Shown here: positions 1 to 64,000 of the stretch, piece after piece
Position numbering within the stretch: the stretch's first letter is position 1
Layout: every line of letters starts with the position of its first letter
Assembly: GCA_964547425.1 (NCBI GenBank)
Contig: CAZJNH010000006.1
Coordinates: 6,095-70,094, forward strand
Source: an uncultured Candidatus Saccharibacteria bacterium
GTDB lineage: Bacteria; Patescibacteriota; Saccharimonadia; UBA4664; CAZJNH01
Length of the DNA: 64,000 bases
Direction: 5' to 3'
Position numbers and translations under genes: made by a program
The notes under the pieces: model-generated
What the model was told of the DNA's origin: nothing
What the model saw: the letters and a program-made list of their open reading frames with translations, nothing else
Database searches by the model: none

Positions 1-100
1 TGTTAACCGTGATTACGGCCAAAACATCACGATCACAGCTCTCCCCCAACTGCTCGAGTACCTGCCTCTTTTGGCAGCGTAGCCCAATGGTTAGGAGGAA

Positions 101-445
101 ATGATGCCGAAAAAGGTGTTGATTGTCGAGGACCACCCGCTAATGATGGCGGCACTCGGCAAGGTGGCTAGGGATCTCGGTGCCAAAGTTGGCTATGCCA
201 AAACGATAGCCGAGGCCGAACAGCATCTCGCCGATGAGCAGTACGACATCATCGTGTGGGATGGGTACTTAGGACAGGAGTCGACGCTGTCGCTGATCAA
301 ACAAACCGCCAAGCGGTTTAAAGGGCCAATGATCGCGAACAGTTCCGACTTCTCGATGGCTAAGGCCCAGATGCAGTTTGGCTGCACCGACTACCCGCGT
401 GAGGGCGACGCCTTCGATCTGCTGAAGAAGCTGATCGAAAAGTGA
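101..445 (+). CDS. Stand-alone response-regulator receiver (CheY-like REC) domain protein
   Basis: 114 aa; N-terminal KVLIVEDHPLM and overall REC-like layout; AGGAGG RBS 6 nt upstream of ATG; followed by intrinsic terminator. Confidence 0.55.
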   Translation: MMPKKVLIVEDHPLMMAALGKVARDLGAKVGYAKTIAEAEQHLADEQYDIIVWDGYLGQESTLSLIKQTAKRFKGPMIANSSDFSMAKAQMQFGCTDYPREGDAFDLLKKLIEK

Positions 446-476
446 CCCGCCGGAAACGGTGGCTGAACCGAACTGA

Positions 477-515
477 AGACCCCATCCACGACGGATGGGG
501 TCTTCTTCTTTTCTA
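477..515 (+). terminator. Rho-independent terminator between convergent REC gene and rpsI
   Basis: GACCCCATCC-acgac-GGATGGGGTC hairpin followed by TTCTTCTTTTC. Confidence 0.7.
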
Positions 516-908
516 GCGTTTCTTCCACTGGGCGGCTTTGCGCGCCCGCTTTAATCCAGGCTTCTTTCGTTCCTTTTCCCTGGGATCACGAGTCAAGTAC
601 CCGGCTTTACGAAGTGATGCTTTGTTGTCTTCGCTAAGCTCAACTAAGGCACGGGCGATAGCTAACCGAGCCGCTTCGGCTTGTCCACGTTTGCCGCCTC
701 CACGAACCTTTAGGCTGGCACCAAGCTTTTTGTCCTGACCGACCAAGATTAACGGTTGGCGTACGGACTCTACTAGTACCGGACTGGCAAAGTATTCTTC
801 AACTGTTTTGTCGTTAACTACAATGTCTTTTGCGCTTGAGCTAAGCCGGACGGTAGCGACCGCTTCTTTGCGGCGGCCGAGGCCTTTGTGAAAATCTGTA
901 GCTGGCAT
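513..908 (-). CDS. rpsI: 30S ribosomal protein uS9
   Basis: 131 aa; translation ends in the basic tail ...ARKAAQWKKR typical of S9; immediately downstream of rplM. Confidence 0.93.
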   Translation of the reverse strand: MPATDFHKGLGRRKEAVATVRLSSSAKDIVVNDKTVEEYFASPVLVESVRQPLILVGQDKKLGASLKVRGGGKRGQAEAARLAIARALVELSEDNKASLRKAGYLTRDPREKERKKPGLKRARKAAQWKKR

Positions 909-1342
909 TATTTAATCTCCAATTTCTTAGGGGTTTGGCCGGCGTGCGCGTGTTCAGAGCCCGCGTAGACCTTGAGGTGCGACATACGCACCGCTTTTAG
1001 CCGGTTTTGGGGCAGCATGCGTTTGACGGCCATCTCGATAACCTCAGTTGGTTTCTCGTTTAACTTCTCGGCTAGACTAGCTTCTTTAATACCGCCAGGG
1101 TAACCGCTATGGCTAAAGTATTTCTTGTCTTCAAGTTTATTGCCCGTGACCCGTATCTTTGCGGCGTTGATAACGACAATGTTGTCGGCCAAGTCTAGGT
1201 GAGGCGAAAAGGTCGGTTTGTGCTTGCCTTGGAGTAAGGTCGCAACTTTTGTAGCCAAACGGCCCAAAGTCACACCGCTGGCGTCAATCAAGTACCAGTC
1301 GTGGGTGATTTCGGATGGTTTGGCGGTATGAGTCTTAAACAT
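908..1342 (-). CDS. rplM: 50S ribosomal protein uL13
   Basis: 144 aa; L13-like sequence, rplM-rpsI adjacency. Confidence 0.93.
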   Translation of the reverse strand: MFKTHTAKPSEITHDWYLIDASGVTLGRLATKVATLLQGKHKPTFSPHLDLADNIVVINAAKIRVTGNKLEDKKYFSHSGYPGGIKEASLAEKLNEKPTEVIEMAVKRMLPQNRLKAVRMSHLKVYAGSEHAHAGQTPKKLEIK

Positions 1343-1824
1343 TATTTTGCCCCAACCTTAGTTTTTGGCTTAGCCACGGTTTGTTTAGCAGCCGATTTCT
1401 TCGCGGCAGGTTTCTTCTCGCTAGTTTCTACCTTCTCACTGGCCTCTTTGGCTACTGGAGCAGGCTTGAGTCCAGCCGGTAAAACCAAACTGACTATGGC
1501 AACTGGGGCATTATCGCCTCCGCGATTGCCGGCTTTGACGACCCTGGTGTAGCCGCCTTGGCGATCCTTCCAGGCAGGTGCCAACTCTTCAACTAACTTT
1601 TGAACAGCAGAGTCGGTGGTTAAGCGGGAACGTAGTAAACGCCGATCGGCCACGGTCCCGGACTTAGCAAAGCTAACCAGTTTTTCAACGTAACGCCCGG
1701 CGACTTTTGCTTTCGAAACCGTAGTGGTCATAGTCTCATGCAGCACGAGTGAATTGGCCAACGACTTAAGTAATGCTCTTCGCTGGTCACGCTCGCGGCT
1801 GAATTTTGGGCTTTGGCCGTTCAT
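1342..1824 (-). CDS. rplQ: 50S ribosomal protein bL17 with Lys/Ala/Pro-rich C-terminal tail
   Basis: 160 aa; L17 core followed by a roughly 40 aa AKP-rich tail; follows rpoA. Confidence 0.92.
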   Translation of the reverse strand: MNGQSPKFSRERDQRRALLKSLANSLVLHETMTTTVSKAKVAGRYVEKLVSFAKSGTVADRRLLRSRLTTDSAVQKLVEELAPAWKDRQGGYTRVVKAGNRGGDNAPVAIVSLVLPAGLKPAPVAKEASEKVETSEKKPAAKKSAAKQTVAKPKTKVGAK

Positions 1825-2796
1825 TTAATCCTCGTCGGTCTCCCCTTTTTCAAAACCCATCTCAGTCAGCTTGTCTTTGACCTCGTTGTAGGCCTTTGAG
1901 CCAAAGCCCTTGAGGTCCCGCAGCTCTTCATCGGACAAGCGCAGAAGGTCGCGGACGGTCTTGATCTCGTTGTTTAATAGCGCGTTAGTGGTGCGCGGCG
2001 TCAGGTTAATTTCTTCAACCATAATCTTAGCGGCGTTGTCGGAACCGTCTTCGGTGGTCACAGCCTCGGATTGAGGGGCCTCGCGGCCGGCTACGACACC
2101 AAAGTGCTCAACCAATAGTTCAGCTGCTTGGGCCACGGCGTCGGCTGGGCTAACGGTACCGTCGGTCTCAATATCTAGCACCAAACGGTCGAGGTCGGTC
2201 ATTTGGCCGACACGGGTGTTTTCGACCGAGTAGCGTACGCGCTGGACCGGGCTGAACAATGCGTCAACGGCGATCATGCCAACTTCCAGCTTTTCGCTTT
2301 CGCGGGATTCAACCGGCTGGTAACCGCGACCTTTTTCGATCTTAATTTCCATACCGATTTTGGATTTAGCATCGTCGAGAGTTGCGATCACCAGTTCGGG
2401 ATTTGCGATTTCAACATCGGAGGTGACTTTAATATCGGAGGCTTTGACCGGGCCTTTGCCGGTTTTGGTCAGAACCAGATACTGAGGTTCGTCGGAGTAA
2501 ACCTTCAGGCGCAGTTTCTTGAGGTTAAGCAGGAGGGAAATAACGTCCTCTTTAACTCCAGGAATCGTCGAAAATTCGTGCGACACGTTGTCGATTTTGA
2601 CGGCTGTAACAGCGCCGCCGCCGAGGCTCGAGAGAATCACCCGGCGAAGTGCATTACCCAAAGTCATACCATAACCTGGGTGTAGCGGTTCGATGGCGAA
2701 GGTGGCGCGATTGCCGTCGTCTTTAGTTAGTTTGAGTTGTGGGAGCTGGATGGGGTGAAGCACGTTTTTCTCCTTATTATCGTGAATAGAATTCAA
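1825..2796 (-). CDS. rpoA: DNA-directed RNA polymerase alpha subunit
   Basis: 323 aa; alpha NTD plus alpha CTD (…INLTPRTTNALLNNEIKTVRDLL…); between rpsD and rplQ. Confidence 0.95.
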   Translation of the reverse strand: MNSIHDNKEKNVLHPIQLPQLKLTKDDGNRATFAIEPLHPGYGMTLGNALRRVILSSLGGGAVTAVKIDNVSHEFSTIPGVKEDVISLLLNLKKLRLKVYSDEPQYLVLTKTGKGPVKASDIKVTSDVEIANPELVIATLDDAKSKIGMEIKIEKGRGYQPVESRESEKLEVGMIAVDALFSPVQRVRYSVENTRVGQMTDLDRLVLDIETDGTVSPADAVAQAAELLVEHFGVVAGREAPQSEAVTTEDGSDNAAKIMVEEINLTPRTTNALLNNEIKTVRDLLRLSDEELRDLKGFGSKAYNEVKDKLTEMGFEKGETDED

Positions 2797-3394
2797 TAAT
2801 TAGCTGTTCGGAAATCTCTTCCATAATGTCGTCCCGAACCGGATGGCCGGTGACTTTAGCGGACAGCTTGGAAGACTCTAGACTTAGCCAGCGGCTGTCG
2901 AGTTTGGACTGTTTCAGATCGGTGACAACCTTTTGGAAATAAGGGTTTTTCTGGCTTTTTTCGCGGACCTCTAGCTCATCGCCCGGTTGTAAGCTAATCG
3001 ACGGGACGTTAACTCGGCGTCCGTTGTGCAGAATGTGGCCATGGCTGACTAGTTGGCGAGCACCTTGTCGGCTAGGTGCCCAGCCGAGACGGTAAACGGC
3101 GTTGTCCATGCGTTGCTCTAGCAGAATTAGGACGACTTCACCGCTAATGCCTTCCTGGCGTTCAGCTTCCGCGACGATCCGGCGGAACTGCTTTTCAAGA
3201 AGCCCATAAATTCGCTTCACTTTTTGCTTCTCGCGCAGCTGCAGGGCGTACTGGCTGTCTTTGGTCCGGCGGCCGCCTTTGCCATGTTCTCCAGGGCCGT
3301 AGCCGCGTTTAGTCAGGCCTTTAATCGCCTTCGGATGCATCGCGACGCCTTCGCGGCGTGAACGCTTAAGGGTTGGGGCTAAATCGCGTGCCAT
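2777..3394 (-). CDS. rpsD: 30S ribosomal protein uS4
   Basis: 205 aa; S4 N-terminal KRG motif and S4 RNA-binding domain; overlaps rpoA start by 20 nt. Confidence 0.93.
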   Translation of the reverse strand: MARDLAPTLKRSRREGVAMHPKAIKGLTKRGYGPGEHGKGGRRTKDSQYALQLREKQKVKRIYGLLEKQFRRIVAEAERQEGISGEVVLILLEQRMDNAVYRLGWAPSRQGARQLVSHGHILHNGRRVNVPSISLQPGDELEVREKSQKNPYFQKVVTDLKQSKLDSRWLSLESSKLSAKVTGHPVRDDIMEEISEQLIIEFYSR

Positions 3395-3395
3395 A

Positions 3396-3791
3396 TTACT
3401 GCTTCCTCGGTTTTCGCGGGCGGCAGCCGTTATGAGGAATGCCGGTGACGTCTTTGATGCTAGTTACGGACAAACCAACGGTCGAAAGGGCGCGCACAGC
3501 CGATTCACGGCCGCTCCCGACGCCTTGCAGATAAACATCCACCTTTTGCATGCCGAGCTCTTTAGCAGCCGTCGCGGCCTGTTCGGCGGCGATACTGGCG
3601 GCGTACGGGGTTGATTTGCGGGAACCTTTGAAACCGGCGGCACCAGAGGAACTCCAAGCTATCACTCCGCCTTTTTCGTCGGTGATCGAGATAATCGTGT
3701 TATTAAAAGTCGCCTTGACGTGCACTTGGCCAACGGCCACGCTGCGTTTTTGCTTCTTTTTCCGGGTTGTAGTGGTTTTTGGGGCTGCCAT
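3396..3791 (-). CDS. rpsK: 30S ribosomal protein uS11
   Basis: 131 aa; C-terminal [13 protein letters not shown] typical of S11. Confidence 0.95.
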
Positions 3792-3799
3792 ATTAATCC

Positions 3800-4186
3800 T
3801 TAAGTCTTAGAGGCCGCTTTAGCCCGGCCGGAACCGACGGTGACGCGTTTGCCGCGTTTGGTACGGGCATTAGTTTTGGTACGCTGTCCGCGAACCGGCA
3901 AATTATTCTTGTGCCGCAAACCGCGGAAGGAATTGATTTCTTTGAGCCGACGAATGTTACCGGAAACTATCCGCTGAAGGTCGCCTTCAACCTGGAGCGT
4001 CTTTTCGATCTGCTCGCGGATTTTCGAGACTTCGGCTTCGGTCAGATTCTTAACTCGGGTGTTAGGGTCGACGCCTGTTACGGTAATTAGCTTCTTGGCG
4101 GTTGAGTTACCAACGCCGTGGATGTAGGTCAAAGCAATTTCAACCCGTTTGTCGTTTGGTAAATTAACTCCGGCAATACGCGCCAT
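3800..4186 (-). CDS. rpsM: 30S ribosomal protein uS13
   Basis: 128 aa; [11 protein letters not shown]-terminus typical of S13. Confidence 0.95.
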
Positions 4187-4299
4187 TAGCCCTGCCTCTG
4201 CTTGTGCTTAGGGTTATCGCAGATCACAAAAACTACTCCGTCGCGGCGGACGGTCTTGCATTTGGAACACATTGGTTTGACGCTCGCTCTAACCTTCAT
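4186..4299 (-). CDS. rpmJ: 50S ribosomal protein bL36 (zinc-ribbon type)
   Basis: Not in the ORF track (37 aa); minus-strand translation [37 protein letters not shown]; stop overlaps rpsM ATG (TAATG). Confidence 0.85.
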
Positions 4300-4307
4300 T
4301 GCACTCC

Positions 4308-4532
4308 TTAGTTGTTGTGTCTATAAGTAATTCGGCCTTTGGTCAGGTCGTAAGGGGTCATCTCTAAGGTCACCTTATCTCCCGGCAAAATCTTGATGTA
4401 ATGCATCCGCATTTTGCCCGAGATATGTGCTAAAACAACATGGCCGTTCTCGAGTTCTACCCTAAACATAGCGTTTGGCAGGGTTTCGCGAACGGTCCCT
4501 TCGACCTCGATTACTTCCTTTGTATCACTCAT
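4308..4532 (-). CDS. infA: Translation initiation factor IF-1
   Basis: ORF track gives 95 aa, but the conserved IF-1 sequence starts at the internal [14 protein letters not shown]…; the S1-like fold gives 74 aa. Confidence 0.9.
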
Positions 4533-4551
4533 GGTAAGACTACAGCGCTTA

Positions 4552-4580
4552 ATTCTACCCAGATTTAGTACTCCTGTAAA
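4552..4580 (-). promoter_or_regulatory. Sigma-70-like promoter upstream of infA-rpmJ-rpsM…
   Basis: minus strand TTTACA-17 nt-TAGAAT about 20 nt upstream of infA ATG. Confidence 0.45.
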
Positions 4581-4598
4581 GACTTTTAAATACAAAAA

Positions 4599-4630
4599 CG
4601 GCCCGGGGAGTCTTGTTCCCCGGACCGCAA
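4599..4630. repeat. 31-nt GC-rich hairpin repeat, copy A (partner at 5785..5815)
   Basis: CGGCCCGGGGAGTCTTGTTCCCCGGACCGC; CCGGGGA/TCCCCGG stem; on the minus strand it is followed by TTTTTGTATTT so this copy also looks like a terminator. Confidence 0.6.
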
Positions 4631-4633
4631 GAG

Positions 4634-5149
4634 TTACCGTGTTTGATTGATCCCTTCTCCGCCTCCGTGCGGATGCCCGATACCTTGACCCGTGCTAAGC
4701 AATAAGCCATGAAACGCTCGGTTGCCCCTAGCGTCCGCCAGCGAATTATGCGTCGCCCCTTCGGGCACCGGCTTATGGGTGACGCCGAGTCGGTTGGCCC
4801 AAGGCTTCAGATCGTTTGCGTAGCTGGGCCAGGTGGCTGGCCGGTCGATCATCCGCCCAAACAAGCCGCATAGGACGACCCAGTCGTAAGCGCAGACGTA
4901 GCCCCAGAACTCAGGGTCGTGGTCGTTTCTGACGAATTCCTCAACTTCTCGGGCAATAAGGATTGCCGTCTTTGATTGGCCTAACAGGTGCGGTCTGGTG
5001 TTTTCGGCGTGCCAACCATCGAAGTCCAGCGACCAGTCAACCTTGGCGAACTCCGCGTAGTACTCGCGGTCGTCCTCACTGACGATCCCGAGACTAATCG
5101 GCACCGGCTGAATGTAGTCGATGAACTCTGTGTCGAAGAAGTACTTCAT
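4634..5149 (-). CDS. DEDDh-type 3'-5' exo(ribo)nuclease, Rv2179c-like family
   Basis: 171 aa; N-terminal MKYFFDTEF (exo motif I DxE) characteristic of the Rv2179c-like 3'-5' exoribonuclease domain; ATG overlaps the stop of the upstream HD gene (ATGA). Confidence 0.55.
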
Positions 5150-5760
5150 TGCTCACCAGTGATGCGTTTGGCGCCTGTCCAGGCGTCGTCGTTGCGCGGG
5201 AAGTCGTAGAACGCCCTCGCGCTAAGAAGATCGCAGCTGTGGCACAACGCCGCCAGCGGCAGCATGATCCGAGAATCCGGCGTGTAATCCTCGTCGCGGA
5301 TGCCTTCGACGTACTTGAGGGCGTTTTCCTGCGTCGGCGTCAGCTTAATCCCGTACTCCCAAAGCTTCGACTGCGCAAACTCTTTACGAGCCGCTTTTGT
5401 CTTCAGCTCCGGAATCACGACCAACTCACCGTCCTCAAACCGCGTGCGCCACGGCTTCTCGATGTCATGGAGGAACAAGACGAGCAGACCGTCGGACAGT
5501 GTGATTCGCTCATCGCCCGACAACTGATCGAGTCGGCCTGTACTCTCGATTGCGCCGTAGAACAACACGAACCAGTTCATGGCGTCGGTGACATGGTCCC
5601 AGTAACCACCGGGCCAAGCCTGGTGGTTGTGCGTCGATCCCGGCGCCGCCTGGAACAGCTCGCGGTGGTCGTAGAGGATCTGCCGGCAGACCGATTGGTT
5701 CGGCTCGTTGATCATCATCACCATCTCGTCAAGGTAGTAGTACTTCGGCTGTTCGCTCAT
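5146..5760 (-). CDS. HD-domain phosphohydrolase (start trimmed to MSEQPKYYYL…)
   Basis: H…H (STHNHQAW) … LFLHDIEKP … D pattern of an HD domain; AAGGGAG RBS 4 nt upstream of the internal ATG; the ORF track's longer N-terminus overlaps the hairpin repeat and purB. Confidence 0.45.
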   Translation of the reverse strand: MSEQPKYYYLDEMVMMINEPNQSVCRQILYDHRELFQAAPGSTHNHQAWPGGYWDHVTDAMNWFVLFYGAIESTGRLDQLSGDERITLSDGLLVLFLHDIEKPWRTRFEDGELVVIPELKTKAARKEFAQSKLWEYGIKLTPTQENALKYVEGIRDEDYTPDSRIMLPLAALCHSCDLLSARAFYDFPRNDDAWTGAKRITGEQ

Positions 5761-5784
5761 GCCGCTCCCTTGGTTTGGTTGAGG

Positions 5785-5815
5785 CGGCCCGGGGAGTCTT
5801 TGTTCCCCGGACCGC
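5785..5815. repeat. 31-nt GC-rich hairpin repeat, copy B
   Basis: CGGCCCGGGGAGTCTTTGTTCCCCGGACCGC, 1 indel versus copy A; sits just after the purB stop and before the HD gene RBS. Confidence 0.6.
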
Positions 5816-5821
5816 TCGAAG

Positions 5822-7270
5822 TTAGAACGAGACACTCGAACTGGAAGTGTCGGGATTGAGCGCGCTCCCGCTTGATGCTGAACCAGCATTGCCATCGAGA
5901 TAACGCTGCCATTTCGCGGCGATCTCTTGAGCCCTCTCGTACGCCAGCCCAATGTACGGGTTGGCATTTTCGATCAAGGCAACTTCATCGGCCGTGAAGC
6001 GCTCCACATACCCGGCGATCTCCAGGTCTTCCTGAATGAAGCGTTGGAGTGAACGCGGATTACCGGTCCGACGAGCTTCGCGCCAGGCCTGCGTAACCAC
6101 GCGAACGGCTTCATGCGCGTCCGGGTGGCCGTACTTGGCGAGCAGAATATACAGCGGCTCCGCCAGTATGGCGCCCTCGCTGGAGGCAAGGTTCCGGTCG
6201 AGGTTCGTCTGGTCGACACGCAGCTTGTCCATTGTGCGTGTCAGCCGCTTGGCCATCACCACTACGTAGTTGACGATCTCGGCGTTAGTCCGGCCAGACG
6301 CGGAGCCAGTGAGGTCGCGCTGATGCTCGCTGATTTGATCCAGGTACAGCGTGCCCAGTCTGCCAACGAGAACCTTCCACATACTTTCGATGTTCTCGAA
6401 GTTGATCGGGTTGCGCTTCTGCGGCATCGTCGACGAACCTACTTGTTCGGCGCCGAACTCCTCGCCAACCTCGGCGATCTCGGTCCGCTGCAGGTTGCGC
6501 ATGTCGCGTGCCAAGTTCGCCATCACCCCAGCCGCCACGACCATCTCGGTCAGTAACCGCAGCATCGGCTCCGGCGGCGCGATCTGGGTCGAATGAGTAG
6601 CAGGTCGCAGACCAACGTAACTCAACAATCGTCCCTCGAACTCCATCGGGTTGTCGACGACAAGCTGCGACGCGTTGTAAGCCCCAACCGCGCCAGAGAA
6701 CTTGCCGACCAACTCAGAAGCCCTCTCATCGATCCTCTTGATCGACTGACCCAAACGCTCGGTGATCCCGGCCATATAGAAGCCGAAGGTGATCGGAACG
6801 GCGTGCTGGCCATGCGTCCGGCCAACCTGCACCGTCGCCGACTCCTGCCGCGTGATGTCGACCAGTATTCGCAGTAGTTTCTTGAGAGCCGGGACGACAA
6901 CGTCGTAGGTCACGTCCTTATACCTCGCGGCGTTGGCTGTGTCGACGATGTCGAATGAAGTAGCGGTCATGTGCACGTAAGGCTTGGCTTCGTCGCTGAC
7001 CTTGGCTTGGATGCAGTTGACCAAGGCCCGGATGTCGTGGCGAACCCGATCCTCCTCGGCGTAGACCTCTTCGGTTGTAATCTTGGAGCAGGCCTGGGCG
7101 ATCTCGAAGGCGGCTTCAGCCGGACAGATGCCGAAGTCCGCCAGCGTTTTTGCCAATGATGATTCGACCCCCAGCTTGTAGCGGGTAAAACCGTTCTCAG
7201 ACAAACATTCCGCCACCTCTGGGTCGAGGTAACGGTAGTCGGCCGGCGAAATCGCGTCGAATTTGTCCAT
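5822..7270 (-). CDS. purB: Adenylosuccinate lyase
   Basis: 482 aa; fumarate-lyase signature GSSTMPQKRNP; has an unusual 25 aa Ser/Gly-rich C-terminal tail. Confidence 0.9.
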   Translation of the reverse strand: MDKFDAISPADYRYLDPEVAECLSENGFTRYKLGVESSLAKTLADFGICPAEAAFEIAQACSKITTEEVYAEEDRVRHDIRALVNCIQAKVSDEAKPYVHMTATSFDIVDTANAARYKDVTYDVVVPALKKLLRILVDITRQESATVQVGRTHGQHAVPITFGFYMAGITERLGQSIKRIDERASELVGKFSGAVGAYNASQLVVDNPMEFEGRLLSYVGLRPATHSTQIAPPEPMLRLLTEMVVAAGVMANLARDMRNLQRTEIAEVGEEFGAEQVGSSTMPQKRNPINFENIESMWKVLVGRLGTLYLDQISEHQRDLTGSASGRTNAEIVNYVVVMAKRLTRTMDKLRVDQTNLDRNLASSEGAILAEPLYILLAKYGHPDAHEAVRVVTQAWREARRTGNPRSLQRFIQEDLEIAGYVERFTADEVALIENANPYIGLAYERAQEIAAKWQRYLDGNAGSASSGSALNPDTSSSSVSF

Positions 7271-7271
7271 A

Positions 7272-8333
7272 TCAGCTCCTCTTGAACTTTGAGGTCATCT
7301 CGGCAACCTCGGCGTAGTTCTGCTTAATCTTGCCAAGCTCCTTGGCCTTGGCCGCTGGATCGTCGACACCAGCGAGGTCGCGATAGACCTGCTTGTCCTT
7401 CATCTGCGCCTTGTCGCCGCCCGGCCAGATCCGCCACGAGTCGTTGTCGATCACATCGGCAACGGCCAGCCGGCCGTCGTGCAAGCGGCCGAACTCGATC
7501 TTGAGATCGACCAGTTGGACTTCCTGCTGCCGCCAGGCGTCTTCGATGACCTCGAAGACCTTCACGGTTGTTCGCACCATCTCGACCGTCTCATCGATGG
7601 TTTGCTGCGCCCTGACCGGCAGGATGGGCTTCTCTTCGATGTAGCCCACGCCGAGCGGCTTACCGGCCTCGTATAGCAAGTAGCGCCAGCCGACAAAGTC
7701 CCAGATCATTAGCGGATCGTGGCGCTCGTCGTCTTTGAGGAAACACTCGACGACGAGCGGGGCGAGCACCGTGCCTTCGGCAACTTCTCGGTTGCGCTTT
7801 AGGTACGAACCGGTGGCGATGCGCCGGGCCACCCACTCCATTGGCAACATTTCTGCCTTGAGCGCGTGGAAAACGGTTGGGTCGCTGTCGTCGGGCCCAA
7901 GGTAGTGCGTCAGCACGTGCGGGTCGATCAGCTCGAAGACGTTGCAGGTCGTCCGCGTGGCATTGACCGCCTTATCTTCGAGCAAATCACGGCTCGCGCC
8001 GTCGCCGGCGGTGATGTCGTTCTTGCTCTCGATCATCACCCGCTCTCTAACACGGGAGGATGAATCTGGGTGTTCCCAGATGATCTTCGTCTTCCCTTCC
8101 GCCAACTTCCAGGGCAGCCGTTCAACTTCGATGTTGCTGTATTTCTTCAGCCAAATCGGCTCTTCCTGTTCAGAAACGTAGACAGGACAAATCCCCGGTC
8201 CGTCGTTGCCTGATGAGCCATCCGGAGACATTACCGGCCGACTGACGGTGAAGGTCTTCCCCTCGTGCTCGAACCGGTCGCCTTGGCGCATGCCGTCATC
8301 GGTAACCGTCCAAGTCTTATATGTGGCAACCAT
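7272..8333 (-). CDS. purC: Phosphoribosylaminoimidazole-succinocarboxamide (SAICAR) synthase
   Basis: 353 aa; SAICAR synthetase family similarity; start 2 nt upstream of the purB start. Confidence 0.85.
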   Translation of the reverse strand: MVATYKTWTVTDDGMRQGDRFEHEGKTFTVSRPVMSPDGSSGNDGPGICPVYVSEQEEPIWLKKYSNIEVERLPWKLAEGKTKIIWEHPDSSSRVRERVMIESKNDITAGDGASRDLLEDKAVNATRTTCNVFELIDPHVLTHYLGPDDSDPTVFHALKAEMLPMEWVARRIATGSYLKRNREVAEGTVLAPLVVECFLKDDERHDPLMIWDFVGWRYLLYEAGKPLGVGYIEEKPILPVRAQQTIDETVEMVRTTVKVFEVIEDAWRQQEVQLVDLKIEFGRLHDGRLAVADVIDNDSWRIWPGGDKAQMKDKQVYRDLAGVDDPAAKAKELGKIKQNYAEVAEMTSKFKRS

Positions 8334-8390
8334 AATTGCCTCCTTGTCAAAGGTCGAAACAAAATCAGCGGCCCGTTGCCGCTCGCGTAG

Positions 8391-8396
8391 ATTATA
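8391..8396 (-). promoter_or_regulatory. Perfect -10 (TATAAT) of the purC promoter
   Basis: minus strand …TCCGGTATAATCTACG… about 55 nt upstream of the purC ATG; AAGGAGG RBS; a weak -35 falls in the terminator T-run. Confidence 0.4.
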
Positions 8397-8416
8397 CCGG
8401 ATTTTTGATACGAAAA

Positions 8417-8447
8417 AACCCGGGCCGTGGTTGGCGCCGGGTTTTTT
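8417..8447. terminator. Bidirectional intrinsic terminator
   Basis: AAAAAACCCGGGCC-gtggtt-GGCGCCGGGTTTTTTG; an A-run and a T-run flank a GC hairpin. Confidence 0.7.
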
Positions 8448-8459
8448 GTGAACGAGCTT

Positions 8460-8922
8460 CGCTGACGAACGCAGCCAGATGCGGCTGTTTTAACTTACCC
8501 GCTTTCTCTGTCGACTCTTTCATCCGGCTTACGCCGTGCCGAGTAGCCGATACACTCGACTTTAGGCTCCCTATTTATCGCTGGGCTTTGTTCACTGGAA
8601 CCATGCGCACGTTGTGCGCGGCGGGTATATTTTACCCAGTGTCTTTGTACCATCCAGCGAGGAGCTATCGTTTGCCCATCGGAATCACCCTTTCGGCTGA
8701 AGCGATGAAGCGGAACGAAGCGATGGTCTCGGGACCCACCGTTTCGTTCCTAGAATAGAACCGAACCACGTACCCGAGAAGTACATCCTCTCTAACTGGA
8801 CGGAGCCAGTTTAACGGGAGGAGAGGAGGGCTCCCAACGACGTCGCGGTGATCTGCTACTCGTCTTGCTGCGACTGCAATATGGTGGCCCAAGTGGCCTG
8901 ACGAACCGCGCTCTTGCGCATG
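8460..8922 (-). ncRNA. Candidate non-coding RNA (orphan transcription unit, identity unknown)
   Basis: Bounded by the strong promoter at 8929..8957 and the terminator at 8417..8447; no ORF with an RBS or plausible composition; rich in internal hairpins; RNase P, tmRNA and SRP signature motifs were not found by eye. Confidence 0.3.
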
Positions 8923-8928
8923 ACGAAG

Positions 8929-8957
8929 AATATACCCGCCATAACCACTTCTGTCAA
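8929..8957 (-). promoter_or_regulatory. Strong sigma-70-like promoter
   Basis: minus strand TTGACA-17 nt-TATATT. Confidence 0.55.
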
Positions 8958-8961
8958 GAAG

Positions 8962-9040
8962 TTGTAATTCGCTAACCTGAAAAGGGTTACACCCTTAACA
9001 GATTGGAAAATTACAAGTTTTGGGAAAATTGAGTCAAATT
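8962..9040. repeat. 80-nt intergenic repeat, copy 1 (partner 51477..51557)
   Basis: about 90% identical to 51477..51557; contains the AAGGGT-tac-ACCCTT hairpin and the TTTGACTCAA core (minus strand); starts 2 nt after the stop of the 9043..9375 gene. Confidence 0.7.
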
Positions 9041-9042
9041 GG

Positions 9043-9375
9043 CTATTCGAGGTCGAAGGCGAGGAGACCTTGGGTGGCGATTTTTTCTTTGTAGCCTGGA
9101 AAACTGTAGTAGATTGCTTCAGCTTCTTTGAGGGTTTTGGTGCCGGGCATGATAGTTTCTTGCGGGATCGTATCGAGCAGGGATTTGATGTCGGAAAAGT
9201 GCTGGACGGACTTTACGGTCTTCATCGCCGAATCTTTGCCACAAACGACGGTGATTTTGTCACCGGCCTTGACTACCTGGAACTTAGAGGTTGCGGCGCG
9301 AGTTTCCACGCTTTTTGTGCCATTGACGACACTATCAAACTTATCTCGATCGACTTCGCGGAACCGGAGGATCAT
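9043..9375 (-). CDS. ASCH (PUA-like) domain protein
   Basis: 110 aa; N-terminal MILRFREVDRDKFDSVVNGTKSVETR resembles ASCH-domain N-termini; abuts secY. Confidence 0.45.
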   Translation of the reverse strand: MILRFREVDRDKFDSVVNGTKSVETRAATSKFQVVKAGDKITVVCGKDSAMKTVKSVQHFSDIKSLLDTIPQETIMPGTKTLKEAEAIYYSFPGYKEKIATQGLLAFDLE

Positions 9376-10689
9376 CTAGTACTTTTCGTAGGAGGTCATG
9401 ACGGCTTGGGACTGGATTTGGTTCATTGTTTCGATGGCGACCGAGACGACAATCAACAGACCGGTACCGCCGATGGTCAGTAGTGTGCGGTTGGTAAGTC
9501 TTTGCGCTATGAATGGTAAGAGCGCGATCACACCAAGTCCGGCAGCTCCGGCGAGGGTAATGCGGTTAACGACGCGGCGCAGATAGCTGGCGGTTTCTTT
9601 GCCAGGACGAACGCCGGGGATGAAACCACCTTGTTTTTGGAGGTTTTCGGCGATATCGTCAGGGTTAAATACGACCGAAGTATAAAAATACGTGAAGATC
9701 ACGACCAACGCGAAGTAGCTAACCGCGTAGACCATGCTGGTCGGTGAGAATAACGTACTGGCGCGCTGGGCGATCGAAGCAATGTGTGCGCTGTGGGCCT
9801 TGGCAAACAGCTGTCCCAAAAAGCCTGGAACAGATAGAAACGCAAGGGCAAAGATGATAGGAATAACACCCGCGAGGATGACTTTTAGCGGCAAATGAGT
9901 TTCGACTCCGCCATAGACGCGGCTGCCTCTGACCCTGCGCGCGTAGGAGACCGGGACATTCCGCTGGCCTTCGTTAAGTAACACCACGAAGGCGATAACT
10001 ACCACAGTCGCGACCGCGAATAAGATCAACTGCAGCGACGTGCCGCTATCGGTCTTCGCTAACTGAATGAACTGGCCAAACTGGGACGGTAAACGCGAAA
10101 CGATTCCGGCAAAAATAAGCAGCGAAATACCGTTGCCGATACCTTGCTCGGTAATAATTTCACCAATCCACATTAGCAGTAAGCTCCCGCCGGTGATCGC
10201 CGAGATCATAACCACCCATTGGAATAGATCCGGATGGCCGATGAGGTCAATTTGGAGCTGGCTTTTACTGGCCTGCTGAATCAGAAAAACCATACCGAAC
10301 GACTGCAAGATAGCCAGAGGTACGGTTAAAAGCCGGGTGTATTGGTTAATCTTCTGCCGCCCGGCTTCCCCTTCCTTACTCAAGGCTTCCATCTGAGGGA
10401 TCACCTGCTGCATCAGCTGCATAATAATTGAGGCGTTAATGTACGGCGCCACACCCATCATGACGATCGAGAAGCTGGTTAAAGCTCCCCCAGAAAATAA
10501 ATCGGCAAAGCCAAGCAGCTGGTTCGAGGAAAACAGTCGTTGCAGGAAGTTGGCTAAAGCCGCGTTGTCAGGAACCGGCACCGGCACGTGGGCCAGCAAT
10601 CGGAATAAAATCAACAAGGCGCCGACGATTAACAGGCGCTTTCGGAGCATCTTGGACCGCAGGATCTGTTTGATGCTGGCTAAATTCAT
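9376..10689 (-). CDS. secY: Preprotein translocase subunit SecY
   Basis: 437 aa polytopic membrane protein after rplO. Confidence 0.95.
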   Translation of the reverse strand: MNLASIKQILRSKMLRKRLLIVGALLILFRLLAHVPVPVPDNAALANFLQRLFSSNQLLGFADLFSGGALTSFSIVMMGVAPYINASIIMQLMQQVIPQMEALSKEGEAGRQKINQYTRLLTVPLAILQSFGMVFLIQQASKSQLQIDLIGHPDLFQWVVMISAITGGSLLLMWIGEIITEQGIGNGISLLIFAGIVSRLPSQFGQFIQLAKTDSGTSLQLILFAVATVVVIAFVVLLNEGQRNVPVSYARRVRGSRVYGGVETHLPLKVILAGVIPIIFALAFLSVPGFLGQLFAKAHSAHIASIAQRASTLFSPTSMVYAVSYFALVVIFTYFYTSVVFNPDDIAENLQKQGGFIPGVRPGKETASYLRRVVNRITLAGAAGLGVIALLPFIAQRLTNRTLLTIGGTGLLIVVSVAIETMNQIQSQAVMTSYEKY

Positions 10690-10697
10690 TGGCTCGC

Positions 10698-11135
10698 TTA
10701 CTTAATTAACTCTACTTTACCACCAGCTTTTTCGATTTTGGCTTTGGCGCTGGCGGAAATTGCGTTGAGTTTGACGGTAACGGCCTTTTTGATCTCGCCG
10801 TCGCCTAGTAGCTTGACTGGCTTGTCTTCATCGGGCACGTAGCCAGCTGCGGCTAAGACCTTGGCATCAACACTGGCTTTGCCCAGTTTCTCGAGAATAG
10901 TAAGGTTTACGACCTGGAATTTGACCTGCAGATGCGGTTTAAATCCGCGTTTTTTAGGCAGCCGGCGATACAGTGGATTCTGTCCTCCTTCAAATCCAGG
11001 GCGAACTCCTCCGCCAGTGCGGGCGTTTTGGCCTTTGGTACCACGTCCGGCGGTTTTCCCTTTACCGGAACCGATTCCGCGGCCAACGCGTTTGCCAGGT
11101 GATCTTGCTGTAACTTTTAACTCGTGGACTTTCAT
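10698..11135 (-). CDS. rplO: 50S ribosomal protein uL15
   Basis: 145 aa; Gly/Arg-rich N-terminus typical of L15; follows rpsE directly, with no rpmD. Confidence 0.92.
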
Positions 11136-11743
11136 TTCGTTGCCTTCTTCGTTGCAGTTTGCTTAGTAGCTGGTTTCTTCTTCGGAGCAGCTTTTTTAAC
11201 CGCTTTTGGCTTGGTTTCTGTCTTGTCTTCTACTATTTCAGCCGGTACTTCCTCGACTGTCTTTTCAGCCTTCGGTTTGCCACCCGGCATCGGACCCAGC
11301 TGTTTTAGGCTCGTTAGGGCCTCAAAGGTCGCATATGCAGTGTTAACTTTGTTGCTTGAACCGAGCGATTTGGTCAGCAGGTCGCGAATTCCGGCAGCCT
11401 CGACAACGTTACGGACCGCGCCGCCGGCTATTACCCCTGTTCCGGGAGAAGCTGGCTTCAAAAGCACCACAGCACCGGAGAAGGTGACTTGGATTTCGTG
11501 CGGAATCGTCCCTTCGTGAAGTTCAATCTTTACCATACTGCGCTTGGCGCGAGTGGTAGCTTTGGCGATCGAGGTCATTACCTCGCCGCCCTTACCGACT
11601 CCCACGCCGACCTTACCGGCACCGTCACCAACTACGACTGTAGTACGGAAACGGAAACGGCGGCCGCCTTTAACCACCCGAGAGACGCGGTCAATCGAGA
11701 TAACTTTTTCTTCAAATAGTGACGGTTCACGTACAGGAGGCAT
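11132..11743 (-). CDS. rpsE: 30S ribosomal protein uS5 with Lys/Ala-rich C-terminal tail
   Basis: 203 aa; S5 dsRBD plus C-terminal domain, then a roughly 40 aa KPKA-rich tail. Confidence 0.92.
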
Positions 11744-12108
11744 TAGAACTCCAATCCATTCTTACGGGCCGCTTGGGCCAGCGCGTCGAGCCGGGCGTGG
11801 TATTTTTTGCCGCCGCGGTCGAACACAACTTGCTTAATCTTACCCTTCGAGGCGACTTTGGCAATCTCAGCTCCGGCCCATTCGGCTTTAGCCTTCAAGC
11901 TACCTGGGGTTTTAGTGTTTACAGTCGACACAAACCCCAAGGTTTTGCCCTCGGCATCATCAATCAGCTGCGCAACCACGTTTTTGTTACTAACGTGTAC
12001 AGACAAACGAGGACGCTCGGCCGTTCCAGTGAACCGACTGCGGGTGCGAATGACCCGACGCTTGGTTTGATTCAGCTTTAACTTCTGTTCTTTTAGCATA
12101 TTAAGCAC
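11743..12108 (-). CDS. rplR: 50S ribosomal protein uL18
   Basis: 121 aa; L18 family. Confidence 0.92.
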   Translation of the reverse strand: MLNMLKEQKLKLNQTKRRVIRTRSRFTGTAERPRLSVHVSNKNVVAQLIDDAEGKTLGFVSTVNTKTPGSLKAKAEWAGAEIAKVASKGKIKQVVFDRGGKKYHARLDALAQAARKNGLEF

Positions 12109-12640
12109 CTTTCACCGCAGTCTTACCGGCCTTACGCCGTACCTGCTCACCGACAAAGCGGATACCTTTGCCTTTATAGGGTTCAGGTTTCCGGAATTTA
12201 CGGATGTCGGCAGCGGTTTGCCCAACCAGGTATTTGTTGGCTCCGGAGATAGTAATGATGTTTTTTTCGACCTTTGCGTCAATGCCTTCCGGAAGCGGAA
12301 ATTCGATCGGGTGGGAAAAGCCAAGCTGCAAGGTTAAGTTATTCGGCGCAGCCGCGGCCCTGTAACCAACACCATGGATCTCCAGACTTTTAGAAAAACC
12401 TTCGCTGACGCCTTTTACCATATTGGCGATCAAGGTTCTGACCAACCCATAGCGGCTGACGCCTTCCGGACCTCTGCCTTGCTCAACGATTACCGTCTCG
12501 CCCTCTTGCTTAATCTTTACTCCCGAAGGAATCTTCATCTCAAGCGAGCCTAAACTGCCGTTAACCTTAACGATCGACGGGCTAAGCTCAACGGTGACGC
12601 CGGCGGGAACGGTAATCGGTTGTCGGCCAATTCTACTCAT
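12101..12640 (-). CDS. rplF: 50S ribosomal protein uL6
   Basis: 179 aa; L6 two-domain protein. Confidence 0.92.
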   Translation of the reverse strand: MSRIGRQPITVPAGVTVELSPSIVKVNGSLGSLEMKIPSGVKIKQEGETVIVEQGRGPEGVSRYGLVRTLIANMVKGVSEGFSKSLEIHGVGYRAAAAPNNLTLQLGFSHPIEFPLPEGIDAKVEKNIITISGANKYLVGQTAADIRKFRKPEPYKGKGIRFVGEQVRRKAGKTAVKGA

Positions 12641-12641
12641 C

Positions 12642-13046
12642 TTATTGCACCTTACAGATTAATTCGCCGCCGAGGCCTTTTTGCTTGGCTTCGTGGCCGC
12701 TCATTACGCCGTTTGAAGTCGAAACAATCACCAGTCCTCGGCCGTTTAGCGGACGGGGGATCTGGCCGGCTTTGGCGTAGAGCCGGCGGCCGGGGCGCGA
12801 CAACCGTGCCAACTCTTTAACCTTCGGCTGACCGTCCTGCTCGGCAAGGGTTAGTTTCAGGCTTTTAAACTTTTCACCGGTTTGTTCAATAGAGATAACG
12901 TAGCCGTTTTGCTTCAAGATGTCGGCGACAGAGGCTTTAAAGCGCGAGTAAGGTACCTCCACCTCGGTTCGGCCCAAGGCGGCGGCGTTGCGGATTCTAG
13001 TTAACATGTCGGAAATGGGGTCTGTAAACATATTCTTCCTTACCAA
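12642..13046 (-). CDS. rpsH: 30S ribosomal protein uS8
   Basis: 134 aa; [15 protein letters not shown] motif; the true start may be the internal Met at 13031. Confidence 0.9.
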
Positions 13047-13225
13047 CTACTCTTAGTTACACCGGGCACTTCGCCGCGGCTGGCGTGTTCGCGGAAGCAA
13101 ATCCGGCAAAGCCCGAATTTTCGGATATACCCGTGAGGGCGGCCGCAAAGGCGGCAGCGGTTATGGGCACGTGTCGTAAACTTGGGTTTGCGCTGGGCTC
13201 TAACGATTTGTGATGTTTTAGCCAT
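13040..13225 (-). CDS. rpsN: 30S ribosomal protein uS14, zinc-binding (type Z)
   Basis: 61 aa; [20 protein letters not shown] Cys4 motif. Confidence 0.93.
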
Positions 13226-13763
13226 TGTTGCTCCTAAATGGGAAGCCGAGGCCTTTTAACAGTTTCAAGGCTTCCTCGTCGGTTTTAGCGGTGGTAATGA
13301 TATTGACCTGCAGCCCAGCACTACCGCCTTCAGAGCTGGAGGCTTCGGGAAAGATCCCCAAATCGGAAACTCCCAGGCTGAACCCGCCTCGGCCGTCGAA
13401 GGCCTCGGGGTTAAGACCGCGAAAGTCGCGGATGCGGGGCAAAACCACGCTGACCAGCCGGTCGATAAACTCAAACGCTCGCTCGCCCCTTAGGGTGACC
13501 ATAGTGCCGATAGCTTGGCCATCGCGAATTTTAAATCCGGCAATACTCTTTTTGGCTTTAGTTGTAACCGGAGCTTGGCCGGCAATTTTGGCTAGTGACT
13601 CCTTAGCGGCATCGAGTAGCTTAGAATCCGAAGTCGCCAGGCCGACGCCGATATTGAGTACCACTTTGACGACCATTGGCACCTCATGCGCGTTTTTATA
13701 GCTGAACTCGCTAGTCAGCTCTTTTTTCACCGTATCGTTATATTTAGTTAGAAGCCTATTCAT
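13218..13763 (-). CDS. rplE: 50S ribosomal protein uL5 (start trimmed to [10 protein letters not shown]…)
   Basis: The ORF track's 212 aa overlaps rplX by about 100 nt; the conserved L5 N-terminus begins at the internal Met; ATGA overlap with the rplX stop. Confidence 0.88.
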
Positions 13764-14068
13764 GAAATTACCTTCTGGCATTTGCGGCAAACCCGCTGTT
13801 TTTGTGTACCTTTGATAATGTAACCAATTCGGGTTGGCTTTTTGCAGTTCGGACATACTAGGGCCACCTTACCGGCGGCTAACGGTAACGCTTTTTCAAC
13901 GATGCCTCCGCGCGGGCTCGTTTGTGTCGGTTTGGTGTGGCGTTTAACTACTGAGATACCTTCGACTACCAATTGAGAGGTCCGAGGCAGGGTAGCCACA
14001 ACTTTGCCGGTTTTACCTTTGTCTTTACCGGTTAAAACGATCACGTTGTCCGCTTTTTTGAGTTTCAC
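13760..14068 (-). CDS. rplX: 50S ribosomal protein uL24 with C-terminal Cys4 (CPNC…CRKC) zinc-ribbon-like variant
   Basis: 102 aa; KOW N-terminus; C-terminal [32 protein letters not shown] where L24 normally has no cysteines. Confidence 0.9.
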   Translation of the reverse strand: MKLKKADNVIVLTGKDKGKTGKVVATLPRTSQLVVEGISVVKRHTKPTQTSPRGGIVEKALPLAAGKVALVCPNCKKPTRIGYIIKGTQKQRVCRKCQKVIS

Positions 14069-14436
14069 TAGAGAACCTCCGGAGCAAGTGAAATAATCTT
14101 GCCATAACCGCGGTCGCGCAACTCACGCGCCACCGGGCCGAACACCCGGGTACCGCGCGGCTGGCTGGCGGCGTCGATAATGACGGCGGCGTTGTCGTCA
14201 AATTTAATGGTTGATCCGTCCGGTCGCTGGTAAGGCTTTCGGGTGCGTACAATGACGGCCCGGACGACCTCTTTTTTCTTCACTCCGGCTCCGGGAGTCG
14301 CGGTCTTAACACTAGCAATCACAACATCGCCTAGCCCTGCGTAGCGGCGTTTTGAACCGCCGAGTACCTTAAAGCACTCGATTTCGCGGGCACCGGAGTT
14401 GTCGGCTACTCGAAGCCAGGTTTCAGCTTGAATCAT
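14068..14436 (-). CDS. rplN: 50S ribosomal protein uL14
   Basis: 122 aa; [19 protein letters not shown]…. Confidence 0.95.
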
Positions 14437-14684
14437 ACCTGAGCCTCCTTAGCCGAAATCTTGCGGCTGACGGTCCAGCGCTTAGTGGCGCTCATTGGCC
14501 GGGTTTCGGTAATTTCAACGACGTCCCCAGTCTTGTACTCATCTTTTTCGTCGTGAGCCTTGAATTTAGAGGTCGCCTTGTACTTCTTCTGGTAGAGTGG
14601 ATGGGTTTTTTGGCGCACCACAGCCACCACCACAGTCTTTTGCATTTTGTCGGACACGATAGTCCCTTGCAGTCTCCTAGGCAC
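14433..14684 (-). CDS. rpsQ: 30S ribosomal protein uS17
   Basis: 83 aa; S17 OB fold. Confidence 0.93.
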
Positions 14685-14895
14685 TTTGGGCCTCCTTTTG
14701 GGTCTTGGCAGCCGTTTTCTGATTTTTGAACGTCAAAGCCCTTGCTAAGTCCTTTTTCAGGCTTTTAATTTGTTTGTCGTTGCTCGACTTGCGGCTAGAC
14801 AGGTCCAGGCGTGCTTGAGTTATCTTAGCCTGCAGTTCAGCGGCAAGTGTCGCCAGCTCGTTTGGGGTTTTAGTACTAATCTCTTTAGCCTTCAT
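14677..14895 (-). CDS. rpmC: 50S ribosomal protein uL29 (start trimmed to MKAKEIS…)
   Basis: The typical L29 N-terminus begins at the internal Met; the longer ORF would overlap rplP by 41 nt. Confidence 0.85.
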
Positions 14896-15316
14896 CTTTT
14901 TCTCCAGGGGTGTGGCGAACCACAAATTTAGTCTTAACCGATAGTTTGTGCGCGGCTAGGCGCATGGCTTCGCGAGCCACGTCTTCCTCCACGCCGTCCA
15001 TCTCAAATAGGATCCGGCCGGGGTGAACACGGGCGGTGTAATGCTCCAAACTACCCTTGCCGCCGCCCATTTTGACCTCATTTGGCTTTTTGGTGATAGG
15101 CGTGTGTGGGAATATGTTGATCCAGATTTTTCCACCACGTTTGACGTAGCGAGTCATCGCCCGGCGAGCAGCCTCGATTTGGCGAGAGCTGATGCGGTCG
15201 GCCTCCTCCGCCTTCAAACCGTAACGGCCGAAGCTAATCTCGTAGCCTCTCGGCGCCAAACCTTTGACGTTGCCTTTGAACTCCTTACGGTAGCGGGTTT
15301 TCTTTGGAATAAGCAT
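14885..15316 (-). CDS. rplP: 50S ribosomal protein uL16
   Basis: 143 aa; [11 protein letters not shown]…. Confidence 0.95.
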
Positions 15317-15981
15317 TACAGAGCCTCCGCCGCCGGTTTAGTTTCGGCCTTTTCTTTGAATTTTTCACCTTTATAGATCCAAACCTTCACACCGATAATT
15401 CCGTAGGTGGTGCGGGCTAAGGCCTGGCCGAAGTCGATATCGGCTCGGATGGTGTGCAAAGGAATCGAGCCGGCAGCCGCGGTTTCGCGGCGAGCCAGTT
15501 CAGATCCGCCTAAACGGCCGCCAACCCGAACCTTGACGCCTTTAGCGCCGGCCTTCATTGAGTTCTCAACCGACATTCGGATGGCACGGCGGAAGGAAAT
15601 ACGGCGTTCTAGCTGAGAAGCGATGTTTTCGGCCACTAATAGGGCGGAAAGTTCCGGCTTGCGGACTTCTTCGACGCTAATCTTGATCGGTGACGAAGTG
15701 ACCTTGGTAACAACTTTTTTGAGTTCATCGGTTCCGGAACCGCCGCGGCCAATCACAATACCGGGTTTTGAGGTGTGGATAGTGATTTGAACCTGGTTAG
15801 GCGAGCGCTCGATGTCGATTCTGGCCGCACCGGCCCGTTTGCCTAACTTATCTTCGATCGCGCGGCGAATTTTGATGTCTTCTACCAGATAATCGGCGTA
15901 CTCTTTGCCGGCAAACCATTTACTTTTCCAGTCGTGGTCGAAGTTGAGGCGGAAACTCTTCGGATTTATCTTGTGACCCAC
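15316..15981 (-). CDS. rpsC: 30S ribosomal protein uS3
   Basis: 221 aa; [12 protein letters not shown]… KH domain. Confidence 0.95.
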
Positions 15982-16424
15982 TACTTAGCCTCCTTCTTAG
16001 GCTTCGCCTTAGGCATCGGCTTCAAACTCGAAGAGCTAAGATCTAAGTCCGAAGTCGTTGCCTTAGAGTTTAGTTCTTGATTCTTAGGACTTACGTCATC
16101 CGTCAGGATGACGGTAATGTGGCTTGAGTACTTCAGTAAAGGATAAGCGGCGCCCCGGGCTTTGGGCCGAAAGCGCTTAAAGGTTGGGCCGGGTCCGACT
16201 AAAACCTTCTCAACGGTTAAATCAGCGGCTTTCAGGCCGTGGTTATTGGTCGCATTGGCGGCGGCTGAGTTGAGGGCTTTGGCGATAATCCCGGCGGCTC
16301 GCTGAGGGGTGAACTCGAGGATGGTTTTGGCCTGCTCAACGCTTTTACCCTGAACCAAAACGGCAACCGGGCTTACCTTGCGCGGCGAAATTCGTACGGC
16401 CTGGGCTTTTGCTAGGGCTTTCAT
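15981..16424 (-). CDS. rplV: 50S ribosomal protein uL22
   Basis: 147 aa; L22 family with an extended C-terminal tail. Confidence 0.92.
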
Positions 16425-16741
16425 GATTTGTCTCCTGTTGGCGCACTGGGTACGCTAGGAGCTAAGGTAGCGGACTCCTTAGCCAACTTGCCGCCGTGGC
16501 TGCGGAACTTACGGGTAGGCGCAAACTCACCGAGCTTGTGTCCAACCATATTTTCCGTAACGTAAACCGGGATGTGGATTTTGCCGTTATGAACCGCGAT
16601 CGTAAAACCAACCATTTCAGGCGAAATAGTGGAGTGGCGGGCCCAAGTTTTAACCACAGTTTTGTCACCCACGGTTAAGGCGCCAATTTTCTTGGCCAGC
16701 TTTGGATCGACGTACGGTCCTTTTTTGAGTGAACGGCTCAT
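16421..16741 (-). CDS. rpsS: 30S ribosomal protein uS19
   Basis: 106 aa; [12 protein letters not shown]… HNGK…[12 protein letters not shown]. Confidence 0.95.
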
Positions 16742-17578
16742 CTATCCTCTCCTCTTTTTACTGCGGGCGCGGACTATGTACTTAGAAGTCAGTTTGCGGC
16801 GGCGGGTTTTTAGTCCCAGCGCCGGCTTGCCCCAAGGGGTTTTCGGGTTCGAAAGGCCAATTGAGTTACCGCCTTCACCACCACCGTGAGGGTGATCGAC
16901 TGGGTTCATAGCCTTACCGCGAACCTGTGGGCGCTTACCCAGATGGCGTTTCCGGCCAGCGCCGCCATACTTTAAGTTCTGGTGGTATTCGCGGCCAACG
17001 GTACCGATCGTGGCCATGCATTCGGCTCTAACCAGTCGGGTTTCACCACTGGGGAGCCTGATCTGCGCAAAGTCGCCCTCTTTGGCCGCTAGCTGGGCCT
17101 TGGCGCCGGCTGAGCGGACCAATTGGCCGCCTTTACCCGGGGTCAGCTCGATATTATACACACTCATACCGGCCGGGATAGCCGAAAGTGGCAAACGGTT
17201 TCCTGCGCGGACCTCTGAACCCATGCCGCTTTTGACGGTCTGGCCGGCTTTCATACCCGATCCAGCGATAATGTAAGCCTTACCGCCGCCTTCAATATCT
17301 ACAAGCGCGATGTTGGCTGAGCGATTGGGGTCGTATTCGATGGCGACAATTTTGCCAACTAAGCCATCAGCCAAGCGGAAATCAACCAGGCGGGTATAGC
17401 GTTTAACGCCGCCGCCGCGATGGCGAACGGTGATTTTACCCTGGGCGTTACGGCCGGCAGTAGACTTTTTAGAAACAATCAAAGACTTTTCCGGACGCTT
17501 TTTGGTCAGCTCGGCGTTGTCGGACAATACTTGGTGGCGCCGTCCCGGGGTAGTTGGCTTGTAGAGTTTTAGCGCCAT
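16742..17578 (-). CDS. rplB: 50S ribosomal protein uL2
   Basis: 278 aa; …HPHGGGEG… motif. Confidence 0.95.
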   Translation of the reverse strand: MALKLYKPTTPGRRHQVLSDNAELTKKRPEKSLIVSKKSTAGRNAQGKITVRHRGGGVKRYTRLVDFRLADGLVGKIVAIEYDPNRSANIALVDIEGGGKAYIIAGSGMKAGQTVKSGMGSEVRAGNRLPLSAIPAGMSVYNIELTPGKGGQLVRSAGAKAQLAAKEGDFAQIRLPSGETRLVRAECMATIGTVGREYHQNLKYGGAGRKRHLGKRPQVRGKAMNPVDHPHGGGEGGNSIGLSNPKTPWGKPALGLKTRRRKLTSKYIVRARSKKRRG

Positions 17579-17856
17579 TACTTCTTCTCCCCTTCTTCAA
17601 ACAGCGCAATACTTTGGCCTTTTTGCAGCTTCACATAGGCTTTTTTCTGGTCGGAGCGGCGGCCTTTGACCCGCTTAAAGGTCTTTTCTTTGCCGCGTTG
17701 GATCAACATATTGACCTCTTCGACCTTCACTTTAAAGGTGTCGGCAACGGCTTTGGCCACCTCGGGTTTTGTGGCGCTAGTGGGAACTTCAAAGACGTAC
17801 ACACCGCTAGAGGCTTGCTCTACGGCTTTTTCGCTGACCCTAGGCATTAACTTCAT
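17578..17856 (-). CDS. rplW: 50S ribosomal protein uL23
   Basis: 92 aa; L23 family. Confidence 0.9.
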   Translation of the reverse strand: MKLMPRVSEKAVEQASSGVYVFEVPTSATKPEVAKAVADTFKVKVEEVNMLIQRGKEKTFKRVKGRRSDQKKAYVKLQKGQSIALFEEGEKK

Positions 17857-18488
17857 TGTTTAGCCCCTAACCAGGCGACGGTTTTGTCCAGCGCTACTTT
17901 GGTAAAGATTATCAAATCAGCATTCAAAATACTGCGGGCGTTTAAGTAGGTGGCGGAAACTGTGTCAACATCGGCCAAATTGCGGGTAGCCCGGTCAAGC
18001 AGGTCACTTTTTGTCTCGAGAACTAACAATGTTTTGCCGGCGCCAATTTTCGCTAGCAACTTGGCAATCGGCTGAGTCTTTCCGTCTTTACTATCCAGAT
18101 TCTCGATCACATGGACTCGACCTTCGTTGGCCTGGCCAGACAGCGCCTGGGCGGTCGCCAACCGCTTCATTTTGGTGGTCAATCTGATTGAGTGATTTTC
18201 CATTCCAGTAGGGCCGAAGGCAATGCCTCCGCCGCGCCAAACCGGATTACGTCGCGAACCCACCCGGGCTCGCCCGGTACCTTTTTGGCGCCACGGCTTT
18301 TTGCCGCCGCCGCGGACTTCGCCCCTGCGTAACGTCTTAGGTCCGGCTGTGCGGTCCTCGGCCTCGGAGGCCCGGTACGACAAGGATAGTAAATCGGCGT
18401 TGATTTCCAGACCGAAAACTTCCTTCGGCAGGTTCAGCTTGGCCTCTTTTTTGGCGCCAGTAGCGCTATAGGCAGTAGCTTTAGACAT
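17853..18488 (-). CDS. rplD: 50S ribosomal protein uL4
   Basis: 211 aa; L4 family. Confidence 0.93.
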   Translation of the reverse strand: MSKATAYSATGAKKEAKLNLPKEVFGLEINADLLSLSYRASEAEDRTAGPKTLRRGEVRGGGKKPWRQKGTGRARVGSRRNPVWRGGGIAFGPTGMENHSIRLTTKMKRLATAQALSGQANEGRVHVIENLDSKDGKTQPIAKLLAKIGAGKTLLVLETKSDLLDRATRNLADVDTVSATYLNARSILNADLIIFTKVALDKTVAWLGAKQ

Positions 18489-19089
18489 CTTCGCCTCGGA
18501 TAATCACATAACCTCGGTTTGGACCAGGAACCGCGCCTTTGATGGCCAATAAATTCTTATCAGTAACAACTTGCTCGATCTTTAATCCGCGGACGGTCGT
18601 TTGCTCGGCGCCCATGTGACCGGCCATTTTCTGGCCTTTGACGACGCGCATCGGGAAGATCGAGCCGATTGAACCTGGTTTGCGGTAGTTTTTGGAGCCA
18701 TGGGTCTTTGGACCGCGAGCGAAGTTGTGGCGTTTAATCGTACCCGCGAAACCCTTACCTTTACTAACTCCGGTAATTTTAACCTTGTCGCCCGCCTCAA
18801 ATACGTCGCTTCCAACTTGGGATCCTACTTCAAGTTCATTGTCTTGAATTCGAATCTCACGCAAAAAGCTTGGGGTAGCATTGGCGGCTTTCAGGTGGCC
18901 CATCTGAGGCCGATTGTTTTTCTTGGCAGCACCAAAGCCCAGCTGAACAGCACTATAACCATCAGCGTCCTCGGTTTTGACCTGCGTAACTACACAAGGA
19001 CCAGCTTCGACTAAAGTCACCGGCACGGAGTTGCCGTCGGTGTCGAAGATCTTGGTCATTCCCAGTTTTCGTCCCAGTAAAGCCTTCAA
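18481..19089 (-). CDS. rplC: 50S ribosomal protein uL3 (TTG start)
   Basis: 202 aa; (M)KALLGRKLGMTKIFD…; start codon is TTG preceded by AAGGGA. Confidence 0.93.
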   Translation of the reverse strand: MKALLGRKLGMTKIFDTDGNSVPVTLVEAGPCVVTQVKTEDADGYSAVQLGFGAAKKNNRPQMGHLKAANATPSFLREIRIQDNELEVGSQVGSDVFEAGDKVKITGVSKGKGFAGTIKRHNFARGPKTHGSKNYRKPGSIGSIFPMRVVKGQKMAGHMGAEQTTVRGLKIEQVVTDKNLLAIKGAVPGPNRGYVIIRGEDV

Positions 19090-19217
19090 GTAATATCCCT
19101 TTTACCCCTCGACTACGCTCAGGGCTCTTCGAGCAAAATTAAAGCTGGTGAACCGCGGTTTCCTTCGACTTTGCTCAGGACCTGCTGGCTCGCCAGTGGG
19201 TTAATAGGTACCGAAGG

Positions 19218-19246
19218 ATCATAGCAATCAGTCGCCCACCTGTCAA
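19218..19246 (-). promoter_or_regulatory. Sigma-70-like promoter of the rplC-led ribosomal operon
   Basis: minus strand TTGACA-17 nt-TATGAT about 125 nt upstream of the rplC start; the leader contains a GAGCAAA…TTTGCTC hairpin. Confidence 0.55.
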
Positions 19247-19282
19247 CAGATTGAACCTGGAAATTCCCTCCTGGTAATACCC

Positions 19283-19311
19283 TTGACAGTTTATGCCTCT
19301 TATGCTAATAT
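19283..19311 (+). promoter_or_regulatory. Sigma-70-like promoter for the 19380 gene
   Basis: TTGACA-17 nt-TAATAT; the spacer contains TTATGC twice. Confidence 0.5.
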
Positions 19312-19379
19312 ATTGACCACTTTGAGGGTAATTAACTTATCCGAAAAGTACCTTTACTCAACACTACGAAAGGAGACAC

Positions 19380-20003
19380 ATGAACCGCCGCCTGATGGTT
19401 GCGGTCGTTGTTGTTTTCGGCTTAGCGGCGTTCGCCTGCGGCAAAGTCCAGCCTAAAGCTGAACTGACACCCAAGGCGACGGCAACGGTTGCCATCGCGA
19501 AGCCGGCCTGCGAGCCCTCCCTGACGGCGGTCTGCCTGAAGGACGGGTCGAAACTCTCGATCGGCGACAAAGTCGACGAGTCGAAGTTCAGCTGCAAGGC
19601 TCCGGACGGCGGCATCACCATGTGTGAGGCTCTCGACCAGAACGGCCCGCAGGGCAACATCTTCGCCTACACCGACGGAAAAGCGATCACAACACTTGTT
19701 GTGATCAACGCCGGCGAGGAGCCCAAGGAGCGGTCGTATTTCCCGAAGGTCCACTTCGAGGATACGCTCCAGCAGGCGACGCAAGCCCTCCCTGGTAGCA
19801 AGCCGTCTGTCGTCAATGGCATCCCCGTTCTCGAGGTTCGCCAGGAATCGATGTCGGTGTACTACCTGTTCGAACCCTGCCGCAGATTCAACGTCCGAGC
19901 TGACCAATCGGATTATCCGAACAGTCCGCTCTACGGCGCCGTGATCTCAGGCAGTGGTCAGCCTTCCGTCGACACGCTCGTTACCAAGACGGACTGTCGC
20001 TAG
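19380..20003 (+). CDS. Secreted or lipoprotein-like hypothetical protein (Cys-rich)
   Basis: 207 aa; N-terminal hydrophobic signal ending …AAFACGK; AAGGAGA RBS; followed by a terminator. Confidence 0.6.
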   Translation: MNRRLMVAVVVVFGLAAFACGKVQPKAELTPKATATVAIAKPACEPSLTAVCLKDGSKLSIGDKVDESKFSCKAPDGGITMCEALDQNGPQGNIFAYTDGKAITTLVVINAGEEPKERSYFPKVHFEDTLQQATQALPGSKPSVVNGIPVLEVRQESMSVYYLFEPCRRFNVRADQSDYPNSPLYGAVISGSGQPSVDTLVTKTDCR

Positions 20004-20020
20004 GTGAGAGTAAAGGTCAA

Positions 20021-20050
20021 GGCCCCGGATTTCCGGGGCCTTTTCCTTTG
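20021..20050 (+). terminator. Intrinsic terminator
   Basis: GGCCCCGGA-tt-TCCGGGGCC followed by TTTTCCTTTG. Confidence 0.7.
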
Positions 20051-20062
20051 CCTTGAATTTAT

Positions 20063-21340
20063 TTACCTCATGTAGCGATAGATTGTGCCGGTCGTCCCAA
20101 TCATCCAGGGAATACCGTTGGAGTCGACGGTAATATCCTGGGCGCCTCCGCTGATATTGGCCCAGTTGTTGCTTTCATTTCTGTAAAAGATGGCATGATT
20201 GTGGTTAACTCCCCAAACTTCGTTGTTTGGTCCGATACCTACATCAGCTAACCCGCCAGAGTTTTTATGCCAGGGGCTGCCGGAGTTGTCGTAAACATTG
20301 CCTGTGGTGTCGGATTCATTGCTAAGCGCCCAAGTGTTGCCGCCGGCCGTGCCCTCGATTCTGACTATGTAAGGATTCGGGTTGGAGAAGGTCGGCCAAC
20401 AATAGGAGAGAGTATGCCCTGGGCAATCGGTTTTACCGGTCCAGCGGTAGGTCTTGCCGTTGGTTCCATCGAGCCAAACCGCGCCGTTCCAGGCCGTACC
20501 GACGTCGGCAGCCACAGCGTTCATGCCTCTATATGTCCCGCTGATGTACCTGACCAGAGTATGACTGCTGCCCGATATAATCCAGGCGCTGCTAGAGTCA
20601 ACGTCAACCCGGTTAACCAGGCCGCCGCCTCCCTTGTCCGCCCAAGCGGTATTGTTGTTAACACGTTGGTAGAGGTCACCATTGGTGCCAGCGATCCAGA
20701 CTCCGGCGCGTCCAGCACCGATATCTTTGCCTGTACCGCCAACAGCGTACCAGTTGTCGAAGTGGCCGGTGCCAATCACGTCCCCTGCCGGAGTCTGATA
20801 CTCCTGAACCGCCTGGCCCCAGTTACCAGCTATAGTGTCGATGCCACCCTGGTTAGCCGAAACCACAATTCCAACGTGCCCACTTCCGTCTCCGTTGGTA
20901 TAAACCATATCTCCGGGCTGGATATGGCTAAGCTGATAGCCGCCGTACCATTGGCCATGAGCCGCAAACCAGTCTTTCATATCGCCTGTGCTCGGAATGT
21001 CCCAGTCTCCGTCGGCTGGGGAGTAGCTCCGTCCGGTGCCTTTAATGATGCGGTTACCAGAATTGGCGTAAACCCAGCTAAGAAAGTCGGCGCACCAAGC
21101 CTCACAACGGTGGGCGTACTTGGTGCAGTTTCCAGTGCCTGAAGGAGTCCCTCCGGTCTCGTGGTAGCCAATTTGGCTTTTAGCGATAGAGACGATGTTG
21201 CTGCCATCGCTGGCATGAATTGAAAGTAATCTGACCGTAAAAAAGGTCGAGGCCAGAGCTATAACACCTAGCGCCAAATTGAGGTTGAATCTTAAGCCAC
21301 GGGCTATTCTGAGTCTCTTTGTTGCGGTTCTACTTGGCAT
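20063..21340 (-). CDS. Membrane-anchored CHAP-domain peptidoglycan hydrolase fused to propeller/lectin-like repeats
   Basis: Cys…His CHAP-like core (NCTKYAHRCEAWCADF…GHVGIV) then repeated …G..W..G.NG..Y… units; start trimmed to MPSRTATKR…TM helix (the ORF track begins 99 nt earlier). Confidence 0.6.
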   Translation of the reverse strand: MPSRTATKRLRIARGLRFNLNLALGVIALASTFFTVRLLSIHASDGSNIVSIAKSQIGYHETGGTPSGTGNCTKYAHRCEAWCADFLSWVYANSGNRIIKGTGRSYSPADGDWDIPSTGDMKDWFAAHGQWYGGYQLSHIQPGDMVYTNGDGSGHVGIVVSANQGGIDTIAGNWGQAVQEYQTPAGDVIGTGHFDNWYAVGGTGKDIGAGRAGVWIAGTNGDLYQRVNNNTAWADKGGGGLVNRVDVDSSSAWIISGSSHTLVRYISGTYRGMNAVAADVGTAWNGAVWLDGTNGKTYRWTGKTDCPGHTLSYCWPTFSNPNPYIVRIEGTAGGNTWALSNESDTTGNVYDNSGSPWHKNSGGLADVGIGPNNEVWGVNHNHAIFYRNESNNWANISGGAQDITVDSNGIPWMIGTTGTIYRYMR

Positions 21341-21535
21341 TGACGCTGTGCTCCGTTTTGGCTGGGTCATAAACCGGCAGATGCTTGATCCGGTTGTCAT
21401 CCATCCAGCGTTGAGTGTAGAAAAAAAGCACAACCGCAAAGTTAATGGCGATTGCCAGAATTAAAAAATTACGGGTCGTTAGCCAGCTTGTTTTGTGTTT
21501 TGCCATTACTTAGAGCCTAGAAGCATAAGCGTAAT

Positions 21536-22609
21536 ATGTCAAATACAAAAACGTGCTGTGCTAAAATACTTCTTATGAATCCAGAATCACCACAACCAGG
21601 ATCGGAACAAGATCAAAACTCCGGGCAGCAGCTGGCCCAAGAACTAAACCAAATTCAGGCCGAGCAGGCCCAGGACAAACCTGCCGAACCCACCAAAGAC
21701 GGCCGCTTTCGGCGCTGGACCCGCAATGCATTAATTGCAGCAGGCATTGGGGGCGCTCTCGGAGGCGCCGAGCTCGCTACACACCAGCAGGAAAAGCCCG
21801 ACAAGGCTCCTACACCATCCACATCCCCGGTGACGCCAGAGCAGACAGAGGCGCCGCCGTTTCTAAATCAATTCGCGGCAGAACGGGCAAAGCCTTTCAA
21901 GATTGGAGAGATCGACAATATTATTAAAGTTGGTAACTTCGAAACCCTCAAACAGCATCAGCTTCAAGTCGTTGACCGATTAGCCTCCAGCGAAAAATCA
22001 ACTTTCACAGCGATCAGTATGGACGGCGAAAAACCGCCAGTGGATCTAAACGATTTCGCTTTTGGAAACCAGGTTGCGAACGAGGTGGCAGGTAGCGGCA
22101 TTAGCATCAACTACCAGTACACGCAGGGTAATGAGGTTAAAAACGCTACCTTTCAAGTCAAAGCCCGAACTCCGGAAAACACCTACGTTATCTTCGTCCC
22201 CGAAAGTACCGATCTATCGAAATACGAGCCGAGTACCGGACAAGGTGCCGAGGCTTTTACTCACTGCTCCGAAAACGCTTGCGTGACAATGCTCAAAAAC
22301 GCCCAGCACACACCTGAAGGAGCTGAACCGGCAACAGGTATTAGTACCAACCGGATCAACGCCTTCACCGCGGCTATGCAATCCTCATTCGAGGTCACGG
22401 GTGGACAGGATGCTGCCGAAAACGCGATCGGCTTCAATGCTTTCACTAAAGGCGTTGGAACCGCTTTAACCAATATTGAGTCCGGCCAAGACTACGAAGC
22501 CTATAGCTCATACGTTAGCGTGCCTCCCGGCGGCGAACAGGCCCAACCTCCGATATACAAGGTAGACCAACAGACCTACAAGCAAATGTCCGATCAGCTC
22601 TACAAGTAG
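21536..22609 (+). CDS. Hypothetical membrane-anchored protein (Q/P-rich linker plus C-terminal globular domain)
   Basis: 357 aa; one TM segment (ALIAAGIGGALGGAELA); the start is uncertain and may be the internal MNPESPQ… at 21575. Confidence 0.5.
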   Translation: MSNTKTCCAKILLMNPESPQPGSEQDQNSGQQLAQELNQIQAEQAQDKPAEPTKDGRFRRWTRNALIAAGIGGALGGAELATHQQEKPDKAPTPSTSPVTPEQTEAPPFLNQFAAERAKPFKIGEIDNIIKVGNFETLKQHQLQVVDRLASSEKSTFTAISMDGEKPPVDLNDFAFGNQVANEVAGSGISINYQYTQGNEVKNATFQVKARTPENTYVIFVPESTDLSKYEPSTGQGAEAFTHCSENACVTMLKNAQHTPEGAEPATGISTNRINAFTAAMQSSFEVTGGQDAAENAIGFNAFTKGVGTALTNIESGQDYEAYSSYVSVPPGGEQAQPPIYKVDQQTYKQMSDQLYK

Positions 22610-22624
22610 TAAACAGCCTACTTT

Positions 22625-23971
22625 TTACGGAGTGTTGCGCCAGTAGACGTAAACTTGACCGTTCTTGCCGATAATCCAAGGCTTACCGTGCACGTCCACG
22701 CTAATCGCCTTACCTCCACCTTGCAGGGTGGGATTCCAGTGAGGTGAAGTGGTTGACCCATTCCACTTGTAGACGGTTGCGCTGGAGTTTACTATCCACA
22801 CTCCGTTGTCGCCGCCGATGCCGATATCAATCGCACCGCCGGTAATTTTTTTGTACACATTGCTGCTCCAGTAGTAGATGTTACCTGCGGTTTCGGACTC
22901 ATTACTGATAATCCAGGATCCACCGCCGGCGCTCACATCGATGCGCTTTGCGAACGGCGCGGGCGGCGTGGTCGATTGCCTAGGCCAAGAGGGACTGGAT
23001 GTTGAGCCATTCCATTTATAAGTATTGCCGTTGGTTCCAACTAGCCAGACGACACCGCTGGATCCGATTCCAATGTCTGATGCCGTGGCATTCATGTAGG
23101 TCCAGGCCGGGCCGCGGAAGACATGGCTATGGTCGGCGGTGTTAATGCGCCATGGGTTGCTGGGATCCATGTCTATATGAGAGGTGCCAGTACCAGCCAA
23201 CTGGGTCCAGCTTGAGGAATTTAACCTGTAAACCCTGCCGTCGGTCGCGGCAACGTTAACGCTATTCATTACACCAATGTCGGTCGCCTGCAGGCCGTTT
23301 GGCAAATCGGGCATTTTAGTCCATGAAGAGGCGTATTTATTGAAAGCCGCTGTAACTTGAGACTGGACGTCGTAAAAGGTGTACGCGGCACAAGCGGAGT
23401 CTTTGCAGGATGGCGGGGGCCCGGGAGTTGCCTGGAAGTGGACGTGCGACCCATTACCGCATTCGCCGCCGGCATTGCCAACGGTGCCGAGCGTCGTACC
23501 AGCCCCTACCGACGCACCGGAGGTGATGTTGCTGGGCATCGAGTTGGGCGTTAGGTGGTAATACGCGTAGTAGATACCGTCGCTGCCGTGAATCGCCACC
23601 TGGTCCTCCGCTGCGTAATGCCTGGCGCTATAAATCGTACCGGCCTTCGCCACCTGAACGATCCGTCCGCAGGGGGCAAAAATATCCGAAGCGTTGTAGT
23701 CATGATGGACGTTGTAATTTAGAGCGTACGATCGTTTTTCAGCGGACGGCCAATGATCGGCGATATCAGCCTTGGTGGTTCTAAGCGGGAAGGCGCTTAG
23801 TGCCGGGATGGTAGCAGCGTGGCTAAAGAAGATCCAATATACCCCGACCACCGATACCAAAGCCAAAAGCACAATTAGAGTAGTCTTGTTGGGCTTAAAC
23901 CTTTTCGATAGTTTTCGCTTTGCGCGCACTTTCTTCCTTTTCCTAGGCATCATTAGTAACAGTACAAGCAT
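22625..23971 (-). CDS. Membrane-anchored M23 (LytM-type) metallopeptidase fused to propeller/lectin-like repeats
   Basis: 448 aa; HxxxD (HHDYNASD) and HxH (SHVHF) M23 motifs, then repeats similar to those in 20063..21340. Confidence 0.6.
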   Translation of the reverse strand: MLVLLLMMPRKRKKVRAKRKLSKRFKPNKTTLIVLLALVSVVGVYWIFFSHAATIPALSAFPLRTTKADIADHWPSAEKRSYALNYNVHHDYNASDIFAPCGRIVQVAKAGTIYSARHYAAEDQVAIHGSDGIYYAYYHLTPNSMPSNITSGASVGAGTTLGTVGNAGGECGNGSHVHFQATPGPPPSCKDSACAAYTFYDVQSQVTAAFNKYASSWTKMPDLPNGLQATDIGVMNSVNVAATDGRVYRLNSSSWTQLAGTGTSHIDMDPSNPWRINTADHSHVFRGPAWTYMNATASDIGIGSSGVVWLVGTNGNTYKWNGSTSSPSWPRQSTTPPAPFAKRIDVSAGGGSWIISNESETAGNIYYWSSNVYKKITGGAIDIGIGGDNGVWIVNSSATVYKWNGSTTSPHWNPTLQGGGKAISVDVHGKPWIIGKNGQVYVYWRNTP

Positions 23972-24001
23972 AAGCGTTATTCGTCAATCAGGTTACTACC
24001 A

Positions 24002-24030
24002 TTGACAGCATAAGCTTTTTATGCTAATGT
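24002..24030 (+). promoter_or_regulatory. Sigma-70-like promoter for the 24074 gene
   Basis: TTGACA-17 nt-TAATGT; the spacer is GCATAAgctttTTATGC (6-bp inverted repeat). Confidence 0.5.
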
Positions 24031-24073
24031 AGTTTCGCACCTTTTTACCGGAATACTACTGAGAGGAGCACAT

Positions 24074-24427
24074 GTGAGCCGTTTTCGGCTGATGTTGCTG
24101 TCATGTGGCGTGGTACTGGTCGTCGCCATTGGCGTGCGAGTGACGACTCACGATGTGCCGGCTGGCAAGGTCACGGCTAGTGAAGGCAGGTCCTTGCTGC
24201 CGCCGATGCCTAGCTGCCAGTACGGAATGGACGCAGACGGCTGTGTGGCGGCTCCAACCCCTGAAACACCGCTCTACTGCGTCCGGGAAGGTCACCTTCC
24301 CGAAACGCCTCCTGGCTGTATCGTCGTCGACAAGATCGAAGACGTGCCTCCAGGCGTAGTGTGGATACCGTCGCATGGCGGGCTGACCGATCCGGACGCG
24401 ATTCGTCGCTTCTGGGCGAACGATTAG
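24074..24427 (+). CDS. Small secreted hypothetical protein (GTG start)
   Basis: 117 aa; signal-like N-terminus; GAGGAG RBS; terminator follows. Confidence 0.55.
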   Translation: MSRFRLMLLSCGVVLVVAIGVRVTTHDVPAGKVTASEGRSLLPPMPSCQYGMDADGCVAAPTPETPLYCVREGHLPETPPGCIVVDKIEDVPPGVVWIPSHGGLTDPDAIRRFWAND

Positions 24428-24443
24428 CCAACCCCCCCTGCCC

Positions 24444-24485
24444 AAAAAGAGGACCCACGGCCTACCGTGCGGTCCTCTTTGTTTT
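24444..24485 (+). terminator. Intrinsic terminator
   Basis: GAGGACC-cacggcctaccgtgc-GGTCCTC followed by TTTGTTTT. Confidence 0.7.
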
Positions 24486-24505
24486 GGCGTGATAATATTA
24501 ATGCT

Positions 24506-24709
24506 ATGAAAAAACGCGTTATTTGGTGGAAGATCACCAACTATCACTTCTTCGCTCTAATCGTCATCTACTTCGGCATGAGTATGCTCCAAATCGGGCT
24601 GCCGGAGCGCTATGAAAGCACCCGCAGCGCGCTTTCACAAATCCAACTGGTAATGCTCGGTTTTTTGGGGTTATTAACGGTTATCAACCTGTTTCGTAAC
24701 TGGAAATAA
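24506..24709 (+). CDS. Small two-TM membrane protein
   Basis: 67 aa from the internal Met (MKKRVIWWKITNYHFFALIV…); the ORF track's upstream start lies inside the terminator. Confidence 0.4.
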   Translation: MKKRVIWWKITNYHFFALIVIYFGMSMLQIGLPERYESTRSALSQIQLVMLGFLGLLTVINLFRNWK

Positions 24710-24714
24710 TTTAG

Positions 24715-25344
24715 CTAAATCTGGCAACTGGCGCTGGCAAGGATTGTGCCGGCTTTCCCGTCCCGAAGGATTGCGGAATATTTACCGGACCTGAGTCCGA
24801 GTTCGGTGTCGGTCGCTGATCCGGTAGCGGCTTGGCTGACAAAGTCTATAACCGTGCCTGAGCGCATCAACACAATGTTGCGGTTTTTGGCGTTCTGCCA
24901 GCTCATACTCCATTTAATCGAACTATGGCTAAGACGAGCACAGCTCAAGGCACCCGCGGGCGATAGGTTGGTATCACAGCTGCCGCCGTGGACCAGCATA
25001 GTTCCGGAGTTAACGGTAAAGGTATAGTTTCCAGCGGCCAGGTCGGAGCCTCCCTTCCAGCAGCCGGAGGTCGGTGAAGGATCGTTCGACGTCGAAACCG
25101 CGCGGCCGTTGTAGGTGATGGCATGAGAGCTCGGCCCGGTAGAGCGGTAACCAAATTCGTATTGGCCGGCGGCCTGAACCGAACAACTGTCGCCCGCGGA
25201 CATCTGAACGATGCCGCTTGCACAACTGGCGGTCGCGGCGTGGCTGAAGTAAAGGTATATCCCGAAAGCGATGGCGGTTAAACCCGCGGCCATAAGCAGG
25301 GTCATTGGGCTAAGCTTTACGCCTTTTTTGATGCGGGTAGCCAC
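24715..25344 (-). CDS. Membrane-anchored or secreted Cys-rich hypothetical protein
   Basis: 209 aa; N-terminal TM or signal; 8 Cys. Confidence 0.5.
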   Translation of the reverse strand: MATRIKKGVKLSPMTLLMAAGLTAIAFGIYLYFSHAATASCASGIVQMSAGDSCSVQAAGQYEFGYRSTGPSSHAITYNGRAVSTSNDPSPTSGCWKGGSDLAAGNYTFTVNSGTMLVHGGSCDTNLSPAGALSCARLSHSSIKWSMSWQNAKNRNIVLMRSGTVIDFVSQAATGSATDTELGLRSGKYSAILRDGKAGTILASASCQI

Positions 25345-25610
25345 TAGAAGGTAACCGCTGAAAGGTTAAGGAAGAAGCCGCGGGCGGTGACGGCGGCGAT
25401 AATAGCGGCGACCAATAGAATCGCGTATTCGATCTTGCGGTCAATTTGGAATTTATCGTGCTGAGCCAGGCCAAAGCCGATTAGCATTCCAAGCGGGAAG
25501 ACGGTTTTGCCGTTGTACTGCAGCCAAATCAAACCAAGTATCGTGTAAAGCAGGATTTTCAGAAAATAAGAACTGTCGGTTTCGCGCGCCGATTTTTTTG
25601 GCATGACCAA
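25344..25610 (-). CDS. Small membrane protein
   Basis: 88 aa; 2-3 hydrophobic helices. Confidence 0.45.
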   Translation of the reverse strand: MVMPKKSARETDSSYFLKILLYTILGLIWLQYNGKTVFPLGMLIGFGLAQHDKFQIDRKIEYAILLVAAIIAAVTARGFFLNLSAVTF

Positions 25611-25646
25611 ATCCTAACAAAGTGCTTACGCTTTGTCCACCTCAGG

Positions 25647-26405
25647 CTACCCGGCGCGGACGCCGAGGATTTCTTTGAGTTTGGCTCGCGCAGAGTCTAC
25701 CGCGGAGCGAAAGGTGTCTTTGGCTTGATTGACCGCGCTGCGGCGGGTGGCCGCGAGCTCCTTGACGACAGGTCCGACCCGGTCAACGCTCAACCGGTCG
25801 GCTTTGAGAGAGTCGCGGGCGGCGGTGATGGCGGTTCTCAGATCAGACCGAATAGTTGAAGGATCTACCCCGGCCGCGCAATCGGCCGATGCCTTGTTAA
25901 TCGCGGTGCTAACGGCGGCCTGGAAGTCCGACAGGGCTTTGTCGATCTCGGCGCGGCGAGTTGTAATCGCTGATTTAACCCCGGTACGAAAGATTTGACG
26001 TGATTCGTCGACACCGGCACGCCGGGCGGCCAAAGCATCCTGGGTGGTGTTAGCAAAGTCGATAACCGCGTTGGTTTGTTCGGTTGTGGTTGCGCGTTTT
26101 TTGAGTTTGGCGATGTGCTGCTCCAGGTTTGCATCGAATTTGGCGCGCTCCTCGGCGATTTGTTGGTCGCGCTTTTCGACCCGATTTGTCAAAGCTTCGT
26201 CGCGCTTGGCACGATTGGCTACAAGACCTTGTTCGCGGCGACCCATTTCGGCAGCAGAACGTGTTTTGAAGTTATCGATGCGGGCGCAAACCCGGCTGTT
26301 ATCGGCGGCGTGAGTCAGGAGCGGTGCCAGCAGTAACCCGATGAGAAATAGCAGCACAAGTATGATAAATACTATCTGTTTAGTGCGCTTAGAACGAGTT
26401 GTCAT
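25647..26405 (-). CDS. Membrane-anchored coiled-coil protein (Ala/Arg-rich)
   Basis: About 252 aa from MTTRSKR…; one TM helix then a long helical region. Confidence 0.5.
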   Translation of the reverse strand: MTTRSKRTKQIVFIILVLLFLIGLLLAPLLTHAADNSRVCARIDNFKTRSAAEMGRREQGLVANRAKRDEALTNRVEKRDQQIAEERAKFDANLEQHIAKLKKRATTTEQTNAVIDFANTTQDALAARRAGVDESRQIFRTGVKSAITTRRAEIDKALSDFQAAVSTAINKASADCAAGVDPSTIRSDLRTAITAARDSLKADRLSVDRVGPVVKELAATRRSAVNQAKDTFRSAVDSARAKLKEILGVRAG

Positions 26406-26667
26406 TGTATGCCCCCAAAACGTCAACGGCGTCTTTCGTATCGGCCTGGATAATATCTAAATCACTGTCGCTTTCGGACATAATCGAATCTTCGGCGGCA
26501 ACTCCCTGCTTGAGTGCGTTACTGGCATCGTCAACGTTGCCGGTAGCGCTAATCGGCTCAATATCACTCGGCTTCGGCTCAGCCGTGTTGTTTTTGATCG
26601 CCACGGCGGCGGCCAGCACCACTAAAATAATCGCGATTGGGGCAACAAGTTTTAACCGAGCGTTCAT
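26389..26667 (-). CDS. Small secreted or anchored acidic protein
   Basis: 92 aa; N-terminal TM or signal. Confidence 0.45.
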   Translation of the reverse strand: MNARLKLVAPIAIILVVLAAAVAIKNNTAEPKPSDIEPISATGNVDDASNALKQGVAAEDSIMSESDSDLDIIQADTKDAVDVLGAYNDNSF

Positions 26668-26693
26668 GCCTCTATTATAAGGTATTTGTTTAA

Positions 26694-26750
26694 GGTCTAA
26701 CCCTTTTTCGTCTCGACCTTTATTTTCATAGATTGTATAGGGTTAGACCT
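26694..26750. repeat. 57-nt palindromic intergenic element, copy a
   Basis: AGGTCTAACCCT-ttttCGTCTC…gatTGTAT-AGGGTTAGACCT; 12-bp perfect stem. Confidence 0.7.
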
Positions 26751-26753
26751 TGG

Positions 26754-27329
26754 TTAAGGGGACCAGTTGGGGTTGCGGCCGGTTAACGCCAGCAGCTTGT
26801 CCTGGACTGATGCGTCTTCGGAGACGGTCTTGGCTGCCTTGAACGCGCCTCCCGAACGCCAATCCTCGGCGTATTTCTGAAAATAGGCATAGGCGGACTC
26901 GACTAGCTCCTCGGGCAATTTGGCGTCTTTACCGATCGCTTTGGCCAAATCCCAGGCGTGAACCAGGTGATCACCGAACATTTGCTCGGCATAGTCAACG
27001 GATGCAGTCTCACCGTGCGACAGCTGGACCGTTTTGTCGTCGGCTCCGGGTGCGCTAAATGCGTCGGTGGCGATCGCTCCGGCATTTGTCCGGGCAGCTT
27101 TTGGGTCATCGCCCAAAACATCACCGTCAAACTTTGTGCCAACTTCGGCAATTGTTTTACCGTCCAGCAACGCTTTTACCCATAAATCTTCACTTGTGAC
27201 GTGATTAACCAAGTCTCGGACGGACCAACCTTCGTCTGGAGTCGGGGAGTCCCATTGCTCGTCGGTTATTTGAGAAACATAGCCATCAAACACCTTCGCA
27301 GCCGAAATGTAATTCGCGATTTGCTTCAT
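26754..27329 (-). CDS. DinB/MDMPI_N-like protein (TIGR03086-like)
   Basis: 191 aa; C-terminal …LLALTGRNPNW; metal-binding His pattern. Confidence 0.5.
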   Translation of the reverse strand: MKQIANYISAAKVFDGYVSQITDEQWDSPTPDEGWSVRDLVNHVTSEDLWVKALLDGKTIAEVGTKFDGDVLGDDPKAARTNAGAIATDAFSAPGADDKTVQLSHGETASVDYAEQMFGDHLVHAWDLAKAIGKDAKLPEELVESAYAYFQKYAEDWRSGGAFKAAKTVSEDASVQDKLLALTGRNPNWSP

Positions 27330-27336
27330 ACCTACT

Positions 27337-27504
27337 CCTATCCGTGTAAAAATTTATAAACTAGCCAGATTCCCAATATTGCGCCGATCGCTCCGGTTAA
27401 TAGCGTCCAAGGCGAGAAGCCGCTGACGCCAAATAGAACCGGAGCGTACCCGCCAGCAACCGATCCGATTGTGCCTGCCAAATAATAACTTCGCTTGTCC
27501 GACA
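27337..27504 (-). CDS. Possible small membrane protein (55 aa)
   Basis: Not in the ORF track; minus-strand translation MSDKRSYYLAGTIGSVAGGYAPVLFGVSGFSPWTLLTGAIGAILGIWLVYKFLHG; weak RBS. Confidence 0.25.
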
Positions 27505-27654
27505 TAGCTTTAGTTTAGCAGTTTGGTTTGTATAAGGTCTCTCCCTCTTTCGTCTAAATGTGACACGAGCCAACCTAGACCAAACGGAACGAGGACTTTC
27601 CGATAAATAGAATACTGCTCCGCAGTGACGACTTGGGATAGGTTGGTGAGATGG

Positions 27655-28854
27655 CTAGTCCTTTTGGCGGAGTTTTTTACCTTTTATCTCGTCCGGCAAA
27701 AAGCCTTTTGCGTGCTGGAAATTGGCCTCCCATTTATAATCCTTGCCGTAATCCAGCTCCTTCATCAACTTGGTTGGCGCGTTTCGCAGATGCAGAGGAA
27801 CCTGGGCGGTCGGATTATCCCGCACCGCGGAGTTGGCGGTGCCAAGCGAATTAGCAACTGCTCGGCTTTTGGGCGCTTCGGCCATATAAATAGTGGCTTG
27901 AGCTAGTATCAACTGGCATTCCGGGAGTCCAACCCGTTCCACCGCCAAGAAACAAGCCGTGGCCTGCTCAAGCGCCCGCGGATCGGCCAGCCCAATGTCT
28001 TCCGAAGCAAAGATCACAATCCGGCGGGCAATAAACTTGGGGTCTTCGCCCGACTCCAGCATTCTTGCCATATAAAACAGCGCCGCGTCGGCATCCGATC
28101 CGCGCATACTTTTGATAAACGCTGAGATCCAGTCGTAGTGCCAATCCCCTTTTTTGTCGTACTTTAAGCCTGTTTTTTGCATCGCTTGTTTGACCGTCTC
28201 AATAGTGATAGCTCCGTCAGTAATCCCGGCAGCGGCCTCCAACCCATTTAGAGCAACGCGGGCGTCGCCGGCTGAGAGTTTGGCTAGCAGTGATTTGGCG
28301 TCAGGTTTAATGACTGCCTTTAGCTCCTTGGACGCATCGGTAATGATCCTTTCAATTTGATCGTCTTTGAGGTTGTGCAATACGACCACTCGACTGCGGG
28401 ACAACAATGGACCTATGACTTCAAAGCTGGGGTTTTCGGTAGTGGCGCCGATTAAGATGATTGTTCCCGCCTCGACGTGCGGCAAAAAGGCGTCTTGTTG
28501 GGCTTTGTTGAAGCGATGGATTTCATCGACAAACAATATCGTCTTTTTGCCAATCTGCTGGCGTTCGCGGGCGGCTTCGATCAGTTTTTTGACTTCCGCG
28601 ATGCCGGTGGTGACCGCCGAAACTTCTTCAAATGCGTATCCGCTGGACGAGGCGATGATGCGGGCCAAAGTCGTTTTCCCTGTTCCCGGCGGACCCCACA
28701 ATATCATCGACACCGGCTGTTTTTTCTCAATTACCGTACGCAAAAATTGATTGGCACCGGTGATGTGATCCTGACCAATAAATTCATCGAGCGATTTAGG
28801 CCGAACCCGGTCAGCTAATGGCCGATAAGCATCCGTCGCAAATAGACTATCCAT
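27655..28854 (-). CDS. rarA: Replication-associated recombination protein A (AAA+ ATPase)
   Basis: 399 aa; Walker A GPPGTGKTT; MgsA/RarA family layout. Confidence 0.85.
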   Translation of the reverse strand: MDSLFATDAYRPLADRVRPKSLDEFIGQDHITGANQFLRTVIEKKQPVSMILWGPPGTGKTTLARIIASSSGYAFEEVSAVTTGIAEVKKLIEAARERQQIGKKTILFVDEIHRFNKAQQDAFLPHVEAGTIILIGATTENPSFEVIGPLLSRSRVVVLHNLKDDQIERIITDASKELKAVIKPDAKSLLAKLSAGDARVALNGLEAAAGITDGAITIETVKQAMQKTGLKYDKKGDWHYDWISAFIKSMRGSDADAALFYMARMLESGEDPKFIARRIVIFASEDIGLADPRALEQATACFLAVERVGLPECQLILAQATIYMAEAPKSRAVANSLGTANSAVRDNPTAQVPLHLRNAPTKLMKELDYGKDYKWEANFQHAKGFLPDEIKGKKLRQKD

Positions 28855-28892
28855 GCCTCACATTATACCTTATAGGCGAACAACGATCGAAC

Positions 28893-30056
28893 TTAAGCTT
28901 TTGGCCACCAGCTGTGGGTGAAAACGTTGTGTAAGATTTCGGCGGCTTCGTCGGGCTTAACCGGACCGGGTTGGGAATAATCATCAATTCGATATGGAAC
29001 GAGTTCGGCCGATAGAAGTTTTCCGCCTTCGAATTTAGCTTTTAAAAATGTTCCTTGCTTTGTCTGGCGCGACCATTCCTGGTCGAAGACAAAGTTGCCT
29101 AGACTGTATAGGGCCAATTTTCCGTGATACCACTCAACTCCCTGTACGGTATGCGGATGAGAACCGATCACTATTGTTGCGCCGGCATCGAGAGCGCGAT
29201 GCGCCACCGTTCGCTGTTCCTCGTTGGCAACATGCGTGTACTCCGTTCCCCAATGATAGTAGACCAGCACCGCATCGGCCTTGGCCTTAGCGGCTTTGAT
29301 ATCGGCTTCCATTTGGCGAACCTGGCTTTCGTTGAACGGAAACCACGGCGCGATCCCGACCATCGCCATGCCAGGTGAAGTCGCCGTGGCGTCGGATCCG
29401 CCAACGATAGTGTCATATCCGAGCATCGCCACTTTAACTCCCTTAACGGACATAATTAATGGCGTGTGTGCCTCGGTAAAATTGTGCCCGCCGCCGAAGT
29501 ATTTAATTCCTCGCTTTTTCAGTGCATTCATGGTGTCGACAAATGCATCAGCTCCAGCGTTAAAGCTGTGGTTGTTGGCCAGGTTCATCGCGTCGATCCC
29601 GGCGTAGGTTAGCCCGTCGGCCACCCTGTCCGGCGAAGCGAACTGCATACAGGTGTTACACAAAATCGTGTGGGCATCCGAAATAGCTGCTTCTTGGTCC
29701 GCGGTGGTTAGATCGGCGTCCTTTACTTGCTTTGCCATCTTCAAAAACGGGTACAACACGCCATGCTGCTGCACTTTTTGATATACGACCCGGCCAATAA
29801 TAATATCTCCCAAGGCATTTAGCGTCCACGAAGACTTCGCCTCGCCGGATTGCTTAACTATCAGACCGGTCTTGAGCGGTACCACCGGAACACCAGCTGC
29901 CGGTTCAGCTGATTGGACGACGGGCGGGGTTGGGACGTCTTGAGCAGTTTGTGCCGGAATCGGTTTGGGCTTGTGAAAATAGCGATAGCCCAGCCAGCCG
30001 GCGGCCAGCGCGATGACGGCAAATACGGCAAGGGAAATCACTAGCCATTTCTTCAT
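28893..30056 (-). CDS. CapA-family metallophosphatase (poly-gamma-glutamate synthesis-like), membrane-anchored
   Basis: 387 aa; N-terminal TM; …VYYHWGTEY…GSHPHTVQG… CapA motifs. Confidence 0.7.
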   Translation of the reverse strand: MKKWLVISLAVFAVIALAAGWLGYRYFHKPKPIPAQTAQDVPTPPVVQSAEPAAGVPVVPLKTGLIVKQSGEAKSSWTLNALGDIIIGRVVYQKVQQHGVLYPFLKMAKQVKDADLTTADQEAAISDAHTILCNTCMQFASPDRVADGLTYAGIDAMNLANNHSFNAGADAFVDTMNALKKRGIKYFGGGHNFTEAHTPLIMSVKGVKVAMLGYDTIVGGSDATATSPGMAMVGIAPWFPFNESQVRQMEADIKAAKAKADAVLVYYHWGTEYTHVANEEQRTVAHRALDAGATIVIGSHPHTVQGVEWYHGKLALYSLGNFVFDQEWSRQTKQGTFLKAKFEGGKLLSAELVPYRIDDYSQPGPVKPDEAAEILHNVFTHSWWPKA

Positions 30057-30093
30057 AACTTAATTGTAACGCTAGCGCTTAACTAAATGAAAA

Positions 30094-30150
30094 GGGAACA
30101 ACCCTCCCTCGTCTAGTCTTTAGTTAAACGGGTTGTATAGGGTTGCACCC
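30094..30150. repeat. 57-nt palindromic intergenic element, copy d (diverged)
   Basis: GGGAACAACCCT-ccCTCGTCT…gggtTGTAT-AGGGTTGCACCC. Confidence 0.55.
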
Positions 30151-30175
30151 TTTTCGGATGGTTGGCTGCGTCAGA

Positions 30176-30577
30176 TTACGGCAGGAATGGAGGTGGGCCA
30201 CCGCACTGGTAGTAGTACTGGAGCCCTAGGCAGAAGACTTGCCACTGCAATGAATTCTGTTGCGAGTACAGGCCGTTTAGCAGGTTCTGGTAGTAATTAA
30301 TCTGAGTCGTCAGGCTAGCGGCCGATGCAGATTCGCCTAGTCCTTTATTGATAAGAGTTTGGCGTGAGGTTTGTAGGGTATTGATCGTATTTTGGTAGCC
30401 GATGATAAGCCGGTTAACGCTTGTTAGCTGGGATTGTGCCGTGGCTAGTTGGGCCTTGAGGTTGGCACAGTAAACCGCAGGCGGTACTTCCGGCGCAGCG
30501 TTAGCCATTGCTGGAATAGCCATTACCCCTAGTGGAATCGCAAACGCTACCATCGAAAGAGCTAGTTTCTTAAACAT
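30176..30577 (-). CDS. Secreted Q/N-rich coiled-coil protein
   Basis: 133 aa from MFKKLALSMVAF… signal peptide; AATGGAG RBS. Confidence 0.5.
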   Translation of the reverse strand: MFKKLALSMVAFAIPLGVMAIPAMANAAPEVPPAVYCANLKAQLATAQSQLTSVNRLIIGYQNTINTLQTSRQTLINKGLGESASAASLTTQINYYQNLLNGLYSQQNSLQWQVFCLGLQYYYQCGGPPPFLP

Positions 30578-30685
30578 AACAGAACTCCATTCATTTATGA
30601 GTTTAGTTAAGCCCTCCCCCTGTAGGATTGCATTGTGCAAAATTCCAAACGAAAAGCCCCCGACGATAAAGTCAAAGACTTTTCG

Positions 30686-31561
30686 TCAGGGGCGATGTAT
30701 GTCGGGACCAAGCTCGTAGATCTCCTGTAGGTACGGACGGAGTTTGCCGAAGGCTTGTTTCTCGATTTGGCGAATCCGTTCGCGCGTCAGGTTGAGCATT
30801 TGCCCAATCGCTTCAAGCGTTTGAGGGTCGTCGTCGAGCAGACCGAAACGCAAGCAGATGATGTCAGCCTCCTGCTCGGTTAGCACTTCTGGCAAACAAG
30901 ACAGCATCTGCGAGTAGGCCACTCGATCCGGGTTCGGAGAACTGCTCCAATCGGGGATAGTGTTGACGTACGCCAAATCGCCGTCTTCGTCGATGGCTCG
31001 GTCAAGCGAACCGATGTATCTGTCGGCCAGCTCCCGCAAGCGATCAACTTTTTCCCGCGTTGTTTCAAGTTTCGCCGCCAGCTCGTCGTCGGTTGGCTCG
31101 CGATTCAGCTTGGTCTCCAGCTGGCTGCGCGCTACCCGAAAACGATTTACCTCGGCGAAAAGGTGCGACGGCAACCGAATCGATTCGCCCTTATCCGATA
31201 TCGCCCGGCCGATGGTTTGGCGGACCCACCATGTCGCATAAGTCGAGAAACGGAAGCCTTTGCGCCAGTCGAACTTCTCGACCGCCTTCATCAAGCCGAG
31301 GTTACCTTCCTGGACCAGGTCGAGGTAGGACATCCCGCGGTTGAAGTATCGGCGGGCGATCTTGGTCACCAGCCGGACATTGGCTTCGATGAACTCGGTC
31401 CGTGCCCGCACGCCATCTGCTCCACCAGCTTCGATCCGCTGCGCTAGCTTGATCTCTTGATCAGGCGTCAACAGCGGCGGACCGTTTTTGACATCGCGCA
31501 GATACAGTCCAACCATGTCGAACGTAAACCCAGGTTCAACGTCGTGCTCGCGCAGCGCCAA
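30686..31561 (-). CDS. RNA polymerase sigma factor, sigma-70 family (RpoD/SigA-like, no region 1.1), TTG start
   Basis: 291 aa; regions 1.2-2-3-4 (…YATWWVRQ…, …LNLTRERIRQIE…); GAGAGGGGG RBS; a perfect TATAAT lies upstream at 31610..31615. Confidence 0.85.
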   Translation of the reverse strand: MALREHDVEPGFTFDMVGLYLRDVKNGPPLLTPDQEIKLAQRIEAGGADGVRARTEFIEANVRLVTKIARRYFNRGMSYLDLVQEGNLGLMKAVEKFDWRKGFRFSTYATWWVRQTIGRAISDKGESIRLPSHLFAEVNRFRVARSQLETKLNREPTDDELAAKLETTREKVDRLRELADRYIGSLDRAIDEDGDLAYVNTIPDWSSSPNPDRVAYSQMLSCLPEVLTEQEADIICLRFGLLDDDPQTLEAIGQMLNLTRERIRQIEKQAFGKLRPYLQEIYELGPDIHRP

Positions 31562-31627
31562 TCTCTACACCCCCTCTCATATTTCAACGTACGCAAACTT
31601 AGCTGCCTGATTATACCGCTTTTGAAG

Positions 31628-32395
31628 CTAGTCGAGGAGGTAGGATTTGTCTTCGTTGAGGTTGTCGAGAATTCGCATATCTTCGGTCGAGAGTTTGAAG
31701 TCGAAGATATCGAAGTTTTCTTTGATTCTGGCTTCATGCCTCGATTTCGGTAGCGTCACCAGATTGTGTTGAATATTCCACCGCAGCAAAACCTGAGCCG
31801 GTGACTTTTTATGCCTGGTAGCGATATCAATCAGGATTTTGTCATTGAGACGATGGCAGCGAGTCAGCGGACTGTAAGCTTCAACTATAATTCCTTGATC
31901 CTGGCAAAATTTAATCAGTTCTTGGTTATAGCGATACGGCGTAACTTCAATTTGGTTAGCAAACGGCTTAACCTTGGCTTTTCCCAGCAGCGCCGGCAGC
32001 CGTTTGAGGCCATAGTTGCTGACGCCAATGTTCTTGGCCAGGCCCCTTGATTGCAACTGCTCCATCACCCGCCAAATGTGGTGCCCCGGCCCAACCGGCG
32101 GCGGCCAATGAACCAGGTACAAATCGACATACTCCAGTTTCAGCCGCTTAAGGCTGTCTTTAAGGGCATGCGCCGGATTCAAGAACTGGGTCGGGAATAG
32201 TTTCGTTGTCACCCAAAGCTTATCGCGATCAAGGCCGGACCGGCGGATCCCCTCCCCTACTCCGGTCTCGTTTTTGTAAATGTAGGCCGTGTCGATGTGC
32301 CGGTAGCCGGCCTCAAGCGCCCATTCCACGGCTTGCTGCGCCTCGGCGTCCGCCATCTGCCAAGTCCCAAATCCAATCTGTGGTATATCTTTCAC
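31628..32395 (-). CDS. Aldo/keto reductase
   Basis: 255 aa; AKR family motifs (…GYRHIDTA…, …IGVSNY…). Confidence 0.8.
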   Translation of the reverse strand: MKDIPQIGFGTWQMADAEAQQAVEWALEAGYRHIDTAYIYKNETGVGEGIRRSGLDRDKLWVTTKLFPTQFLNPAHALKDSLKRLKLEYVDLYLVHWPPPVGPGHHIWRVMEQLQSRGLAKNIGVSNYGLKRLPALLGKAKVKPFANQIEVTPYRYNQELIKFCQDQGIIVEAYSPLTRCHRLNDKILIDIATRHKKSPAQVLLRWNIQHNLVTLPKSRHEARIKENFDIFDFKLSTEDMRILDNLNEDKSYLLD

Positions 32396-32507
32396 TTATC
32401 CATTATAATCTCTCTCTAATTCCGGCTTTCTTGAGTCGGTCGCTCGAATGAGTAAGGGGTTGCCTGCCGCCCTCTGGCGGGTGCGTACCTTGGGAGGTGA
32501 GCCTTCT

Positions 32508-33017
32508 ATGGCTCAGGAAGTGAAGTTTTTGCAGATAGTGCAGGGCCCGCCGCGTTGGGATCTGGTTTTGCACCACCACAACGGCGGCGACATGCACTGG
32601 AGATCGAGCTGGTTGCAGTTCACGATTCAAGACGAATCGGGCAACAAGCGCCAACTTGACGCCATGATCTCCGGCCTGGTCCAGGATGGCTATCGCGGCA
32701 ACAGCGCGTACTTCCTAACCGGGCATACTGACCTCGAGGGCTTTGACCATTTGGTCGGTTACTTCGACCTTACTTCGAGGAAAGGCTGGTTTTGGCTGAT
32801 AAAGAGCAAAGCCGAGCGCCTATCTGACGAAGAGGAAGACATGATCCGGGACTCAGCGGCCGGCGAGCTTCGCCACTTGCTGACGAAGCCACTACCGTTC
32901 GAGGCGATCAACTACATCGGTCTGGCGTTGGCCGAGATCGAGCACCACAAAGCTGTGCAAAGAAGACCAAGCTTCGATCACCGCTACGGCAAGTATCTTA
33001 ACCGAGCGGAAATGTAG
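32508..33017 (+). CDS. Hypothetical protein
   Basis: 169 aa from the internal Met with a GGGAGGTGA RBS. Confidence 0.45.
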   Translation: MAQEVKFLQIVQGPPRWDLVLHHHNGGDMHWRSSWLQFTIQDESGNKRQLDAMISGLVQDGYRGNSAYFLTGHTDLEGFDHLVGYFDLTSRKGWFWLIKSKAERLSDEEEDMIRDSAAGELRHLLTKPLPFEAINYIGLALAEIEHHKAVQRRPSFDHRYGKYLNRAEM

Positions 33018-33096
33018 ATAGAGCCTCAATGCAAGAGCGTTGGGGCTCTTGCATTTAAACCGAACAACAAACGAACGGTTGTGCTAAGATATCTCA

Positions 33097-34653
33097 ATGA
33101 CTCAAGCGCAGGCGCTAGATGTAATGAAGTTGGGGCACAACGTTTTTCTAACCGGCGAGCCGGGTTCGGGCAAAACTTATACTCTCAATAAATTCATCGC
33201 TTTCTGCAAACGCGAAGGTATTGGTGTTGGCGTGACGGCCTCGACCGGCATTGCGGCGACCCACATCGGCGGCATGACCATCCATAGCTGGAGCGGGATA
33301 GCCGTTCATGACGAAATTAGCGACGCGCACTTGGAACGGCTGCAAAACCGCAAACAACTTCAGGCCCGGTTCAAAAAAACCCGGGTACTAATAATCGATG
33401 AGATCTCGATGCTCGACGGAGCCAGGCTGGGGATGATTAACCGCGTTTGCCAGGCAATGAAGCACAGCGACAAACCGTTTGGCGGGTTGCAGGTCATTTT
33501 GTGCGGCGATCTCTTCCAGCTGCCACCGGTTACGCGCGGCCAGCAAGACATCGACTTCGCGCACTTCTCCCCAGCCTGGAAGGACTTAAACCTCAAGGTC
33601 TGCTACCTCTCCGAGCAGCACCGGCAAGAGGAGGACGAATCGATGCTATCTCTGTTGCGCCAAATCCGCTCCGGCGAATTGAGCGACGATGCTATGAAGC
33701 TGCTGGAAGAACGGCTGGAACAAACCAATGAAGATGAGGATATTACTCGCCTTTACTCCCACAACGTCGACGTTGACTCATTAAACGCCAAGCGCTTAGC
33801 TCTAATCGAAGACGAATCAAAAATATTTCAAATGCAAACTCACGGCTCTGCTCATTTGGTGGAGCAGCTGCAAAAGAGCTGCTTGGCGCCGGAAAAATTA
33901 GAACTCAAAGTCGGTGCCCAGGTTTTATGTGTAGCCAACAACCCAGCCGAGGGTTATATGAACGGCACCCGCGCCGAAGTAATCGGCTTTGACGATGGCC
34001 AGCCGGTTATACGACTCGCGGGCGGTAAAAAAATCAAAATGACTCAAAAAACCTGGGCTATCGAAGACGGCGACCGCATATTGGCGGAGGTCGCACAATA
34101 TCCGCTGCGCCTCGCGTGGGCGATTACCGTGCACAAAAGCCAGGGTATGAGCCTCGACGCCGCCGAAGTCGACCTCTCCCGCGCCTTTACGCCCGGTATG
34201 GGTTATGTCGCGCTGTCTCGCTTGCGCCAACTCTCCGGCCTCTACCTTCGCGGCATCAATCAAATGGCTCTGCGGGTTAGCCCAGAAATTACCGAGTTCG
34301 ACGCCAGCCTACGCGCTCAGTCCACCAAAGTAGTCGACAGCTTGTCGGGCATAAATGAAAAAGAGCTGACACAAATGCATCAGCAAGTTAAAACTAATCT
34401 GGCCCAAGACTACGCCGAGTACGACAAAGCCCTCTTCGAAGACTTGCGCACCTGGCGCACGGACCAGGCCAAAAAACAGAAGTTACCAGCCTACATGATC
34501 CTGGACGATAAAACCTTAATCGCTTTAAGCGCCGAACGCCCCCAATCCGAAGCCGACATGCTGCTAGTTTCGGGAATCGGTCCCAAGAAACTAAAAGACT
34601 ACGGCAGCGACCTAATGCGACTCATCAACCAAAAATCCGGTAGACTGTTTTAG
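33097..34653 (+). CDS. SF1B DNA helicase (PIF1/RecD-like) with C-terminal helix-hairpin-helix/HRDC-like module
   Basis: 518 aa; Walker A GEPGSGKTY; PIF1/RecD-like motif order; C-terminal …LLVSGIGPKKLKDYG…. Confidence 0.7.
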   Translation: MTQAQALDVMKLGHNVFLTGEPGSGKTYTLNKFIAFCKREGIGVGVTASTGIAATHIGGMTIHSWSGIAVHDEISDAHLERLQNRKQLQARFKKTRVLIIDEISMLDGARLGMINRVCQAMKHSDKPFGGLQVILCGDLFQLPPVTRGQQDIDFAHFSPAWKDLNLKVCYLSEQHRQEEDESMLSLLRQIRSGELSDDAMKLLEERLEQTNEDEDITRLYSHNVDVDSLNAKRLALIEDESKIFQMQTHGSAHLVEQLQKSCLAPEKLELKVGAQVLCVANNPAEGYMNGTRAEVIGFDDGQPVIRLAGGKKIKMTQKTWAIEDGDRILAEVAQYPLRLAWAITVHKSQGMSLDAAEVDLSRAFTPGMGYVALSRLRQLSGLYLRGINQMALRVSPEITEFDASLRAQSTKVVDSLSGINEKELTQMHQQVKTNLAQDYAEYDKALFEDLRTWRTDQAKKQKLPAYMILDDKTLIALSAERPQSEADMLLVSGIGPKKLKDYGSDLMRLINQKSGRLF

Positions 34654-35322
34654 CTAACTGAGCGTGGCTGTTTTAAACTTGGCTCGGTAGATGCAATACC
34701 CGCAAGTGCTCGACTCAAGAGGTAACTCACCGCCCAGAACCTCAGATATTTCGTCAATGAAACCGTAGAATGCTGGCATATCAGCTATTACCTCGCGGAA
34801 AATCGGCTTTGACCTAAAGAATGCATATCCTTTGTGGTATCGAACATCTTGCGGTTGGATTACCAAAAGCCCCATCCTCGAAATCTGTTTAGGCTCGCCT
34901 ACCGCAGGATTCTCATGTGCAAATTTATAGGCGTGTAGCTGCCTGTCGTATTTAGCTAGACTTTCCGCGCTAGGATCGGTGATCTTCAAATCCAGTACGC
35001 CATACGTTCCGTCATCGAACTTAGTCAAAAGGTCGAATCTGCCATTTAGGTAGCAGTCTAGCTTGTTGGGTATTGGCTTTGATTTTAAAAAACCTTCTTG
35101 AGAGTCGAACTTCCCAGACGGCAATTCAGAAATTATGTCACTTAAATTGTGCTGCAAAGCCATCGTCTGGAGCTGACTGTTCATCTTCGTAAAGATTGAC
35201 GGGAAAGGCGTGCTTGGAGTGGTTAGGGCATTTACAACTTTCTGGTAGTAACAGTGTTTACAGTCTTCCCAGAGAAACTTAAAGTCCGACGGACTAAGCT
35301 TATATTTGGCTGGGCTATTCAT
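34654..35322 (-). CDS. PD-(D/E)XK-like nuclease with a split Cys4 (CxxC…CxxC) metal site
   Basis: 222 aa; …FDLLTKFDDGTYGVLDLKITD… (D…DLK); Cys pairs CKHC and CGYC; the stop abuts the helicase stop (TAGCTA). Confidence 0.4.
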   Translation of the reverse strand: MNSPAKYKLSPSDFKFLWEDCKHCYYQKVVNALTTPSTPFPSIFTKMNSQLQTMALQHNLSDIISELPSGKFDSQEGFLKSKPIPNKLDCYLNGRFDLLTKFDDGTYGVLDLKITDPSAESLAKYDRQLHAYKFAHENPAVGEPKQISRMGLLVIQPQDVRYHKGYAFFRSKPIFREVIADMPAFYGFIDEISEVLGGELPLESSTCGYCIYRAKFKTATLS

Positions 35323-35591
35323 AGTTTGAATTCATCCTTAAATTTCCTTGATCGAAACTTAGTCTTAACTTCTGTGATGCGTTTTTCTATCGTTGCGAAA
35401 ATCTTTTCAACGTCAGCCTCGTCGTAGCTGTATAGTGTTTTATTGCCGGTATTACCTAACAGTCTCAGGTCATTTAGAATCCTATTCGTACGTTTCTCGG
35501 CAACTCGAACAAAGCGCTCCCGTCTTGCTTGGGGTGTATAAAGCTCTTTTCGATCAATCTCTTCTTCACTCATAGAAGATATATACCACAC
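35319..35591 (-). CDS. Small charged helical protein
   Basis: 90 aa; ATGA overlap with the downstream nuclease-like gene. Confidence 0.4.
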   Translation of the reverse strand: MWYISSMSEEEIDRKELYTPQARRERFVRVAEKRTNRILNDLRLLGNTGNKTLYSYDEADVEKIFATIEKRITEVKTKFRSRKFKDEFKL

Positions 35592-35788
35592 TATCTATGT
35601 ATATACAACGGGCTGGATAGAGTTAGCTAAAATTGTAGTTCTTGACGTATAACTATTGACCAGTTTACAAACGGCGACTAGGATAAAAGTAAATCGCCGC
35701 ACGAGAATTTGAGCCTCAGATACGACGATTTACGCTGACGATTTTTTTCGTCTTCTCCATACTAACTAATTGCTCAAGGAGGGTAAAG

Positions 35789-35980
35789 ATGAGTGTTTTT
35801 TGGCTATACCGACGCGCCGATAGGGACATCGGCTGGAGACTCCGAGATGGCAACCAGAAAATAATTGCTATTTCCGGTGAAGGCTTCAAGACAGAGACCT
35901 CGGCGCGTAACTCAATCGCTAATGTGAAGCTTGAAGCACCTCGTGCCGAGATAAAAACTTCGGACAAGTCGCCTATTTAA
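35789..35980 (+). CDS. YegP-like (DUF1508/UPF0339) small protein
   Basis: 63 aa; FWLYRRADRDIGWRLRDGNQKIIAISGEGFKTETSARNSIANVK matches the YegP repeat pattern; AGGAGG RBS. Confidence 0.55.
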   Translation: MSVFWLYRRADRDIGWRLRDGNQKIIAISGEGFKTETSARNSIANVKLEAPRAEIKTSDKSPI

Positions 35981-36082
35981 CCGCAAGCAAGGATTACCAC
36001 TGACGGATTATGTCCTGAGACGGTTTTCTTAAATCTTGACGTTCGTATTTTGTTCTATTATGATAAGATAAGCATAAGATCC

Positions 36083-37030
36083 ATGAGGAGTAATATAGAT
36101 AATCAAATACTGTGCGAGGATTGTGTGGAAGGGCTGGCTACAATCCCTGCGAACTCAATTGACGGCTGTATTGCTGACCCTCCTTATAACTACGAGTTTA
36201 TTGGTCATAAATGGGATGCAGAAGAAATAAAAAGAAGGGCAGCTAAGGCCAAGGACTCTACTACCTTAGTTAAGAACATTCCGTACGGTAGCGGTCTGGC
36301 AGGTGGTGTACGGAATGAGAGGTGGTACCAAAAGAATGCCGAGAACATCAATGACTATAGGAAGTGGACTCGACAGTGGGGTGAACAGGTGTTAAGGGTG
36401 TTAAAACCTGGGGCATATATCCTGGTTTTTAATAGCTCCCGCACGATTGCACACGTTCAGGTTGCGCTCGAGGAAGCTGGCTTCTATGCCCGAGATACCC
36501 TCGTGTGGAGAAGGCATTCTGGAATACCTAAAGGCCTAAACTACGCTAAAAAAATAGCTAAGGAAGACGCCTCAAGAGCTAGAGGGTGGAATGGTTGGCA
36601 CAGCTGTTTACGCAATGAGTGGGAGGCTATAGCAATGCTTCAAAAGCCTCTGGAGAATAACTACATGGAAACCGTCAAGAAGTACGGGGTCGGTCTTCTT
36701 CACGCCGAGGACGCTTTTGGATTCAAGTCGAATATTTTCGAAGGAATTAAGCGAGACAAGAAGGATAGCTTTAATGTCCACTGCACGGTTAAGCCGGCTG
36801 ATTTAATTAAGCAGCTTATCGATCTTATTATTCCAGCCCATAAAGGCGCCATCGTACTGGATCCCTTTATGGGTTCGGGTACAACAGCAGTCGCGGCTAT
36901 AGAGAGCGGTATCTCCTACTTAGGGTATGAAATTAATCCTGAATATTGCGAAATCGCAAAAGAGCGTGTAAATAAGATGGCAGCAACGAGCTCACCTCTG
37001 AACCGTAAAGCTCCCCTTAAGCTTTTTTAG
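36083..37030 (+). CDS. DNA methyltransferase, amino-MTase beta class (N6-adenine or N4-cytosine)
   Basis: DPPY (motif IV) near the N-terminus and FMGSGTT (motif I) near the C-terminus; ORF track start 36050 is TTG, the first in-frame ATG is 36083; TTGACG-17-TATGAT promoter at 36036..36064. Confidence 0.8.
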   Translation: MRSNIDNQILCEDCVEGLATIPANSIDGCIADPPYNYEFIGHKWDAEEIKRRAAKAKDSTTLVKNIPYGSGLAGGVRNERWYQKNAENINDYRKWTRQWGEQVLRVLKPGAYILVFNSSRTIAHVQVALEEAGFYARDTLVWRRHSGIPKGLNYAKKIAKEDASRARGWNGWHSCLRNEWEAIAMLQKPLENNYMETVKKYGVGLLHAEDAFGFKSNIFEGIKRDKKDSFNVHCTVKPADLIKQLIDLIIPAHKGAIVLDPFMGSGTTAVAAIESGISYLGYEINPEYCEIAKERVNKMAATSSPLNRKAPLKLF

Positions 37031-37552
37031 ATATTGCTCTAAATCGAAGCTAGTTTTCTCTTTTATATAAGCAAAGGCGTCGGGTCCAACGTAAAGTGTC
37101 CAGCCACCAACACGACAAGCACCAAGTGCTGCGGGCAGATTATCTTCTCTTAAGATAAGTAATACGGGACGAAACCCCTGCCCCTTGAGCATTGCTCCGT
37201 ATTGTTTGAATTTCTTAAGCGTACCAGAATCCCCAGATCCTATACGGTACTTAGTGTCAATGGCATCTTTGCCTACGAACATATCGGTTGGTTCGTCTGC
37301 TTCTACTTTAATTGCCGGCAAATAATCTGCACACTTCAATTCGCACAACCTATCGATGAGTAATTGCCAGCACATACCTAGCTCTCTGCCCCAGTACTGC
37401 CTGTTCTCTCGTTTTATCTCAGGAGTTATATTGAAAATATCCATTAGCAAATCGTGGTCATTGTTTTCTTCGCCGTACGCTTTATCGGAAAATGATCCTG
37501 CATACTGGCTGATGATCTTCTTTAGCTCGATATCTAAATCTTGTTGTGTCAT
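36992..37552 (-). CDS. Putative Type II restriction endonuclease (PD-(D/E)XK-like)
   Basis: 186 aa from MTQQDL…; …EADEPTDMFVGKDAIDTKY… fits PD…D-x-K; convergent with the MTase and overlaps it by 39 nt. Confidence 0.45.
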   Translation of the reverse strand: MTQQDLDIELKKIISQYAGSFSDKAYGEENNDHDLLMDIFNITPEIKRENRQYWGRELGMCWQLLIDRLCELKCADYLPAIKVEADEPTDMFVGKDAIDTKYRIGSGDSGTLKKFKQYGAMLKGQGFRPVLLILREDNLPAALGACRVGGWTLYVGPDAFAYIKEKTSFDLEQYLKKLKGSFTVQR

Positions 37553-37569
37553 TTTTTGCACTTTTAGCA

Positions 37570-37596
37570 AAAAGCCCAGTTAAGGGCTTTTTGTGG
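37570..37596. terminator. Bidirectional intrinsic terminator after rpsJ
   Basis: AAAAAGCCC-agttaa-GGGCTTTTTG. Confidence 0.7.
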
Positions 37597-37947
37597 CTAC
37601 ATTATTGTCTTTATCTCAATATCCACACCCGCCGGGAGGTTTAGGGCCATTAGGGAGTCGATGGTTTTTTGGTTGAACTCGGTGACGTCGATCAAACGTT
37701 TGTGGGTGCGTTGCTCGAACTGCTCCCGGCTGTCTTTGTAGATGTGCGGGCTGCGCAATACCGTGAACTTCTGTTTCTCGGTGGGCAACGGAATCGGCCC
37801 GGCCACCTTGGAGCCATTGCGAATAGCGGTATCTAGAATCTGCTTGGCCGACTGGTCGATAATTTTGTTATCGTAGGCCTTCAGGCGGATCCTGATGCGC
37901 TGCTTGGGCTCTTCTTTGGTGGTTTCGGGCTTCTTATCTTCTGCCAT
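37597..37947 (-). CDS. rpsJ: 30S ribosomal protein uS10
   Basis: 116 aa; …[10 protein letters not shown]… S10 signature; follows tuf. Confidence 0.95.
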
Positions 37948-37982
37948 ATTGAGTAAGGTGCGAGGAGGTATCTAGCTCCTAA

Positions 37983-39158
37983 TTATTTGATGATCTTAGA
38001 GACTACGCCAGCTCCTACGGTTTTGCCGCCTTCGCGGATGGCGAAGCGTAGGCCGTCTTCCATAGCGATCGGGGAGATCAGTTTAACTTTAACCGATACG
38101 TTGTCTCCCGGCATAATCATTTCAGTTCCTTCTGGCAGTTCAACTTCGCCGGTGACGTCGGTGGTGCGAATGTAAAACTGGGGCTTGTAGCCTTTGAAGA
38201 ACGGGGTGTGGCGTCCGCCTTCATCCTTTTTCAGAACGTAGATTTCGCCTTCAAATTCGGTGTGAGGAGTAATCGAACCGGGCTTTGCAAGCACCTGGCC
38301 GCGCTCGATGTCGTCGCGCTCAACTCCGCGGAGCAGTACGCCAACGTTGTCGCCGGCTTGCGCGTCGGGGAGTAATTTGCGGAACATTTCTACACCGGTA
38401 ACGACGGTTTTCTTGGTGGCGCGAATACCAACGATTTCAACTTCGTCGTTAACGGCCACTTTGCCGCGCTCAATCCGGCCGGTGGCAACAGTACCACGAC
38501 CTTTGATCGAGAAAACGTCTTCGATCGGCATTAGAAAAGGCTTGTCGACGTCGCGGGTTGGCTCGGGCAGTTCATCTAGAGCCGCAACCAGTTCGTGGAT
38601 ACTCTTCTCATACTCGGCGTCGCCTTCAAGAGCCTTTAGGGCGGAACCCTTGATGATGGCGGCTTTGTCGCCGTCGTACTCGTATTTGGAGAGCAGTTCG
38701 CGAATTTCAACCTCAACCAGTTCGGCTAGTTCAGGGTCGGCCATGTCCATTTTGTTCATGAAAACTACGATGTGAGGCACACCAACCTGGCGGGCGAGGA
38801 GAATGTGCTCGCGAGTTTGGGGCATCGGGCCGTCGGCAGCCGAAACAACTAGGATAGCGGCGTCCATCTGGGCGGCGCCGGTAATCATGTTCTTAACGTA
38901 GTCGGCGTGGCCAGGGCAGTCGACGTGGGCGTAGTGGCGTTTGTCGGACTCGTACTCCTGGTGGGAGGTGGCAATAGTAATACCGCGGGCTTTTTCCTCC
39001 GGAGCCTTGTCGATTTCGGCGTAGCTGGTGGCTGTTGCCTGACCCGACTTGGCGAGTACCGTAGTAATAGCGGCGGTTAAGGTAGTTTTGCCGTGGTCGA
39101 CGTGACCAATGGTGCCTACGTTGATATGGGGTTTTGTGCGAGTGTATGTCTCGGCCAT
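37983..39158 (-). CDS. tuf: Elongation factor Tu
   Basis: 391 aa; [18 protein letters not shown] motifs. Confidence 0.97.
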
Positions 39159-39294
39159 GATGCTGGTTCTCTCCTAATAATTCGTTAGTATTTCGGGCAA
39201 ATTAAAAAACGGTCGCCCGTAATTAGACTTTAAGAATTATAAGCAAGGAGAGCCTATCTGTAAACCCTTTTAGCGCCAACTCGCCCCTCAATCA

Positions 39295-39351
39295 AGGTTC
39301 GACCCTATACAACCCAAGTAATTCACCTTGAGACGAAAAAGGGTCGAACCT
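39295..39351. repeat. 57-nt palindromic intergenic element, copy c (inverted orientation, compensatory stem variant)
   Basis: AGGTTCGACCCT…AGGGTCGAACCT; the stem differs from copies a and b by paired substitutions. Confidence 0.65.
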
Positions 39352-39361
39352 TATTCAAGCC

Positions 39362-39390
39362 TTGACAAAAGGCTTATGTTTGTGTATAGT
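39362..39390 (+). promoter_or_regulatory. Near-consensus promoter with extended -10
   Basis: TTGACA-17 nt-TATAGT preceded by TGTG; structured 97-nt leader with a CCAGTTC-gtat-GAACTGG hairpin; paralogous to 41156..41184. Confidence 0.6.
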
Positions 39391-39488
39391 TATTGCTCAA
39401 TTCCAGTTCGTATGAACTGGTGTCCGCCTAGGCGGAAACGGCGAAGATTCCGACGCCCATTCGGGATTGTTCAGAAAGGAGCAGTCGT

Positions 39489-39806
39489 ATGACTGCCGCA
39501 ACGCTTCGCAGCACGATGCCTCTTCGCAGAGGCCCGTGGAGCTACGCCATCGTCTCCGGCCCCTCTCGCGAGGAGCTGTTCGATGCCCTCCGTTTGAGCG
39601 AGGAGAACCGCAAGGTCAAACTCGTGATTACGTACTGCAAGCCGGGAGAGGTTGGCGCCGAAGTCGAGATCCTGGTCTACATCGACCAGATCGGGCGCGC
39701 CAACAACTTCGGATCGGCCTGGGTGTTCCATGCCACGCTCGGCGATCAACCGCTCATCGGGTCATACAACACCCAAAAGCGCCTCGGTACGATCGCACCG
39801 AGCTAG
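39489..39806 (+). CDS. Hypothetical protein (105 aa)
   Basis: AAGGAG RBS 7 nt upstream of ATG; followed by a terminator. Confidence 0.55.
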   Translation: MTAATLRSTMPLRRGPWSYAIVSGPSREELFDALRLSEENRKVKLVITYCKPGEVGAEVEILVYIDQIGRANNFGSAWVFHATLGDQPLIGSYNTQKRLGTIAPS

Positions 39807-39859
39807 AGCCCGCAACAAGCTTCAAAAGTTGGAGCCGCAGTTGCGGGCTCCTTCTTTTT
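39805..39859 (+). terminator. Intrinsic terminator (duplicated at 40277..40331)
   Basis: GAGCCCGCAAC…GTTGCGGGCTC followed by CTTCTTTTT. Confidence 0.65.
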
Positions 39860-39893
39860 GTACCTAGACAGCATCTGACAAGAGTTTTATAAT

Positions 39894-40250
39894 ATGCGGC
39901 AGCTTTTCGTTATTGTCTTGGCGAAAGGAGCACGAGTGAAACTCAAGCAGCACTTTGGGCAAACGGCGGTCGGTCTGATGTTGATCAGCATGACTGCCTG
40001 GATGGGTACCATCCTCCTGGCACTGGGTGTCGAAAAGGGTCACTTCGAACGTCAGGCAACGCTGCCGTACCTCCTCCTTTTCTTCGGTTTCGCGGTCATC
40101 ACCGAGATGGGGATGATCGCGGTCGAGTGCCAGGCAGGCGTTCACAACGTGATCGCCCGAAAGCACAACAAGAAGCTTCCGCCTTGGGAGCGGCCGGGCT
40201 GGCGTTGGTCAGCCAAGGACATCGACGAGTGGTACGCACAGTACCACTAG
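39894..40250 (+). CDS. Small membrane protein (2-3 TM)
   Basis: 118 aa; hydrophobic helices. Confidence 0.5.
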   Translation: MRQLFVIVLAKGARVKLKQHFGQTAVGLMLISMTAWMGTILLALGVEKGHFERQATLPYLLLFFGFAVITEMGMIAVECQAGVHNVIARKHNKKLPPWERPGWRWSAKDIDEWYAQYH

Positions 40251-40276
40251 AGCCTCTGTACGATCGCACCGAGCTA

Positions 40277-40331
40277 GAGCCCGCATCAAGCTTCAAAAGC
40301 TGGAGCCGCAGTTGCGGGCTCCTTCTTTTTA
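40277..40331 (+). terminator. Intrinsic terminator, second copy
   Basis: GAGCCCGCATC…GTTGCGGGCTC followed by CTTCTTTTT; about 78 nt including upstream flank duplicates 39783..39860. Confidence 0.65.
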
Positions 40332-40525
40332 CTTACGGCCGTCGAGGTATTTGGCGGCGAAGCTCAGGGCGAATGAAGGCAGAATAATGAAAACCGAGGC
40401 CATTACCAGTCGCGTGAAGATCGAATTATCGTCGTGATGGGGTCAGGTTATAACCATTATTAGCCCAAAAACCCCAAACGCGACCGAAGACCCTATAAAG
40501 ATTCTGGTCGCCAGCTTTTGCATGG

Positions 40526-40702
40526 TTATGGCTCCAATTCGGATAATTCTTTCAAATTCAGCAGTTTGTTCTTACTCATGAATTCAATCAAGGGTTTACC
40601 ACAATCCAGGCAAATATCATAGGCCCCAAAACCCACACCTAGGCTGATCGAGGCATCCCGTTTGATGGTCTTCTTGCAGATGTCACACTTGGTAACTGTC
40701 AT
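40526..40702 (-). CDS. Small zinc-ribbon protein (58 aa)
   Basis: Not in the ORF track; MTVTKCDICKKTIKRDASISLGVGFGAYDICLDCGKPLIEFMSKNKLLNLKELSELEP; AAGGAG RBS right after the stop of the upstream gene. Confidence 0.4.
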   Translation of the reverse strand: MTVTKCDICKKTIKRDASISLGVGFGAYDICLDCGKPLIEFMSKNKLLNLKELSELEP

Positions 40703-40712
40703 GAGTCTCCTT

Positions 40713-41051
40713 TCAATTTCTAATTTCTAGCTTTTTCTCGATGAACTTAATTCGCTTCTCATGGTCCCCGTAATCGTCGCTTGAGATCTTCAGCTTACTT
40801 TTTATGACGTTCAGGTTGCCGTCGATATTGTCGAATCGCTCGTCGACTTCAGTGAATCGCGAGTCAATCCTATCGAAACGCTGGTCTATCTCAGTAAATC
40901 TGGCGTCGATTTTGTCGAAACGCTCCTCGTGTTTCGCGTCATACTCCTCAAACGAATTATTTACCGCTGCAGCCAGACCTTCAATCTGCTTTTCAAGCGG
41001 ATCATGAACGACTTCCTTAATGGCTTGTAGGTCTTGGTTGGTCAGAGACAC
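40713..41051 (-). CDS. Tandem-repeat coiled-coil protein
   Basis: 112 aa; at least five 11-residue repeats (ERFDKIDARFTEIDQRFDRIDSRFTEVDERFDNID). Confidence 0.55.
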   Translation of the reverse strand: MSLTNQDLQAIKEVVHDPLEKQIEGLAAAVNNSFEEYDAKHEERFDKIDARFTEIDQRFDRIDSRFTEVDERFDNIDGNLNVIKSKLKISSDDYGDHEKRIKFIEKKLEIRN

Positions 41052-41155
41052 GTTTCCCTCGCTTTCGTATTAGTTTAGCCCGCCCGATGTCATAATTATA
41101 TCGAACAAGAAGCGAACAGGCAAGCCAGTCTAGTCACGGATCGACACGATTTGTC

Positions 41156-41184
41156 TTGACAAAACCCTTATGCTTTGGTATACT
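41156..41184 (+). promoter_or_regulatory. Near-consensus promoter, paralog of 39362..39390
   Basis: TTGACA-17 nt-TATACT; the leader has a CCAATC-aaca-GATTGG hairpin and the same GAAAGGAGCAG RBS block. Confidence 0.6.
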
Positions 41185-41258
41185 AGTGCGATCCAATCAA
41201 CAGATTGGCGTCCCAAGAAATTCAAATACCCTTGTTTCACGATCGAAAGGAGCAGCAA

Positions 41259-41558
41259 TTGCGCCAGCACAAGCTGATGCAAAACGGCGTTCAGATCGGC
41301 GGCGGCATGTCGGACGTTGCGATTGTGGCCTTCAATGGCCCTCTCAACTGGATCGACGTCCAGCCCGCCGACCGAGAGACCATCGGCAACGAGCACTTCG
41401 AAGGTGCCGGGGTCTTCATGCAGGTCGCCGACCGGCGCGTCTGGCTGGAGCCCGAGGACGTCAGAGTCCTCGTCGAAAACCTCCAGCGGGCGAACCACGA
41501 GTTCTTCCGCCGTTGGCGAGAAGCCGATCCTGACCTGTTTGAGGACGAGAGCGCCTAG
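41259..41558 (+). CDS. Hypothetical protein (start uncertain: TTG at 41259 or ATG at 41277)
   Basis: ORF track gives 41205..41558; AAGGAG lies 6 nt upstream of the in-frame TTG at 41259. Confidence 0.45.
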   Translation: MRQHKLMQNGVQIGGGMSDVAIVAFNGPLNWIDVQPADRETIGNEHFEGAGVFMQVADRRVWLEPEDVRVLVENLQRANHEFFRRWREADPDLFEDESA

Positions 41559-41623
41559 AGCGCGAAACAAGGGTGACGGCCTTGAGGCGCCTGCCTCGGC
41601 CTGAGGGGAGATGAACGCTCCCC

Positions 41624-41665
41624 TCCACCCTTAGGTTCTTGAGAAATCGAGAGCCTAAGGGTGGA
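41624..41665 (+). repeat. Conserved 3'-UTR stem-loop, copy 1
   Basis: TCCACCCTTAGG-TTCTTGAGAAATCGAGAG-CCTAAGGGTGGA; preceded by a GGGGAG…CTCCCC hairpin. Confidence 0.65.
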
Positions 41666-41716
41666 AAATCTCCACCGAAGTACCTTGATGAATCACTCTG
41701 AAGGGAGTGACGTTAG

Positions 41717-41932
41717 ATGCAAGAGCGCTTTGGCGCTCGCTGGACGCCTTTGATGATTCTCGTCAACCTGATCGTGGTTGCGGGTATCGTCGGCCTCCTC
41801 TGGTCCATCTTCGGCGCTGACGCGCTGGTCTGGTGGCAGAGATGGCTAATCGGCTACGTTTCTTTGGCGGTAGCCGGCGGCCTTAGCTGGCAAGTCACGG
41901 TCGAAGAACCGGAGAACCGGCAGAACGCCTAA
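41717..41932 (+). CDS. Small two-TM membrane protein
   Basis: 71 aa; GAAGGGAG RBS. Confidence 0.5.
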   Translation: MQERFGARWTPLMILVNLIVVAGIVGLLWSIFGADALVWWQRWLIGYVSLAVAGGLSWQVTVEEPENRQNA

Positions 41933-42069
41933 CGGCATCAAGGGAGCAAGCCCCGACAACGACGTCGGGGCCACCCTCAAGTTTTCACGAAGTTGAAAGT
42001 TTATGGGTGGATAATAATTCCATCGTTCTTTTAGTTTCAAATACCTTGTTGCACGAACAGGGAGGGCAT

Positions 42070-42654
42070 ATGTACCGAGGCAAAGTGGTGCACTACGACC
42101 GCCGGGAGCGAAGCAATTACGGCTTTCTCCAGGCGCAGATCGACGGTCGCCGCCAGAAGGTGTTCTTTCACTTCGGCCGCGGCTGCCAGGTTGGGCTGAG
42201 GATCGTAGACAAGAGCGCCTGCGAGGCGCCTCAGCTGGATTCGTACAGTCGGCCCTCTCGAGAGCCTCAGATCGGCGACGAGCTGGTTTTCTGGCCCGTC
42301 ACGCTCCGCAAAGGACCGGCGGCGGACAGCTGGTGTTACGCCGAGGAATGGGACGAGGCCGAGCAGATCGCCCGAGTCAACAGTCTCACCTTCCGCTACA
42401 TCGAGACTACACAACTCGAACGCCGGCCGGCCGACGAGCCAGTAGTTAAGTGGGAGGGCTACAACACCCTGTCACTACTCGACGAGGTGCTACCTGAGAT
42501 CCAGGTAGTCTTCGACTCGAACGGCGAGTTCGTGGTCGAAAAGACCAAGCTCTGCCTGACTACCGGTCACTTCGAGCGCAAAACCAGCAGTGGCTGGCAC
42601 ACCTGCCAGATCGACCCCAGGATGGTCACCGAAGATGCCGGCGCGACGGCCTAG
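42070..42654 (+). CDS. Protein with N-terminal cold-shock-domain-like OB fold plus C-terminal unknown domain
   Basis: 194 aa from the internal Met (GGGAGGG RBS); GKVVHYDRRERSNYGFLQAQIDGRRQKVFFHF resembles the CSD consensus G.V.WF…KGFGFI…DVFVHF. Confidence 0.5.
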   Translation: MYRGKVVHYDRRERSNYGFLQAQIDGRRQKVFFHFGRGCQVGLRIVDKSACEAPQLDSYSRPSREPQIGDELVFWPVTLRKGPAADSWCYAEEWDEAEQIARVNSLTFRYIETTQLERRPADEPVVKWEGYNTLSLLDEVLPEIQVVFDSNGEFVVEKTKLCLTTGHFERKTSSGWHTCQIDPRMVTEDAGATA

Positions 42655-42687
42655 CAACAAGGTGCCCCGAGCCAGTACGGTTCGGGG

Positions 42688-42728
42688 ACACCCTCAGGTT
42701 CTTGAGAAATCGAGAGCCTAAGGGTGGA
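42688..42728 (+). repeat. Conserved 3'-UTR stem-loop, copy 2
   Basis: Identical 18-nt loop TTCTTGAGAAATCGAGAG; stem has 1 mismatch; preceded by a GCCCCGA…TCGGGG hairpin and followed by a canonical terminator. Confidence 0.65.
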
Positions 42729-42740
42729 ACAATACCAAAA

Positions 42741-42765
42741 AGACCCCGAATTCGGGGTCTTTTTG
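42741..42765. terminator. Bidirectional intrinsic terminator
   Basis: AAAAAGACCCCGAA-TTCGGGGTCTTTTT. Confidence 0.8.
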
Positions 42766-42783
42766 GGTGAAGTGGTAAATGAA

Positions 42784-43179
42784 CTATACTCGGCGCCTCA
42801 TGATCGCATCGATTAGGGCAACTACGAGGAACGCGAGTATGCCATAAACAACCATCGCCACTGCCGTGGTGGTCTCGAACGAGCCGGGGCCGGTGTTAAG
42901 CTGAACTCCTACGGCTCCGAAAAACGGGCTAATAAGTGGACGCGTAACTTGGTAGATAAAAGACACAAAGCCATTTTGCGGATTGGCCGCGAAAAGCCGT
43001 AAAAGCAACCGGACCAATAGGACGGTTTCGACTACTCCGGCTACCCAGAGTAACAGCGAAGCCAGAAACGACATTTCATCAACCACCGCCGTCTCGACAA
43101 AGCTGGTTTGAGAAGCTGGAATTGCCTCGTGGAACTCCTCGTCCCGGCGTTCAATTATCCTTCTGTGACGTTTGTTCAT
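42784..43179 (-). CDS. YggT-family membrane protein
   Basis: …NPQNGFVSFIYQVTRPLISPF… matches the YggT motif; start trimmed to MNKRH (GGAGG RBS). Confidence 0.6.
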   Translation of the reverse strand: MNKRHRRIIERRDEEFHEAIPASQTSFVETAVVDEMSFLASLLLWVAGVVETVLLVRLLLRLFAANPQNGFVSFIYQVTRPLISPFFGAVGVQLNTGPGSFETTTAVAMVVYGILAFLVVALIDAIMRRRV

Positions 43180-43311
43180 ATCGCCTCCGCCTTTATTGCT
43201 CTGCGAGATTACCAGCACCACAATTTAAGATCTTTAGTTATAGTTCCAAACATCCGGCTAAGACTTGGTGTTTTGCCCAAATGAATAGGCGACCGCTGGC
43301 TTGCGGCCGCC

Positions 43312-43494
43312 CTATTGGGCAGCAAGGCCCTCTTCCATTAGTGTCCTGAACTCTTCGTGGCCTGCTTCGTACCGGAGCCTAACGAGCCTGCCAAGCAGTT
43401 CCTGGTCGGTTTCGACCGGTTCCAGCCAGCAACGCAATCGTTGCTGCAGACGTAGCTCCCGCTCGATCCTATCCCGATCCCTTTCGTGGTACAT
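43312..43494 (-). CDS. Hypothetical 60-aa charged protein
   Basis: Stop/start adjacency with the upstream gene; GGAAGAG RBS; hairpin downstream. Confidence 0.4.
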   Translation of the reverse strand: MYHERDRDRIERELRLQQRLRCWLEPVETDQELLGRLVRLRYEAGHEEFRTLMEEGLAAQ

Positions 43495-43682
43495 CAGAAC
43501 TCTTCCGAATAACTAGCGGCGATGATTCCGTCGAAGCTGGCCCTCTCTTCGAGGGTGAAATCTTCAACGTCATCGTCGTCCCAGTCCAAGCCGGAATCAG
43601 AAACGCTCCTGAACGACTGAACAACGGCCAAGACGATGAAGGCAACTACAGAGGCAACTCCGAGTAACAAGAGTAGAACCAT
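43494..43682 (-). CDS. Small membrane-anchored acidic protein
   Basis: 62 aa from MVLLLLLGVASVV…; AGGAGGAGG RBS; the ORF track's longer N-terminus overlaps the upstream gene. Confidence 0.5.
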   Translation of the reverse strand: MVLLLLLGVASVVAFIVLAVVQSFRSVSDSGLDWDDDDVEDFTLEERASFDGIIAASYSEEF

Positions 43683-43743
43683 TGCCTGCCTCCTCCTGTC
43701 CTCGACTGCTTCGGTCAATTTGATTGTAACAGTTATGTTTGGC

Positions 43744-44916
43744 TTACGGGAAGGCGCAGAGGCCGGCTGGCGAGCTGGTCGTGCAGTAGTTGCGTGTCCA
43801 TGAGTTGCCGGTCGAATCGTCTTGGGCATCAAGTATTGTGTTGCCGTGCATCCGGTTTAAGTCTAACTTGACGCCGGTTACGCCTGATTCCAGGTGAATG
43901 CCGTCGGCCTGGTTGTTGTCCGACTGGTTGCGGTTAACCTGGTTGGCGCTACCACCCACCGAGCCAGCGGCCAGCAAAATCCCTTCGTAGGCGTTTCGGA
44001 GGATAGTGTTGCTGTCGATAAATAGCGCGGTGTTGGGTCCTCCTCCAAGATTGCGCACGCCCAGTCCGCCCCATTGCGTGTTGTCGTGGAGCTGGTTGCG
44101 GGTGATTTGGACGTTATCGTTAGCGCCTCCCAGAAAGATCATGAAGCCAAAGCTGCCGTTGGTAGCGTTGTTACTGTCGATCACGCTGTTGTCGGTGTTG
44201 TACCAGTTGGCCATACTGCCGGAGTTGTTTGAGGTGTTTCGGCTAAACCGAACGTTGCTGGTCACTCCCGAGAAGCCTGTTGAGGTAAAATCGGCGCTAT
44301 CGTTGCCGCTAAATGCGTTGGTGTCGACGAAGGCGTTTTGAACCTGGTCGGTGTAGATACCGCTGCCGCTAGCCGGTCCTGTGGCATTGTTGTTGCGGAT
44401 ATTGTTAAGCTGGACGATTTGCTGTTTGACCCCGTCGCCGCCCAGGTAAATACCTTCGGCGTTACCCTGGATGATATTGCGGCTGATTAAGGCACCGGAA
44501 GCACCGCTGATCAGGTTAACTCCGACGCTGGCTCCCTGAATCGTAAAGCCCAAGATACTGACGTTCGCAGCGTTAATTATGAAGTCGTTGGTGGTGCCAT
44601 CAACCACCGCCTCCTGGCTAGCCGGAACATTGCGGCCGCGGGCATCGTTTTGCTGCGGGCCCATTAAAAGTACCTGTTTGTTAACACTCACGTCCTCGTT
44701 GTAGGTAGCTGCCAGAACCTTGACCGTGCCGCCGGTGGCGACGGCGTTAACTCCGTCCTGGATAGTGCAGTACGGGTGAGCCGGCGTGCCGTCTTGGGCT
44801 AAGCCACAGTGCGCTTTATCGACGTAAACCAGACTTGGCGCGGCCAAGGCTAGCGCCGGCGAAATGATTGCACTTACCAAAACGGCTGCGATTAGTCTGG
44901 AAATCAATTTTTTCAT
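43744..44916 (-). CDS. Secreted right-handed parallel beta-helix repeat protein
   Basis: 390 aa; signal peptide; N/G/S/T-rich PbH1-like repeats; its own TATAAT promoter at 44946..44951. Confidence 0.65.
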   Translation of the reverse strand: MKKLISRLIAAVLVSAIISPALALAAPSLVYVDKAHCGLAQDGTPAHPYCTIQDGVNAVATGGTVKVLAATYNEDVSVNKQVLLMGPQQNDARGRNVPASQEAVVDGTTNDFIINAANVSILGFTIQGASVGVNLISGASGALISRNIIQGNAEGIYLGGDGVKQQIVQLNNIRNNNATGPASGSGIYTDQVQNAFVDTNAFSGNDSADFTSTGFSGVTSNVRFSRNTSNNSGSMANWYNTDNSVIDSNNATNGSFGFMIFLGGANDNVQITRNQLHDNTQWGGLGVRNLGGGPNTALFIDSNTILRNAYEGILLAAGSVGGSANQVNRNQSDNNQADGIHLESGVTGVKLDLNRMHGNTILDAQDDSTGNSWTRNYCTTSSPAGLCAFP

Positions 44917-44977
44917 CAGGAAACCCTCGGTTAATAACTATCTGGATTATACCTGTTGGCTACTGATCGTCTTTGTG

Positions 44978-45024
44978 CAGACACACAAAGAAAAAGGCGG
45001 CCGGGATTAAGCGTCCCGACCGCC
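44978..45024 (-). terminator. Intrinsic terminator after the 45030 gene
   Basis: minus strand GGCGGTCGGGACGCTTAATCCCGGCCGCC followed by TTTTTCTTTG. Confidence 0.6.
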
Positions 45025-45029
45025 TCGAA

Positions 45030-45215
45030 TTAACGCCTTTGTAGTACGTGGTACTCGGTCGTAGTACCAGGCTCGTCGTTGGTCTTGGCGCGTAGCTTTT
45101 CGACTCTACGATCAGCCCGTTTCTCAGACCAGTGCCGGCTTTTGGCCTGCAAACTGTCGGGCCGGTGTCCCTTTTTGCCCCAAACGATCACGACTATCTG
45201 CCACTTGCGCCTCAT
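45030..45215 (-). CDS. Hypothetical basic 61-aa protein
   Basis: 4-nt overlap with the upstream gene. Confidence 0.4.
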   Translation of the reverse strand: MRRKWQIVVIVWGKKGHRPDSLQAKSRHWSEKRADRRVEKLRAKTNDEPGTTTEYHVLQRR

Positions 45216-45547
45216 ACCGCCGCCTTTTTGCTGAACGCGCCCGGTTCGATGAGTTCGAAGAACGCCATCAACCGGTACATCAGCTCGTCGAACGCCGGTC
45301 CTGGATTACGGACCAGCATCGTCTCGTGCACGATCACCCAGCGCAGCCGCGACTCCCGCAGCTCGTCCATTGTGATCGGGTGCGGCCAGATGTCTTGCCG
45401 CTGCAGCGTCCGAATGGCGCCGCCCAGCGTCCAGCAGCTGATTAGCAGCCGGATCTGCCCCTCCGGACCGGTTATGGCAATGTGCCATCGGCGAAAAACC
45501 GGGCCGGTAAACGCACTCATCAACTGCTCGTAGCGGTTGGCCTTCAA
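45212..45547 (-). CDS. Hypothetical protein (111 aa)
   Basis: ORF with downstream coupling. Confidence 0.4.
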   Translation of the reverse strand: MKANRYEQLMSAFTGPVFRRWHIAITGPEGQIRLLISCWTLGGAIRTLQRQDIWPHPITMDELRESRLRWVIVHETMLVRNPGPAFDELMYRLMAFFELIEPGAFSKKAAV

Positions 45548-45600
45548 AGTACCTCCTGACCTGTCAAAGAGTGGCTAGATTATAACGATTAACCTGAATA

Positions 45601-45657
45601 GGGTCTAACCCTTTTTCGTCTCAAAATGGATTGCTTAGATTGTATAGGGTTAGACCC
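45601..45657. repeat. 57-nt palindromic intergenic element, copy b
   Basis: GGGTCTAACCCT-ttttCGTCTC…gatTGTAT-AGGGTTAGACCC immediately after the fusA stop. Confidence 0.7.
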
Positions 45658-45664
45658 TGGATAG

Positions 45665-47758
45665 TTATCGGCCTTCGGCGCGGGCGGCGGTGTATTTGCC
45701 GGAGATTTCGTCGGCGACGTTCTGCGGGACGGCGTCGTAGTGGTCAAATTCCATGGTGTTGCTTGCACGACCCTGGGTCATGGAACGAAGAGTTGTGGTA
45801 TAGCCAAACATTTCACCCAGCGGCACGAACGCGTCCACGACTTTGGCGCCGGCACGGTCCTCCATTTTGTCAATCCGGCCACGCTTGGCGTTGAGGTCGC
45901 CAATAACGTCACCCATAAACTCTTCGGGGGTCACAACTTCGACTTTCATAATTGGCTCAAGAATCACCGGACTGGCTTTGCGCACGCCTTCTTGAAGTGC
46001 CATCGAGCCGGCAATCTTGAAGGCCATTTCACTCGAGTCAACTTCGTGGAAGGAGCCGTCGTATAACTTCACCTTCATGTCGACCACCGGATAGCCGGCG
46101 ATAACACCGTTGTTCATCGCTTCTTTGACGCCCTCTTCGACCGGCTTAATGTACTCGCGAGGAATAGCGCCGCCGACGATGGCATTTTCGAACTCAAAGC
46201 CTTCGCCCGGCTCCTGCGGGGAGATCTCAATAAAGACATGGCCGTACTGGCCTCGGCCGCCGGATTGGCGAATGTATTTGCCTTCTTGCTGGACGGTTTT
46301 GCGAATGGTTTCGCGGTAGGCCACTTGAGGCTTACCGACGTTGGCTTCGACTTTAAACTCGCGCTTCATCCGGTCGACGATAATGTCGAGGTGTAGCTCG
46401 CCCATACCGGAGATGATGGTTTGGCCCGTTTCCTGGTTGGAGCTAATGCGGAAGGTTGGGTCTTCTTCACCCAAACGCTGCAAGGCGACACCCATTTTCT
46501 CCTGGTCGGCCTTGGTTTTCGGCTCGATGGCGACGGAGATAACCGGCTCGGGGAAGGTGATGGATTCCAAAATAATCGGGTGGTCTGGGTCACACAGCGT
46601 ATGGCCGGTGAAGGTGGATTTTAGGCCTACGGCGGCGGCGATATCTCCAGCGTAAACTTCACTAACTTCCTCGCGGGAGTTGGCGTGGAGCCGGACGATC
46701 CGGCCAATACGCTCTTTTTCGCCGGTGGATGAGTTCAAAACATAGGACCCAGACTTCATGGTACCGGAGTAGACGCGGAAGAAGGCTAGCTTGCCGACGA
46801 ACGGGTCGGCGGCGATTTTGAAGGCCAGCGCGCTAAACGGCTCCTCGTCCGAAGGTTTGCGGGTAATTTCGTCACCCGTCTTGGGATCAGTCCCAATCAT
46901 CGGCGGCACGTCGAGCGGGCTCGGCAAATAAGCGTTCACAGCGTCTAGTAATTGCTGGACACCTTTGTTTTTGAGCGCGGAGCCGTTTAAGACCGGATAA
47001 AGTTGGTTGGAGATCACGGCTTTGCGTAGCGCGGTGGTCAGCTCGTCTTCAGAGATCTCGCCGCCTTCGAGGAACTTCTCGGTCAAAGCCTCGTCGGTTT
47101 CAGCGATTCTCTCAATCATCGTGGCGCGGTATTCGTCGGCTTTGGCTTTCATATCGTCAGGAATCGGTTCGGAGGCGAACTCCTTGCCCATTTCATCTTT
47201 ATAAACGACAGCTTCCATTTTGATCAGGTCGATGATGCCTTTGTAGCTGGCTTCGGCGCCGATCGGCAACTGAATCGCCACGGCGTTTTTGTTGAGCCGG
47301 TCGTGGATACTTTTGAGGTCGGCGTAAAAGTCGGCTCCGGTACGGTCCATTTTGTTTACAAAACAGATGCGGGGAACATGGTATTTGTCGGCCTGGCGCC
47401 AAACGGTCTCGGATTGGGGCTCAACTCCGGCGACGCCGTCAAATACGGTTACGCCGCCATCTAGCACGCGCAATGAGCGCTCTACCTCAACTGTAAAGTC
47501 GACGTGGCCAGGCGTGTCGATAATGTTGATCCGGTGGTCTTTCCAGAAGCAAGTCGTGGCGGCGGAGGTAATGGTGATGCCGCGTTCTTGCTCCTGTTCC
47601 ATCCAGTCCATCGTGGCTTCTCCCTCGTGGACTTCGCCGATTTTGTGGGTTTTGCCGGTGTAATACAAAACCCGCTCGGTAACTGTAGTTTTACCGGCGT
47701 CGATATGGGCGATGATCCCGATGTTTCGGGTTTTTTCGAGCGAATATTCCCTTGCCAC
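45665..47758 (-). CDS. fusA: Elongation factor G (GTG start)
   Basis: 697 aa; [18 protein letters not shown] motifs. Confidence 0.97.
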
Positions 47759-47813
47759 TTGGTGTAACTAACTCCCGGTCAAATAAAAATATCTCGGTCG
47801 AGACAACTCAAGT

Positions 47814-47842
47814 AGTTTATCGGATTACGCTTGATGTATCAA
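47814..47842 (-). promoter_or_regulatory. Promoter for fusA
   Basis: minus strand TTGATA-17 nt-TAAACT. Confidence 0.4.
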
Positions 47843-47856
47843 TACTAAATGAAACA

Positions 47857-47878
47857 GCGGGGTCCTTGCGGACCCCGC
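47857..47878 (-). terminator. Hairpin terminator after the HAD gene
   Basis: GCGGGGTCC-ttgc-GGACCCCGC; on the minus strand followed by TGTTTCATTT. Confidence 0.45.
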
Positions 47879-47883
47879 CAATT

Positions 47884-48450
47884 CTAGCCGATCATCGCAA
47901 TCTGCTCGTACAGCTCCTTCCAAGAATTAACGCGAAGCGCAACATGGCTGGCGTCGATGTGTTCGTTGTATCCCCAGCCAAAGTGGAAGAGATAAGGCAC
48001 AGCGCCGGCGAGAGGCTCCAGCTTGTCCAGATCGTCGTCGACAAAGACATTACAGCCGGCTCTGCTTGCGGCAGCGGCTTTCGACAAATCTTTGCCGGTT
48101 CCTACGAACTCCAGATGCAGATCTTGCATCCTTGCCCATTTGCGTGCGACCTCGAGCGACTCCTCAGTTCGAGAAGTGATCACGATGACGGTATGACCGT
48201 CCTCGAGGAGCTTGTCGAGATGGAGCTTGAATTCCTCGACGAGCTCCATCAGAAAGCCAACTTCCTCCGTGCCGTAGATGATCCGCTGTAACTCGGAGTA
48301 CTGCTCCTCGGTTAGGTGGCCTTCGCCGACCACCAACTCGCGTTTGAACTTTTCGGGCGGTATATCGAGACCGTAAAGCCTCAGCGCCCCATCCGACTTC
48401 AGTTTGCCAGCGTCCGAAATAACTCCGTCAAAGTCTAGGCCAATGCGCAT
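47884..48450 (-). CDS. HAD-superfamily hydrolase
   Basis: Start trimmed to MRIGLDFDGVISD (DxDGV motif I) with an AGGGGGG RBS. Confidence 0.7.
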   Translation of the reverse strand: MRIGLDFDGVISDAGKLKSDGALRLYGLDIPPEKFKRELVVGEGHLTEEQYSELQRIIYGTEEVGFLMELVEEFKLHLDKLLEDGHTVIVITSRTEESLEVARKWARMQDLHLEFVGTGKDLSKAAAASRAGCNVFVDDDLDKLEPLAGAVPYLFHFGWGYNEHIDASHVALRVNSWKELYEQIAMIG

Positions 48451-48559
48451 ATTCGCCCCCCTGTGAAAGAGCCAAAAAACGCGGCTGCTTGCCGCAGAGA
48501 AATTATAACAAATAAGTGACGGGGCCTGCTGTGTTAGCAAACCCCGTCGGTGGTGCGCT

Positions 48560-48958
48560 CTAGAGTAGGTCGTCGTCGTAAAGCTGTTCGACCAGCTCGA
48601 GCGTCTTACACGAAATGTTGCCAAGAGTCTCCGGGCGAGAACTCCAGACGAGATCGACGATCTCACTACTGGGCACAGGTGTGCCGATCAGCTCGACCAG
48701 AAAGTAGTCGGTGAGCTTCCGCTCGTCGCGGATCTGGCCGTACCGCTCGTAGAAAGCCGGCCGGCAGGCCACTTCCTCTAGCAGCTCCCGCATGAGCCCA
48801 GCTTCCGAAGATTCGCCGTGTTCACGACGACCTCCCGGCGGTTTGAACTTACCCCCTTGTTCGGCGACCAAAAGCAGTTGCCGATCGACGATGACGATGC
48901 CCCGCACCGAACGCTGCAGTTTCAATTGCTTGCGCAACTTCACTGCCTGCAGAGTCAT
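48560..48958 (-). CDS. Nudix hydrolase
   Basis: Nudix box GGRREHGESSEAGLMRELLEE; start trimmed to MTLQAV. Confidence 0.75.
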   Translation of the reverse strand: MTLQAVKLRKQLKLQRSVRGIVIVDRQLLLVAEQGGKFKPPGGRREHGESSEAGLMRELLEEVACRPAFYERYGQIRDERKLTDYFLVELIGTPVPSSEIVDLVWSSRPETLGNISCKTLELVEQLYDDDLL

Positions 48959-49010
48959 GTCTTCCCCTTGCTTGAACCCCAACCCACACGGTTGGCATAA
49001 GAATTATGGG

Positions 49011-49433
49011 CTAGAAATCCCAGATGTTCAAGCCGGATTCTTCAGACAGTTTTTTGTTGAGAGCCGTGCCGGAGTCGTAGATTACCAGTTCCGCGGTGGC
49101 GGAGCATTTACCCTGGACCAAGTGGCCGCCGTAGGCCTTCATTTCTTCGTCGGACATCGTGGCGTGAAGATGAATCGAAAGATTGCCGTCCAGTTGGCCA
49201 GCGGTTCCATTAAGCGAGGTCAATTCAAAAATCCCGGCCATTGGCTTTTCGGAGTATTTCTTGTCGGAGATCTTGTAGTGCGCTAGCACCGGGTTTTCAA
49301 GCGACCCCAACCCCCAAATAAAGCCAGCTTTCCACTCCTGTTCGCCAAAGACCTGCTCGATCGAATGATGGTAGTCGTCACCAGGGTCCAGGCGGAGCAA
49401 CACTTTATTATTATCAAGCTGTTTATATTTCAT
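49011..49433 (-). CDS. PPC/DUF296-domain protein
   Basis: 140 aa; …GIFELTSLNGT…LSIHLHATMSD…GGHLVQG… pattern. Confidence 0.5.
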   Translation of the reverse strand: MKYKQLDNNKVLLRLDPGDDYHHSIEQVFGEQEWKAGFIWGLGSLENPVLAHYKISDKKYSEKPMAGIFELTSLNGTAGQLDGNLSIHLHATMSDEEMKAYGGHLVQGKCSATAELVIYDSGTALNKKLSEESGLNIWDF

Positions 49434-49456
49434 AGTTTAATCATAACCGGCAAAAC

Positions 49457-50152
49457 TTAGACCTCCAAGATATCCGGGGTCGAGAGGTCTAGGTCGTAGT
49501 TAAATTCGGCGAAAAAGCGCGACATTGGGTTGTTCTCGAGCGTTTTGGCGATGTCGGTGACCCCGGGCATTAAATCGGCTGCGTCTAGATAATGTAGTCT
49601 AGCCCAAAAGTTCTCCCCTGCCCCGGATTTGGTCACCAGCTGGCCTTGCGGCTCGGTTCCAACGAACAAATGAAACAGGATTTGGCTGATCGGCTCGCCT
49701 TTTTCGTTAACGGTAATGTAGCCGTCGCCGCGGTGGCTTAGGGTCGCCTCGAGGCCGGTTTTTTCCTTCAGCTCGCGTTCGGCGGCGGCGGCTAGCGTTT
49801 CTCCCAAGTGCAGTTTGCCGTACGGAAAACCGACCCGGTTGATCATCGGCTGCTTTTTGCGTTTATAGAGTAGGTACTCGCCGTAAGCGTTACGGAGTAC
49901 CAGTAGCGTTACGATTTTGGGCTGCGACCGTACATTTAGCGTTTCCATACTCAAGCGGTCGGCGTAGAGTTTGCCGGCGGATGTCAGCTCGTAGAGCCCG
50001 TCCGGGCGCTTGGCGACCATATCAGAGCTCATCAGAGCGCTTAGGTGATACGTAAACAGGTTACCCTCTACATCCTTGGGTTTTAAGTCGGCGTAGCGCT
50101 GAGTGGGGTTTAAAATCAGTTTTTTGAGGATGGTCTTGCGCAGGTCGTGCAT
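49457..50152 (-). CDS. Nudix hydrolase with N-terminal winged-helix-like domain
   Basis: 231 aa; Nudix box GFPYGKLHLGETLAAAAERELKEKTG in the C-terminal half. Confidence 0.65.
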   Translation of the reverse strand: MHDLRKTILKKLILNPTQRYADLKPKDVEGNLFTYHLSALMSSDMVAKRPDGLYELTSAGKLYADRLSMETLNVRSQPKIVTLLVLRNAYGEYLLYKRKKQPMINRVGFPYGKLHLGETLAAAAERELKEKTGLEATLSHRGDGYITVNEKGEPISQILFHLFVGTEPQGQLVTKSGAGENFWARLHYLDAADLMPGVTDIAKTLENNPMSRFFAEFNYDLDLSTPDILEV

Positions 50153-50281
50153 AGCATTAGCATAACAGATTAGAAAATATTATTTGACTCAATTTTTCTC
50201 GACTAGAAATTATTTTGACTCAAATTATAGTTAAGTTATCCACAGGTTTTTCTCCGAGAAAACCGAAAGGAGCAAATTGAC

Positions 50282-50560
50282 ATGATATATCAGATCTTCC
50301 GCAATTTCGTGGCAGCGGTCAGCGATAACCCGAAACTGACGGAGCGAGAGCTGATAGCCGCCGGGCTGAAAGATGTCGAAAACGCAATCGATTATTACCG
50401 GATCGGTTCGGCTTCGGGAGCCATATCTGGACCGTACCACCATCTCATCGATCAAGCGATCGAATGGGGCGCTATTGCCTGGGACCAGGAAAAAAATTGC
50501 TGGGTAAAAGGTGGGTTTGCGGGTACTTGGCTATCTAAACCAGCCAAGGAGGCGAATTGA
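50282..50560 (+). CDS. Hypothetical small protein (92 aa)
   Basis: AAGGAG RBS; first of three tightly packed plus-strand genes. Confidence 0.5.
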   Translation: MIYQIFRNFVAAVSDNPKLTERELIAAGLKDVENAIDYYRIGSASGAISGPYHHLIDQAIEWGAIAWDQEKNCWVKGGFAGTWLSKPAKEAN

Positions 50561-50561
50561 C

Positions 50562-50828
50562 GTGGAGGCACATGTACTTTTGTTTGGGCCTGTCTACGAT
50601 GAGCACGGGAGACTATACAACTGCCCTGGATTCTTCCGGGCATGGTGTAGCTGCGGTTGGCGGCCAAAGCTAACCCACCGAATTGCTGGACAGGCTTATG
50701 GACTCCGGGGTCACGCAGAAGCAGAGTTCCGAGAAAACCATCTGCCGGGTCTTGCGTGGAAGCAGCCGCAGGACCTAAGTAAAGACTTTCGGTGTGAAGT
50801 ACCAGCCGGAATAGGTTGCTGGAACTAG
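50562..50828 (+). CDS. Hypothetical Cys-rich small protein (GTG start)
   Basis: AAGGAGG 9 nt upstream of GTG; CPGFFRAWCSCGW…CEVPAGIGC. Confidence 0.4.
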   Translation: MEAHVLLFGPVYDEHGRLYNCPGFFRAWCSCGWRPKLTHRIAGQAYGLRGHAEAEFRENHLPGLAWKQPQDLSKDFRCEVPAGIGCWN

Positions 50829-50836
50829 GGGGCGCG

Positions 50837-51418
50837 ATGAGCTACGACGGAGAGTACGGAGCGAACGAGACCTGCCGACACGATCGGTATTACCGGAGCT
50901 GCGAGTATTGTAGCCGGATCGGTCCAAACGCGACGCAAGAGCAGTATAAAGAGCTCGCCCGGCAAGATGAGGAACAACGAGCCGCCCGCATTGCCGCACA
51001 AAAAACCGCGGCAGCGGCGAGGATTGCCGAGGCCAGATCTCGCAGCTTTCCCGCCACACTGAACGAGCAGCGAGTTGAGCGGACGATAACTTACCGGGTT
51101 GAGATCGGGGACTTCGTCCACTACGACTGCTACAACTACCAGCGGCTTATGGACAAGCATCCAGTCTGGAAGCGCAAGGAGGTCGTCGAGGCTAAGAATG
51201 ACCGTGAAGCTCGAGCGGCCGCCACACGACTCCAGCCGAAACTAAGAGAAATCGGCAGCCTCCGGAAGCATAAGCAATGCCCGCAGCACGGTCTGGGAAT
51301 CGAGGTAATCGGTCTAACGAAGGTCGTCAAAGAAAAAACGGCCGACGGGTGGGAACGAACCACCGAACTCCCTGTCAGTCTGCCGAAAGAAGTTAAGGCT
51401 AGAATTCCCACGATCTAG
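50837..51418 (+). CDS. Hypothetical protein with N-terminal Cys cluster and Ala/Arg-rich helix
   Basis: 193 aa from MSYDGE… (AGGGGG RBS); CRHDRYYRSCEYC. Confidence 0.5.
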   Translation: MSYDGEYGANETCRHDRYYRSCEYCSRIGPNATQEQYKELARQDEEQRAARIAAQKTAAAARIAEARSRSFPATLNEQRVERTITYRVEIGDFVHYDCYNYQRLMDKHPVWKRKEVVEAKNDREARAAATRLQPKLREIGSLRKHKQCPQHGLGIEVIGLTKVVKEKTADGWERTTELPVSLPKEVKARIPTI

Positions 51419-51434
51419 CCTGGTACCAAAAAAA

Positions 51435-51472
51435 AGCCCGGGGAATACACCCCCGGGCTTTTCCCTTTTTTT
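51435..51472. terminator. Bidirectional intrinsic terminator
   Basis: AAAAAAAAGCCCGGGG-aatacac-CCCCGGGCTTTTCCCTTTTTTT. Confidence 0.8.
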
Positions 51473-51476
51473 GAAC

Positions 51477-51557
51477 CTTGTAGTTCGCTAACCTGAAAAG
51501 GGTTACACCCTTAACAGATTGGCAAATTACAAGGTTTTGGATTTTTGAGTCAAATTT
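51477..51557. repeat. 80-nt intergenic repeat, copy 2
   Basis: about 90% identical to 8962..9040; abuts the ABC-F stop codon. Confidence 0.7.
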
Positions 51558-53211
51558 AGGGAATTTCGAGGGTTTGGCCGCCGAGGTAGCGGGCGAAGTA
51601 GCTGTCGTGGGAGATGAATATGATGGCGCCGTGGTAGTCGACCAGGGCGTTTTCTAGTTCTTCAATTGACGGTAAGTCTAAGTGGTTCGTCGGCTCGTCT
51701 AAGATTAGCAAGTTTGGTCGGCTGGCTAACATGCCGATGAGTTGCAGCCGTGCTTTTTCGCCACCGGAAAGCATTGAGACTGGCTTGGGGTAGTCTGCCA
51801 CCGGATCGAACAGGTATTGGGCTAGCAATTGGCGCACCCGCGTATCCGTAACCGGCTGGTTGTGCCGGTCTAAAATTTCAGCGACCGCTTCGCCTAGCTT
51901 TTTCTTGAGTAATCCAGTCTCGACTTCCTGGTGATAAACACCCAGGTTGATGCGTTTTTCAGGGTGAATCCAGCCGCCATAGGCTTTACTGTCCAGTTCG
52001 CGCTCTTCGATCGATGCGATGATCGCCCGGACCAAAGTGGTTTTGCCTACACCATTACGGCCCTTGATCTGGATCCGATCGCCACCGGACATGCTGAAGT
52101 TTACGCCATCAAATAGCGCGTGATCGAAGCCTAGCGACAAGTCTTTGACCTCGAGTAGCTTAGCAACGGTCGATACGCCATCCTTAGCGCCGATTTTGAT
52201 GTTTTTGGCTTTGTACTTATCGTATTTTTCGACCACGTCGTCGCGGAGCTCCTCCACCGATTCGCGATCGATCCAAAACGATGGCTTAGCCACCTCCTCT
52301 TTGAGCTTATTGACCTGTTTAGTAAGCCGCTCTTCGATCGCGACGAACGGGTTTTTCTTGTCGGCGGTGCCGTGCCATGAAGGTTTTTTGGCGCGGGCAG
52401 CTTTAATTTGAATTTCCAGACGGCGAATCGTCCGCTGGGCCACTTCGTAATCGTTGATTTGCCCGACGGTGATACTGCTGTTTTGCTCGAGGTACGCGTC
52501 GTAGTTACCAGGGAACGAGTAAATCGTCTGGTCGCGAATTTCGAGTATGCGGTCGACTTCGCCCAGGACGTCCCGATCGTGGGTTATCACCGCAACGGCG
52601 CGTTTTGTTGATTTGAGCCAATCGATGAAAGTAGCCTTGGCGGCGTAGTCCATATGGTTGGTCGGCTCGTCGGTTAAGGCTAAGTCAGCTTCCGACAGCT
52701 CAACCCTAACTAAATCCACGAACCGTTTCTGTCCGCCCGACAGCGTCGCAAAGTCACCGGCGGCTAGTTTGGCATCAATCTGATACGCCTCGAGCGCCCG
52801 CAAAGCCTTGGCCTGGATGTCGTAGTAACCCAACCGCGTAAACTCCTCGACCGCCTCCGTGTACTCGGCGATCTTTTTAACATCAGAACTCATCTTCGCG
52901 GGGTGATGCTCAATGACCGTCTGAAGCTGTCGATAGTCGGGCAGATTATCGAGAATGTAATCAATGGCCGTTTGGTTTTCGACCGGAAAGTGTTCCTGCT
53001 TGGTAGCAGCCATCTGTAAACCACGGCGGTGACGAATCTCACCTTCAAATTCCTTATCCATTCCAGTCAGCATGTTGAATAGAGTCGTTTTACCCACACC
53101 ATTACGGCCAACAATTGCCAGTTTTTCGCCAGGATTAATGACGAACTTAAGATCGCGAAACAGAATGCGGTGTCCCAATTTCTTTAATTTGATGTCTGCG
53201 GTCAAAAGCAT
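51556..53211 (-). CDS. ABC-F family ATPase (EttA/Uup-like translation factor)
   Basis: 551 aa; two ABC cassettes (GRNGVGKTT, GRNGVGKTTL; LSGGEK signature) and no TM domain. Confidence 0.85.
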   Translation of the reverse strand: MLLTADIKLKKLGHRILFRDLKFVINPGEKLAIVGRNGVGKTTLFNMLTGMDKEFEGEIRHRRGLQMAATKQEHFPVENQTAIDYILDNLPDYRQLQTVIEHHPAKMSSDVKKIAEYTEAVEEFTRLGYYDIQAKALRALEAYQIDAKLAAGDFATLSGGQKRFVDLVRVELSEADLALTDEPTNHMDYAAKATFIDWLKSTKRAVAVITHDRDVLGEVDRILEIRDQTIYSFPGNYDAYLEQNSSITVGQINDYEVAQRTIRRLEIQIKAARAKKPSWHGTADKKNPFVAIEERLTKQVNKLKEEVAKPSFWIDRESVEELRDDVVEKYDKYKAKNIKIGAKDGVSTVAKLLEVKDLSLGFDHALFDGVNFSMSGGDRIQIKGRNGVGKTTLVRAIIASIEERELDSKAYGGWIHPEKRINLGVYHQEVETGLLKKKLGEAVAEILDRHNQPVTDTRVRQLLAQYLFDPVADYPKPVSMLSGGEKARLQLIGMLASRPNLLILDEPTNHLDLPSIEELENALVDYHGAIIFISHDSYFARYLGGQTLEIP

Positions 53212-53225
53212 AACCTTCCTAGAAT

Positions 53226-53252
53226 ACCAAAAAACCGCCTGGTTGGCGGTTC
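53226..53252 (-). terminator. Intrinsic terminator after rpsG
   Basis: minus strand AACCGCCAACCAGGCGGTT followed by TTTTTT. Confidence 0.65.
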
Positions 53253-53272
53253 GAGGGGCTTAAGTCGCTTTG

Positions 53273-53749
53273 CTAGTAACGAGCAAAATGCGCAAATGCC
53301 TTATTCGCTTCGGCCATGCGATGGGTGTCGTCTTTTTTCTTAATCGAGTCGCCCTGGTTGTTGTAGGCGTTCATAATTTCATCGGCCAAACGCAGATCGA
53401 ACGAGCGGCCCTTCATTCCCCGGGCGGAGTCCAAAATCCACACCATAGCGTAATGGGTCCGGCGATCGCCACGGACTTCAACCGGAATCTGGTAGTTAGC
53501 TCCACCGATTCGGCGGGTCCGTACCTGGAGTAATGGCGAAACGTTTTTAATTGCGGTCTCAAAAACTTCGAGCGGATCTTTTTTGGTCTTTTCTTTGACG
53601 TTTTCGAGCGCGCCATACATCAAATTCTCCGCGACACGTTTTTTACCATCTTCCATTAGCTTGTTGATCATCTTAGACACCAAAACGTTTTGGTAGACGA
53701 TGTCCGGGGCGATGGTACGCTTAAATGATTTTGTCTTCTTGCGTGGCAT
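53273..53749 (-). CDS. rpsG: 30S ribosomal protein uS7
   Basis: 158 aa; S7 family. Confidence 0.95.
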   Translation of the reverse strand: MPRKKTKSFKRTIAPDIVYQNVLVSKMINKLMEDGKKRVAENLMYGALENVKEKTKKDPLEVFETAIKNVSPLLQVRTRRIGGANYQIPVEVRGDRRTHYAMVWILDSARGMKGRSFDLRLADEIMNAYNNQGDSIKKKDDTHRMAEANKAFAHFARY

Positions 53750-54156
53750 TACGGTTTCTTAGTCCCATATAAACTGCGGCCTTGCTTACGGTTGGCTACT
53801 CCGCCGGCGTCTAAGTGACCGCGGACGATATGATAACGAACACCAGGAAGGTCGGGCACCCGGCCGCCGCGAATCATCACTACGGAGTGTTCCTGCAGGT
53901 TGTGGCCAACACCGGGAATATAGGCGGTGACTTCCATGCCGTTAGTCAACCGGACACGGGCAACTTTGCGCAGAGCCGAGTTCGGCTTCTTGGGCGTTTG
54001 GGTAAACACCTTCACGCACACTCCCCGCTTCAATGGCGCCGGTTGGGCGTAGGAGCGGTTTTTGAGCGCGTTGTAGGTCCGCCCCAAGGCCGGAACCTTG
54101 TTCTTTTTCTTGAGCGGCTTGCGCCCTTTTTTGACTAACTGGTTAATAGTTGGCAT
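53749..54156 (-). CDS. rpsL: 30S ribosomal protein uS12
   Basis: 135 aa; [12 protein letters not shown]…. Confidence 0.97.
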
Positions 54157-54165
54157 AACGGCTGT

Positions 54166-57100
54166 CTATTTTACAGATTTAGCGGCTTTTTTCAACGGTT
54201 TAGCCGCTTCCTCGGCCACCGGCTCTTTAAACCCGGTCCCTACAGGGATCAATCGGCCGATGATCACGTTCTCTTTTAGGCCGCGCAGTTTGTCGGTTTT
54301 GCCGCGGATGGCAGCGCTGATTAACACTCTTGTAGTGTCCTGGAAACTGGCGGCGGAAAGGAACGAGTCACTTGAGGTCGCAATCTTGGTAATCGATAGC
54401 AGCAGCTGGTGGTAGGTAGCTGGCGCTTTGCCGGCCTCCTCTAGCTCACGGTTGTCTTCGATGACACCGATTTTTGAAACGATGTCGCCGGTCACAAACA
54501 GGCTGTCACCGGGCTCTTCGATTTGGACTCGCGAGAACATCTGGCGAATGATGATCTCGATGTGTTTGTCGGCGATGGCTTGGCCCTGCGAAGAGTAGAT
54601 CGACTGGACCTCGGCTACGATGTAGCGCTGGACCGCGGCTTCGCCTAGGAGCGTCAGCATTTCCTGCAGGTTAATCGAACCTTCGGTTAGGCGCTGGCCC
54701 TTTTTGACCAAATCGCCGTCTTTGACTTCGAGGTCGAAGAATCCTGGGACACTGTATTCCTTAACGTTTTCACCTTCGTGGAACAGCAAGATCTTGTCTT
54801 TTTTAACTTCAACCCGGCCTTCGGCTTTAGCCTTAATCGGCTTGCCCTCGCCCTCGGCGATAATGTCTTTGGGCATCACGGTATCACCTGTTTTAACGGT
54901 CGCTTTGTGGCCATCGAGTTCGTATTCGGTAACCTTTAGATCCGGCGGGACGATGCGAATCAGGTGTTTGCCGGTTAACTGGGTAACCTGAATCACGCCG
55001 TCGATTTCGGCTAGGACCGCTTGTCCCTTCGGCGCGCGGGCTTCAAAGATTTCCTCAACCCGAGGCAGACCGGAGGTGATATCCTCACCGGCGACGCCGC
55101 CTTTGTGGAAGGTTTTCATAGTTAGCTGGGTTCCCGGCTCACCGATTGATTGGGCGGCGATAACACCAACCGGCTCGCCCAAGCGGACGCCTTGCCCGCG
55201 GGCGAGGTCAACTCCGTAGCAGAGTTGGCAAACGCCCCAAACGGCCTGGCAAGACAAAACGTTACGGACTTTGACTTGGTCGACGCCGGAGCCTTCAATG
55301 TTAGCGGCAATATCATCGGTAATTAACTGGTTGCGTTTGACGATTACCTTGCCTTTAGCATCTTTGACCTCGGAACCAGCTACTCGGCCGGCCAAGCGGT
55401 AGGCAAAGGATTCGCCGATGCTTTCGGATTCGGCCCGGGAAAGCGTGGCGCCTTTTTTGTCGCCGCAGTCAGCAACGGTGACGATAACGTCTTGGGCGAC
55501 GTCAACCAACCGGCGGGTCAAATACCCTGACTCGGCGGTTTTTAGGGCGGTGTCGGTTAGACCCTTACGGGCACCGTGGGTCGAGTTGAAGTACTCCAGC
55601 ACCGAGAAACCTTCTTTGTAGTTGGATTTAATCGGCAGCTCAATTACTTTTCCGGACGGGTCGGACACGAGGCCCAACATTCCGGCGATCTGGTTCACCT
55701 GCTCGATGTCACCGTGGGCGGCGGAGTCAATAATGACCGAGGTCGAATTGGTTTGGTGCTTCAAGGTATCTTCGAGGGATTCACGGACCTTGCGGTTAGC
55801 TTCCTGCCACAGATCAACGGTGCGCTGGTAGCGTTCCTCGTCGGTAATTAAACCTTGCTGGTATTGCAGGGAAACTTCGATCGCCTTGTCCTCGCTGTCG
55901 GCCAGGATCTTGGCTTTGTCGGCCGGAGTAGTAAAGTCGTCGAGGCTAATTGAAAGCCCTGACTTGGTAGCGTAGCGGAAACCGAGGCCCTTGATGTCGT
56001 CAACCACCTGGGCGGTCGCCGGCGCACCAAAGCGCACGAAAACTTCGGCCACCAACTGTTGCAAGGCCTTTTTGTTCATCGCCTGGTTGCGGTAACCGAA
56101 GCCTTCGGGCAGAATTTCATTAAAGAGGATCCGGCCGGCGGTGGTAACGACTCGTTCACCCTCGATTTCAACTTCGATCCGGTTTTGCAGTTTAATGACA
56201 CGGGAGTCGTAGGCGTAAATCGCTTCCGACGGCGCGTTAAAGTATTTAACCGGCTTTTCTTCCTGATATTTTTCGTAGGTCAGATAGTAGGCACCCAAGA
56301 CCATGTCTTTGGATGGGTTGATGACTGGTTCACCACTAGCGGGCTTCAGCAGGTTATGGGTGGCTAGCATTATCTCGCGGGCCTCTTTTTGGGCGGCTTC
56401 CGAAAGCGGTACGTGGACCGCCATTTGGTCACCGTCAAAGTCGGCGTTAAAGGCGTAACAAACCAGCGGGTGCAGCTGAATAGCTTTACCTTCGATTAGC
56501 ACCGGCTGGAAGGCCTGGATACCGAGACGGTGAAGGGTTGGGGCACGGTTAAGTAAGACATATTTGTCCTTGATGATCTCTTCCAAGGTGTCCCACACTT
56601 CGTTGCGGCCGCGTTCGATCATTCTTGAGGCGCTTCTGACGTTGTGGGCGAAGCCGCCGTCGATTAATCGGCCAATGATGAACGGCTTGAATAGTTCAAG
56701 CGCCATCATCTTGGGCAGTCCACATTGGTAAAGTTTGAGCTCCGGACCGGATACAATTACCGAGCGGCCGGAGTAGTCGACGCGTTTACCCAGCAGGTTT
56801 TGGCGGAAACGGCCCTGCTTGCCTTTTAGCATGTCAGAAAGACTGCGCAGCTTGCGGCGGCCGCCGGTTGAAGCAGATACGGCGCGTTCGCGGCGTGCGT
56901 TGTTGTCGATTAAGGCATCAACCGCTTCTTGGAGCATCCGCTTCTCGTTACGTTTAATCACCTCAGGTGCATCCAGTTCGATTAGGCGCTTGAGACGGTT
57001 ATTACGGTTGATGACTCGGCGGTAAAGGTCGTTTAAGTCGGACGCGGCAAAACGGCCGCCGGCCAGCTGCACCATCGGGCGCAGGTCGGGCGGAATTACC

Positions 57101-57969
57101 GGCAGCTGCGAAACGATCATCCACTCGGGACGGATTTCGGCCGATTTCATGCCTTCGAGCATTTTCAGGCGCTTTAAGATTTTGCGCTGGCGCTGGCCTT
57201 GGGCGTCTTTTTCCTCTTCCTGCAGTTCGGCGATCAGTTTGTCCAGGTCAATTTCGGTCAATAGCTGCAAGACGGCTTCGGCGCCGATTGAGGCGCGGAA
57301 CAGGTCGCCGTACTTTAAGTTCAAGTCGCGGTATTTGGATTCAGAAAGTAGCTGCAAACGGGCCAAGGTGTCGATCTCGCCCCGGGCGGCGCTGTAGTTT
57401 GCCTCAAGATCGGCCAACTCCTGGTCGCGGGCGGCCGGATCGGCGGCCTCTTTGCCGTGCTTCTTTTTGATGTCGTCCTGGCGGGTAACGTAATCTTTTT
57501 CCAGCTCGGCCAGGACCTCTTTGCGTTTGTCGTCGTTAACTTCGGTGACAATGTAGTTGGCGAAGTAAACCACGCGCTCAAGGTCGCGAATGGTCATGTT
57601 GAGGATAGTACCGATAGAAGAAGGCGTACCGCGCAGGAACCAGATGTGGGTTACCGGAACGGCCAGGCCGATGTGGCCCATGCGCTCTCGGCGAACGATA
57701 CTGCGGGTGACTTTGACGCCACACTTGTCACAAACTACGTCCTTATAACGGATCCGCTTGTACTTACCGCAGTAGCACTCCCAGTCCTTGGTCGGGCCGA
57801 AAATCCTTTCACAGAATAAGCCATCTTTTTCCGGCTTTTGGGTGCGGTAGTTGATGGTTTCAGGTTTAGTGACTTCGCCGTGGCTCCAGTCGAGGATATG
57901 GTCCGGCGAGGCGAGTGCCAGGCGGACACCGTCAAACTCTGAAGTTGGTTGGTCGTGTAGGTTTAACAT
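54166..57969 (-). CDS. rpoC: DNA-directed RNA polymerase beta' subunit
   Basis: 1267 aa; NADFDGD catalytic motif. Confidence 0.97.
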
Positions 57970-60900
57970 TACTCTTTCACCTCCGCTTCGGCGGCCGCGG
58001 GTTGGACTTCATCCTCACTGGCTAGATCAACCAGCGGCATATCGGCTACCACCGCTTCGCCTTGAACTAATTTTTCTTCTCCGAGATCGGTGACGTCCTC
58101 CTCAAGCTGGGAGGCGATTACGTGTTCCGCGTCGACTTCACCTTCGGGAGCATCGGGTTTGACCAGTTCAACCCCCAGGGTCAAACTTTGCAGTTCCTTC
58201 ACTAACACATTGAAGGATTCGGGAATGCGCGGGCCGCGGATAGGCTCGTTTTTGATAATCGATTCGTAGGCTTTGGACCGTCCCACGACGTCGTCGGATT
58301 TGATCGTTAAGATTTCCTGCAAGGTGTAAGACGCGCCGTATGCCTCAAGCGCCCAGACCTCCATTTCGCCGAAGCGCTGGCCGCCCATTTGGGCCTTACC
58401 ACCCAGCGGCTGCTGGGTGACCATAGCGTACGGGCCGGTTGAGCGGGCATGAATCTTGTCGTCAACCATATGCTGGAGTTTGAGCATGTATTTAATACCG
58501 ACGGTGGTTTTTTCCTGGAAAGGTTCGCCGGACAGGCCATCGTAAAGCTGGACCTTGCCGTCTTCGGGCAAGCCGGCTTTTTTCATTTCGCCTTTAATTT
58601 GCTCGATGGTGACACCGTCAAACACCGGCGAAGCCACCTTGTAGCCCAAGGCTTGAGCGGCCCAACCGAGGTGGGTTTCAAAGATTTGGCCGATGTTCAT
58701 CCGGGCGCCAACGCCGAGCGGGTTCAAAATAATATCAATCGGTGTGCCGTCTTCCAGATATGGCATGTCTTCCATCGGCAGAATCCGGGCAATTACGCCC
58801 TTGTTGCCGTGGCGGCCGGCCATTTTGTCACCAACGGCGACTTTGCGCATTTGGGCGACCGAAACCGACAGCTGTTCGATTACGCCGGCCGGCAGCTCGT
58901 CGCCTTTTTCGCGGGAAAGTACCTTAACGCCAACCACTTTGCCGCGCTCGCCGTTGGGCATGCGCAGCGAGGTGTCTTTAACATCGCGGGCTTTTTCGCC
59001 GAAGATAGCGCGGAGCAGTTTTTCTTCACTGGATAGTTCCTGCTCGCCTTTAGGTGTAATTTTGCCAACCAAAATGTCACCGGCCGAGACTTCGGCGCCA
59101 ATGCGCACGACGCCGGTTTCATCGAGGTCTTTGAGTGAGTCTTCGGATACGTTCGGAATATCGCGGGTAATCACCTCTGGCCCCAGTTTGGTGTCGCGAA
59201 CATCAACCGGGTAGGTTTCGATGTGGATCGAGGTGAAGGTATCGTTCGAAACCAAACGGCGGGAGATAACGATAGCGTCTTCAAAGTTGTAGCCGCCCCA
59301 GTTCATAAAGGCCGCCAAAACGTTTTGGCCTAGAGCCAATTCACCGTTCTGGGTCGACATGCCGTCGATTAAGACATCGCCTTTTTTGACGTTTTGGCCG
59401 CTGTCGGCCACTACCTTTTGGTGGACGGCGGTTTGCTGGTTGGTCCGGACGAAGGTTTCGGTTTTGTAGGATTTAGTGCCGGTTTTGTAGGTCACAACCA
59501 CTTCATCGGCGGTGGCTTTGTCGACTTTACCGTCGGCCTCAGCGCGAATAACCTGGCCGGAGTTGTCGGCCAGCATTTTTTCGATACCGGTCCCAACTAC
59601 AGGTGAATCCGGCACAATCAGTGGCACGGCCTGCTTCTGCATGTTGGCGCCCATTAAGGCTCGCTTGGGGTTGTCGTGCTCAAGGAAAGGAATTAATGAA
59701 GTCGAAACCGAAACGATCTGGCGGGAAGAGACGTCCATATACTGAACGTTGTTAGGGTCCTCTTCTTCGGCTTCACCGCTGCGCCGGGCGGAAACCCGGA
59801 GCTGGGTGAAGTAGCCGCTTTCGTCATAAGGCGTACCGGCCTGGGCGATGACGATGTTTTCCTCGTCGGAAGCGTCAAGATAGACAATTTCGTTTGAAAC
59901 CTTGGCTTTCACCGGCACTGGTTTGGCGAGTTTGTCGAGTCGGGTGACGTGAGCTTGGGTGATTTTGTCACCGGGCGAGACGATTTCTTTGCCTTTGTCG
60001 TCGCGGATAGTCGAGCGAGCGATGTGGCCAACTGCCTTTTTGGCTTCGACTTGGTTGATTACTTTCCGGTAGGGGGTTTCGATAAAGCCATATTCGTTGA
60101 TCTTGGCGTAGCAGGCCAGGTTGGAGACCAAGCCGATGTTCGGTCCTTCAGGAGTTTCAATCGGGCACATCCGGCCGTAGTGGGTTTTGTGGACGTCACG
60201 AACCTCAAAGCCGGCCCGCTCGCGCGACAGACCACCTGGTCCCATAGCGTTTAGGCGGCGTTTGTGGGCGATTTCCGATAGAGGATTAACCTGGTCCATA
60301 AACTGACTCAATTGGGAGCTGGCGAAGAATTCGCGGACGCTGGCAACGATCGGCCGGACGTTGATTAACTGGCCGGGGGTAACGGTTTCGAGCTCATACA
60401 CACTCATCCGATCTTTGACGATCCGCTCCATGCGGACGAGTCCGATGCGAAAGCGGCTTTGGATCAGCTCGCCGACGGTCTTTAGGCGGCGGTTAGCCAG
60501 GTTGTCGATGTCATCTGCCTGGCCGATACCGTTGGAGAGTTTGATAATCTCGGAGACGATAGCGACCAAGTCCTCGCGGCGCAGGACGCGGTGGTCGGCG
60601 TCGTTAGGAACGTTTAGGCTAAGGCGTTTGTTGATCTTGTAGCGGCCAACCTTAGAAAAGTCGTAGCGCTTAAAGTCAAAAAACATGCTTTCAATTAAAG
60701 CTTTGGAGTTTTCGACGGTCGCCAGATCTCCCGGGCGAATCCGGCGGTAAACCTCCATTAGAGCCTCGGCCATGGTCGAGGCCGGGTCTTTTTCGAGAGT
60801 GTTTTTGATTAACGAAGTCTCTTCGGTATCGACTTCTTTGAATAGTTCGAGAATCTCTTGGTCGGTACTGTAACCAAAGGCGCGCAGTAATGTAGTGACC

Positions 60901-61454
60901 GGAAGTTTGCGTTTGCGATCGATTTTTACCGACATAACACCGGCCGAGCTGGTCTCAAGCTCCAGCCAGGCGCCACGGCTCGGTATAACTTTGGCGCCAA
61001 ACAAGTCAACACCACTAGTGCCGTCGACGGTAAAGAATACCCCCGGTGAGCGGACTAATTGAGAAACAACTACGCGCTCAACACCGTTAATAATGAAGGT
61101 TCCGCGCTCGGTCATCCAGGGGTAGTCGCCGAGGAAAACCTCCTGCTTTTTGACTTCGCCGGTTTCTTTGATGATTAATTCAACCTTGGCCTTGAGCGGC
61201 GCCTCATAAGAGGCGTTACGGTCTTTGGCGGTTTGCTGATCGTACTTTGGTTCCTCAAAATGAAAATCTTTGAACGCCAAAGCCAGGTTCTTGCCGGTGA
61301 AATCTTCGATCGGTGAGATTTCGGCAAAAAGCTCGGTTAGGCCCTCGGTGATGAACCACTCGTAGGATTTAGTTTGGATCTCGGTCAGATTGGGCAGCGG
61401 CAACGCTTCGGATGCCGTCCCAAAAAACTTACGCTCGGCCGCGAATTTGGGCAA
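57969..61454 (-). CDS. rpoB: DNA-directed RNA polymerase beta subunit (TTG start)
   Basis: 1161 aa; conserved beta regions. Confidence 0.97.
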
Positions 61455-61572
61455 TGTGAACCCCCGCTTAAATCTTATATTTTGTTGTTAGATAATCGCC
61501 GAGGTGTTTCTAAAACACGTAAGACCAGGGCATAAACGCCCTAGCGTATGATTTAAGCATCCTCTGAAGTCA

Positions 61573-61600
61573 ATTTTACGGATTCGCGGCGGACTGTCAA
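61573..61600 (-). promoter_or_regulatory. Promoter for rpoBC
   Basis: minus strand TTGACA-16 nt-TAAAAT; about 110-nt leader with AGGGCgtttatGCCCT and GTGTTTtagaAACAC hairpins. Confidence 0.5.
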
Positions 61601-61660
61601 GTGCTTTTGACGAAATAATTTAGCGCACCTGTCACAAAAATTGTCGCTTCAGCTAAGTTT

Positions 61661-62260
61661 TTACTGTTTGGAGATGATCGAATCGACGATACCGTAGGCT
61701 TTGGATTCGTCGGCGCTCATATAGTAGTCGCGGTCGGTATCTTTGGTAACCTGCTCGAGCGGTTTAGAGGTGTGTTGGGCTAGGATTTCGTCGAGTTTTT
61801 TGCGCATGGCTAGAACTTCGCGGGCGGTGATTTCGATGTCAGCCGGAGCACCTTCGAAACCGGCGGAGCCCTGGTGAATCATCACCTTAGAGTTAGGTAG
61901 TGCCAGCCGTTTACCTTTGGCGCCAGAAGCGAGCAGGACTGCTGCCATACTCATTGCCATACCGACGACAATAGTTGAAACGTCGGGCTTAATCAGATTC
62001 ATCGTGTCGTATATCGCCAGTCCCGCGTAAACTTCACCGCCCGGGGAGTTGATATAGAGTTTGATGTCTTTTTTAGGATCCTCGCTTTCGAGGAATAGCA
62101 TCTGGGCAATTACCAGATTGGCCACGGTTTGGTCTATCGGCGTGCCGAGGAAGATAATCCGGTCTTTGAGTAAGCGTGAATAAATGTCATAGGCGCGCTC
62201 ACCCATACTGGATTTTTCGATAACGGTCGGAATTAGGATTTGGCTCTTTTGATTGCTCAT
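61661..62260 (-). CDS. clpP: ATP-dependent Clp protease proteolytic subunit
   Basis: 199 aa; ClpP family. Confidence 0.95.
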
Positions 62261-63540
62261 TTCTTACCTTCTACATACTCAATTATACGATTTATTACTT
62301 TTTGGCTCATTAAATGGTTGTAAACGCTTTCGCGGCCGTCGGGGGTGTCGAGCTCCTGCTGGATCTTGATGTCGGTGTACTGCGCCTTGAGTTTGGCGAT
62401 CTCGGCGTCCAAATCCTTGGCGCTAAGCGTTAAACCCTCGCTTCGGGCGATTTCACTGAGTAGAATTGCCAGCCTAACCCGTCGTTCGGCCTCCGGCCGT
62501 AATTCCTGCTCGATCACCTCTTCGGATTTACTCGAAAGTTTCAAATACTCTTCCCAGCCCAAGCCGCGGCCTTCGATTTGCTGGCGAAACTCGTCCAGCA
62601 GTTTGTGCTGCTGTTGATGCGTTAATCCAGGAGGCACCTTGAAGTTGCTTTGCTTTAATAGTTCATCCAAAACTTCGCGTTCGTACTGATAGCCAGCTTC
62701 GTCGTCCTTTTGGGCCTTCAGCTTAGAATGCACATCGGCGCGCAGCTCTTTTTCGTCTTTAAACGGGCTAATGGCGGCAATAAATTCGGCGTCGACCTCC
62801 GGCAGGTTAATCTGCCAAACGGCGTTAACTTTGACCGCGAAATGCAGAGTTTTGCCAGCAACTTGTTGGTCGTGATAGTTCTCCGGCATTTTAATGTCAA
62901 ACTCGGTTTCGGAGTCGGCGGTCTTGCCAAGCAAATGCTCCTCAAATCCAGGTACTAGCCGACCCGCGCCCAAGCGGGCGCTGAAGTTCTGGGCGGAGGC
63001 TTGCGTAAGTTCCTGGCCGTTTTGGCTGCCTTTGAAGTCCATAGTAACCTCGTCGCCCTGCTCGGCGCCGCCTTTTTTGACCATTCGCGAGGCTTGTCGG
63101 TAACGCAAGTCCTCAATTACCTGATCGACCTCCTTATTATCAACGCTAACTTGCGGGCGTTTGAGGTTGATTTTTTTGTAGTTCGGCAGCTTTACTTCCG
63201 GCAGGACCTCGACTTTAGCGGTGTATTCCAGCTCGGAATAAGGCACGAATTTCTGAAGTGTGACCTCAGGATGCGCGACAACCTGAAGACCAAGATCCTG
63301 GATCGCCTTGGAGTAGCTGGCAACCGTCGCTGCTTCGATTACCTCCTGCTGAACGTAGTTGTTGCCTAGCTCGCGCTCAACAATAGAGTCCGGCGCTTTT
63401 CCCGGGCGAAACCCGGCGGCCTTGACCTTAGGGCGAAGTTTTTCAAAAACCTGCTTAACTACCGGCCTTAGCTCGGATTCAGGACAACTAACCTGGATAA
63501 TAACTTCGGTTTCATCTTTAGTTTTGATCGATGATGGCAT
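62257..63540 (-). CDS. tig: Trigger factor
   Basis: 427 aa; N-terminal GFRPGKAP ribosome-binding signature. Confidence 0.9.
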
Positions 63541-63614
63541 TGAAAACTCTAATTACGAACGGCAATTTTAGCAAAAAATCACTTATGCTGCCAGCATAAG
63601 CGCGGTAATAGTAA

Positions 63615-63649
63615 AGAGCCGGCCATCATCGATGTGGCCGGCTCTTTTT
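63615..63649. terminator. Intrinsic terminator-like hairpin
   Basis: AGAGCCGGCC-atcatcgatgt-GGCCGGCTCT followed by TTTTT on the plus strand; lies between the 63682 gene and tig. Confidence 0.5.
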
Positions 63650-63681
63650 CGAACCTCGACCCGCTCCCCGCAAGTCGAGAT

Positions 63682-63978
63682 CTAGTAATACCGCATCTGC
63701 TGGCTGACCGTCTCATGGACGCGGCCGAAGCCGTTCAGCTGGCTGGCGATCTGGGCATCCGTGAAGTCGATCACGTAATCCTGGTCTTTGACCGGGAGTG
63801 CGAGGCCCAACGCTGTGGCAGCGATGATCTGCTGCTCCGGCGTAAGAGGGAAAGGTGTGCAGTCTCCGCAACTGGCCATAACGGGGATGCGCTCCACGTT
63901 ATTCCGGTCAAATTTGCGGATGACATCGGCCGGTCGGTCGCAGCCACACATCACACCAAACAAGACTTGTGTTGTCAC
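63682..63978 (-). CDS. Cys-rich hypothetical protein
   Basis: 98 aa; CGC…SCGDC motifs; GGAGG RBS. Confidence 0.45.
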   Translation of the reverse strand: MTTQVLFGVMCGCDRPADVIRKFDRNNVERIPVMASCGDCTPFPLTPEQQIIAATALGLALPVKDQDYVIDFTDAQIASQLNGFGRVHETVSQQMRYY

Positions 63979-64000
63979 GGTTACCTCCAGAGGGAGATGC

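Follow-up and report, generated by a model that had tools for sequence, protein, structure and literature searches.

Genomes of the candidate phyla radiation (CPR) are small and densely packed, and they are usually said to contain few repeats. What, then, is a palindrome of roughly 60 nucleotides doing between one gene and the next at several places in a single 64-kb stretch of Saccharibacteria DNA (hereafter the window, meaning the whole of the sequence analysed)? Here, we propose a non-coding palindromic repeat, specific to one lineage and similar in kind to REP and MITE sequences, which has spread into the spacers between stop codons and promoters; its hairpin would be constrained, and any effect on RNA would come second. 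We rate this proposal as somewhat better than an even bet. In outline, the short gaps that separate a stop codon from the following promoter have acquired copies of ~60 nt with free-running centres.

Within the window, the family consists of four intact copies (a-d) and one decayed copy (e) (Table 1). The four lie within 1-2 nt of where a preliminary description of this DNA had placed them, and the degenerate relative that it suspected at 27521..27560 is genuine and corresponds to copy e. Intact copies measure 59-65 nt, have no coding capacity and carry inverted repeats at both termini, which form a Watson-Crick stem of 13-15 bp (AAGGTCTAACCCT / AGGGTTAGACCTT); the inverted repeat had been recognised before, at a length of 11-12 bp that proves too short. 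The stem is symmetric and uninterrupted in copies a, b and c and encloses a loop of 31-33 nt, in which two unpaired blocks next to the stem, CCCTTTTTCGTCTC and TTGTATAGGGT, are invariant in the intact copies and the ~14-15 nt at the centre are unrelated from copy to copy. Between copies a and b, the 21 + 21 end positions are identical except for one compensated pair. The intact copies are predicted to fold both as RNA (-22 to -32 kcal/mol, z -3.8 to -7.4) and as DNA (-10.7 to -15 kcal/mol, z -3.2 to -6.1). Copy e retains the left arm and the CTTTCGTCT (CGTCT) block, has the TTGTATAGGG block deleted and keeps only TAGACC of the right arm; its folding is lost (z +0.58). That these sequences form a family, as first claimed, is borne out by both motif counts and model scores. 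The left and right motifs, at up to three mismatches, match eight times each against expectations of 2.7 and 0.6, with none of 100 shuffles reaching eight, and a covariance model trained on the four intact copies scores them at 82-92 bits, detects no further copy in the 64-kb window and gives as its next matches ordinary hairpins below 19 bits.

Table 1. Positions of the hairpin repeat (copies a-e) and of the separate hairpin family f in the window.
Feature	Position	Strand	Description
Copy a	26692..26751	+	Forward reading AAGGTCTAACCCTTTTTCGTCTC...TTGTATAGGGTTAGACCTT on the + strand; covariance model 88.5 bits
Copy b	45600..45658	+	Covariance model 91.9 bits
Copy c	39294..39352	-	Inverted relative to the others; 3 compensatory stem pairs; covariance model 92.3 bits
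Copy d	30090..30154	+	Diverged; stem AAAAGGGAACAACCCT / AGGGTTGCACCCTTTT with a 2-nt internal mismatch; covariance model 82 bits
Copy e	27534..27581	+	Decayed; repeat family D11
Family f copy 1	8962..9040		Separate ~80-nt hairpin repeat; repeat family D2
Family f copy 2	51478..51556		91% identical to copy 1

Is it the hairpin that is maintained, or merely its sequence? The covariance analysis that had been suggested from the outset, run on the four copies, supports maintained pairing: five of the 14 stem pairs are altered on both sides and none on one side alone. Paired cells make up 96.4% of the stem alignment, as against 12-62% in controls whose partner was slid by 1-3 columns, and the covariation score of the stem was reached by 0 of 500 shuffles. 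The compensatory change reported earlier for copy c is confirmed and comprises three adjacent switched pairs (C-G to T-A, T-A to C-G, and A-T to G-C); copy d has one additional switched pair, and pair 11/68 is A-T in copies a and c and G-C in copies b and d. Each arm of copies a and c is by itself an imperfect mini-palindrome (with A.C and G.T), and the pairing from arm to arm is perfect. The terminal stem has no G.U (G-T) pairs at all. This covariation argues that the arm-to-arm pairing has been kept and that the hairpin is constrained. We do not consider an inner 4-bp stem (GTCT/AGAT) to be real, as it is mostly G.U, is available on one strand only and is antisense to the flanking genes.

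All copies (a-e) are intergenic, as had been stated, in a neighbourhood that includes fusA, tuf, rarA and a sigma-70 gene (leaderless starts and promoters around copies a, d and e are predictions from sequence). Copy a lies 2 nt past the stop codon of a DinB-like gene (26754-27329, minus strand), its other neighbour being a 92-aa ORF with a leaderless start (26667, minus strand). Copy b lies 6 nt past the stop codon of fusA (45665-47758, minus strand), with a 111-aa ORF beginning 52 nt downstream and its arm TAGACC placed 17 nt from a TATAAT. Copy c occupies a divergent promoter region, 135 nt ahead of the tuf start, between the tuf promoter (TTTACA-17-TATAAT, minus strand) and a plus-strand promoter (TTGACA-17-TATAGT), and has a perfect stem although the region contains no mRNA 3' end. 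Of the two copies thought to sit right after stop codons of highly expressed genes, b does so and c follows no gene end. Copy d follows the stop codon of a 154-aa ORF at 21 nt and precedes the leaderless start (30056) of a PGA_cap gene by 33 nt; a 55-aa ORF that is likewise leaderless (27338-27505, minus strand) begins 28 nt downstream of copy e. The genes downstream of the copies (the 92-aa ORF, the 55-aa ORF, PGA_cap, the 111-aa ORF, and a 105-aa ORF or tuf) are functionally unrelated. All five copies share one orientation relative to the downstream gene (chance 1 in 16), which could reflect a promoter-linked function. The distance from arm to -10 varies from ~14 to 39 nt across copies, and we reject a promoter carried by the element itself, an arm standing at -35 distance in copy b only; relatives conserve the promoters at copies b and d, which are therefore native.

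The fusA, rarA and tuf homologues place the organism in Candidatus Saccharimonadales, and its closest retrievable relatives also show what the junctions look like without the repeat. At the junctions of copies a, b, c and d, the element is absent in GCA_964478595.1 and in two Logan contigs; the sequences compared were L004, L005 and L007, together with L006 and L008 where these covered the sites, at 74-85% nucleotide identity. The site of copy a is empty in L005 and L006, and in L005 the DinB-like and 92-aa genes overlap at GTGA. At the site of copy b, L004 has a canonical terminator (AACCGCTCaatcGAGCGGTTTTTT) instead, with the downstream promoter and 5' UTR conserved. Copy c is missing upstream of tuf in L007 and L008, and at the site of copy d, L005 has the same TACAAT-N6-ATG promoter with the element missing. 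Filled and empty sites differ by the element alone, not by a gene plus site, and the covariance model found no match in 66 kb of relatives' sequence. The empty orthologous sites suggest gain in the source lineage, with loss in the relatives a formal alternative at 74-85% identity, and are consistent with the MITE-like spread envisaged at first.

Target-site duplications, sought as a sign of mobility, are not visible at any intact copy when the bases directly outside the stems are compared (a, TTT|..|GG; b, AAT|..|GG; c, AAT|..|GA; d, TGA|..|TCG), and flanks of 74-85% identity do not define a precise empty-site footprint. The flank at the hairpin foot reads TTGTTT, CTGAAT, TTGAAT or ATGAAA, with neither GTAG nor GTGG. 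The copies are not parts of longer duplicated segments, which would have reduced the family to segmental duplication: similarity between them extends no further than ~8 nt towards the promoter and ~20 nt in the opposite direction. Only the a/c pair has the longer extension of ~20 nt, a similarity matched by only 13 of 20000 random 25-mers from the window, and the flank of copy c resembles the native 3' end of the gene adjoining copy a. Among the ~30 window ORFs scanned against Pfam there is no transposase, RAYT, integrase or tyrosine recombinase; a parent autonomous element is likewise absent from the window and has no credible match in plasmids or phages.

Two further candidates were set aside. 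One is a composite element bounded by copies b and c, which lie between fusA and tuf in inverted orientation at a distance of 6.2 kb. It is rejected because at least part of the DNA in between (the 391-aa beta-helix gene and the 41.5-42.7 kb repeats) has homologues downstream of fusA in a relative that has no copy b there and no copy c upstream of tuf. A DNA uptake sequence is rejected, lone arms being found nowhere else in the window.

Beyond the window, exact scans with a pattern (CCCT-N4-CGTCT-N16-22-TTGTATAGGGT) that fits each of the four intact copies and would miss diverged relatives returned from GTDB representative genomes and JGI metagenomes a single Bacteroides sequence without the inverted repeat, a chance match, and from IMG/VR nothing. 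BLAST of plasmids and phages gave nothing credible, Rfam gave no gathering-threshold match in the window and nothing relevant in E-value mode around copies a, e, d and c, and the searchable literature library yielded no description of REP- or MITE-like repeats in Saccharibacteria or Patescibacteria.

How might such a repeat have spread? In our reading, the hairpin and its conserved foot blocks would be recognised during copying by a trans-acting enzyme, whose gene would lie elsewhere in the genome. The substrate would probably be single-stranded DNA in its folded form, given that target-site duplications are missing and the stem is free of G-T pairs. Copying could drag flanking DNA along, as the ~20 nt beside copy c may illustrate, and copies would persist only where harmless, which in so compact a genome would be directly ahead of the -35/-10 of a following, often leaderless, gene. 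Where transcribed, as copies a, b and d may be (-22 to -30 kcal/mol), they may stabilise an mRNA 3' end or damp read-through, a secondary effect that we liken to that of REP and Correia elements. The decay of copy e, the perfect stem of copy c in a divergent promoter region, the shared a/c flank and the lack of a common function among the downstream genes are the kind of behaviour that a selfish repeat shows. Had the inserted copies decayed neutrally and uniformly, the pattern seen in a and b, with ends identical but for one compensated pair and centres unrelated, would not have arisen; it calls either for several source elements with different centres or for selection that acts locus by locus on the ends.

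A first rival is that the copies are cis-acting structured RNA or DNA elements selected at each of their loci, as terminators without a U-tract, 3'-end stabilisers or insulators between transcription units. Copies a, b and d do start just past stop codons, L004 has its canonical terminator exactly at the place of copy b, the window offers no other terminator after fusA, the ends of a and b are perfectly conserved around a free centre, and the stem covaries. A canonical Rho-independent terminator is nonetheless rejected on the 31-33 nt loop and the want of a U-tract: the 3' tails after the stem in gene direction are UUAAACAAAU, UAUUCAGGUU and UUAUUCAAGC, and a terminator consensus scan detects nothing beyond the 5-bp arm in copy b and, in copy d, an arm hairpin of 7 bp. 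Canonical hairpin-plus-U terminators are used elsewhere in the same genome. Also against selection at each locus, copy c has no upstream gene end, copy e has decayed, the same junctions work in relatives without the element, and G.U pairs, absent from the stem, have their sole candidates in the doubtful inner stem. We consider this reading unlikely.

A second repeat family is present in the window as well. Family f shares a 24-nt module with the 60-nt repeat family: its tip, AAAAGGGTTACACCCTTAACAGAT, agrees with the promoter-side arm and flank of copy a at 20 of 24 positions (z 5.4-6.4). Its second copy is directly past the stop codon of an ABC-F-type gene (51556-53211, minus strand; assigned to this type by the Pfam domains that its L004 counterpart has), and in L004 merely a 39-nt spacer follows that counterpart. 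The sequence AGGGTNNNACCCT, at up to one mismatch, occurs 13 times against 1.4 expected. Because family f has the 24-nt module in common, the comparison suggests that the source genome may hold a small superfamily of hairpin repeats. A bolder version of our proposal, which we hold to be quite improbable, is that the hairpin, the foot blocks and the shared AGGGT-N3-ACCCT module together mark the substrate of an undescribed hairpin-dependent copying process of Patescibacteria, one that leaves no target-site duplication and carries flanks along, and whose copies could be functional. In that event copies would replace canonical terminators (as after fusA) and break up overlapping genes into leaderless units transcribed separately (as at copy a), and a selfish repeat would be actively reshaping the operons of a minimal CPR genome.

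The same module invites the reading that the arms are operators for a dimeric DNA-binding protein regulating the adjacent promoters. Each arm is a 13-bp palindrome of the form AGGGT-N3-ACCCT, two per element at 46-47 bp spacing and one in family f, and the excess of AGGGTNNNACCCT, the presence of the module in both families, the common orientation of all five copies and a promoter-side arm centred ~-31 to -35 from the predicted transcription start in a, b and e all speak for it. However, the central N3, which a dimer usually leaves unread, is exactly reverse-complementary between the arms of a, b and c; the arms of a and c are imperfect palindromes singly and perfect when paired together; and the arms stand at variable distances from the promoter (~-31 to -51), no function is common to the genes downstream and the sites are missing in relatives. 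We regard operators as very unlikely.

The boxes of integron attC sites read RYYYAAC (R'') and GTTRRRY (R'). That the copies are such sites ('59-base elements') folded from single-stranded DNA is a far-fetched reading that we reject: GTCTAAC and GTTAGAC in the arms of a and b, the ~57-60 nt size, the variable centre and the gene ends preceding the elements fit it, but seven degenerate positions in an inverted repeat match by chance about once in 70, c has one mismatch per box and d no match, the stem is perfectly symmetric without extrahelical bases or an attC-type unpaired central spacer, the ~30 window ORFs scanned include no tyrosine recombinase, the neighbours are housekeeping genes (fusA, tuf, rarA) rather than cassettes, and the inserted unit is the element alone, not gene plus site.

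If a lineage-specific palindromic repeat is the right answer, what follows from it? A repeat family lodged in scarce intergenic bases would mark how the genome of an epibiotic lineage has changed in recent times, and may explain breaks between assembly contigs. The copies also amount to a natural experiment, in which a hairpin has been placed between translationally coupled genes or has replaced a terminator. Confirmed genome-wide, the family would be a modest and useful addition to annotation, and would introduce no new category or principle.

Among known systems, intrinsic terminators are similar in placing a stable hairpin just past stop codons, and after fusA the repeat takes the place of a canonical one. 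They differ in having loops of 3-8 nt as against 31-33 nt; in addition, the repeat has no U-tract in the sense direction, conserves sequence blocks across copies and has one copy in a divergent promoter region. The attC sites are of similar size, fold into hairpins, have variable centres and contain heptamers like those of copies a and b (RYYYAAC / GTTRRRY). Unlike them, the repeat has no extrahelical bases and no cassette organisation, no integrase is encoded among the window ORFs scanned, and the element is inserted alone between conserved housekeeping genes.

The hairpin MITEs (Correia elements of Neisseria, and the pneumococcal RUP and BOX) come closer, being small, intergenic and bounded by terminal inverted repeats, present or absent at orthologous sites, found near promoters and foldable in transcripts. 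The repeat differs from them in lacking a target-site duplication (Correia elements duplicate TA), in having inverted repeats of 13-15 bp rather than 26 bp, in a centre that is not conserved across copies and in carrying no consistently placed promoter of its own, an arm lying at -35 distance in copy b only.

REP and REPIN sequences are mobilised by a RAYT (a Y1 HUH transposase), whose gene is usually flanked by REPs, and number tens to hundreds of copies per genome. Like them, the repeat is a short, non-coding, exclusively extragenic and lineage-specific palindrome whose stem is preserved by compensatory change around a variable loop; it produces no target-site duplications, and it often stands just past stop codons, where a hairpin can protect mRNA 3' ends. 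It departs from them in being longer (~60 nt, with a 31-33 nt interior that holds two invariant blocks), in having flanks of TTGAAT/TTGTTT rather than a GTAG-type tetranucleotide at its foot, in occurring as single hairpins rather than inverted pairs, and in showing five copies in 64 kb with no RAYT among the ~30 window ORFs. Taken beside these systems, the hairpin repeat looks like one of the ordinary REP- or MITE-like kind and not like a new kind of system.

On balance, we lean towards the main palindromic element being a REP-type or hairpin-MITE-type repeat. This is based on its copies being non-coding, intergenic, specific to one lineage and kept in their stem by compensation, on copy e having decayed, on copy c having no apparent RNA-level role, and on the neighbouring genes sharing no common trait. 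All four copies of the preliminary description are present as full copies (a-d), and its possible relative near 27521-27560 is the decayed copy e, which retains the left arm and the CTTTCGTCT block but has lost TTGTATAGGG and all of the right arm except TAGACC. With the forward reading defined as AAGGTCTAACCCTTTTTCGTCTC ... TTGTATAGGGTTAGACCTT, orientation relative to the following gene is identical in 5/5 copies. The half-motifs have 8 matches each at <=3 mismatches (2.7 and 0.6 expected; 0/100 shuffles equal). A covariance model (R1) built from the alignment of the four copies (A2) gives copies a-d 82-92 bits and, with filters off, no further match >19 bits in the window, the next-best matches being ordinary terminator hairpins.

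Positions in the window of the main element (copies a-e) and of the other features discussed
Feature	Position	Forward reading	State or description	Neighbour upstream	Neighbour downstream
Copy a	26692-26751	+	intact	DinB/MDMPI-like gene stop, 2 nt	92-aa ORF ATG, 24 nt
Copy b	45600-45658	+	intact	fusA stop, 6 nt	111-aa ORF, 52 nt
Copy c	39294-39352	-	intact, three stem pairs switched	one side: tuf start (divergent), 135 nt	other side: + strand ORF, ~136 nt
Copy d	30090-30154	+	intact, diverged	154-aa ORF stop, 21 nt	PGA_cap gene, 33 nt
Copy e	27534-27581	+	decayed	rarA stop, 73 nt	55-aa ORF, 28 nt
Family f	8962-9040; 51478-51556		intergenic, ~80 nt each, 91% identical
-10 box 6 nt before ATG	26665-26680; 27503-27518; 30054-30069		no Shine-Dalgarno sequence
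Third hairpin repeat	41624-41666; 41972-42012; 42689-42729 (in relative's locus L004: 16257-16379; 16833-16915; 18105-18212)
87-nt direct repeat	39773-39859; 40244-40330		93% identical
Low-GC island	34000-38000		between S10/tuf and PIF1 helicase
fusA-tuf gap	39159-45664		6.5 kb, small ORFs of unknown function

The terminal inverted repeat, initially put at 11-12 bp, is 13-15 bp long. Intact copies fold as RNA of either strand (-22 to -32 kcal/mol, z -3.8 to -7.4) and as DNA (-10.7 to -15 kcal/mol, z -3.2 to -6.1), and copy e has no DNA fold (z +0.6). Adjoining the stem are two blocks, CCCT(TTTT)CGTCT and TTGTATAGGGT, which do not vary among a, b and c and hardly differ in d; the 14-15 nt centre between them is unrelated among copies. 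The 14-pair stem has standard pairs in 96.4% of cells, with two-sided changes at five pairs, one-sided variation at none and a covariation score reached by 0/500 shuffles, and sliding the 3' partner by 1-3 columns as a control brought pairing down to 12-62%. The compensatory change described for copy c is borne out, at three switched pairs, which may represent few events since they are adjacent and all transitions. Pair 11/68 sets a and c (A-T) apart from b and d (G-C), in conflict with the inner blocks (a with b, c with d), which calls for one more independent switch at the least. Coming from four sequences only, the covariation is suggestive rather than conclusive. As the stem proper contains no G.T or G.U pairs, a DNA hairpin would explain it no less well than an RNA hairpin.

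Might the arms instead be an operator pair for a dimeric DNA-binding protein? Each arm is a small palindrome, (A)GGGT-N3-ACCC(T), AGGGTNNNACCCT has n=13 matches against 1.4 expected, and the arm centre lies near -31 to -35 in three copies. We nevertheless regard this as improbable: the N3 is complementary between the two arms, and in copies a and c the single arm falls short of a perfect palindrome (A.C and G.T) but the two arms pair perfectly with each other, so that it is the long hairpin that is preserved rather than a pair of independent operators. The heptamers GTCTAAC and GTTAGAC recall an integron attC site, a very remote prospect that fails on fold asymmetry, on integrase and cassette organisation, and on comparison of filled with empty sites.

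The closest relative examined, GCA_964478595.1 (loci L004, L005 and L007), is 97% (EF-G), 93% (EF-Tu) and 81% (RarA) identical to the window in protein and 74-85% in DNA, and two Logan contigs (L006 and L008) cover some of the same junctions. At site b, L004 has TAA-AACCGCTCaatcGAGCGGTTTTTTGA-TATAAT, a textbook terminator followed by the window's -10 box, and the subsequent 5' UTR (CTTTGACA..AGGAG) is the same in both. At site a, the DinB-like and 92-aa genes overlap in L005 (GTGA) and have an unrelated 46-nt spacer between them in L006 and, in the window, one of 86 nt (the element plus TTATAATAGAGGC-ATG). At site d, L005 retains the TAGCGTTACAAT-N6-ATG promoter immediately after a stop codon, and at site c the homologous tuf promoter in L007 and L008 has no element upstream. 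The covariance model finds 0 matches in 66 kb of relatives' sequence, and the GGGT-N3/4-ACCC palindrome is absent from ~53 kb of it. Exact-pattern scans of GTDB representative genomes and JGI metagenomes returned one Bacteroides sequence only, lacking the inverted repeat, those of IMG/VR no match, and plasmid and phage BLAST and Rfam no credible match. As far as can be seen from these sequences, the family is restricted to this lineage, and gain at each site is the simplest history.

These comparisons also bear on a function of the RNA or DNA at each locus (3' stabiliser, insulator, or terminator lacking a U-tract), which we consider unlikely, though less so than the operator pair. Positions right after stop codons and replacement of the fusA terminator by the element speak for it; the large loop, the missing U-tract, copies c and e, and relatives managing without the element speak against it. 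The preliminary description placed two copies right after the stops of highly expressed genes, which is true of b, 6 nt past fusA, but not of c, 135 nt from the tuf start. Its observation is confirmed and its interpretation holds in part, in that the structure is under constraint and the spread resembles that of a repeat, but the element is not terminator-like.

Consensus promoters flank copy c on both sides, and the -10 box ends 6 nt before the ATG downstream of a (TATAAT), d (TACAAT) and e (TAAACT), from which we infer that these genes are leaderless. The relative has the same spacing without Shine-Dalgarno sequence (L005 7480-7500 and ~11990-12010). These patterns suggest widespread use of leaderless mRNAs in this Saccharimonadales lineage, and the best named homologues of EF-G, RarA and EF-Tu are from Candidatus Saccharimonadales/Saccharimonadia (TM7, Patescibacteria). 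Pfam scans of ~30 window ORFs found sigma-70, aldo-keto reductase, PIF1 helicase, PD-(D/E)XK nuclease, DNA methylase, S10, and CHAP and M23 cell-wall enzymes, and no transposase or integrase.

On the promoter side, ~8 nt (consensus ATWCAAR, gene direction) are weakly common to most copies, excepting the pairs a/d, c/d and d/e. On the opposite side, ~20 nt are common to a and c (GGTTAAGGGGACCAGTTGG vs GATTGAGGGG-CGAGTTGG), a likeness to a's flank equalled by 13/20000 random window 25-mers. In a, the DinB-like ORF natively ends in this stretch, which encodes P-N-W-S-P before the stop (P-K-W-S-A-K in L005, P-D-W-K in L006); being native there and matched in c, it makes c seem to derive from an a-like locus, with some flank carried along. 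Similarity ends beyond these few flank bases, and no copy belongs to a large segmental duplication.

Family f, a separate repeat, forms hairpins of ~60 nt (-22 to -33 kcal/mol) whose tip, AAAAGGGTTACACCCTTAACAGAT, matches copy a's promoter-side arm and flank at 20/24 positions (z 5-6 vs shuffles); at the tip, AAAAGGGTTACACCCTT is followed by TTGAGTCAAAT. Since this 24-nt module is common to family f and the main element's arms, the genome appears to carry a small superfamily of hairpin repeats constructed around a single module. The relatives' sequence, as far as scanned, lacks the GGGT-N3-ACCC core of family f.

Three copies of a third hairpin repeat, CCACCCTTAGGTTCTTGAGAAATCGAGAGCCTAAGGGTGG, are interspersed with small ORFs of unknown function. 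In contrast to the main element, this repeat is conserved in GCA_964478595.1 (87-98% identity); it has sub-threshold Rfam matches only, could be a conserved cis-regulatory element and may be behind the relative's contig break. Just right of copy c, the 87-nt direct repeat takes in the 3' ends of two neighbouring small paralogous + strand ORFs, together with their terminators. The low-GC island (0.45-0.47 vs 0.52-0.55 elsewhere) encodes a PD-(D/E)XK nuclease, an N6/N4 DNA methylase and a 192-aa ORF, and probably represents a restriction-modification module gained by horizontal transfer; the genes after S10 in L005 differ from the window's. In the classical str operon fusA is adjacent to tuf. 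A more distant Saccharimonadales contig has ~1.8 kb and other ORFs between them, and the interval looks like a hotspot where content varies.

If the main element is a REP-type or hairpin-MITE-type repeat, how might it spread? No target-site duplication is visible at the copies' edges, which, together with the conserved single-stranded foot blocks and the Watson-Crick-only stem, would point to copying via a folded single strand by a trans-acting enzyme; HUH/Y1-type enzymes are the textbook example of such copying. The simplest account of the site just upstream of promoters is that a compact genome (spacers 0-50 nt) would tolerate insertion there. The main weakness of the repeat reading is that copies a and b have identical ends and unrelated centres, a pattern that requires either more than one source element or locus-by-locus selection on the ends. 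What is new here is a further example of an already known element type, in a poorly studied phylum.

Follow-up and report, generated by a model that had tools for sequence, protein, structure and literature searches.

Taken together, our analyses suggest, with about even confidence, that RNA punctuation and stability elements, combined with 5'/3' UTR closure, operate inside a fast-turning accessory gene islet in a Saccharimonadia (TM7) genome. The islet occupies 39.24-42.73 kb of the window (the whole 64-kb stretch of DNA analysed), between tuf and a yggT-like gene (H), and the comparative data show a gene-turnover islet rather than a conserved regulon. It would be made up of mini expression units, in which a few conserved non-coding modules accompany unrelated, compositionally foreign small ORFs.

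A gene-turnover islet between tuf and a yggT-like gene

The islet represents a lineage-specific insertion into the H-tuf spacer. In relatives L094 and L086 (tuf identity 85-88%) there is no islet and tuf is immediately preceded by the H homologue, while L082, L084 and L096 (92-93%) carry an islet at the same site, on the opposite strand to tuf, with other ORFs. The genes and edges are:

39236..39264, minus strand: TTTACA-17-TATAAT promoter of tuf, marking the islet's left edge
39294..39352: perfect 13-bp inverted repeat with a 33-nt loop, ATCAAGG in front, between the tuf promoter and promoter P_A
39489..39806, plus strand: gene A, 105 aa, soluble; coding score 0.43, GC3 0.79
39936..40250, plus strand: gene B, 104 aa, 2 TM segments; GC3 0.78
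40526-40702, minus strand: gene C, 58 aa, four Cys in two CxxC motifs
40713-41051, minus strand: gene D, coiled coil with a 14-aa repeat; GC3 for C and D 0.54-0.55
41259..41558, plus strand: gene E, 99 aa, acidic; coding score 0.86, the islet's best; GC3 0.83
41717..41932, plus strand: gene F, 71 aa, membrane protein; GC3 0.75
42070..42654, plus strand: gene G, 194 aa, N-terminal cold-shock domain (CSD) family, ~130-aa C-terminal extension
42735..42766: perfect 14-bp bidirectional terminator, common to the putative E-F-G operon and convergent H
42784-43179, convergent with E-F-G: gene H, yggT-like

On the left, homology to L082 and L084 stops at 39241. The terminator at 42735..42766 is taken as ancestral DNA because H directly adjoins tuf in the more distant relatives.

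The gene content of the islet turns over. C and D are the only islet proteins kept in any relative, namely L084 (56% and 63%, respectively), and the other small ORFs of the preliminary description are not conserved: no counterparts of A, B, E, F or G were found in the islets that the closest relatives carry (for G, as far as the L082 contig extends). Neither A nor B has a Pfam or PHROG match, each being alone in its 90% cluster, and a word-indexed search of 5.8e9 proteins returned no homologue of E, for which there is one marginal PHROG match (E = 6e-4). The ORFs are nevertheless real but foreign-looking, with in-frame coding log-odds of 0.43-0.86 per codon (versus 0.65 for rpsJ) and, on the plus strand, a GC3 of 0.75-0.83 versus 0.59-0.69 in core genes.

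Several earlier readings of these proteins can be refined. Two small membrane proteins are indeed encoded, B with two TM-like segments and F with at least one. The tandem repeat described as 11 residues long, found in D, has a 42-nt period, i.e., 14 aa arranged as two heptads RFDxIDx (2x7). For the proposed Cys4 zinc ribbon in C, the four cysteines and two CxxC motifs stand, but Pfam zinc-finger matches are only sub-threshold. The cold-shock-like N-terminus of G holds for the family as a whole: by itself G reaches only 12 bits with PF00313, while 34 of its 38 homologues match this domain and the family profile matches CspB structures (E = 1.6e-10). These matches place G, as judged by sequence, in an uncharacterised N-terminal CSD family, of which it is a divergent member. 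That G might bind the stem-loops described below is pure speculation.

Recurring promoter, leader and terminator modules

Non-coding modules recur around unrelated ORFs. Those upstream of the genes, together with the duplicated terminator, are:

39362..39390, plus strand: promoter P_A, TTGACA-17-TATAGT, paralogous to P_E
39403..39420, plus strand: gene A leader hairpin CCAGTTC/GAACTGG, -8.9 kcal/mol
39773..39859, plus strand: 87-nt repeat copy 1, last 11 codons of A and intrinsic terminator
39865..39893, plus strand: promoter P_B, TAGACA-17-TATAAT, drives gene B; 11/12 consensus match
40244..40330, plus strand: 87-nt repeat copy 2, relic of the 3' end of A and terminator serving gene B
41156..41184, plus strand: promoter P_E of the putative E-F-G operon, TTGACA-17-TATACT; homologous promoter in L082
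41193..41208, plus strand: 5'-terminal hairpin of the P_E leader, CCAATC-aaca-GATTGG, -5.7 kcal/mol

The two near-consensus promoters reported previously, P_A and P_E, are both present (11/12 consensus positions each, with a common 28-nt block of 82% identity), but P_B had been overlooked, bringing the strong plus-strand promoters to three. Folding confirmed that P_A and P_E are followed by different leader hairpins (39403-39420 and 41193-41208), both of which begin ~2-6 nt from the predicted transcript starts. The first opens a 98-nt structured gene A leader (z = -3.2), and the second is kept in L082 as CCAATCA-agg-TGATTGG; its CCAAT/ATTGG corresponds to the Y-box, the classical target motif of CSD proteins. 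In L084 the -35 box of the P_E homologue falls at the contig end. The common RBS block GAAAGGAGCA was likewise borne out, with four occurrences in the window, all on the plus strand, ahead of A, B, E and another gene at 50282; eight bases of the block amount simply to a full Shine-Dalgarno (SD) complement of the 16S 3' end. An Rfam search gave no match.

The duplicated terminator and its flank proved to be an 87-nt direct repeat (39773-39859 and 40244-40330, 93% identical), the intrinsic terminator of copy 1 consisting of GAGCCCGCAAC...GTTGCGGGCTC followed by a T-run. The modules found around different ORFs are the P_B core, the terminator GGGCTCCTTCTTTTTAC, P_E with its CCAAT...ATTGG hairpin, and the hairpin series hp1-hp2-hp3 followed by GTACC/TT (the slash marking a junction). 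The P_B core ATCTGRCAAGAGTTTTATA is kept in L082 and L096, there ahead of different genes, and these two relatives match exactly in the promoter as far as TATACTACCTT, beyond which they diverge completely. The earlier claim of duplicated regulatory modules around unrelated proteins thus stands, the non-coding modules being paralogous.

Stem-loop clusters in the E-F-G unit

No promoter-like sites were found on the plus strand between 41184 and 42735, and E, F and G are most simply read as one operon, which would run from the promoter at 41156 to the terminator at 42735-42766. Three stem-loop clusters lie in it:

41578..41676, plus strand: cluster 1, with hp0 41578-41601, hp1 41605-41623, hp2 41625-41664 and hp3 41660-41676
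41950..42024, plus strand: cluster 2, with hp1 41950-41971, hp2 41971-42010 and hp3 42006-42024, then GTTCTTTT
42665..42734, plus strand: cluster 3, with hp1 42665-42687 and hp2 42688-42727, no hp3, then GAACAATACC; this closes the islet on the right

Twin stem-loops after stop codons had been noticed before; they are present and repeated, but the unit exceeds two hairpins, comprising hp1, hp2 and hp3, plus hp0 after E. The GC-rich hp1 keeps its structure while its sequences are unrelated, and the small hp3 overlaps the foot of hp2 and occurs only where a cistron follows. Three copies of hp2 (CCACCCT...GGGTGG) begin at 41625, 41971 and 42688, with 0 expected by chance, and a covariance model found no others elsewhere in the 64 kb or in 19 further loci. 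Copies 1 and 3 are 98% identical, and the copy at 41971, previously noted as a third variant near 41951, is a divergent one with compensatory changes. What had been described as an identical 18-nt loop instead pairs (UUCUUGA/UCGAGAG, with G:U), forming the upper half of an 18-19 bp hp2 stem capped by a GAAA tetraloop.

Covariation shows that hp2 is under structural constraint. In an alignment of four copies, one of them from another genome and three of them paralogues, so that counts are small, 91.7% of cells are paired, with compensatory double changes at three pairs and one-sided, pairing-keeping changes at five; sliding the partners by 1-3 columns leaves only 29-56% paired. Folding is also asymmetric in favour of the mRNA strand, with sense versus antisense energies of -32.2/-23.1 (cluster 1, 18 bp and GAAA loop), -14.9/-14.2, -26.4/-20.9 and -24.7/-21.1 kcal/mol for the four hp2 copies, and hp1 of cluster 3 is likewise more stable on the sense strand. 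The outer arms of hp2 CCTAAGGGTGGAA are identical in two genomes with otherwise diverged non-coding DNA, which suggests sequence-specific recognition; a pure exonuclease barrier would need none.

Cistron-specific complementarity of 5' and 3' flanks

The flanks of E, F and G carry complementary boxes:

41228..41238, plus strand: cistron E 5' box ACCCTTGTTTC, perfect complement of 41564-41574
41564..41574, plus strand: cistron E 3' box GAAACAAGGGT
41680..41690, plus strand: junction GTACC/TT and cistron F 5' box CCTTGATG (41683-41690)
41936..41943, plus strand: cistron F 3' box CATCAAGG
42041..42052, plus strand: junction ATACC/TT and cistron G 5' box ACCTTGTTGC (42043-42052)
42654..42663, plus strand: cistron G 3' box GCAACAAGGT, covering the last stop-codon base

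The motif G[CA]A[AT]CAAG lies 0-8 nt 3' of the stop codon in all five plus-strand genes, with A and B having this 3' box without a 5' partner. The complementarity of the E, F and G flanks is cistron-specific: the inverted repeats within each cistron measure 11, 8 and 10 nt, respectively, cross-pairs among them are all at most 7 nt, and random windows of 50 x 30 nt give P(>=8) = 0.019, P(>=10) = 7.5e-4 and P(>=11) = 5e-4. Inspection of gene 3 of L082 revealed no obvious box pair. When the cistrons were folded singly, the closing helices had a probability of at least 0.96, versus only 0.13, 0.01 and 0.01 in the fold of the whole 1.6-kb operon. The 5' boxes have local alternatives, in E a pairing with the SD at 41245-41252 and in G an SD-masking hairpin CCUUGUU/AACAGGG; the closing duplexes amount to -22.4, -13.3 and -17.7 kcal/mol versus -5.1, -11.7 and -8.1 for the local SD-masking hairpins.

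Separately, a DNA-level mechanism fits the RTACC/TT junction pattern and the cassette-like replacement of ORFs equally well.

A model of punctuated and closed cistrons

In the model that we favour, the 5' modules would provide a near-consensus sigma-70 promoter, a 5'-terminal stem-loop and a UACCUU(G) box ~15-20 nt before a strong SD, and the 3' modules the G[CA]A[AT]CAAG box after the stop, then an intrinsic terminator or an hp1-hp2-hp3 cluster. The clusters would act as sense-strand RNA structures punctuating the operon, with hp1 as a putative 3'-exonuclease barrier for the upstream cistron, the hp2 duplex of 18-19 bp as a candidate double-strand-specific (RNase III-type) processing site, and hp3 as the predicted 5' hairpin of the downstream cistron. 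An 8-11 bp helix between the 5' and 3' boxes may close each cistron, competing with the weaker local hairpin where the 5' box masks the SD. A complete, closed cistron would then be the stable, translatable form. RNA processing, mRNA stabilisation and an SD switch are the predicted functions.

Alternative explanations and comparison with known systems

The preliminary description favoured a cold or envelope stress locus, in which the small proteins are regulated through binding or melting of the leaders and twin stem-loops by G, as a CSD protein. The CSD-containing family of G, the structured and constrained RNAs and the Y-box in the P_E leader hairpin, kept in L082, would suit it, but nothing points to stress, and we give this reading only a slim chance. 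The set of genes is not kept even between relatives with 92-93% tuf identity, so the islet is not a regulon; the CSD match of G itself is weak; no stress gene, sigma/anti-sigma factor, thermosensor-like element or Rfam match was found; and hp2 (-26 to -32 kcal/mol) has a stability far beyond that of a thermometer. It is similarly improbable that the elements are small REP/MITE-like palindromic repeats or local-duplication leftovers with no function beyond incidental protection of transcript ends. Recent duplication fits the near-identity of hp2 copies 1 and 3, the terminator module is clearly duplicated, and Logan short-read contigs end in or beside repeated modules (hp2 copy 1, near P_E). However, the 64 kb contain only three copies, all in one operon and each in the corresponding place behind a stop codon; the window and the 19 further loci yielded no others with the covariance model; compensatory changes preserve the pairing of the divergent and orthologous copies; the structure of hp1 persists although its sequences are unrelated; and the cistron-specific flank complementarity requires selection or a cassette origin. 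Least credible to us is that hp2 and hp3 form a terminator/antiterminator-type attenuator or pause site setting read-through into F and G. The two have bases in common and exclude each other at the foot, and hp3 of cluster 2 with its following GTTCTTTT is detected as terminator-like, but hp3 lacks a following U-tract in cluster 1 and in L082, hp2 (-15 to -32 kcal/mol) would always beat hp3 (-4 to -6), and neither ligand-binding or leader-peptide features nor an Rfam match were found.

A DNA-level cassette system is unlikely. Each unit (TT...SD-ORF-3' box-hp1-hp2-hp3-RTACC) would be a mobile gene cassette, the ~115-125 nt from 3' box to next 5' box a folded attC-like site cut at RTACC/TT, and a recombinase encoded elsewhere would capture foreign genes behind fixed promoters, integron/CALIN-like except that the site is non-canonical. 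The small, co-oriented ORFs have a foreign composition and differ between close relatives; a structured element of ~115-125 nt stands behind each; each unit start is complementary to its own 3' box, as expected of a circular-cassette origin; and RTACC/(C)TT occurs at every unit boundary (41226, 41680, 42041), with ATACC/AAAAAG at the right edge of the islet (42730-42740) and GTACC ending the A unit (39860). The abrupt divergence of L082 and L096 beyond their common promoter fits as well, and the 87-nt direct repeat around promoter and B looks like a single-crossover integration product. Against this, the islet contains no RYYYAAC...GTTRRRY pair (the candidate boxes deviate from each consensus at 1-4 positions), F lacks AAC/GTT triplets, inspection revealed no unpaired spacer or extrahelical-base geometry, the scanned ORFs of the window include no tyrosine recombinase, and in array context just 5 bp close the E-to-F site. 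TACCTT, with 33 plus-strand occurrences versus ~20 expected, is equally readable as an anti-SD box, and no paper was found that ties attC or integrons to this lineage, three papers only naming integrons and Patescibacteria side by side in resistome surveys.

The attC site acts through its bottom strand, whereas folding in the islet favours the sense (top) strand. The promoter ahead of the first unit does resemble the Pc/attI logic of integrons (PMC4889954). For the closed cistrons of our preferred model, functional pairing between 5' and 3' UTRs has precedents in hbs (PMC5737220) and icaR (PMC7821165).

Genomic setting and gene content of the islet

The window comprises the ribosomal-protein, rpoBC and str-operon region, with the following landmark genes.

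54166-61454, minus strand, rpoB/rpoC
rpsL/rpsG, also on the minus strand
45665-47758, minus strand, fusA
37983-39158, minus strand, tuf
37597-47, minus strand, rpsJ

The best tuf homologues carry the labels Saccharimonadia, Saccharimonadales or Candidatus Saccharibacteria, and the identity of fusA to GTDB representatives does not exceed 72%, in a search that retrieved no close relative. Both results point to a poorly sampled TM7/CPR source lineage.

The islet, a group of small plus-strand genes (A, B, E, F and G) with two on the minus strand (C and D), sits in a 6.5-kb gap between fusA and tuf. In two more distant relatives, L094 (88% tuf identity) and L086 (85%), a homologue of the yggT-like gene H (42-44% identity) lies next to tuf, upstream of it and in the same orientation, whereas in the window H (42784-43179) and tuf are kept apart by 3.6 kb of opposite-strand genes. 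This difference in gene order shows the interval 39.24-42.73 kb to be an insertion into the H-tuf spacer. The three closest relatives (92-93% tuf identity) also have the islet, with different genes, and variable small genes are found between fusA and tuf in further-removed Saccharimonadia as well.

Islet content of the closest relatives
L082, four small membrane ORFs
L084, a 147-aa ORF, a homologue of C (56%) and a homologue of D (63%)
L096, one further, different ORF

What recurs among the relatives is non-coding. The core of P_B, the promoter of gene B, is found again as an identical 24-mer in L082 and L096, which diverge completely immediately after TATACTACCTT, and the terminator foot GGGCTCCTTCTTTTTAC is another such recurring piece. 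The promoter upstream of E (P_E) and its CCAAT...ATTGG leader hairpin recur in L082, and in that relative the third gene is followed downstream by a complete stem-loop cluster (hp1-hp2-hp3), then GTACC|TT, a Shine-Dalgarno (SD) sequence and the next gene. Our combined findings show that the islet is a gene-turnover locus that reuses one non-coding scaffold.

Training a codon model on 16 of the window's core genes gave in-frame log-odds of 0.43-0.86 per codon for A, B, E, F and G (0.65 for rpsJ), with negative values off frame, and the GC3 of these five genes (0.75-0.83) exceeds that of the core genes (0.59-0.69) and of C and D (0.54-0.55). They are thus coding but compositionally foreign. Each is a singleton at 90% clustering, and a word-indexed protein search with E returned the query alone, with no homologue. 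The two small membrane proteins reported in the preliminary description are B and F, while the 11-residue repeat ascribed to D has an actual period of 42 nt, or 14 aa (2.6 copies in the heptad-repeat region 40820-40929). D also varies in length, from 112 aa here to 91 aa in L084 (positions 94-369 of that locus), and together with the four-Cys peptide C it is the only islet protein conserved in a relative. Searches against PHROGs linked D to coiled-coil families and gave one marginal match for E (E-value 6e-4), none with an informative function. Next to fusA, an unannotated 111-aa ORF (45212-45547, minus strand) has a GC3 of 0.81, as in the plus-strand islet genes, and no Pfam or PHROG match; it may be another foreign insertion.

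Promoters, leaders and terminators

Both promoters noted previously (39362, P_A, and 41156, P_E) are present, each matching the consensus at 11/12 positions, and they have a 28-nt block in common at 82% identity; a third promoter (39865), also 11/12, drives gene B. The leader hairpins were likewise found again, starting within a few nt of the predicted transcript starts. The RBS block GAAAGGAGCA occurs in four copies in the window, all on the plus strand (before A, B, E and the gene at 50282), and eight of its bases amount to a plain full SD. Intrinsic terminators, each a GC-rich hairpin with a U-tract, lie at 39806-39859, 40277-40330 and 42735-42766. The terminator duplication is real: it is an 87-nt repeat at 93% identity, and the copy 3' of gene B brings with it the final 11 codons of gene A. 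Tandem duplication was rejected as the origin of A and B, since this 3' module is the sole part they have in common.

Two sites in the islet and one elsewhere in the window are recorded here in their own right. Between the divergent tuf and P_A promoters lies an inverted repeat (39294-39352) with perfect 13-bp arms and a 33-nt loop, preceded by ATCAAGG, a motif of the 3' boxes described below, and contained in a 631-nt segment (39242-39872) that is missing from L082. In the F-G spacer, the minus strand carries a promoter-like TTGAAA-18-TATTAT (42011-42040, 10/12 match) whose RNA would run antisense through hp2 and hp1 into the 3' end of F, the gene of a small membrane protein, a layout that recalls type I toxin-antitoxin systems and that may be due to chance in AT-rich DNA. 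Finally, a NUDIX gene and an ABC-F gene enclose a second plus-strand islet of genes lacking Pfam matches (50160-51470). This islet has promoter-like boxes TTGACTCAA in duplicate, the leader hairpin GGTTTTTCTCCGAGAAAACC, the GAAAGGAGCA SD block and an A-tract terminator; within it, 50561-50836 scores as non-coding.

Stem-loop clusters after E, F and G

The twin stem-loops that had been described after stop codons do exist, but as parts of a larger unit that consists of hp1, hp2 and a 6-bp hp3, with an extra hp0 after E. The recurring CCACCCT...GGGTGG element, hp2, occurs in the window three times and no more, against a chance expectation of 0. Its supposed 18-nt loop is not a loop: the bases pair, partly as G:U, to form a stem of 18-19 bp with a GAAA loop (-32 kcal/mol). 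The hp1 hairpins are GC-rich and alike in shape across clusters, with unrelated sequences, and hp3 overlaps the foot of hp2 and occurs only where a further cistron follows. No T-run accompanies hp1 or hp2 in any cluster, so that neither qualifies as an intrinsic terminator.

Over four copies of hp2, 91.7% of cells are paired, with double compensatory changes at three pairs and one-sided, pairing-preserving changes at five, compared with 29-56% paired in a control in which partners were slid by 1-3 columns. The mRNA-sense strand folds better in 4/4 hp2 copies and in hp1 of cluster 3, an asymmetry more in keeping with RNA, or with top-strand DNA, than with a symmetric DNA site. Thus, the stem-loops are structurally constrained on the sense strand. 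With 18-19 bp and 0-3 mismatches per copy, hp2 has the dimensions of an RNase III substrate, which is near-perfect dsRNA of about two helical turns.

So far, hp2 has been seen in two genomes only. A covariance model (R1) detected no further copies in the window or in 19 additional loci, and neither exact nor degenerate patterns found a match in genome, viral and metagenome contig collections; five matches to a relaxed metagenome pattern all lacked the complementary arm and were attributed to chance. The Rfam scan proposed in the preliminary description gave no gathering-score match in the window and nothing usable at E <= 5 in 39150-43300, the best sub-threshold match being sraL (24.8 of 39 bits) over a terminator. 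ARAGORN found no tRNA- or tmRNA-like element. In Logan assemblies (SRR9179562, SRR9179560), short-read contigs of the locus end within or beside the repeated modules.

Several known element types fit poorly or were rejected. A REP/BIME/MITE-type repeat should have many dispersed copies, and the three in 64 kb are all in one predicted operon. An RNA thermometer was discarded because hp2 is far too stable, and domain 5 of a group II intron, suggested by the GAAA loop, because there is no bulge and no AGC triad and the L082 loop is not GNRA. By inspection, IS200/IS605-type elements differ in having LE/RE pairs, versus a single hairpin per junction here, at a variable distance from it (9-35 nt), and Xer/pdif modules in having 28-bp dif-like sites, versus flanking repeats of 8-11 bp.

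Inverted repeats flanking individual cistrons

E, F and G are each bracketed by their own perfect inverted repeat, of 11, 8 and 10 nt, respectively. In each case the 5' box precedes the start codon by 17-21 nt, immediately 5' of the SD, and the 3' box follows the stop codon at a distance of 0-8 nt.

Inverted-repeat arms of the three cistrons
Cistron E, 5' box ACCCTTGTTTC, 3' box GAAACAAGGGT
Cistron F, 5' box CCTTGATG, 3' box CATCAAGG
Cistron G, 5' box ACCTTGTTGC, 3' box GCAACAAGGT

Cross-pairs among the three do not exceed 7 nt, and a random-window null gave P(>=8) = 0.019, P(>=10) = 7.5e-4 and P(>=11) = 5e-4. At three positions the pairs of these three paralogous cistrons differ from one another, with both sides changed. 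The complementarity of the flanks in E, F and G is thus shown to be cistron-specific. The third gene of L082, the single orthologous cistron visible in a relative, has no obvious box pair. The closing helix has a probability of at least 0.96 in single-cistron folds and of 0.01-0.13 in the whole predicted 1.6-kb transcript; for E, F and G, respectively, the weaker local hairpins that each 5' box can form instead with its own SD region amount to -5.1, -11.7 and -8.1 kcal/mol, and the long-range duplexes to -22.4, -13.3 and -17.7 kcal/mol.

The 3' box belongs to a wider pattern, as G[CA]A[AT]CAAG occurs 0-8 nt past the stop codon of 5/5 plus-strand islet genes (~0.005 expected in those windows). 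It forms the outer terminator stem in A and B and pairs with the 5' box in E-G.

39804-39815, plus strand, G[CA]A[AT]CAAG
40275-40286, plus strand, G[CA]A[AT]CAAG
41564-41572, plus strand, G[CA]A[AT]CAAG
41935-41943, plus strand, G[CA]A[AT]CAAG
42654-42662, plus strand, G[CA]A[AT]CAAG

Similar sequences were observed at two other places. On either side of the last ORF of the second plus-strand islet (50837-51418), GAAGTACCAG and CTGGTACC form a 7-nt complement in positions like those of the boxes of E-G. In L086, the tuf 5' UTR (~610-645) carries AAATACCTTGTG on the strand opposite tuf, adjoining the tuf start codon; it repeats exactly the motif that junction and 5' box form in cistron G and may be a coincidence or a remnant.

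Proposed RNA-level design or DNA cassettes

We infer that the modules most likely act at the RNA level, an interpretation to which we give about an even chance. [quoted passage not shown]

The main rival, a cassette system operating on DNA, strikes us as unlikely. It would account for the junction motif RTACC|TT at every unit boundary and at the right edge of the islet, and for the breakpoint between L082 and L096 at TACCTT, a sequence that is, however, common and equally readable as an anti-SD box. Complementarity between the start of a unit and its own 3' inverse core (11, 8 and 10 nt) is exactly what circular cassettes yield. A CALIN consists of at least two palindromic same-strand sites within 4 kb, each after a co-oriented ORF, and the islet has three such units, following E, F and G, with ~115-125 nt from 3' box to next 5' box. 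Against cassettes, the canonical attC consensus and geometry are missing: a regex scan of the islet found no complementary RYYYAAC...GTTRRRY pair 55-145 nt apart, its candidate boxes depart from R'' at 2-4 positions and from R' at 1-2, and those of F lack the AAC/GTT triplets, so canonical attC sites were rejected. In attC sites it is the bottom strand that folds and recombines, and it has extrahelical bases as well as an unpaired spacer at its centre. The islet has the opposite strand bias, the top (sense) strand being more stable in all hp2 copies, and its box pairing continues directly into CCTT/AAGG with no unpaired spacer. The ORFs scanned in the 64-kb window gave no recombinase and no match to Phage_integrase; a complete integron needs an IntI nearby, whereas a CALIN does not. 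The host lineage is not known to carry integrons.

In its most specific form, which we consider more improbable again, the cassette explanation would make the islet a non-canonical integron-like gene-capture platform of Saccharibacteria (CPR), with small foreign genes inserted at RTACC|TT downstream of fixed promoters and the ~120-nt element (3' box, hp1, hp2, hp3, 5' box) as the site for a recombinase encoded elsewhere. The RNA-level and DNA-level explanations are compatible, as conserved RNA modules could be recombination anchors too.

Protein G and the cold-shock domain

The proposal that G begins with a cold-shock domain (CSD) holds for its family but not for G alone, whose match to PF00313 (residues 13-35, 12.2 bits, E = 0.17) is below the cut-off of 27. 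BLASTP against CspA gave E = 0.035, phmmer found no match in the PDB, and a word-indexed protein search returned the query alone. Exhaustive HMMER searching found 56 remote relatives, and G matches P0128 at 3e-18 over its full length. PF00313 was matched individually by 34/38 family members (best E = 1.6e-11), and the family profile retrieved CspB structures (5jx4 at 1.6e-10). Taken with the family alignment, whose N-terminal consensus is GxVKFFDxRxxKRFGFI....FFHFNDG, these matches indicate that G is probably a divergent CSD protein of ~194 aa, ~130 of which form an uncharacterised C-terminal region. A single-sequence AlphaFold2 model has a pLDDT of 31, and its N-terminal strands are at most suggestive.

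The family thus resembles CSD proteins (PF00313; CspA/CspB) in its GxVKFFxxxxxFGFI...FFHF pattern, and differs from them in the C-terminal part, with its conserved PxxGD..VF...KGPKA.PW and W..C.DPR motifs, and in G itself being under the Pfam threshold. For the stress locus once proposed here, the presence of a CSD protein is the sole point in favour.

Other regions of the window

A stretch of low GC (34650-37600; 0.43-0.45 versus ~0.53) encodes a PD-(D/E)XK nuclease, an N6/N4 DNA methylase and an unknown 192-aa ORF, and is probably a restriction-modification island standing between rpsJ and the ribosomal-protein genes that follow on the minus strand. Two secreted-type proteins (20063-21439 and 22625-23971) each join a Tectonin domain to a cell-wall hydrolase domain, which is of the CHAP type in one protein and an M23 peptidase in its counterpart. 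Both are candidate enzymes for host interaction or lysis by an epibiont.

Significance and comparison with known systems

Saccharibacteria are epibionts with reduced genomes, and little is understood of the ways in which they gain and express accessory genes. The islet would represent compact, modular gene capture, in which unrelated foreign ORFs are exchanged within a fixed promoter/UTR/terminator scaffold beside tuf. Since the stem-loop element is known from two genomes only, its general impact is limited.

Like integron gene cassettes with attC sites, and like CALINs (PMC4889954), the islet is an array of small, co-oriented, unrelated ORFs of no recognisable function, each followed by an imperfect palindrome of ~115-125 nt; each unit starts with bases complementary to its own 3' box, a promoter lies upstream, and ORF content is swapped between relatives. 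It differs in lacking the RYYYAAC/GTTRRRY consensus, the R-box/spacer/L-box geometry and an integrase in the window, in the better folding of its top strand and in its highly conserved site interior. Should the DNA-level explanation be true, the islet would add a novel type of recombination site for cassettes, in a lineage for which no cassette system is known.

Intercistronic or 3' stabilisers and RNase III sites are familiar from the REP/BIME elements in E. coli malE-malF and from the intercistronic sites of phage T7. As in these, stable hairpins without a U-tract lie directly past stop codons inside a predicted operon, the arm pair (18-19 bp) is enough for a dsRNA-specific nuclease, and there is a hairpin at each predicted new end. 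Unlike them, the islet element is not a genome-wide dispersed family, the order hp1-hp2-hp3 is fixed, the hp2 foot is conserved in sequence between genomes, and the cluster is linked to the 5' and 3' boxes. Units A and B are similar to phage morons and flexible genomic islets in being one gene with its own promoter and intrinsic terminator, inserted between resident genes, but the islet has no phage context, its PHROG matches being limited to D and, marginally, E.

The closest parallels to an RNA-level design are B. subtilis hbs, where a 14-bp 5'UTR-3'UTR interaction protects against RNase Y (PMC5737220), and S. aureus icaR, where a 3'UTR anti-RBS motif is associated with RNase III cleavage (PMC7821165). 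In the islet, too, a perfect helix (8-11 bp) links a site just 5' of the RBS with one just 3' of the same cistron's stop codon, and is predicted to interact with RBS accessibility and with ribonucleases. The icaR motif masks the RBS, whereas the SD-like 3' box of the islet is predicted to free it, and the islet differs from both systems in being serial, with three consecutive unrelated cistrons of one predicted operon each having its own cognate sequence. If the RNA-level explanation is true, the element would be a new structured RNA, absent from Rfam, and regulation of the hbs/icaR type would extend to a serial, operon-wide design of three closed cistrons.
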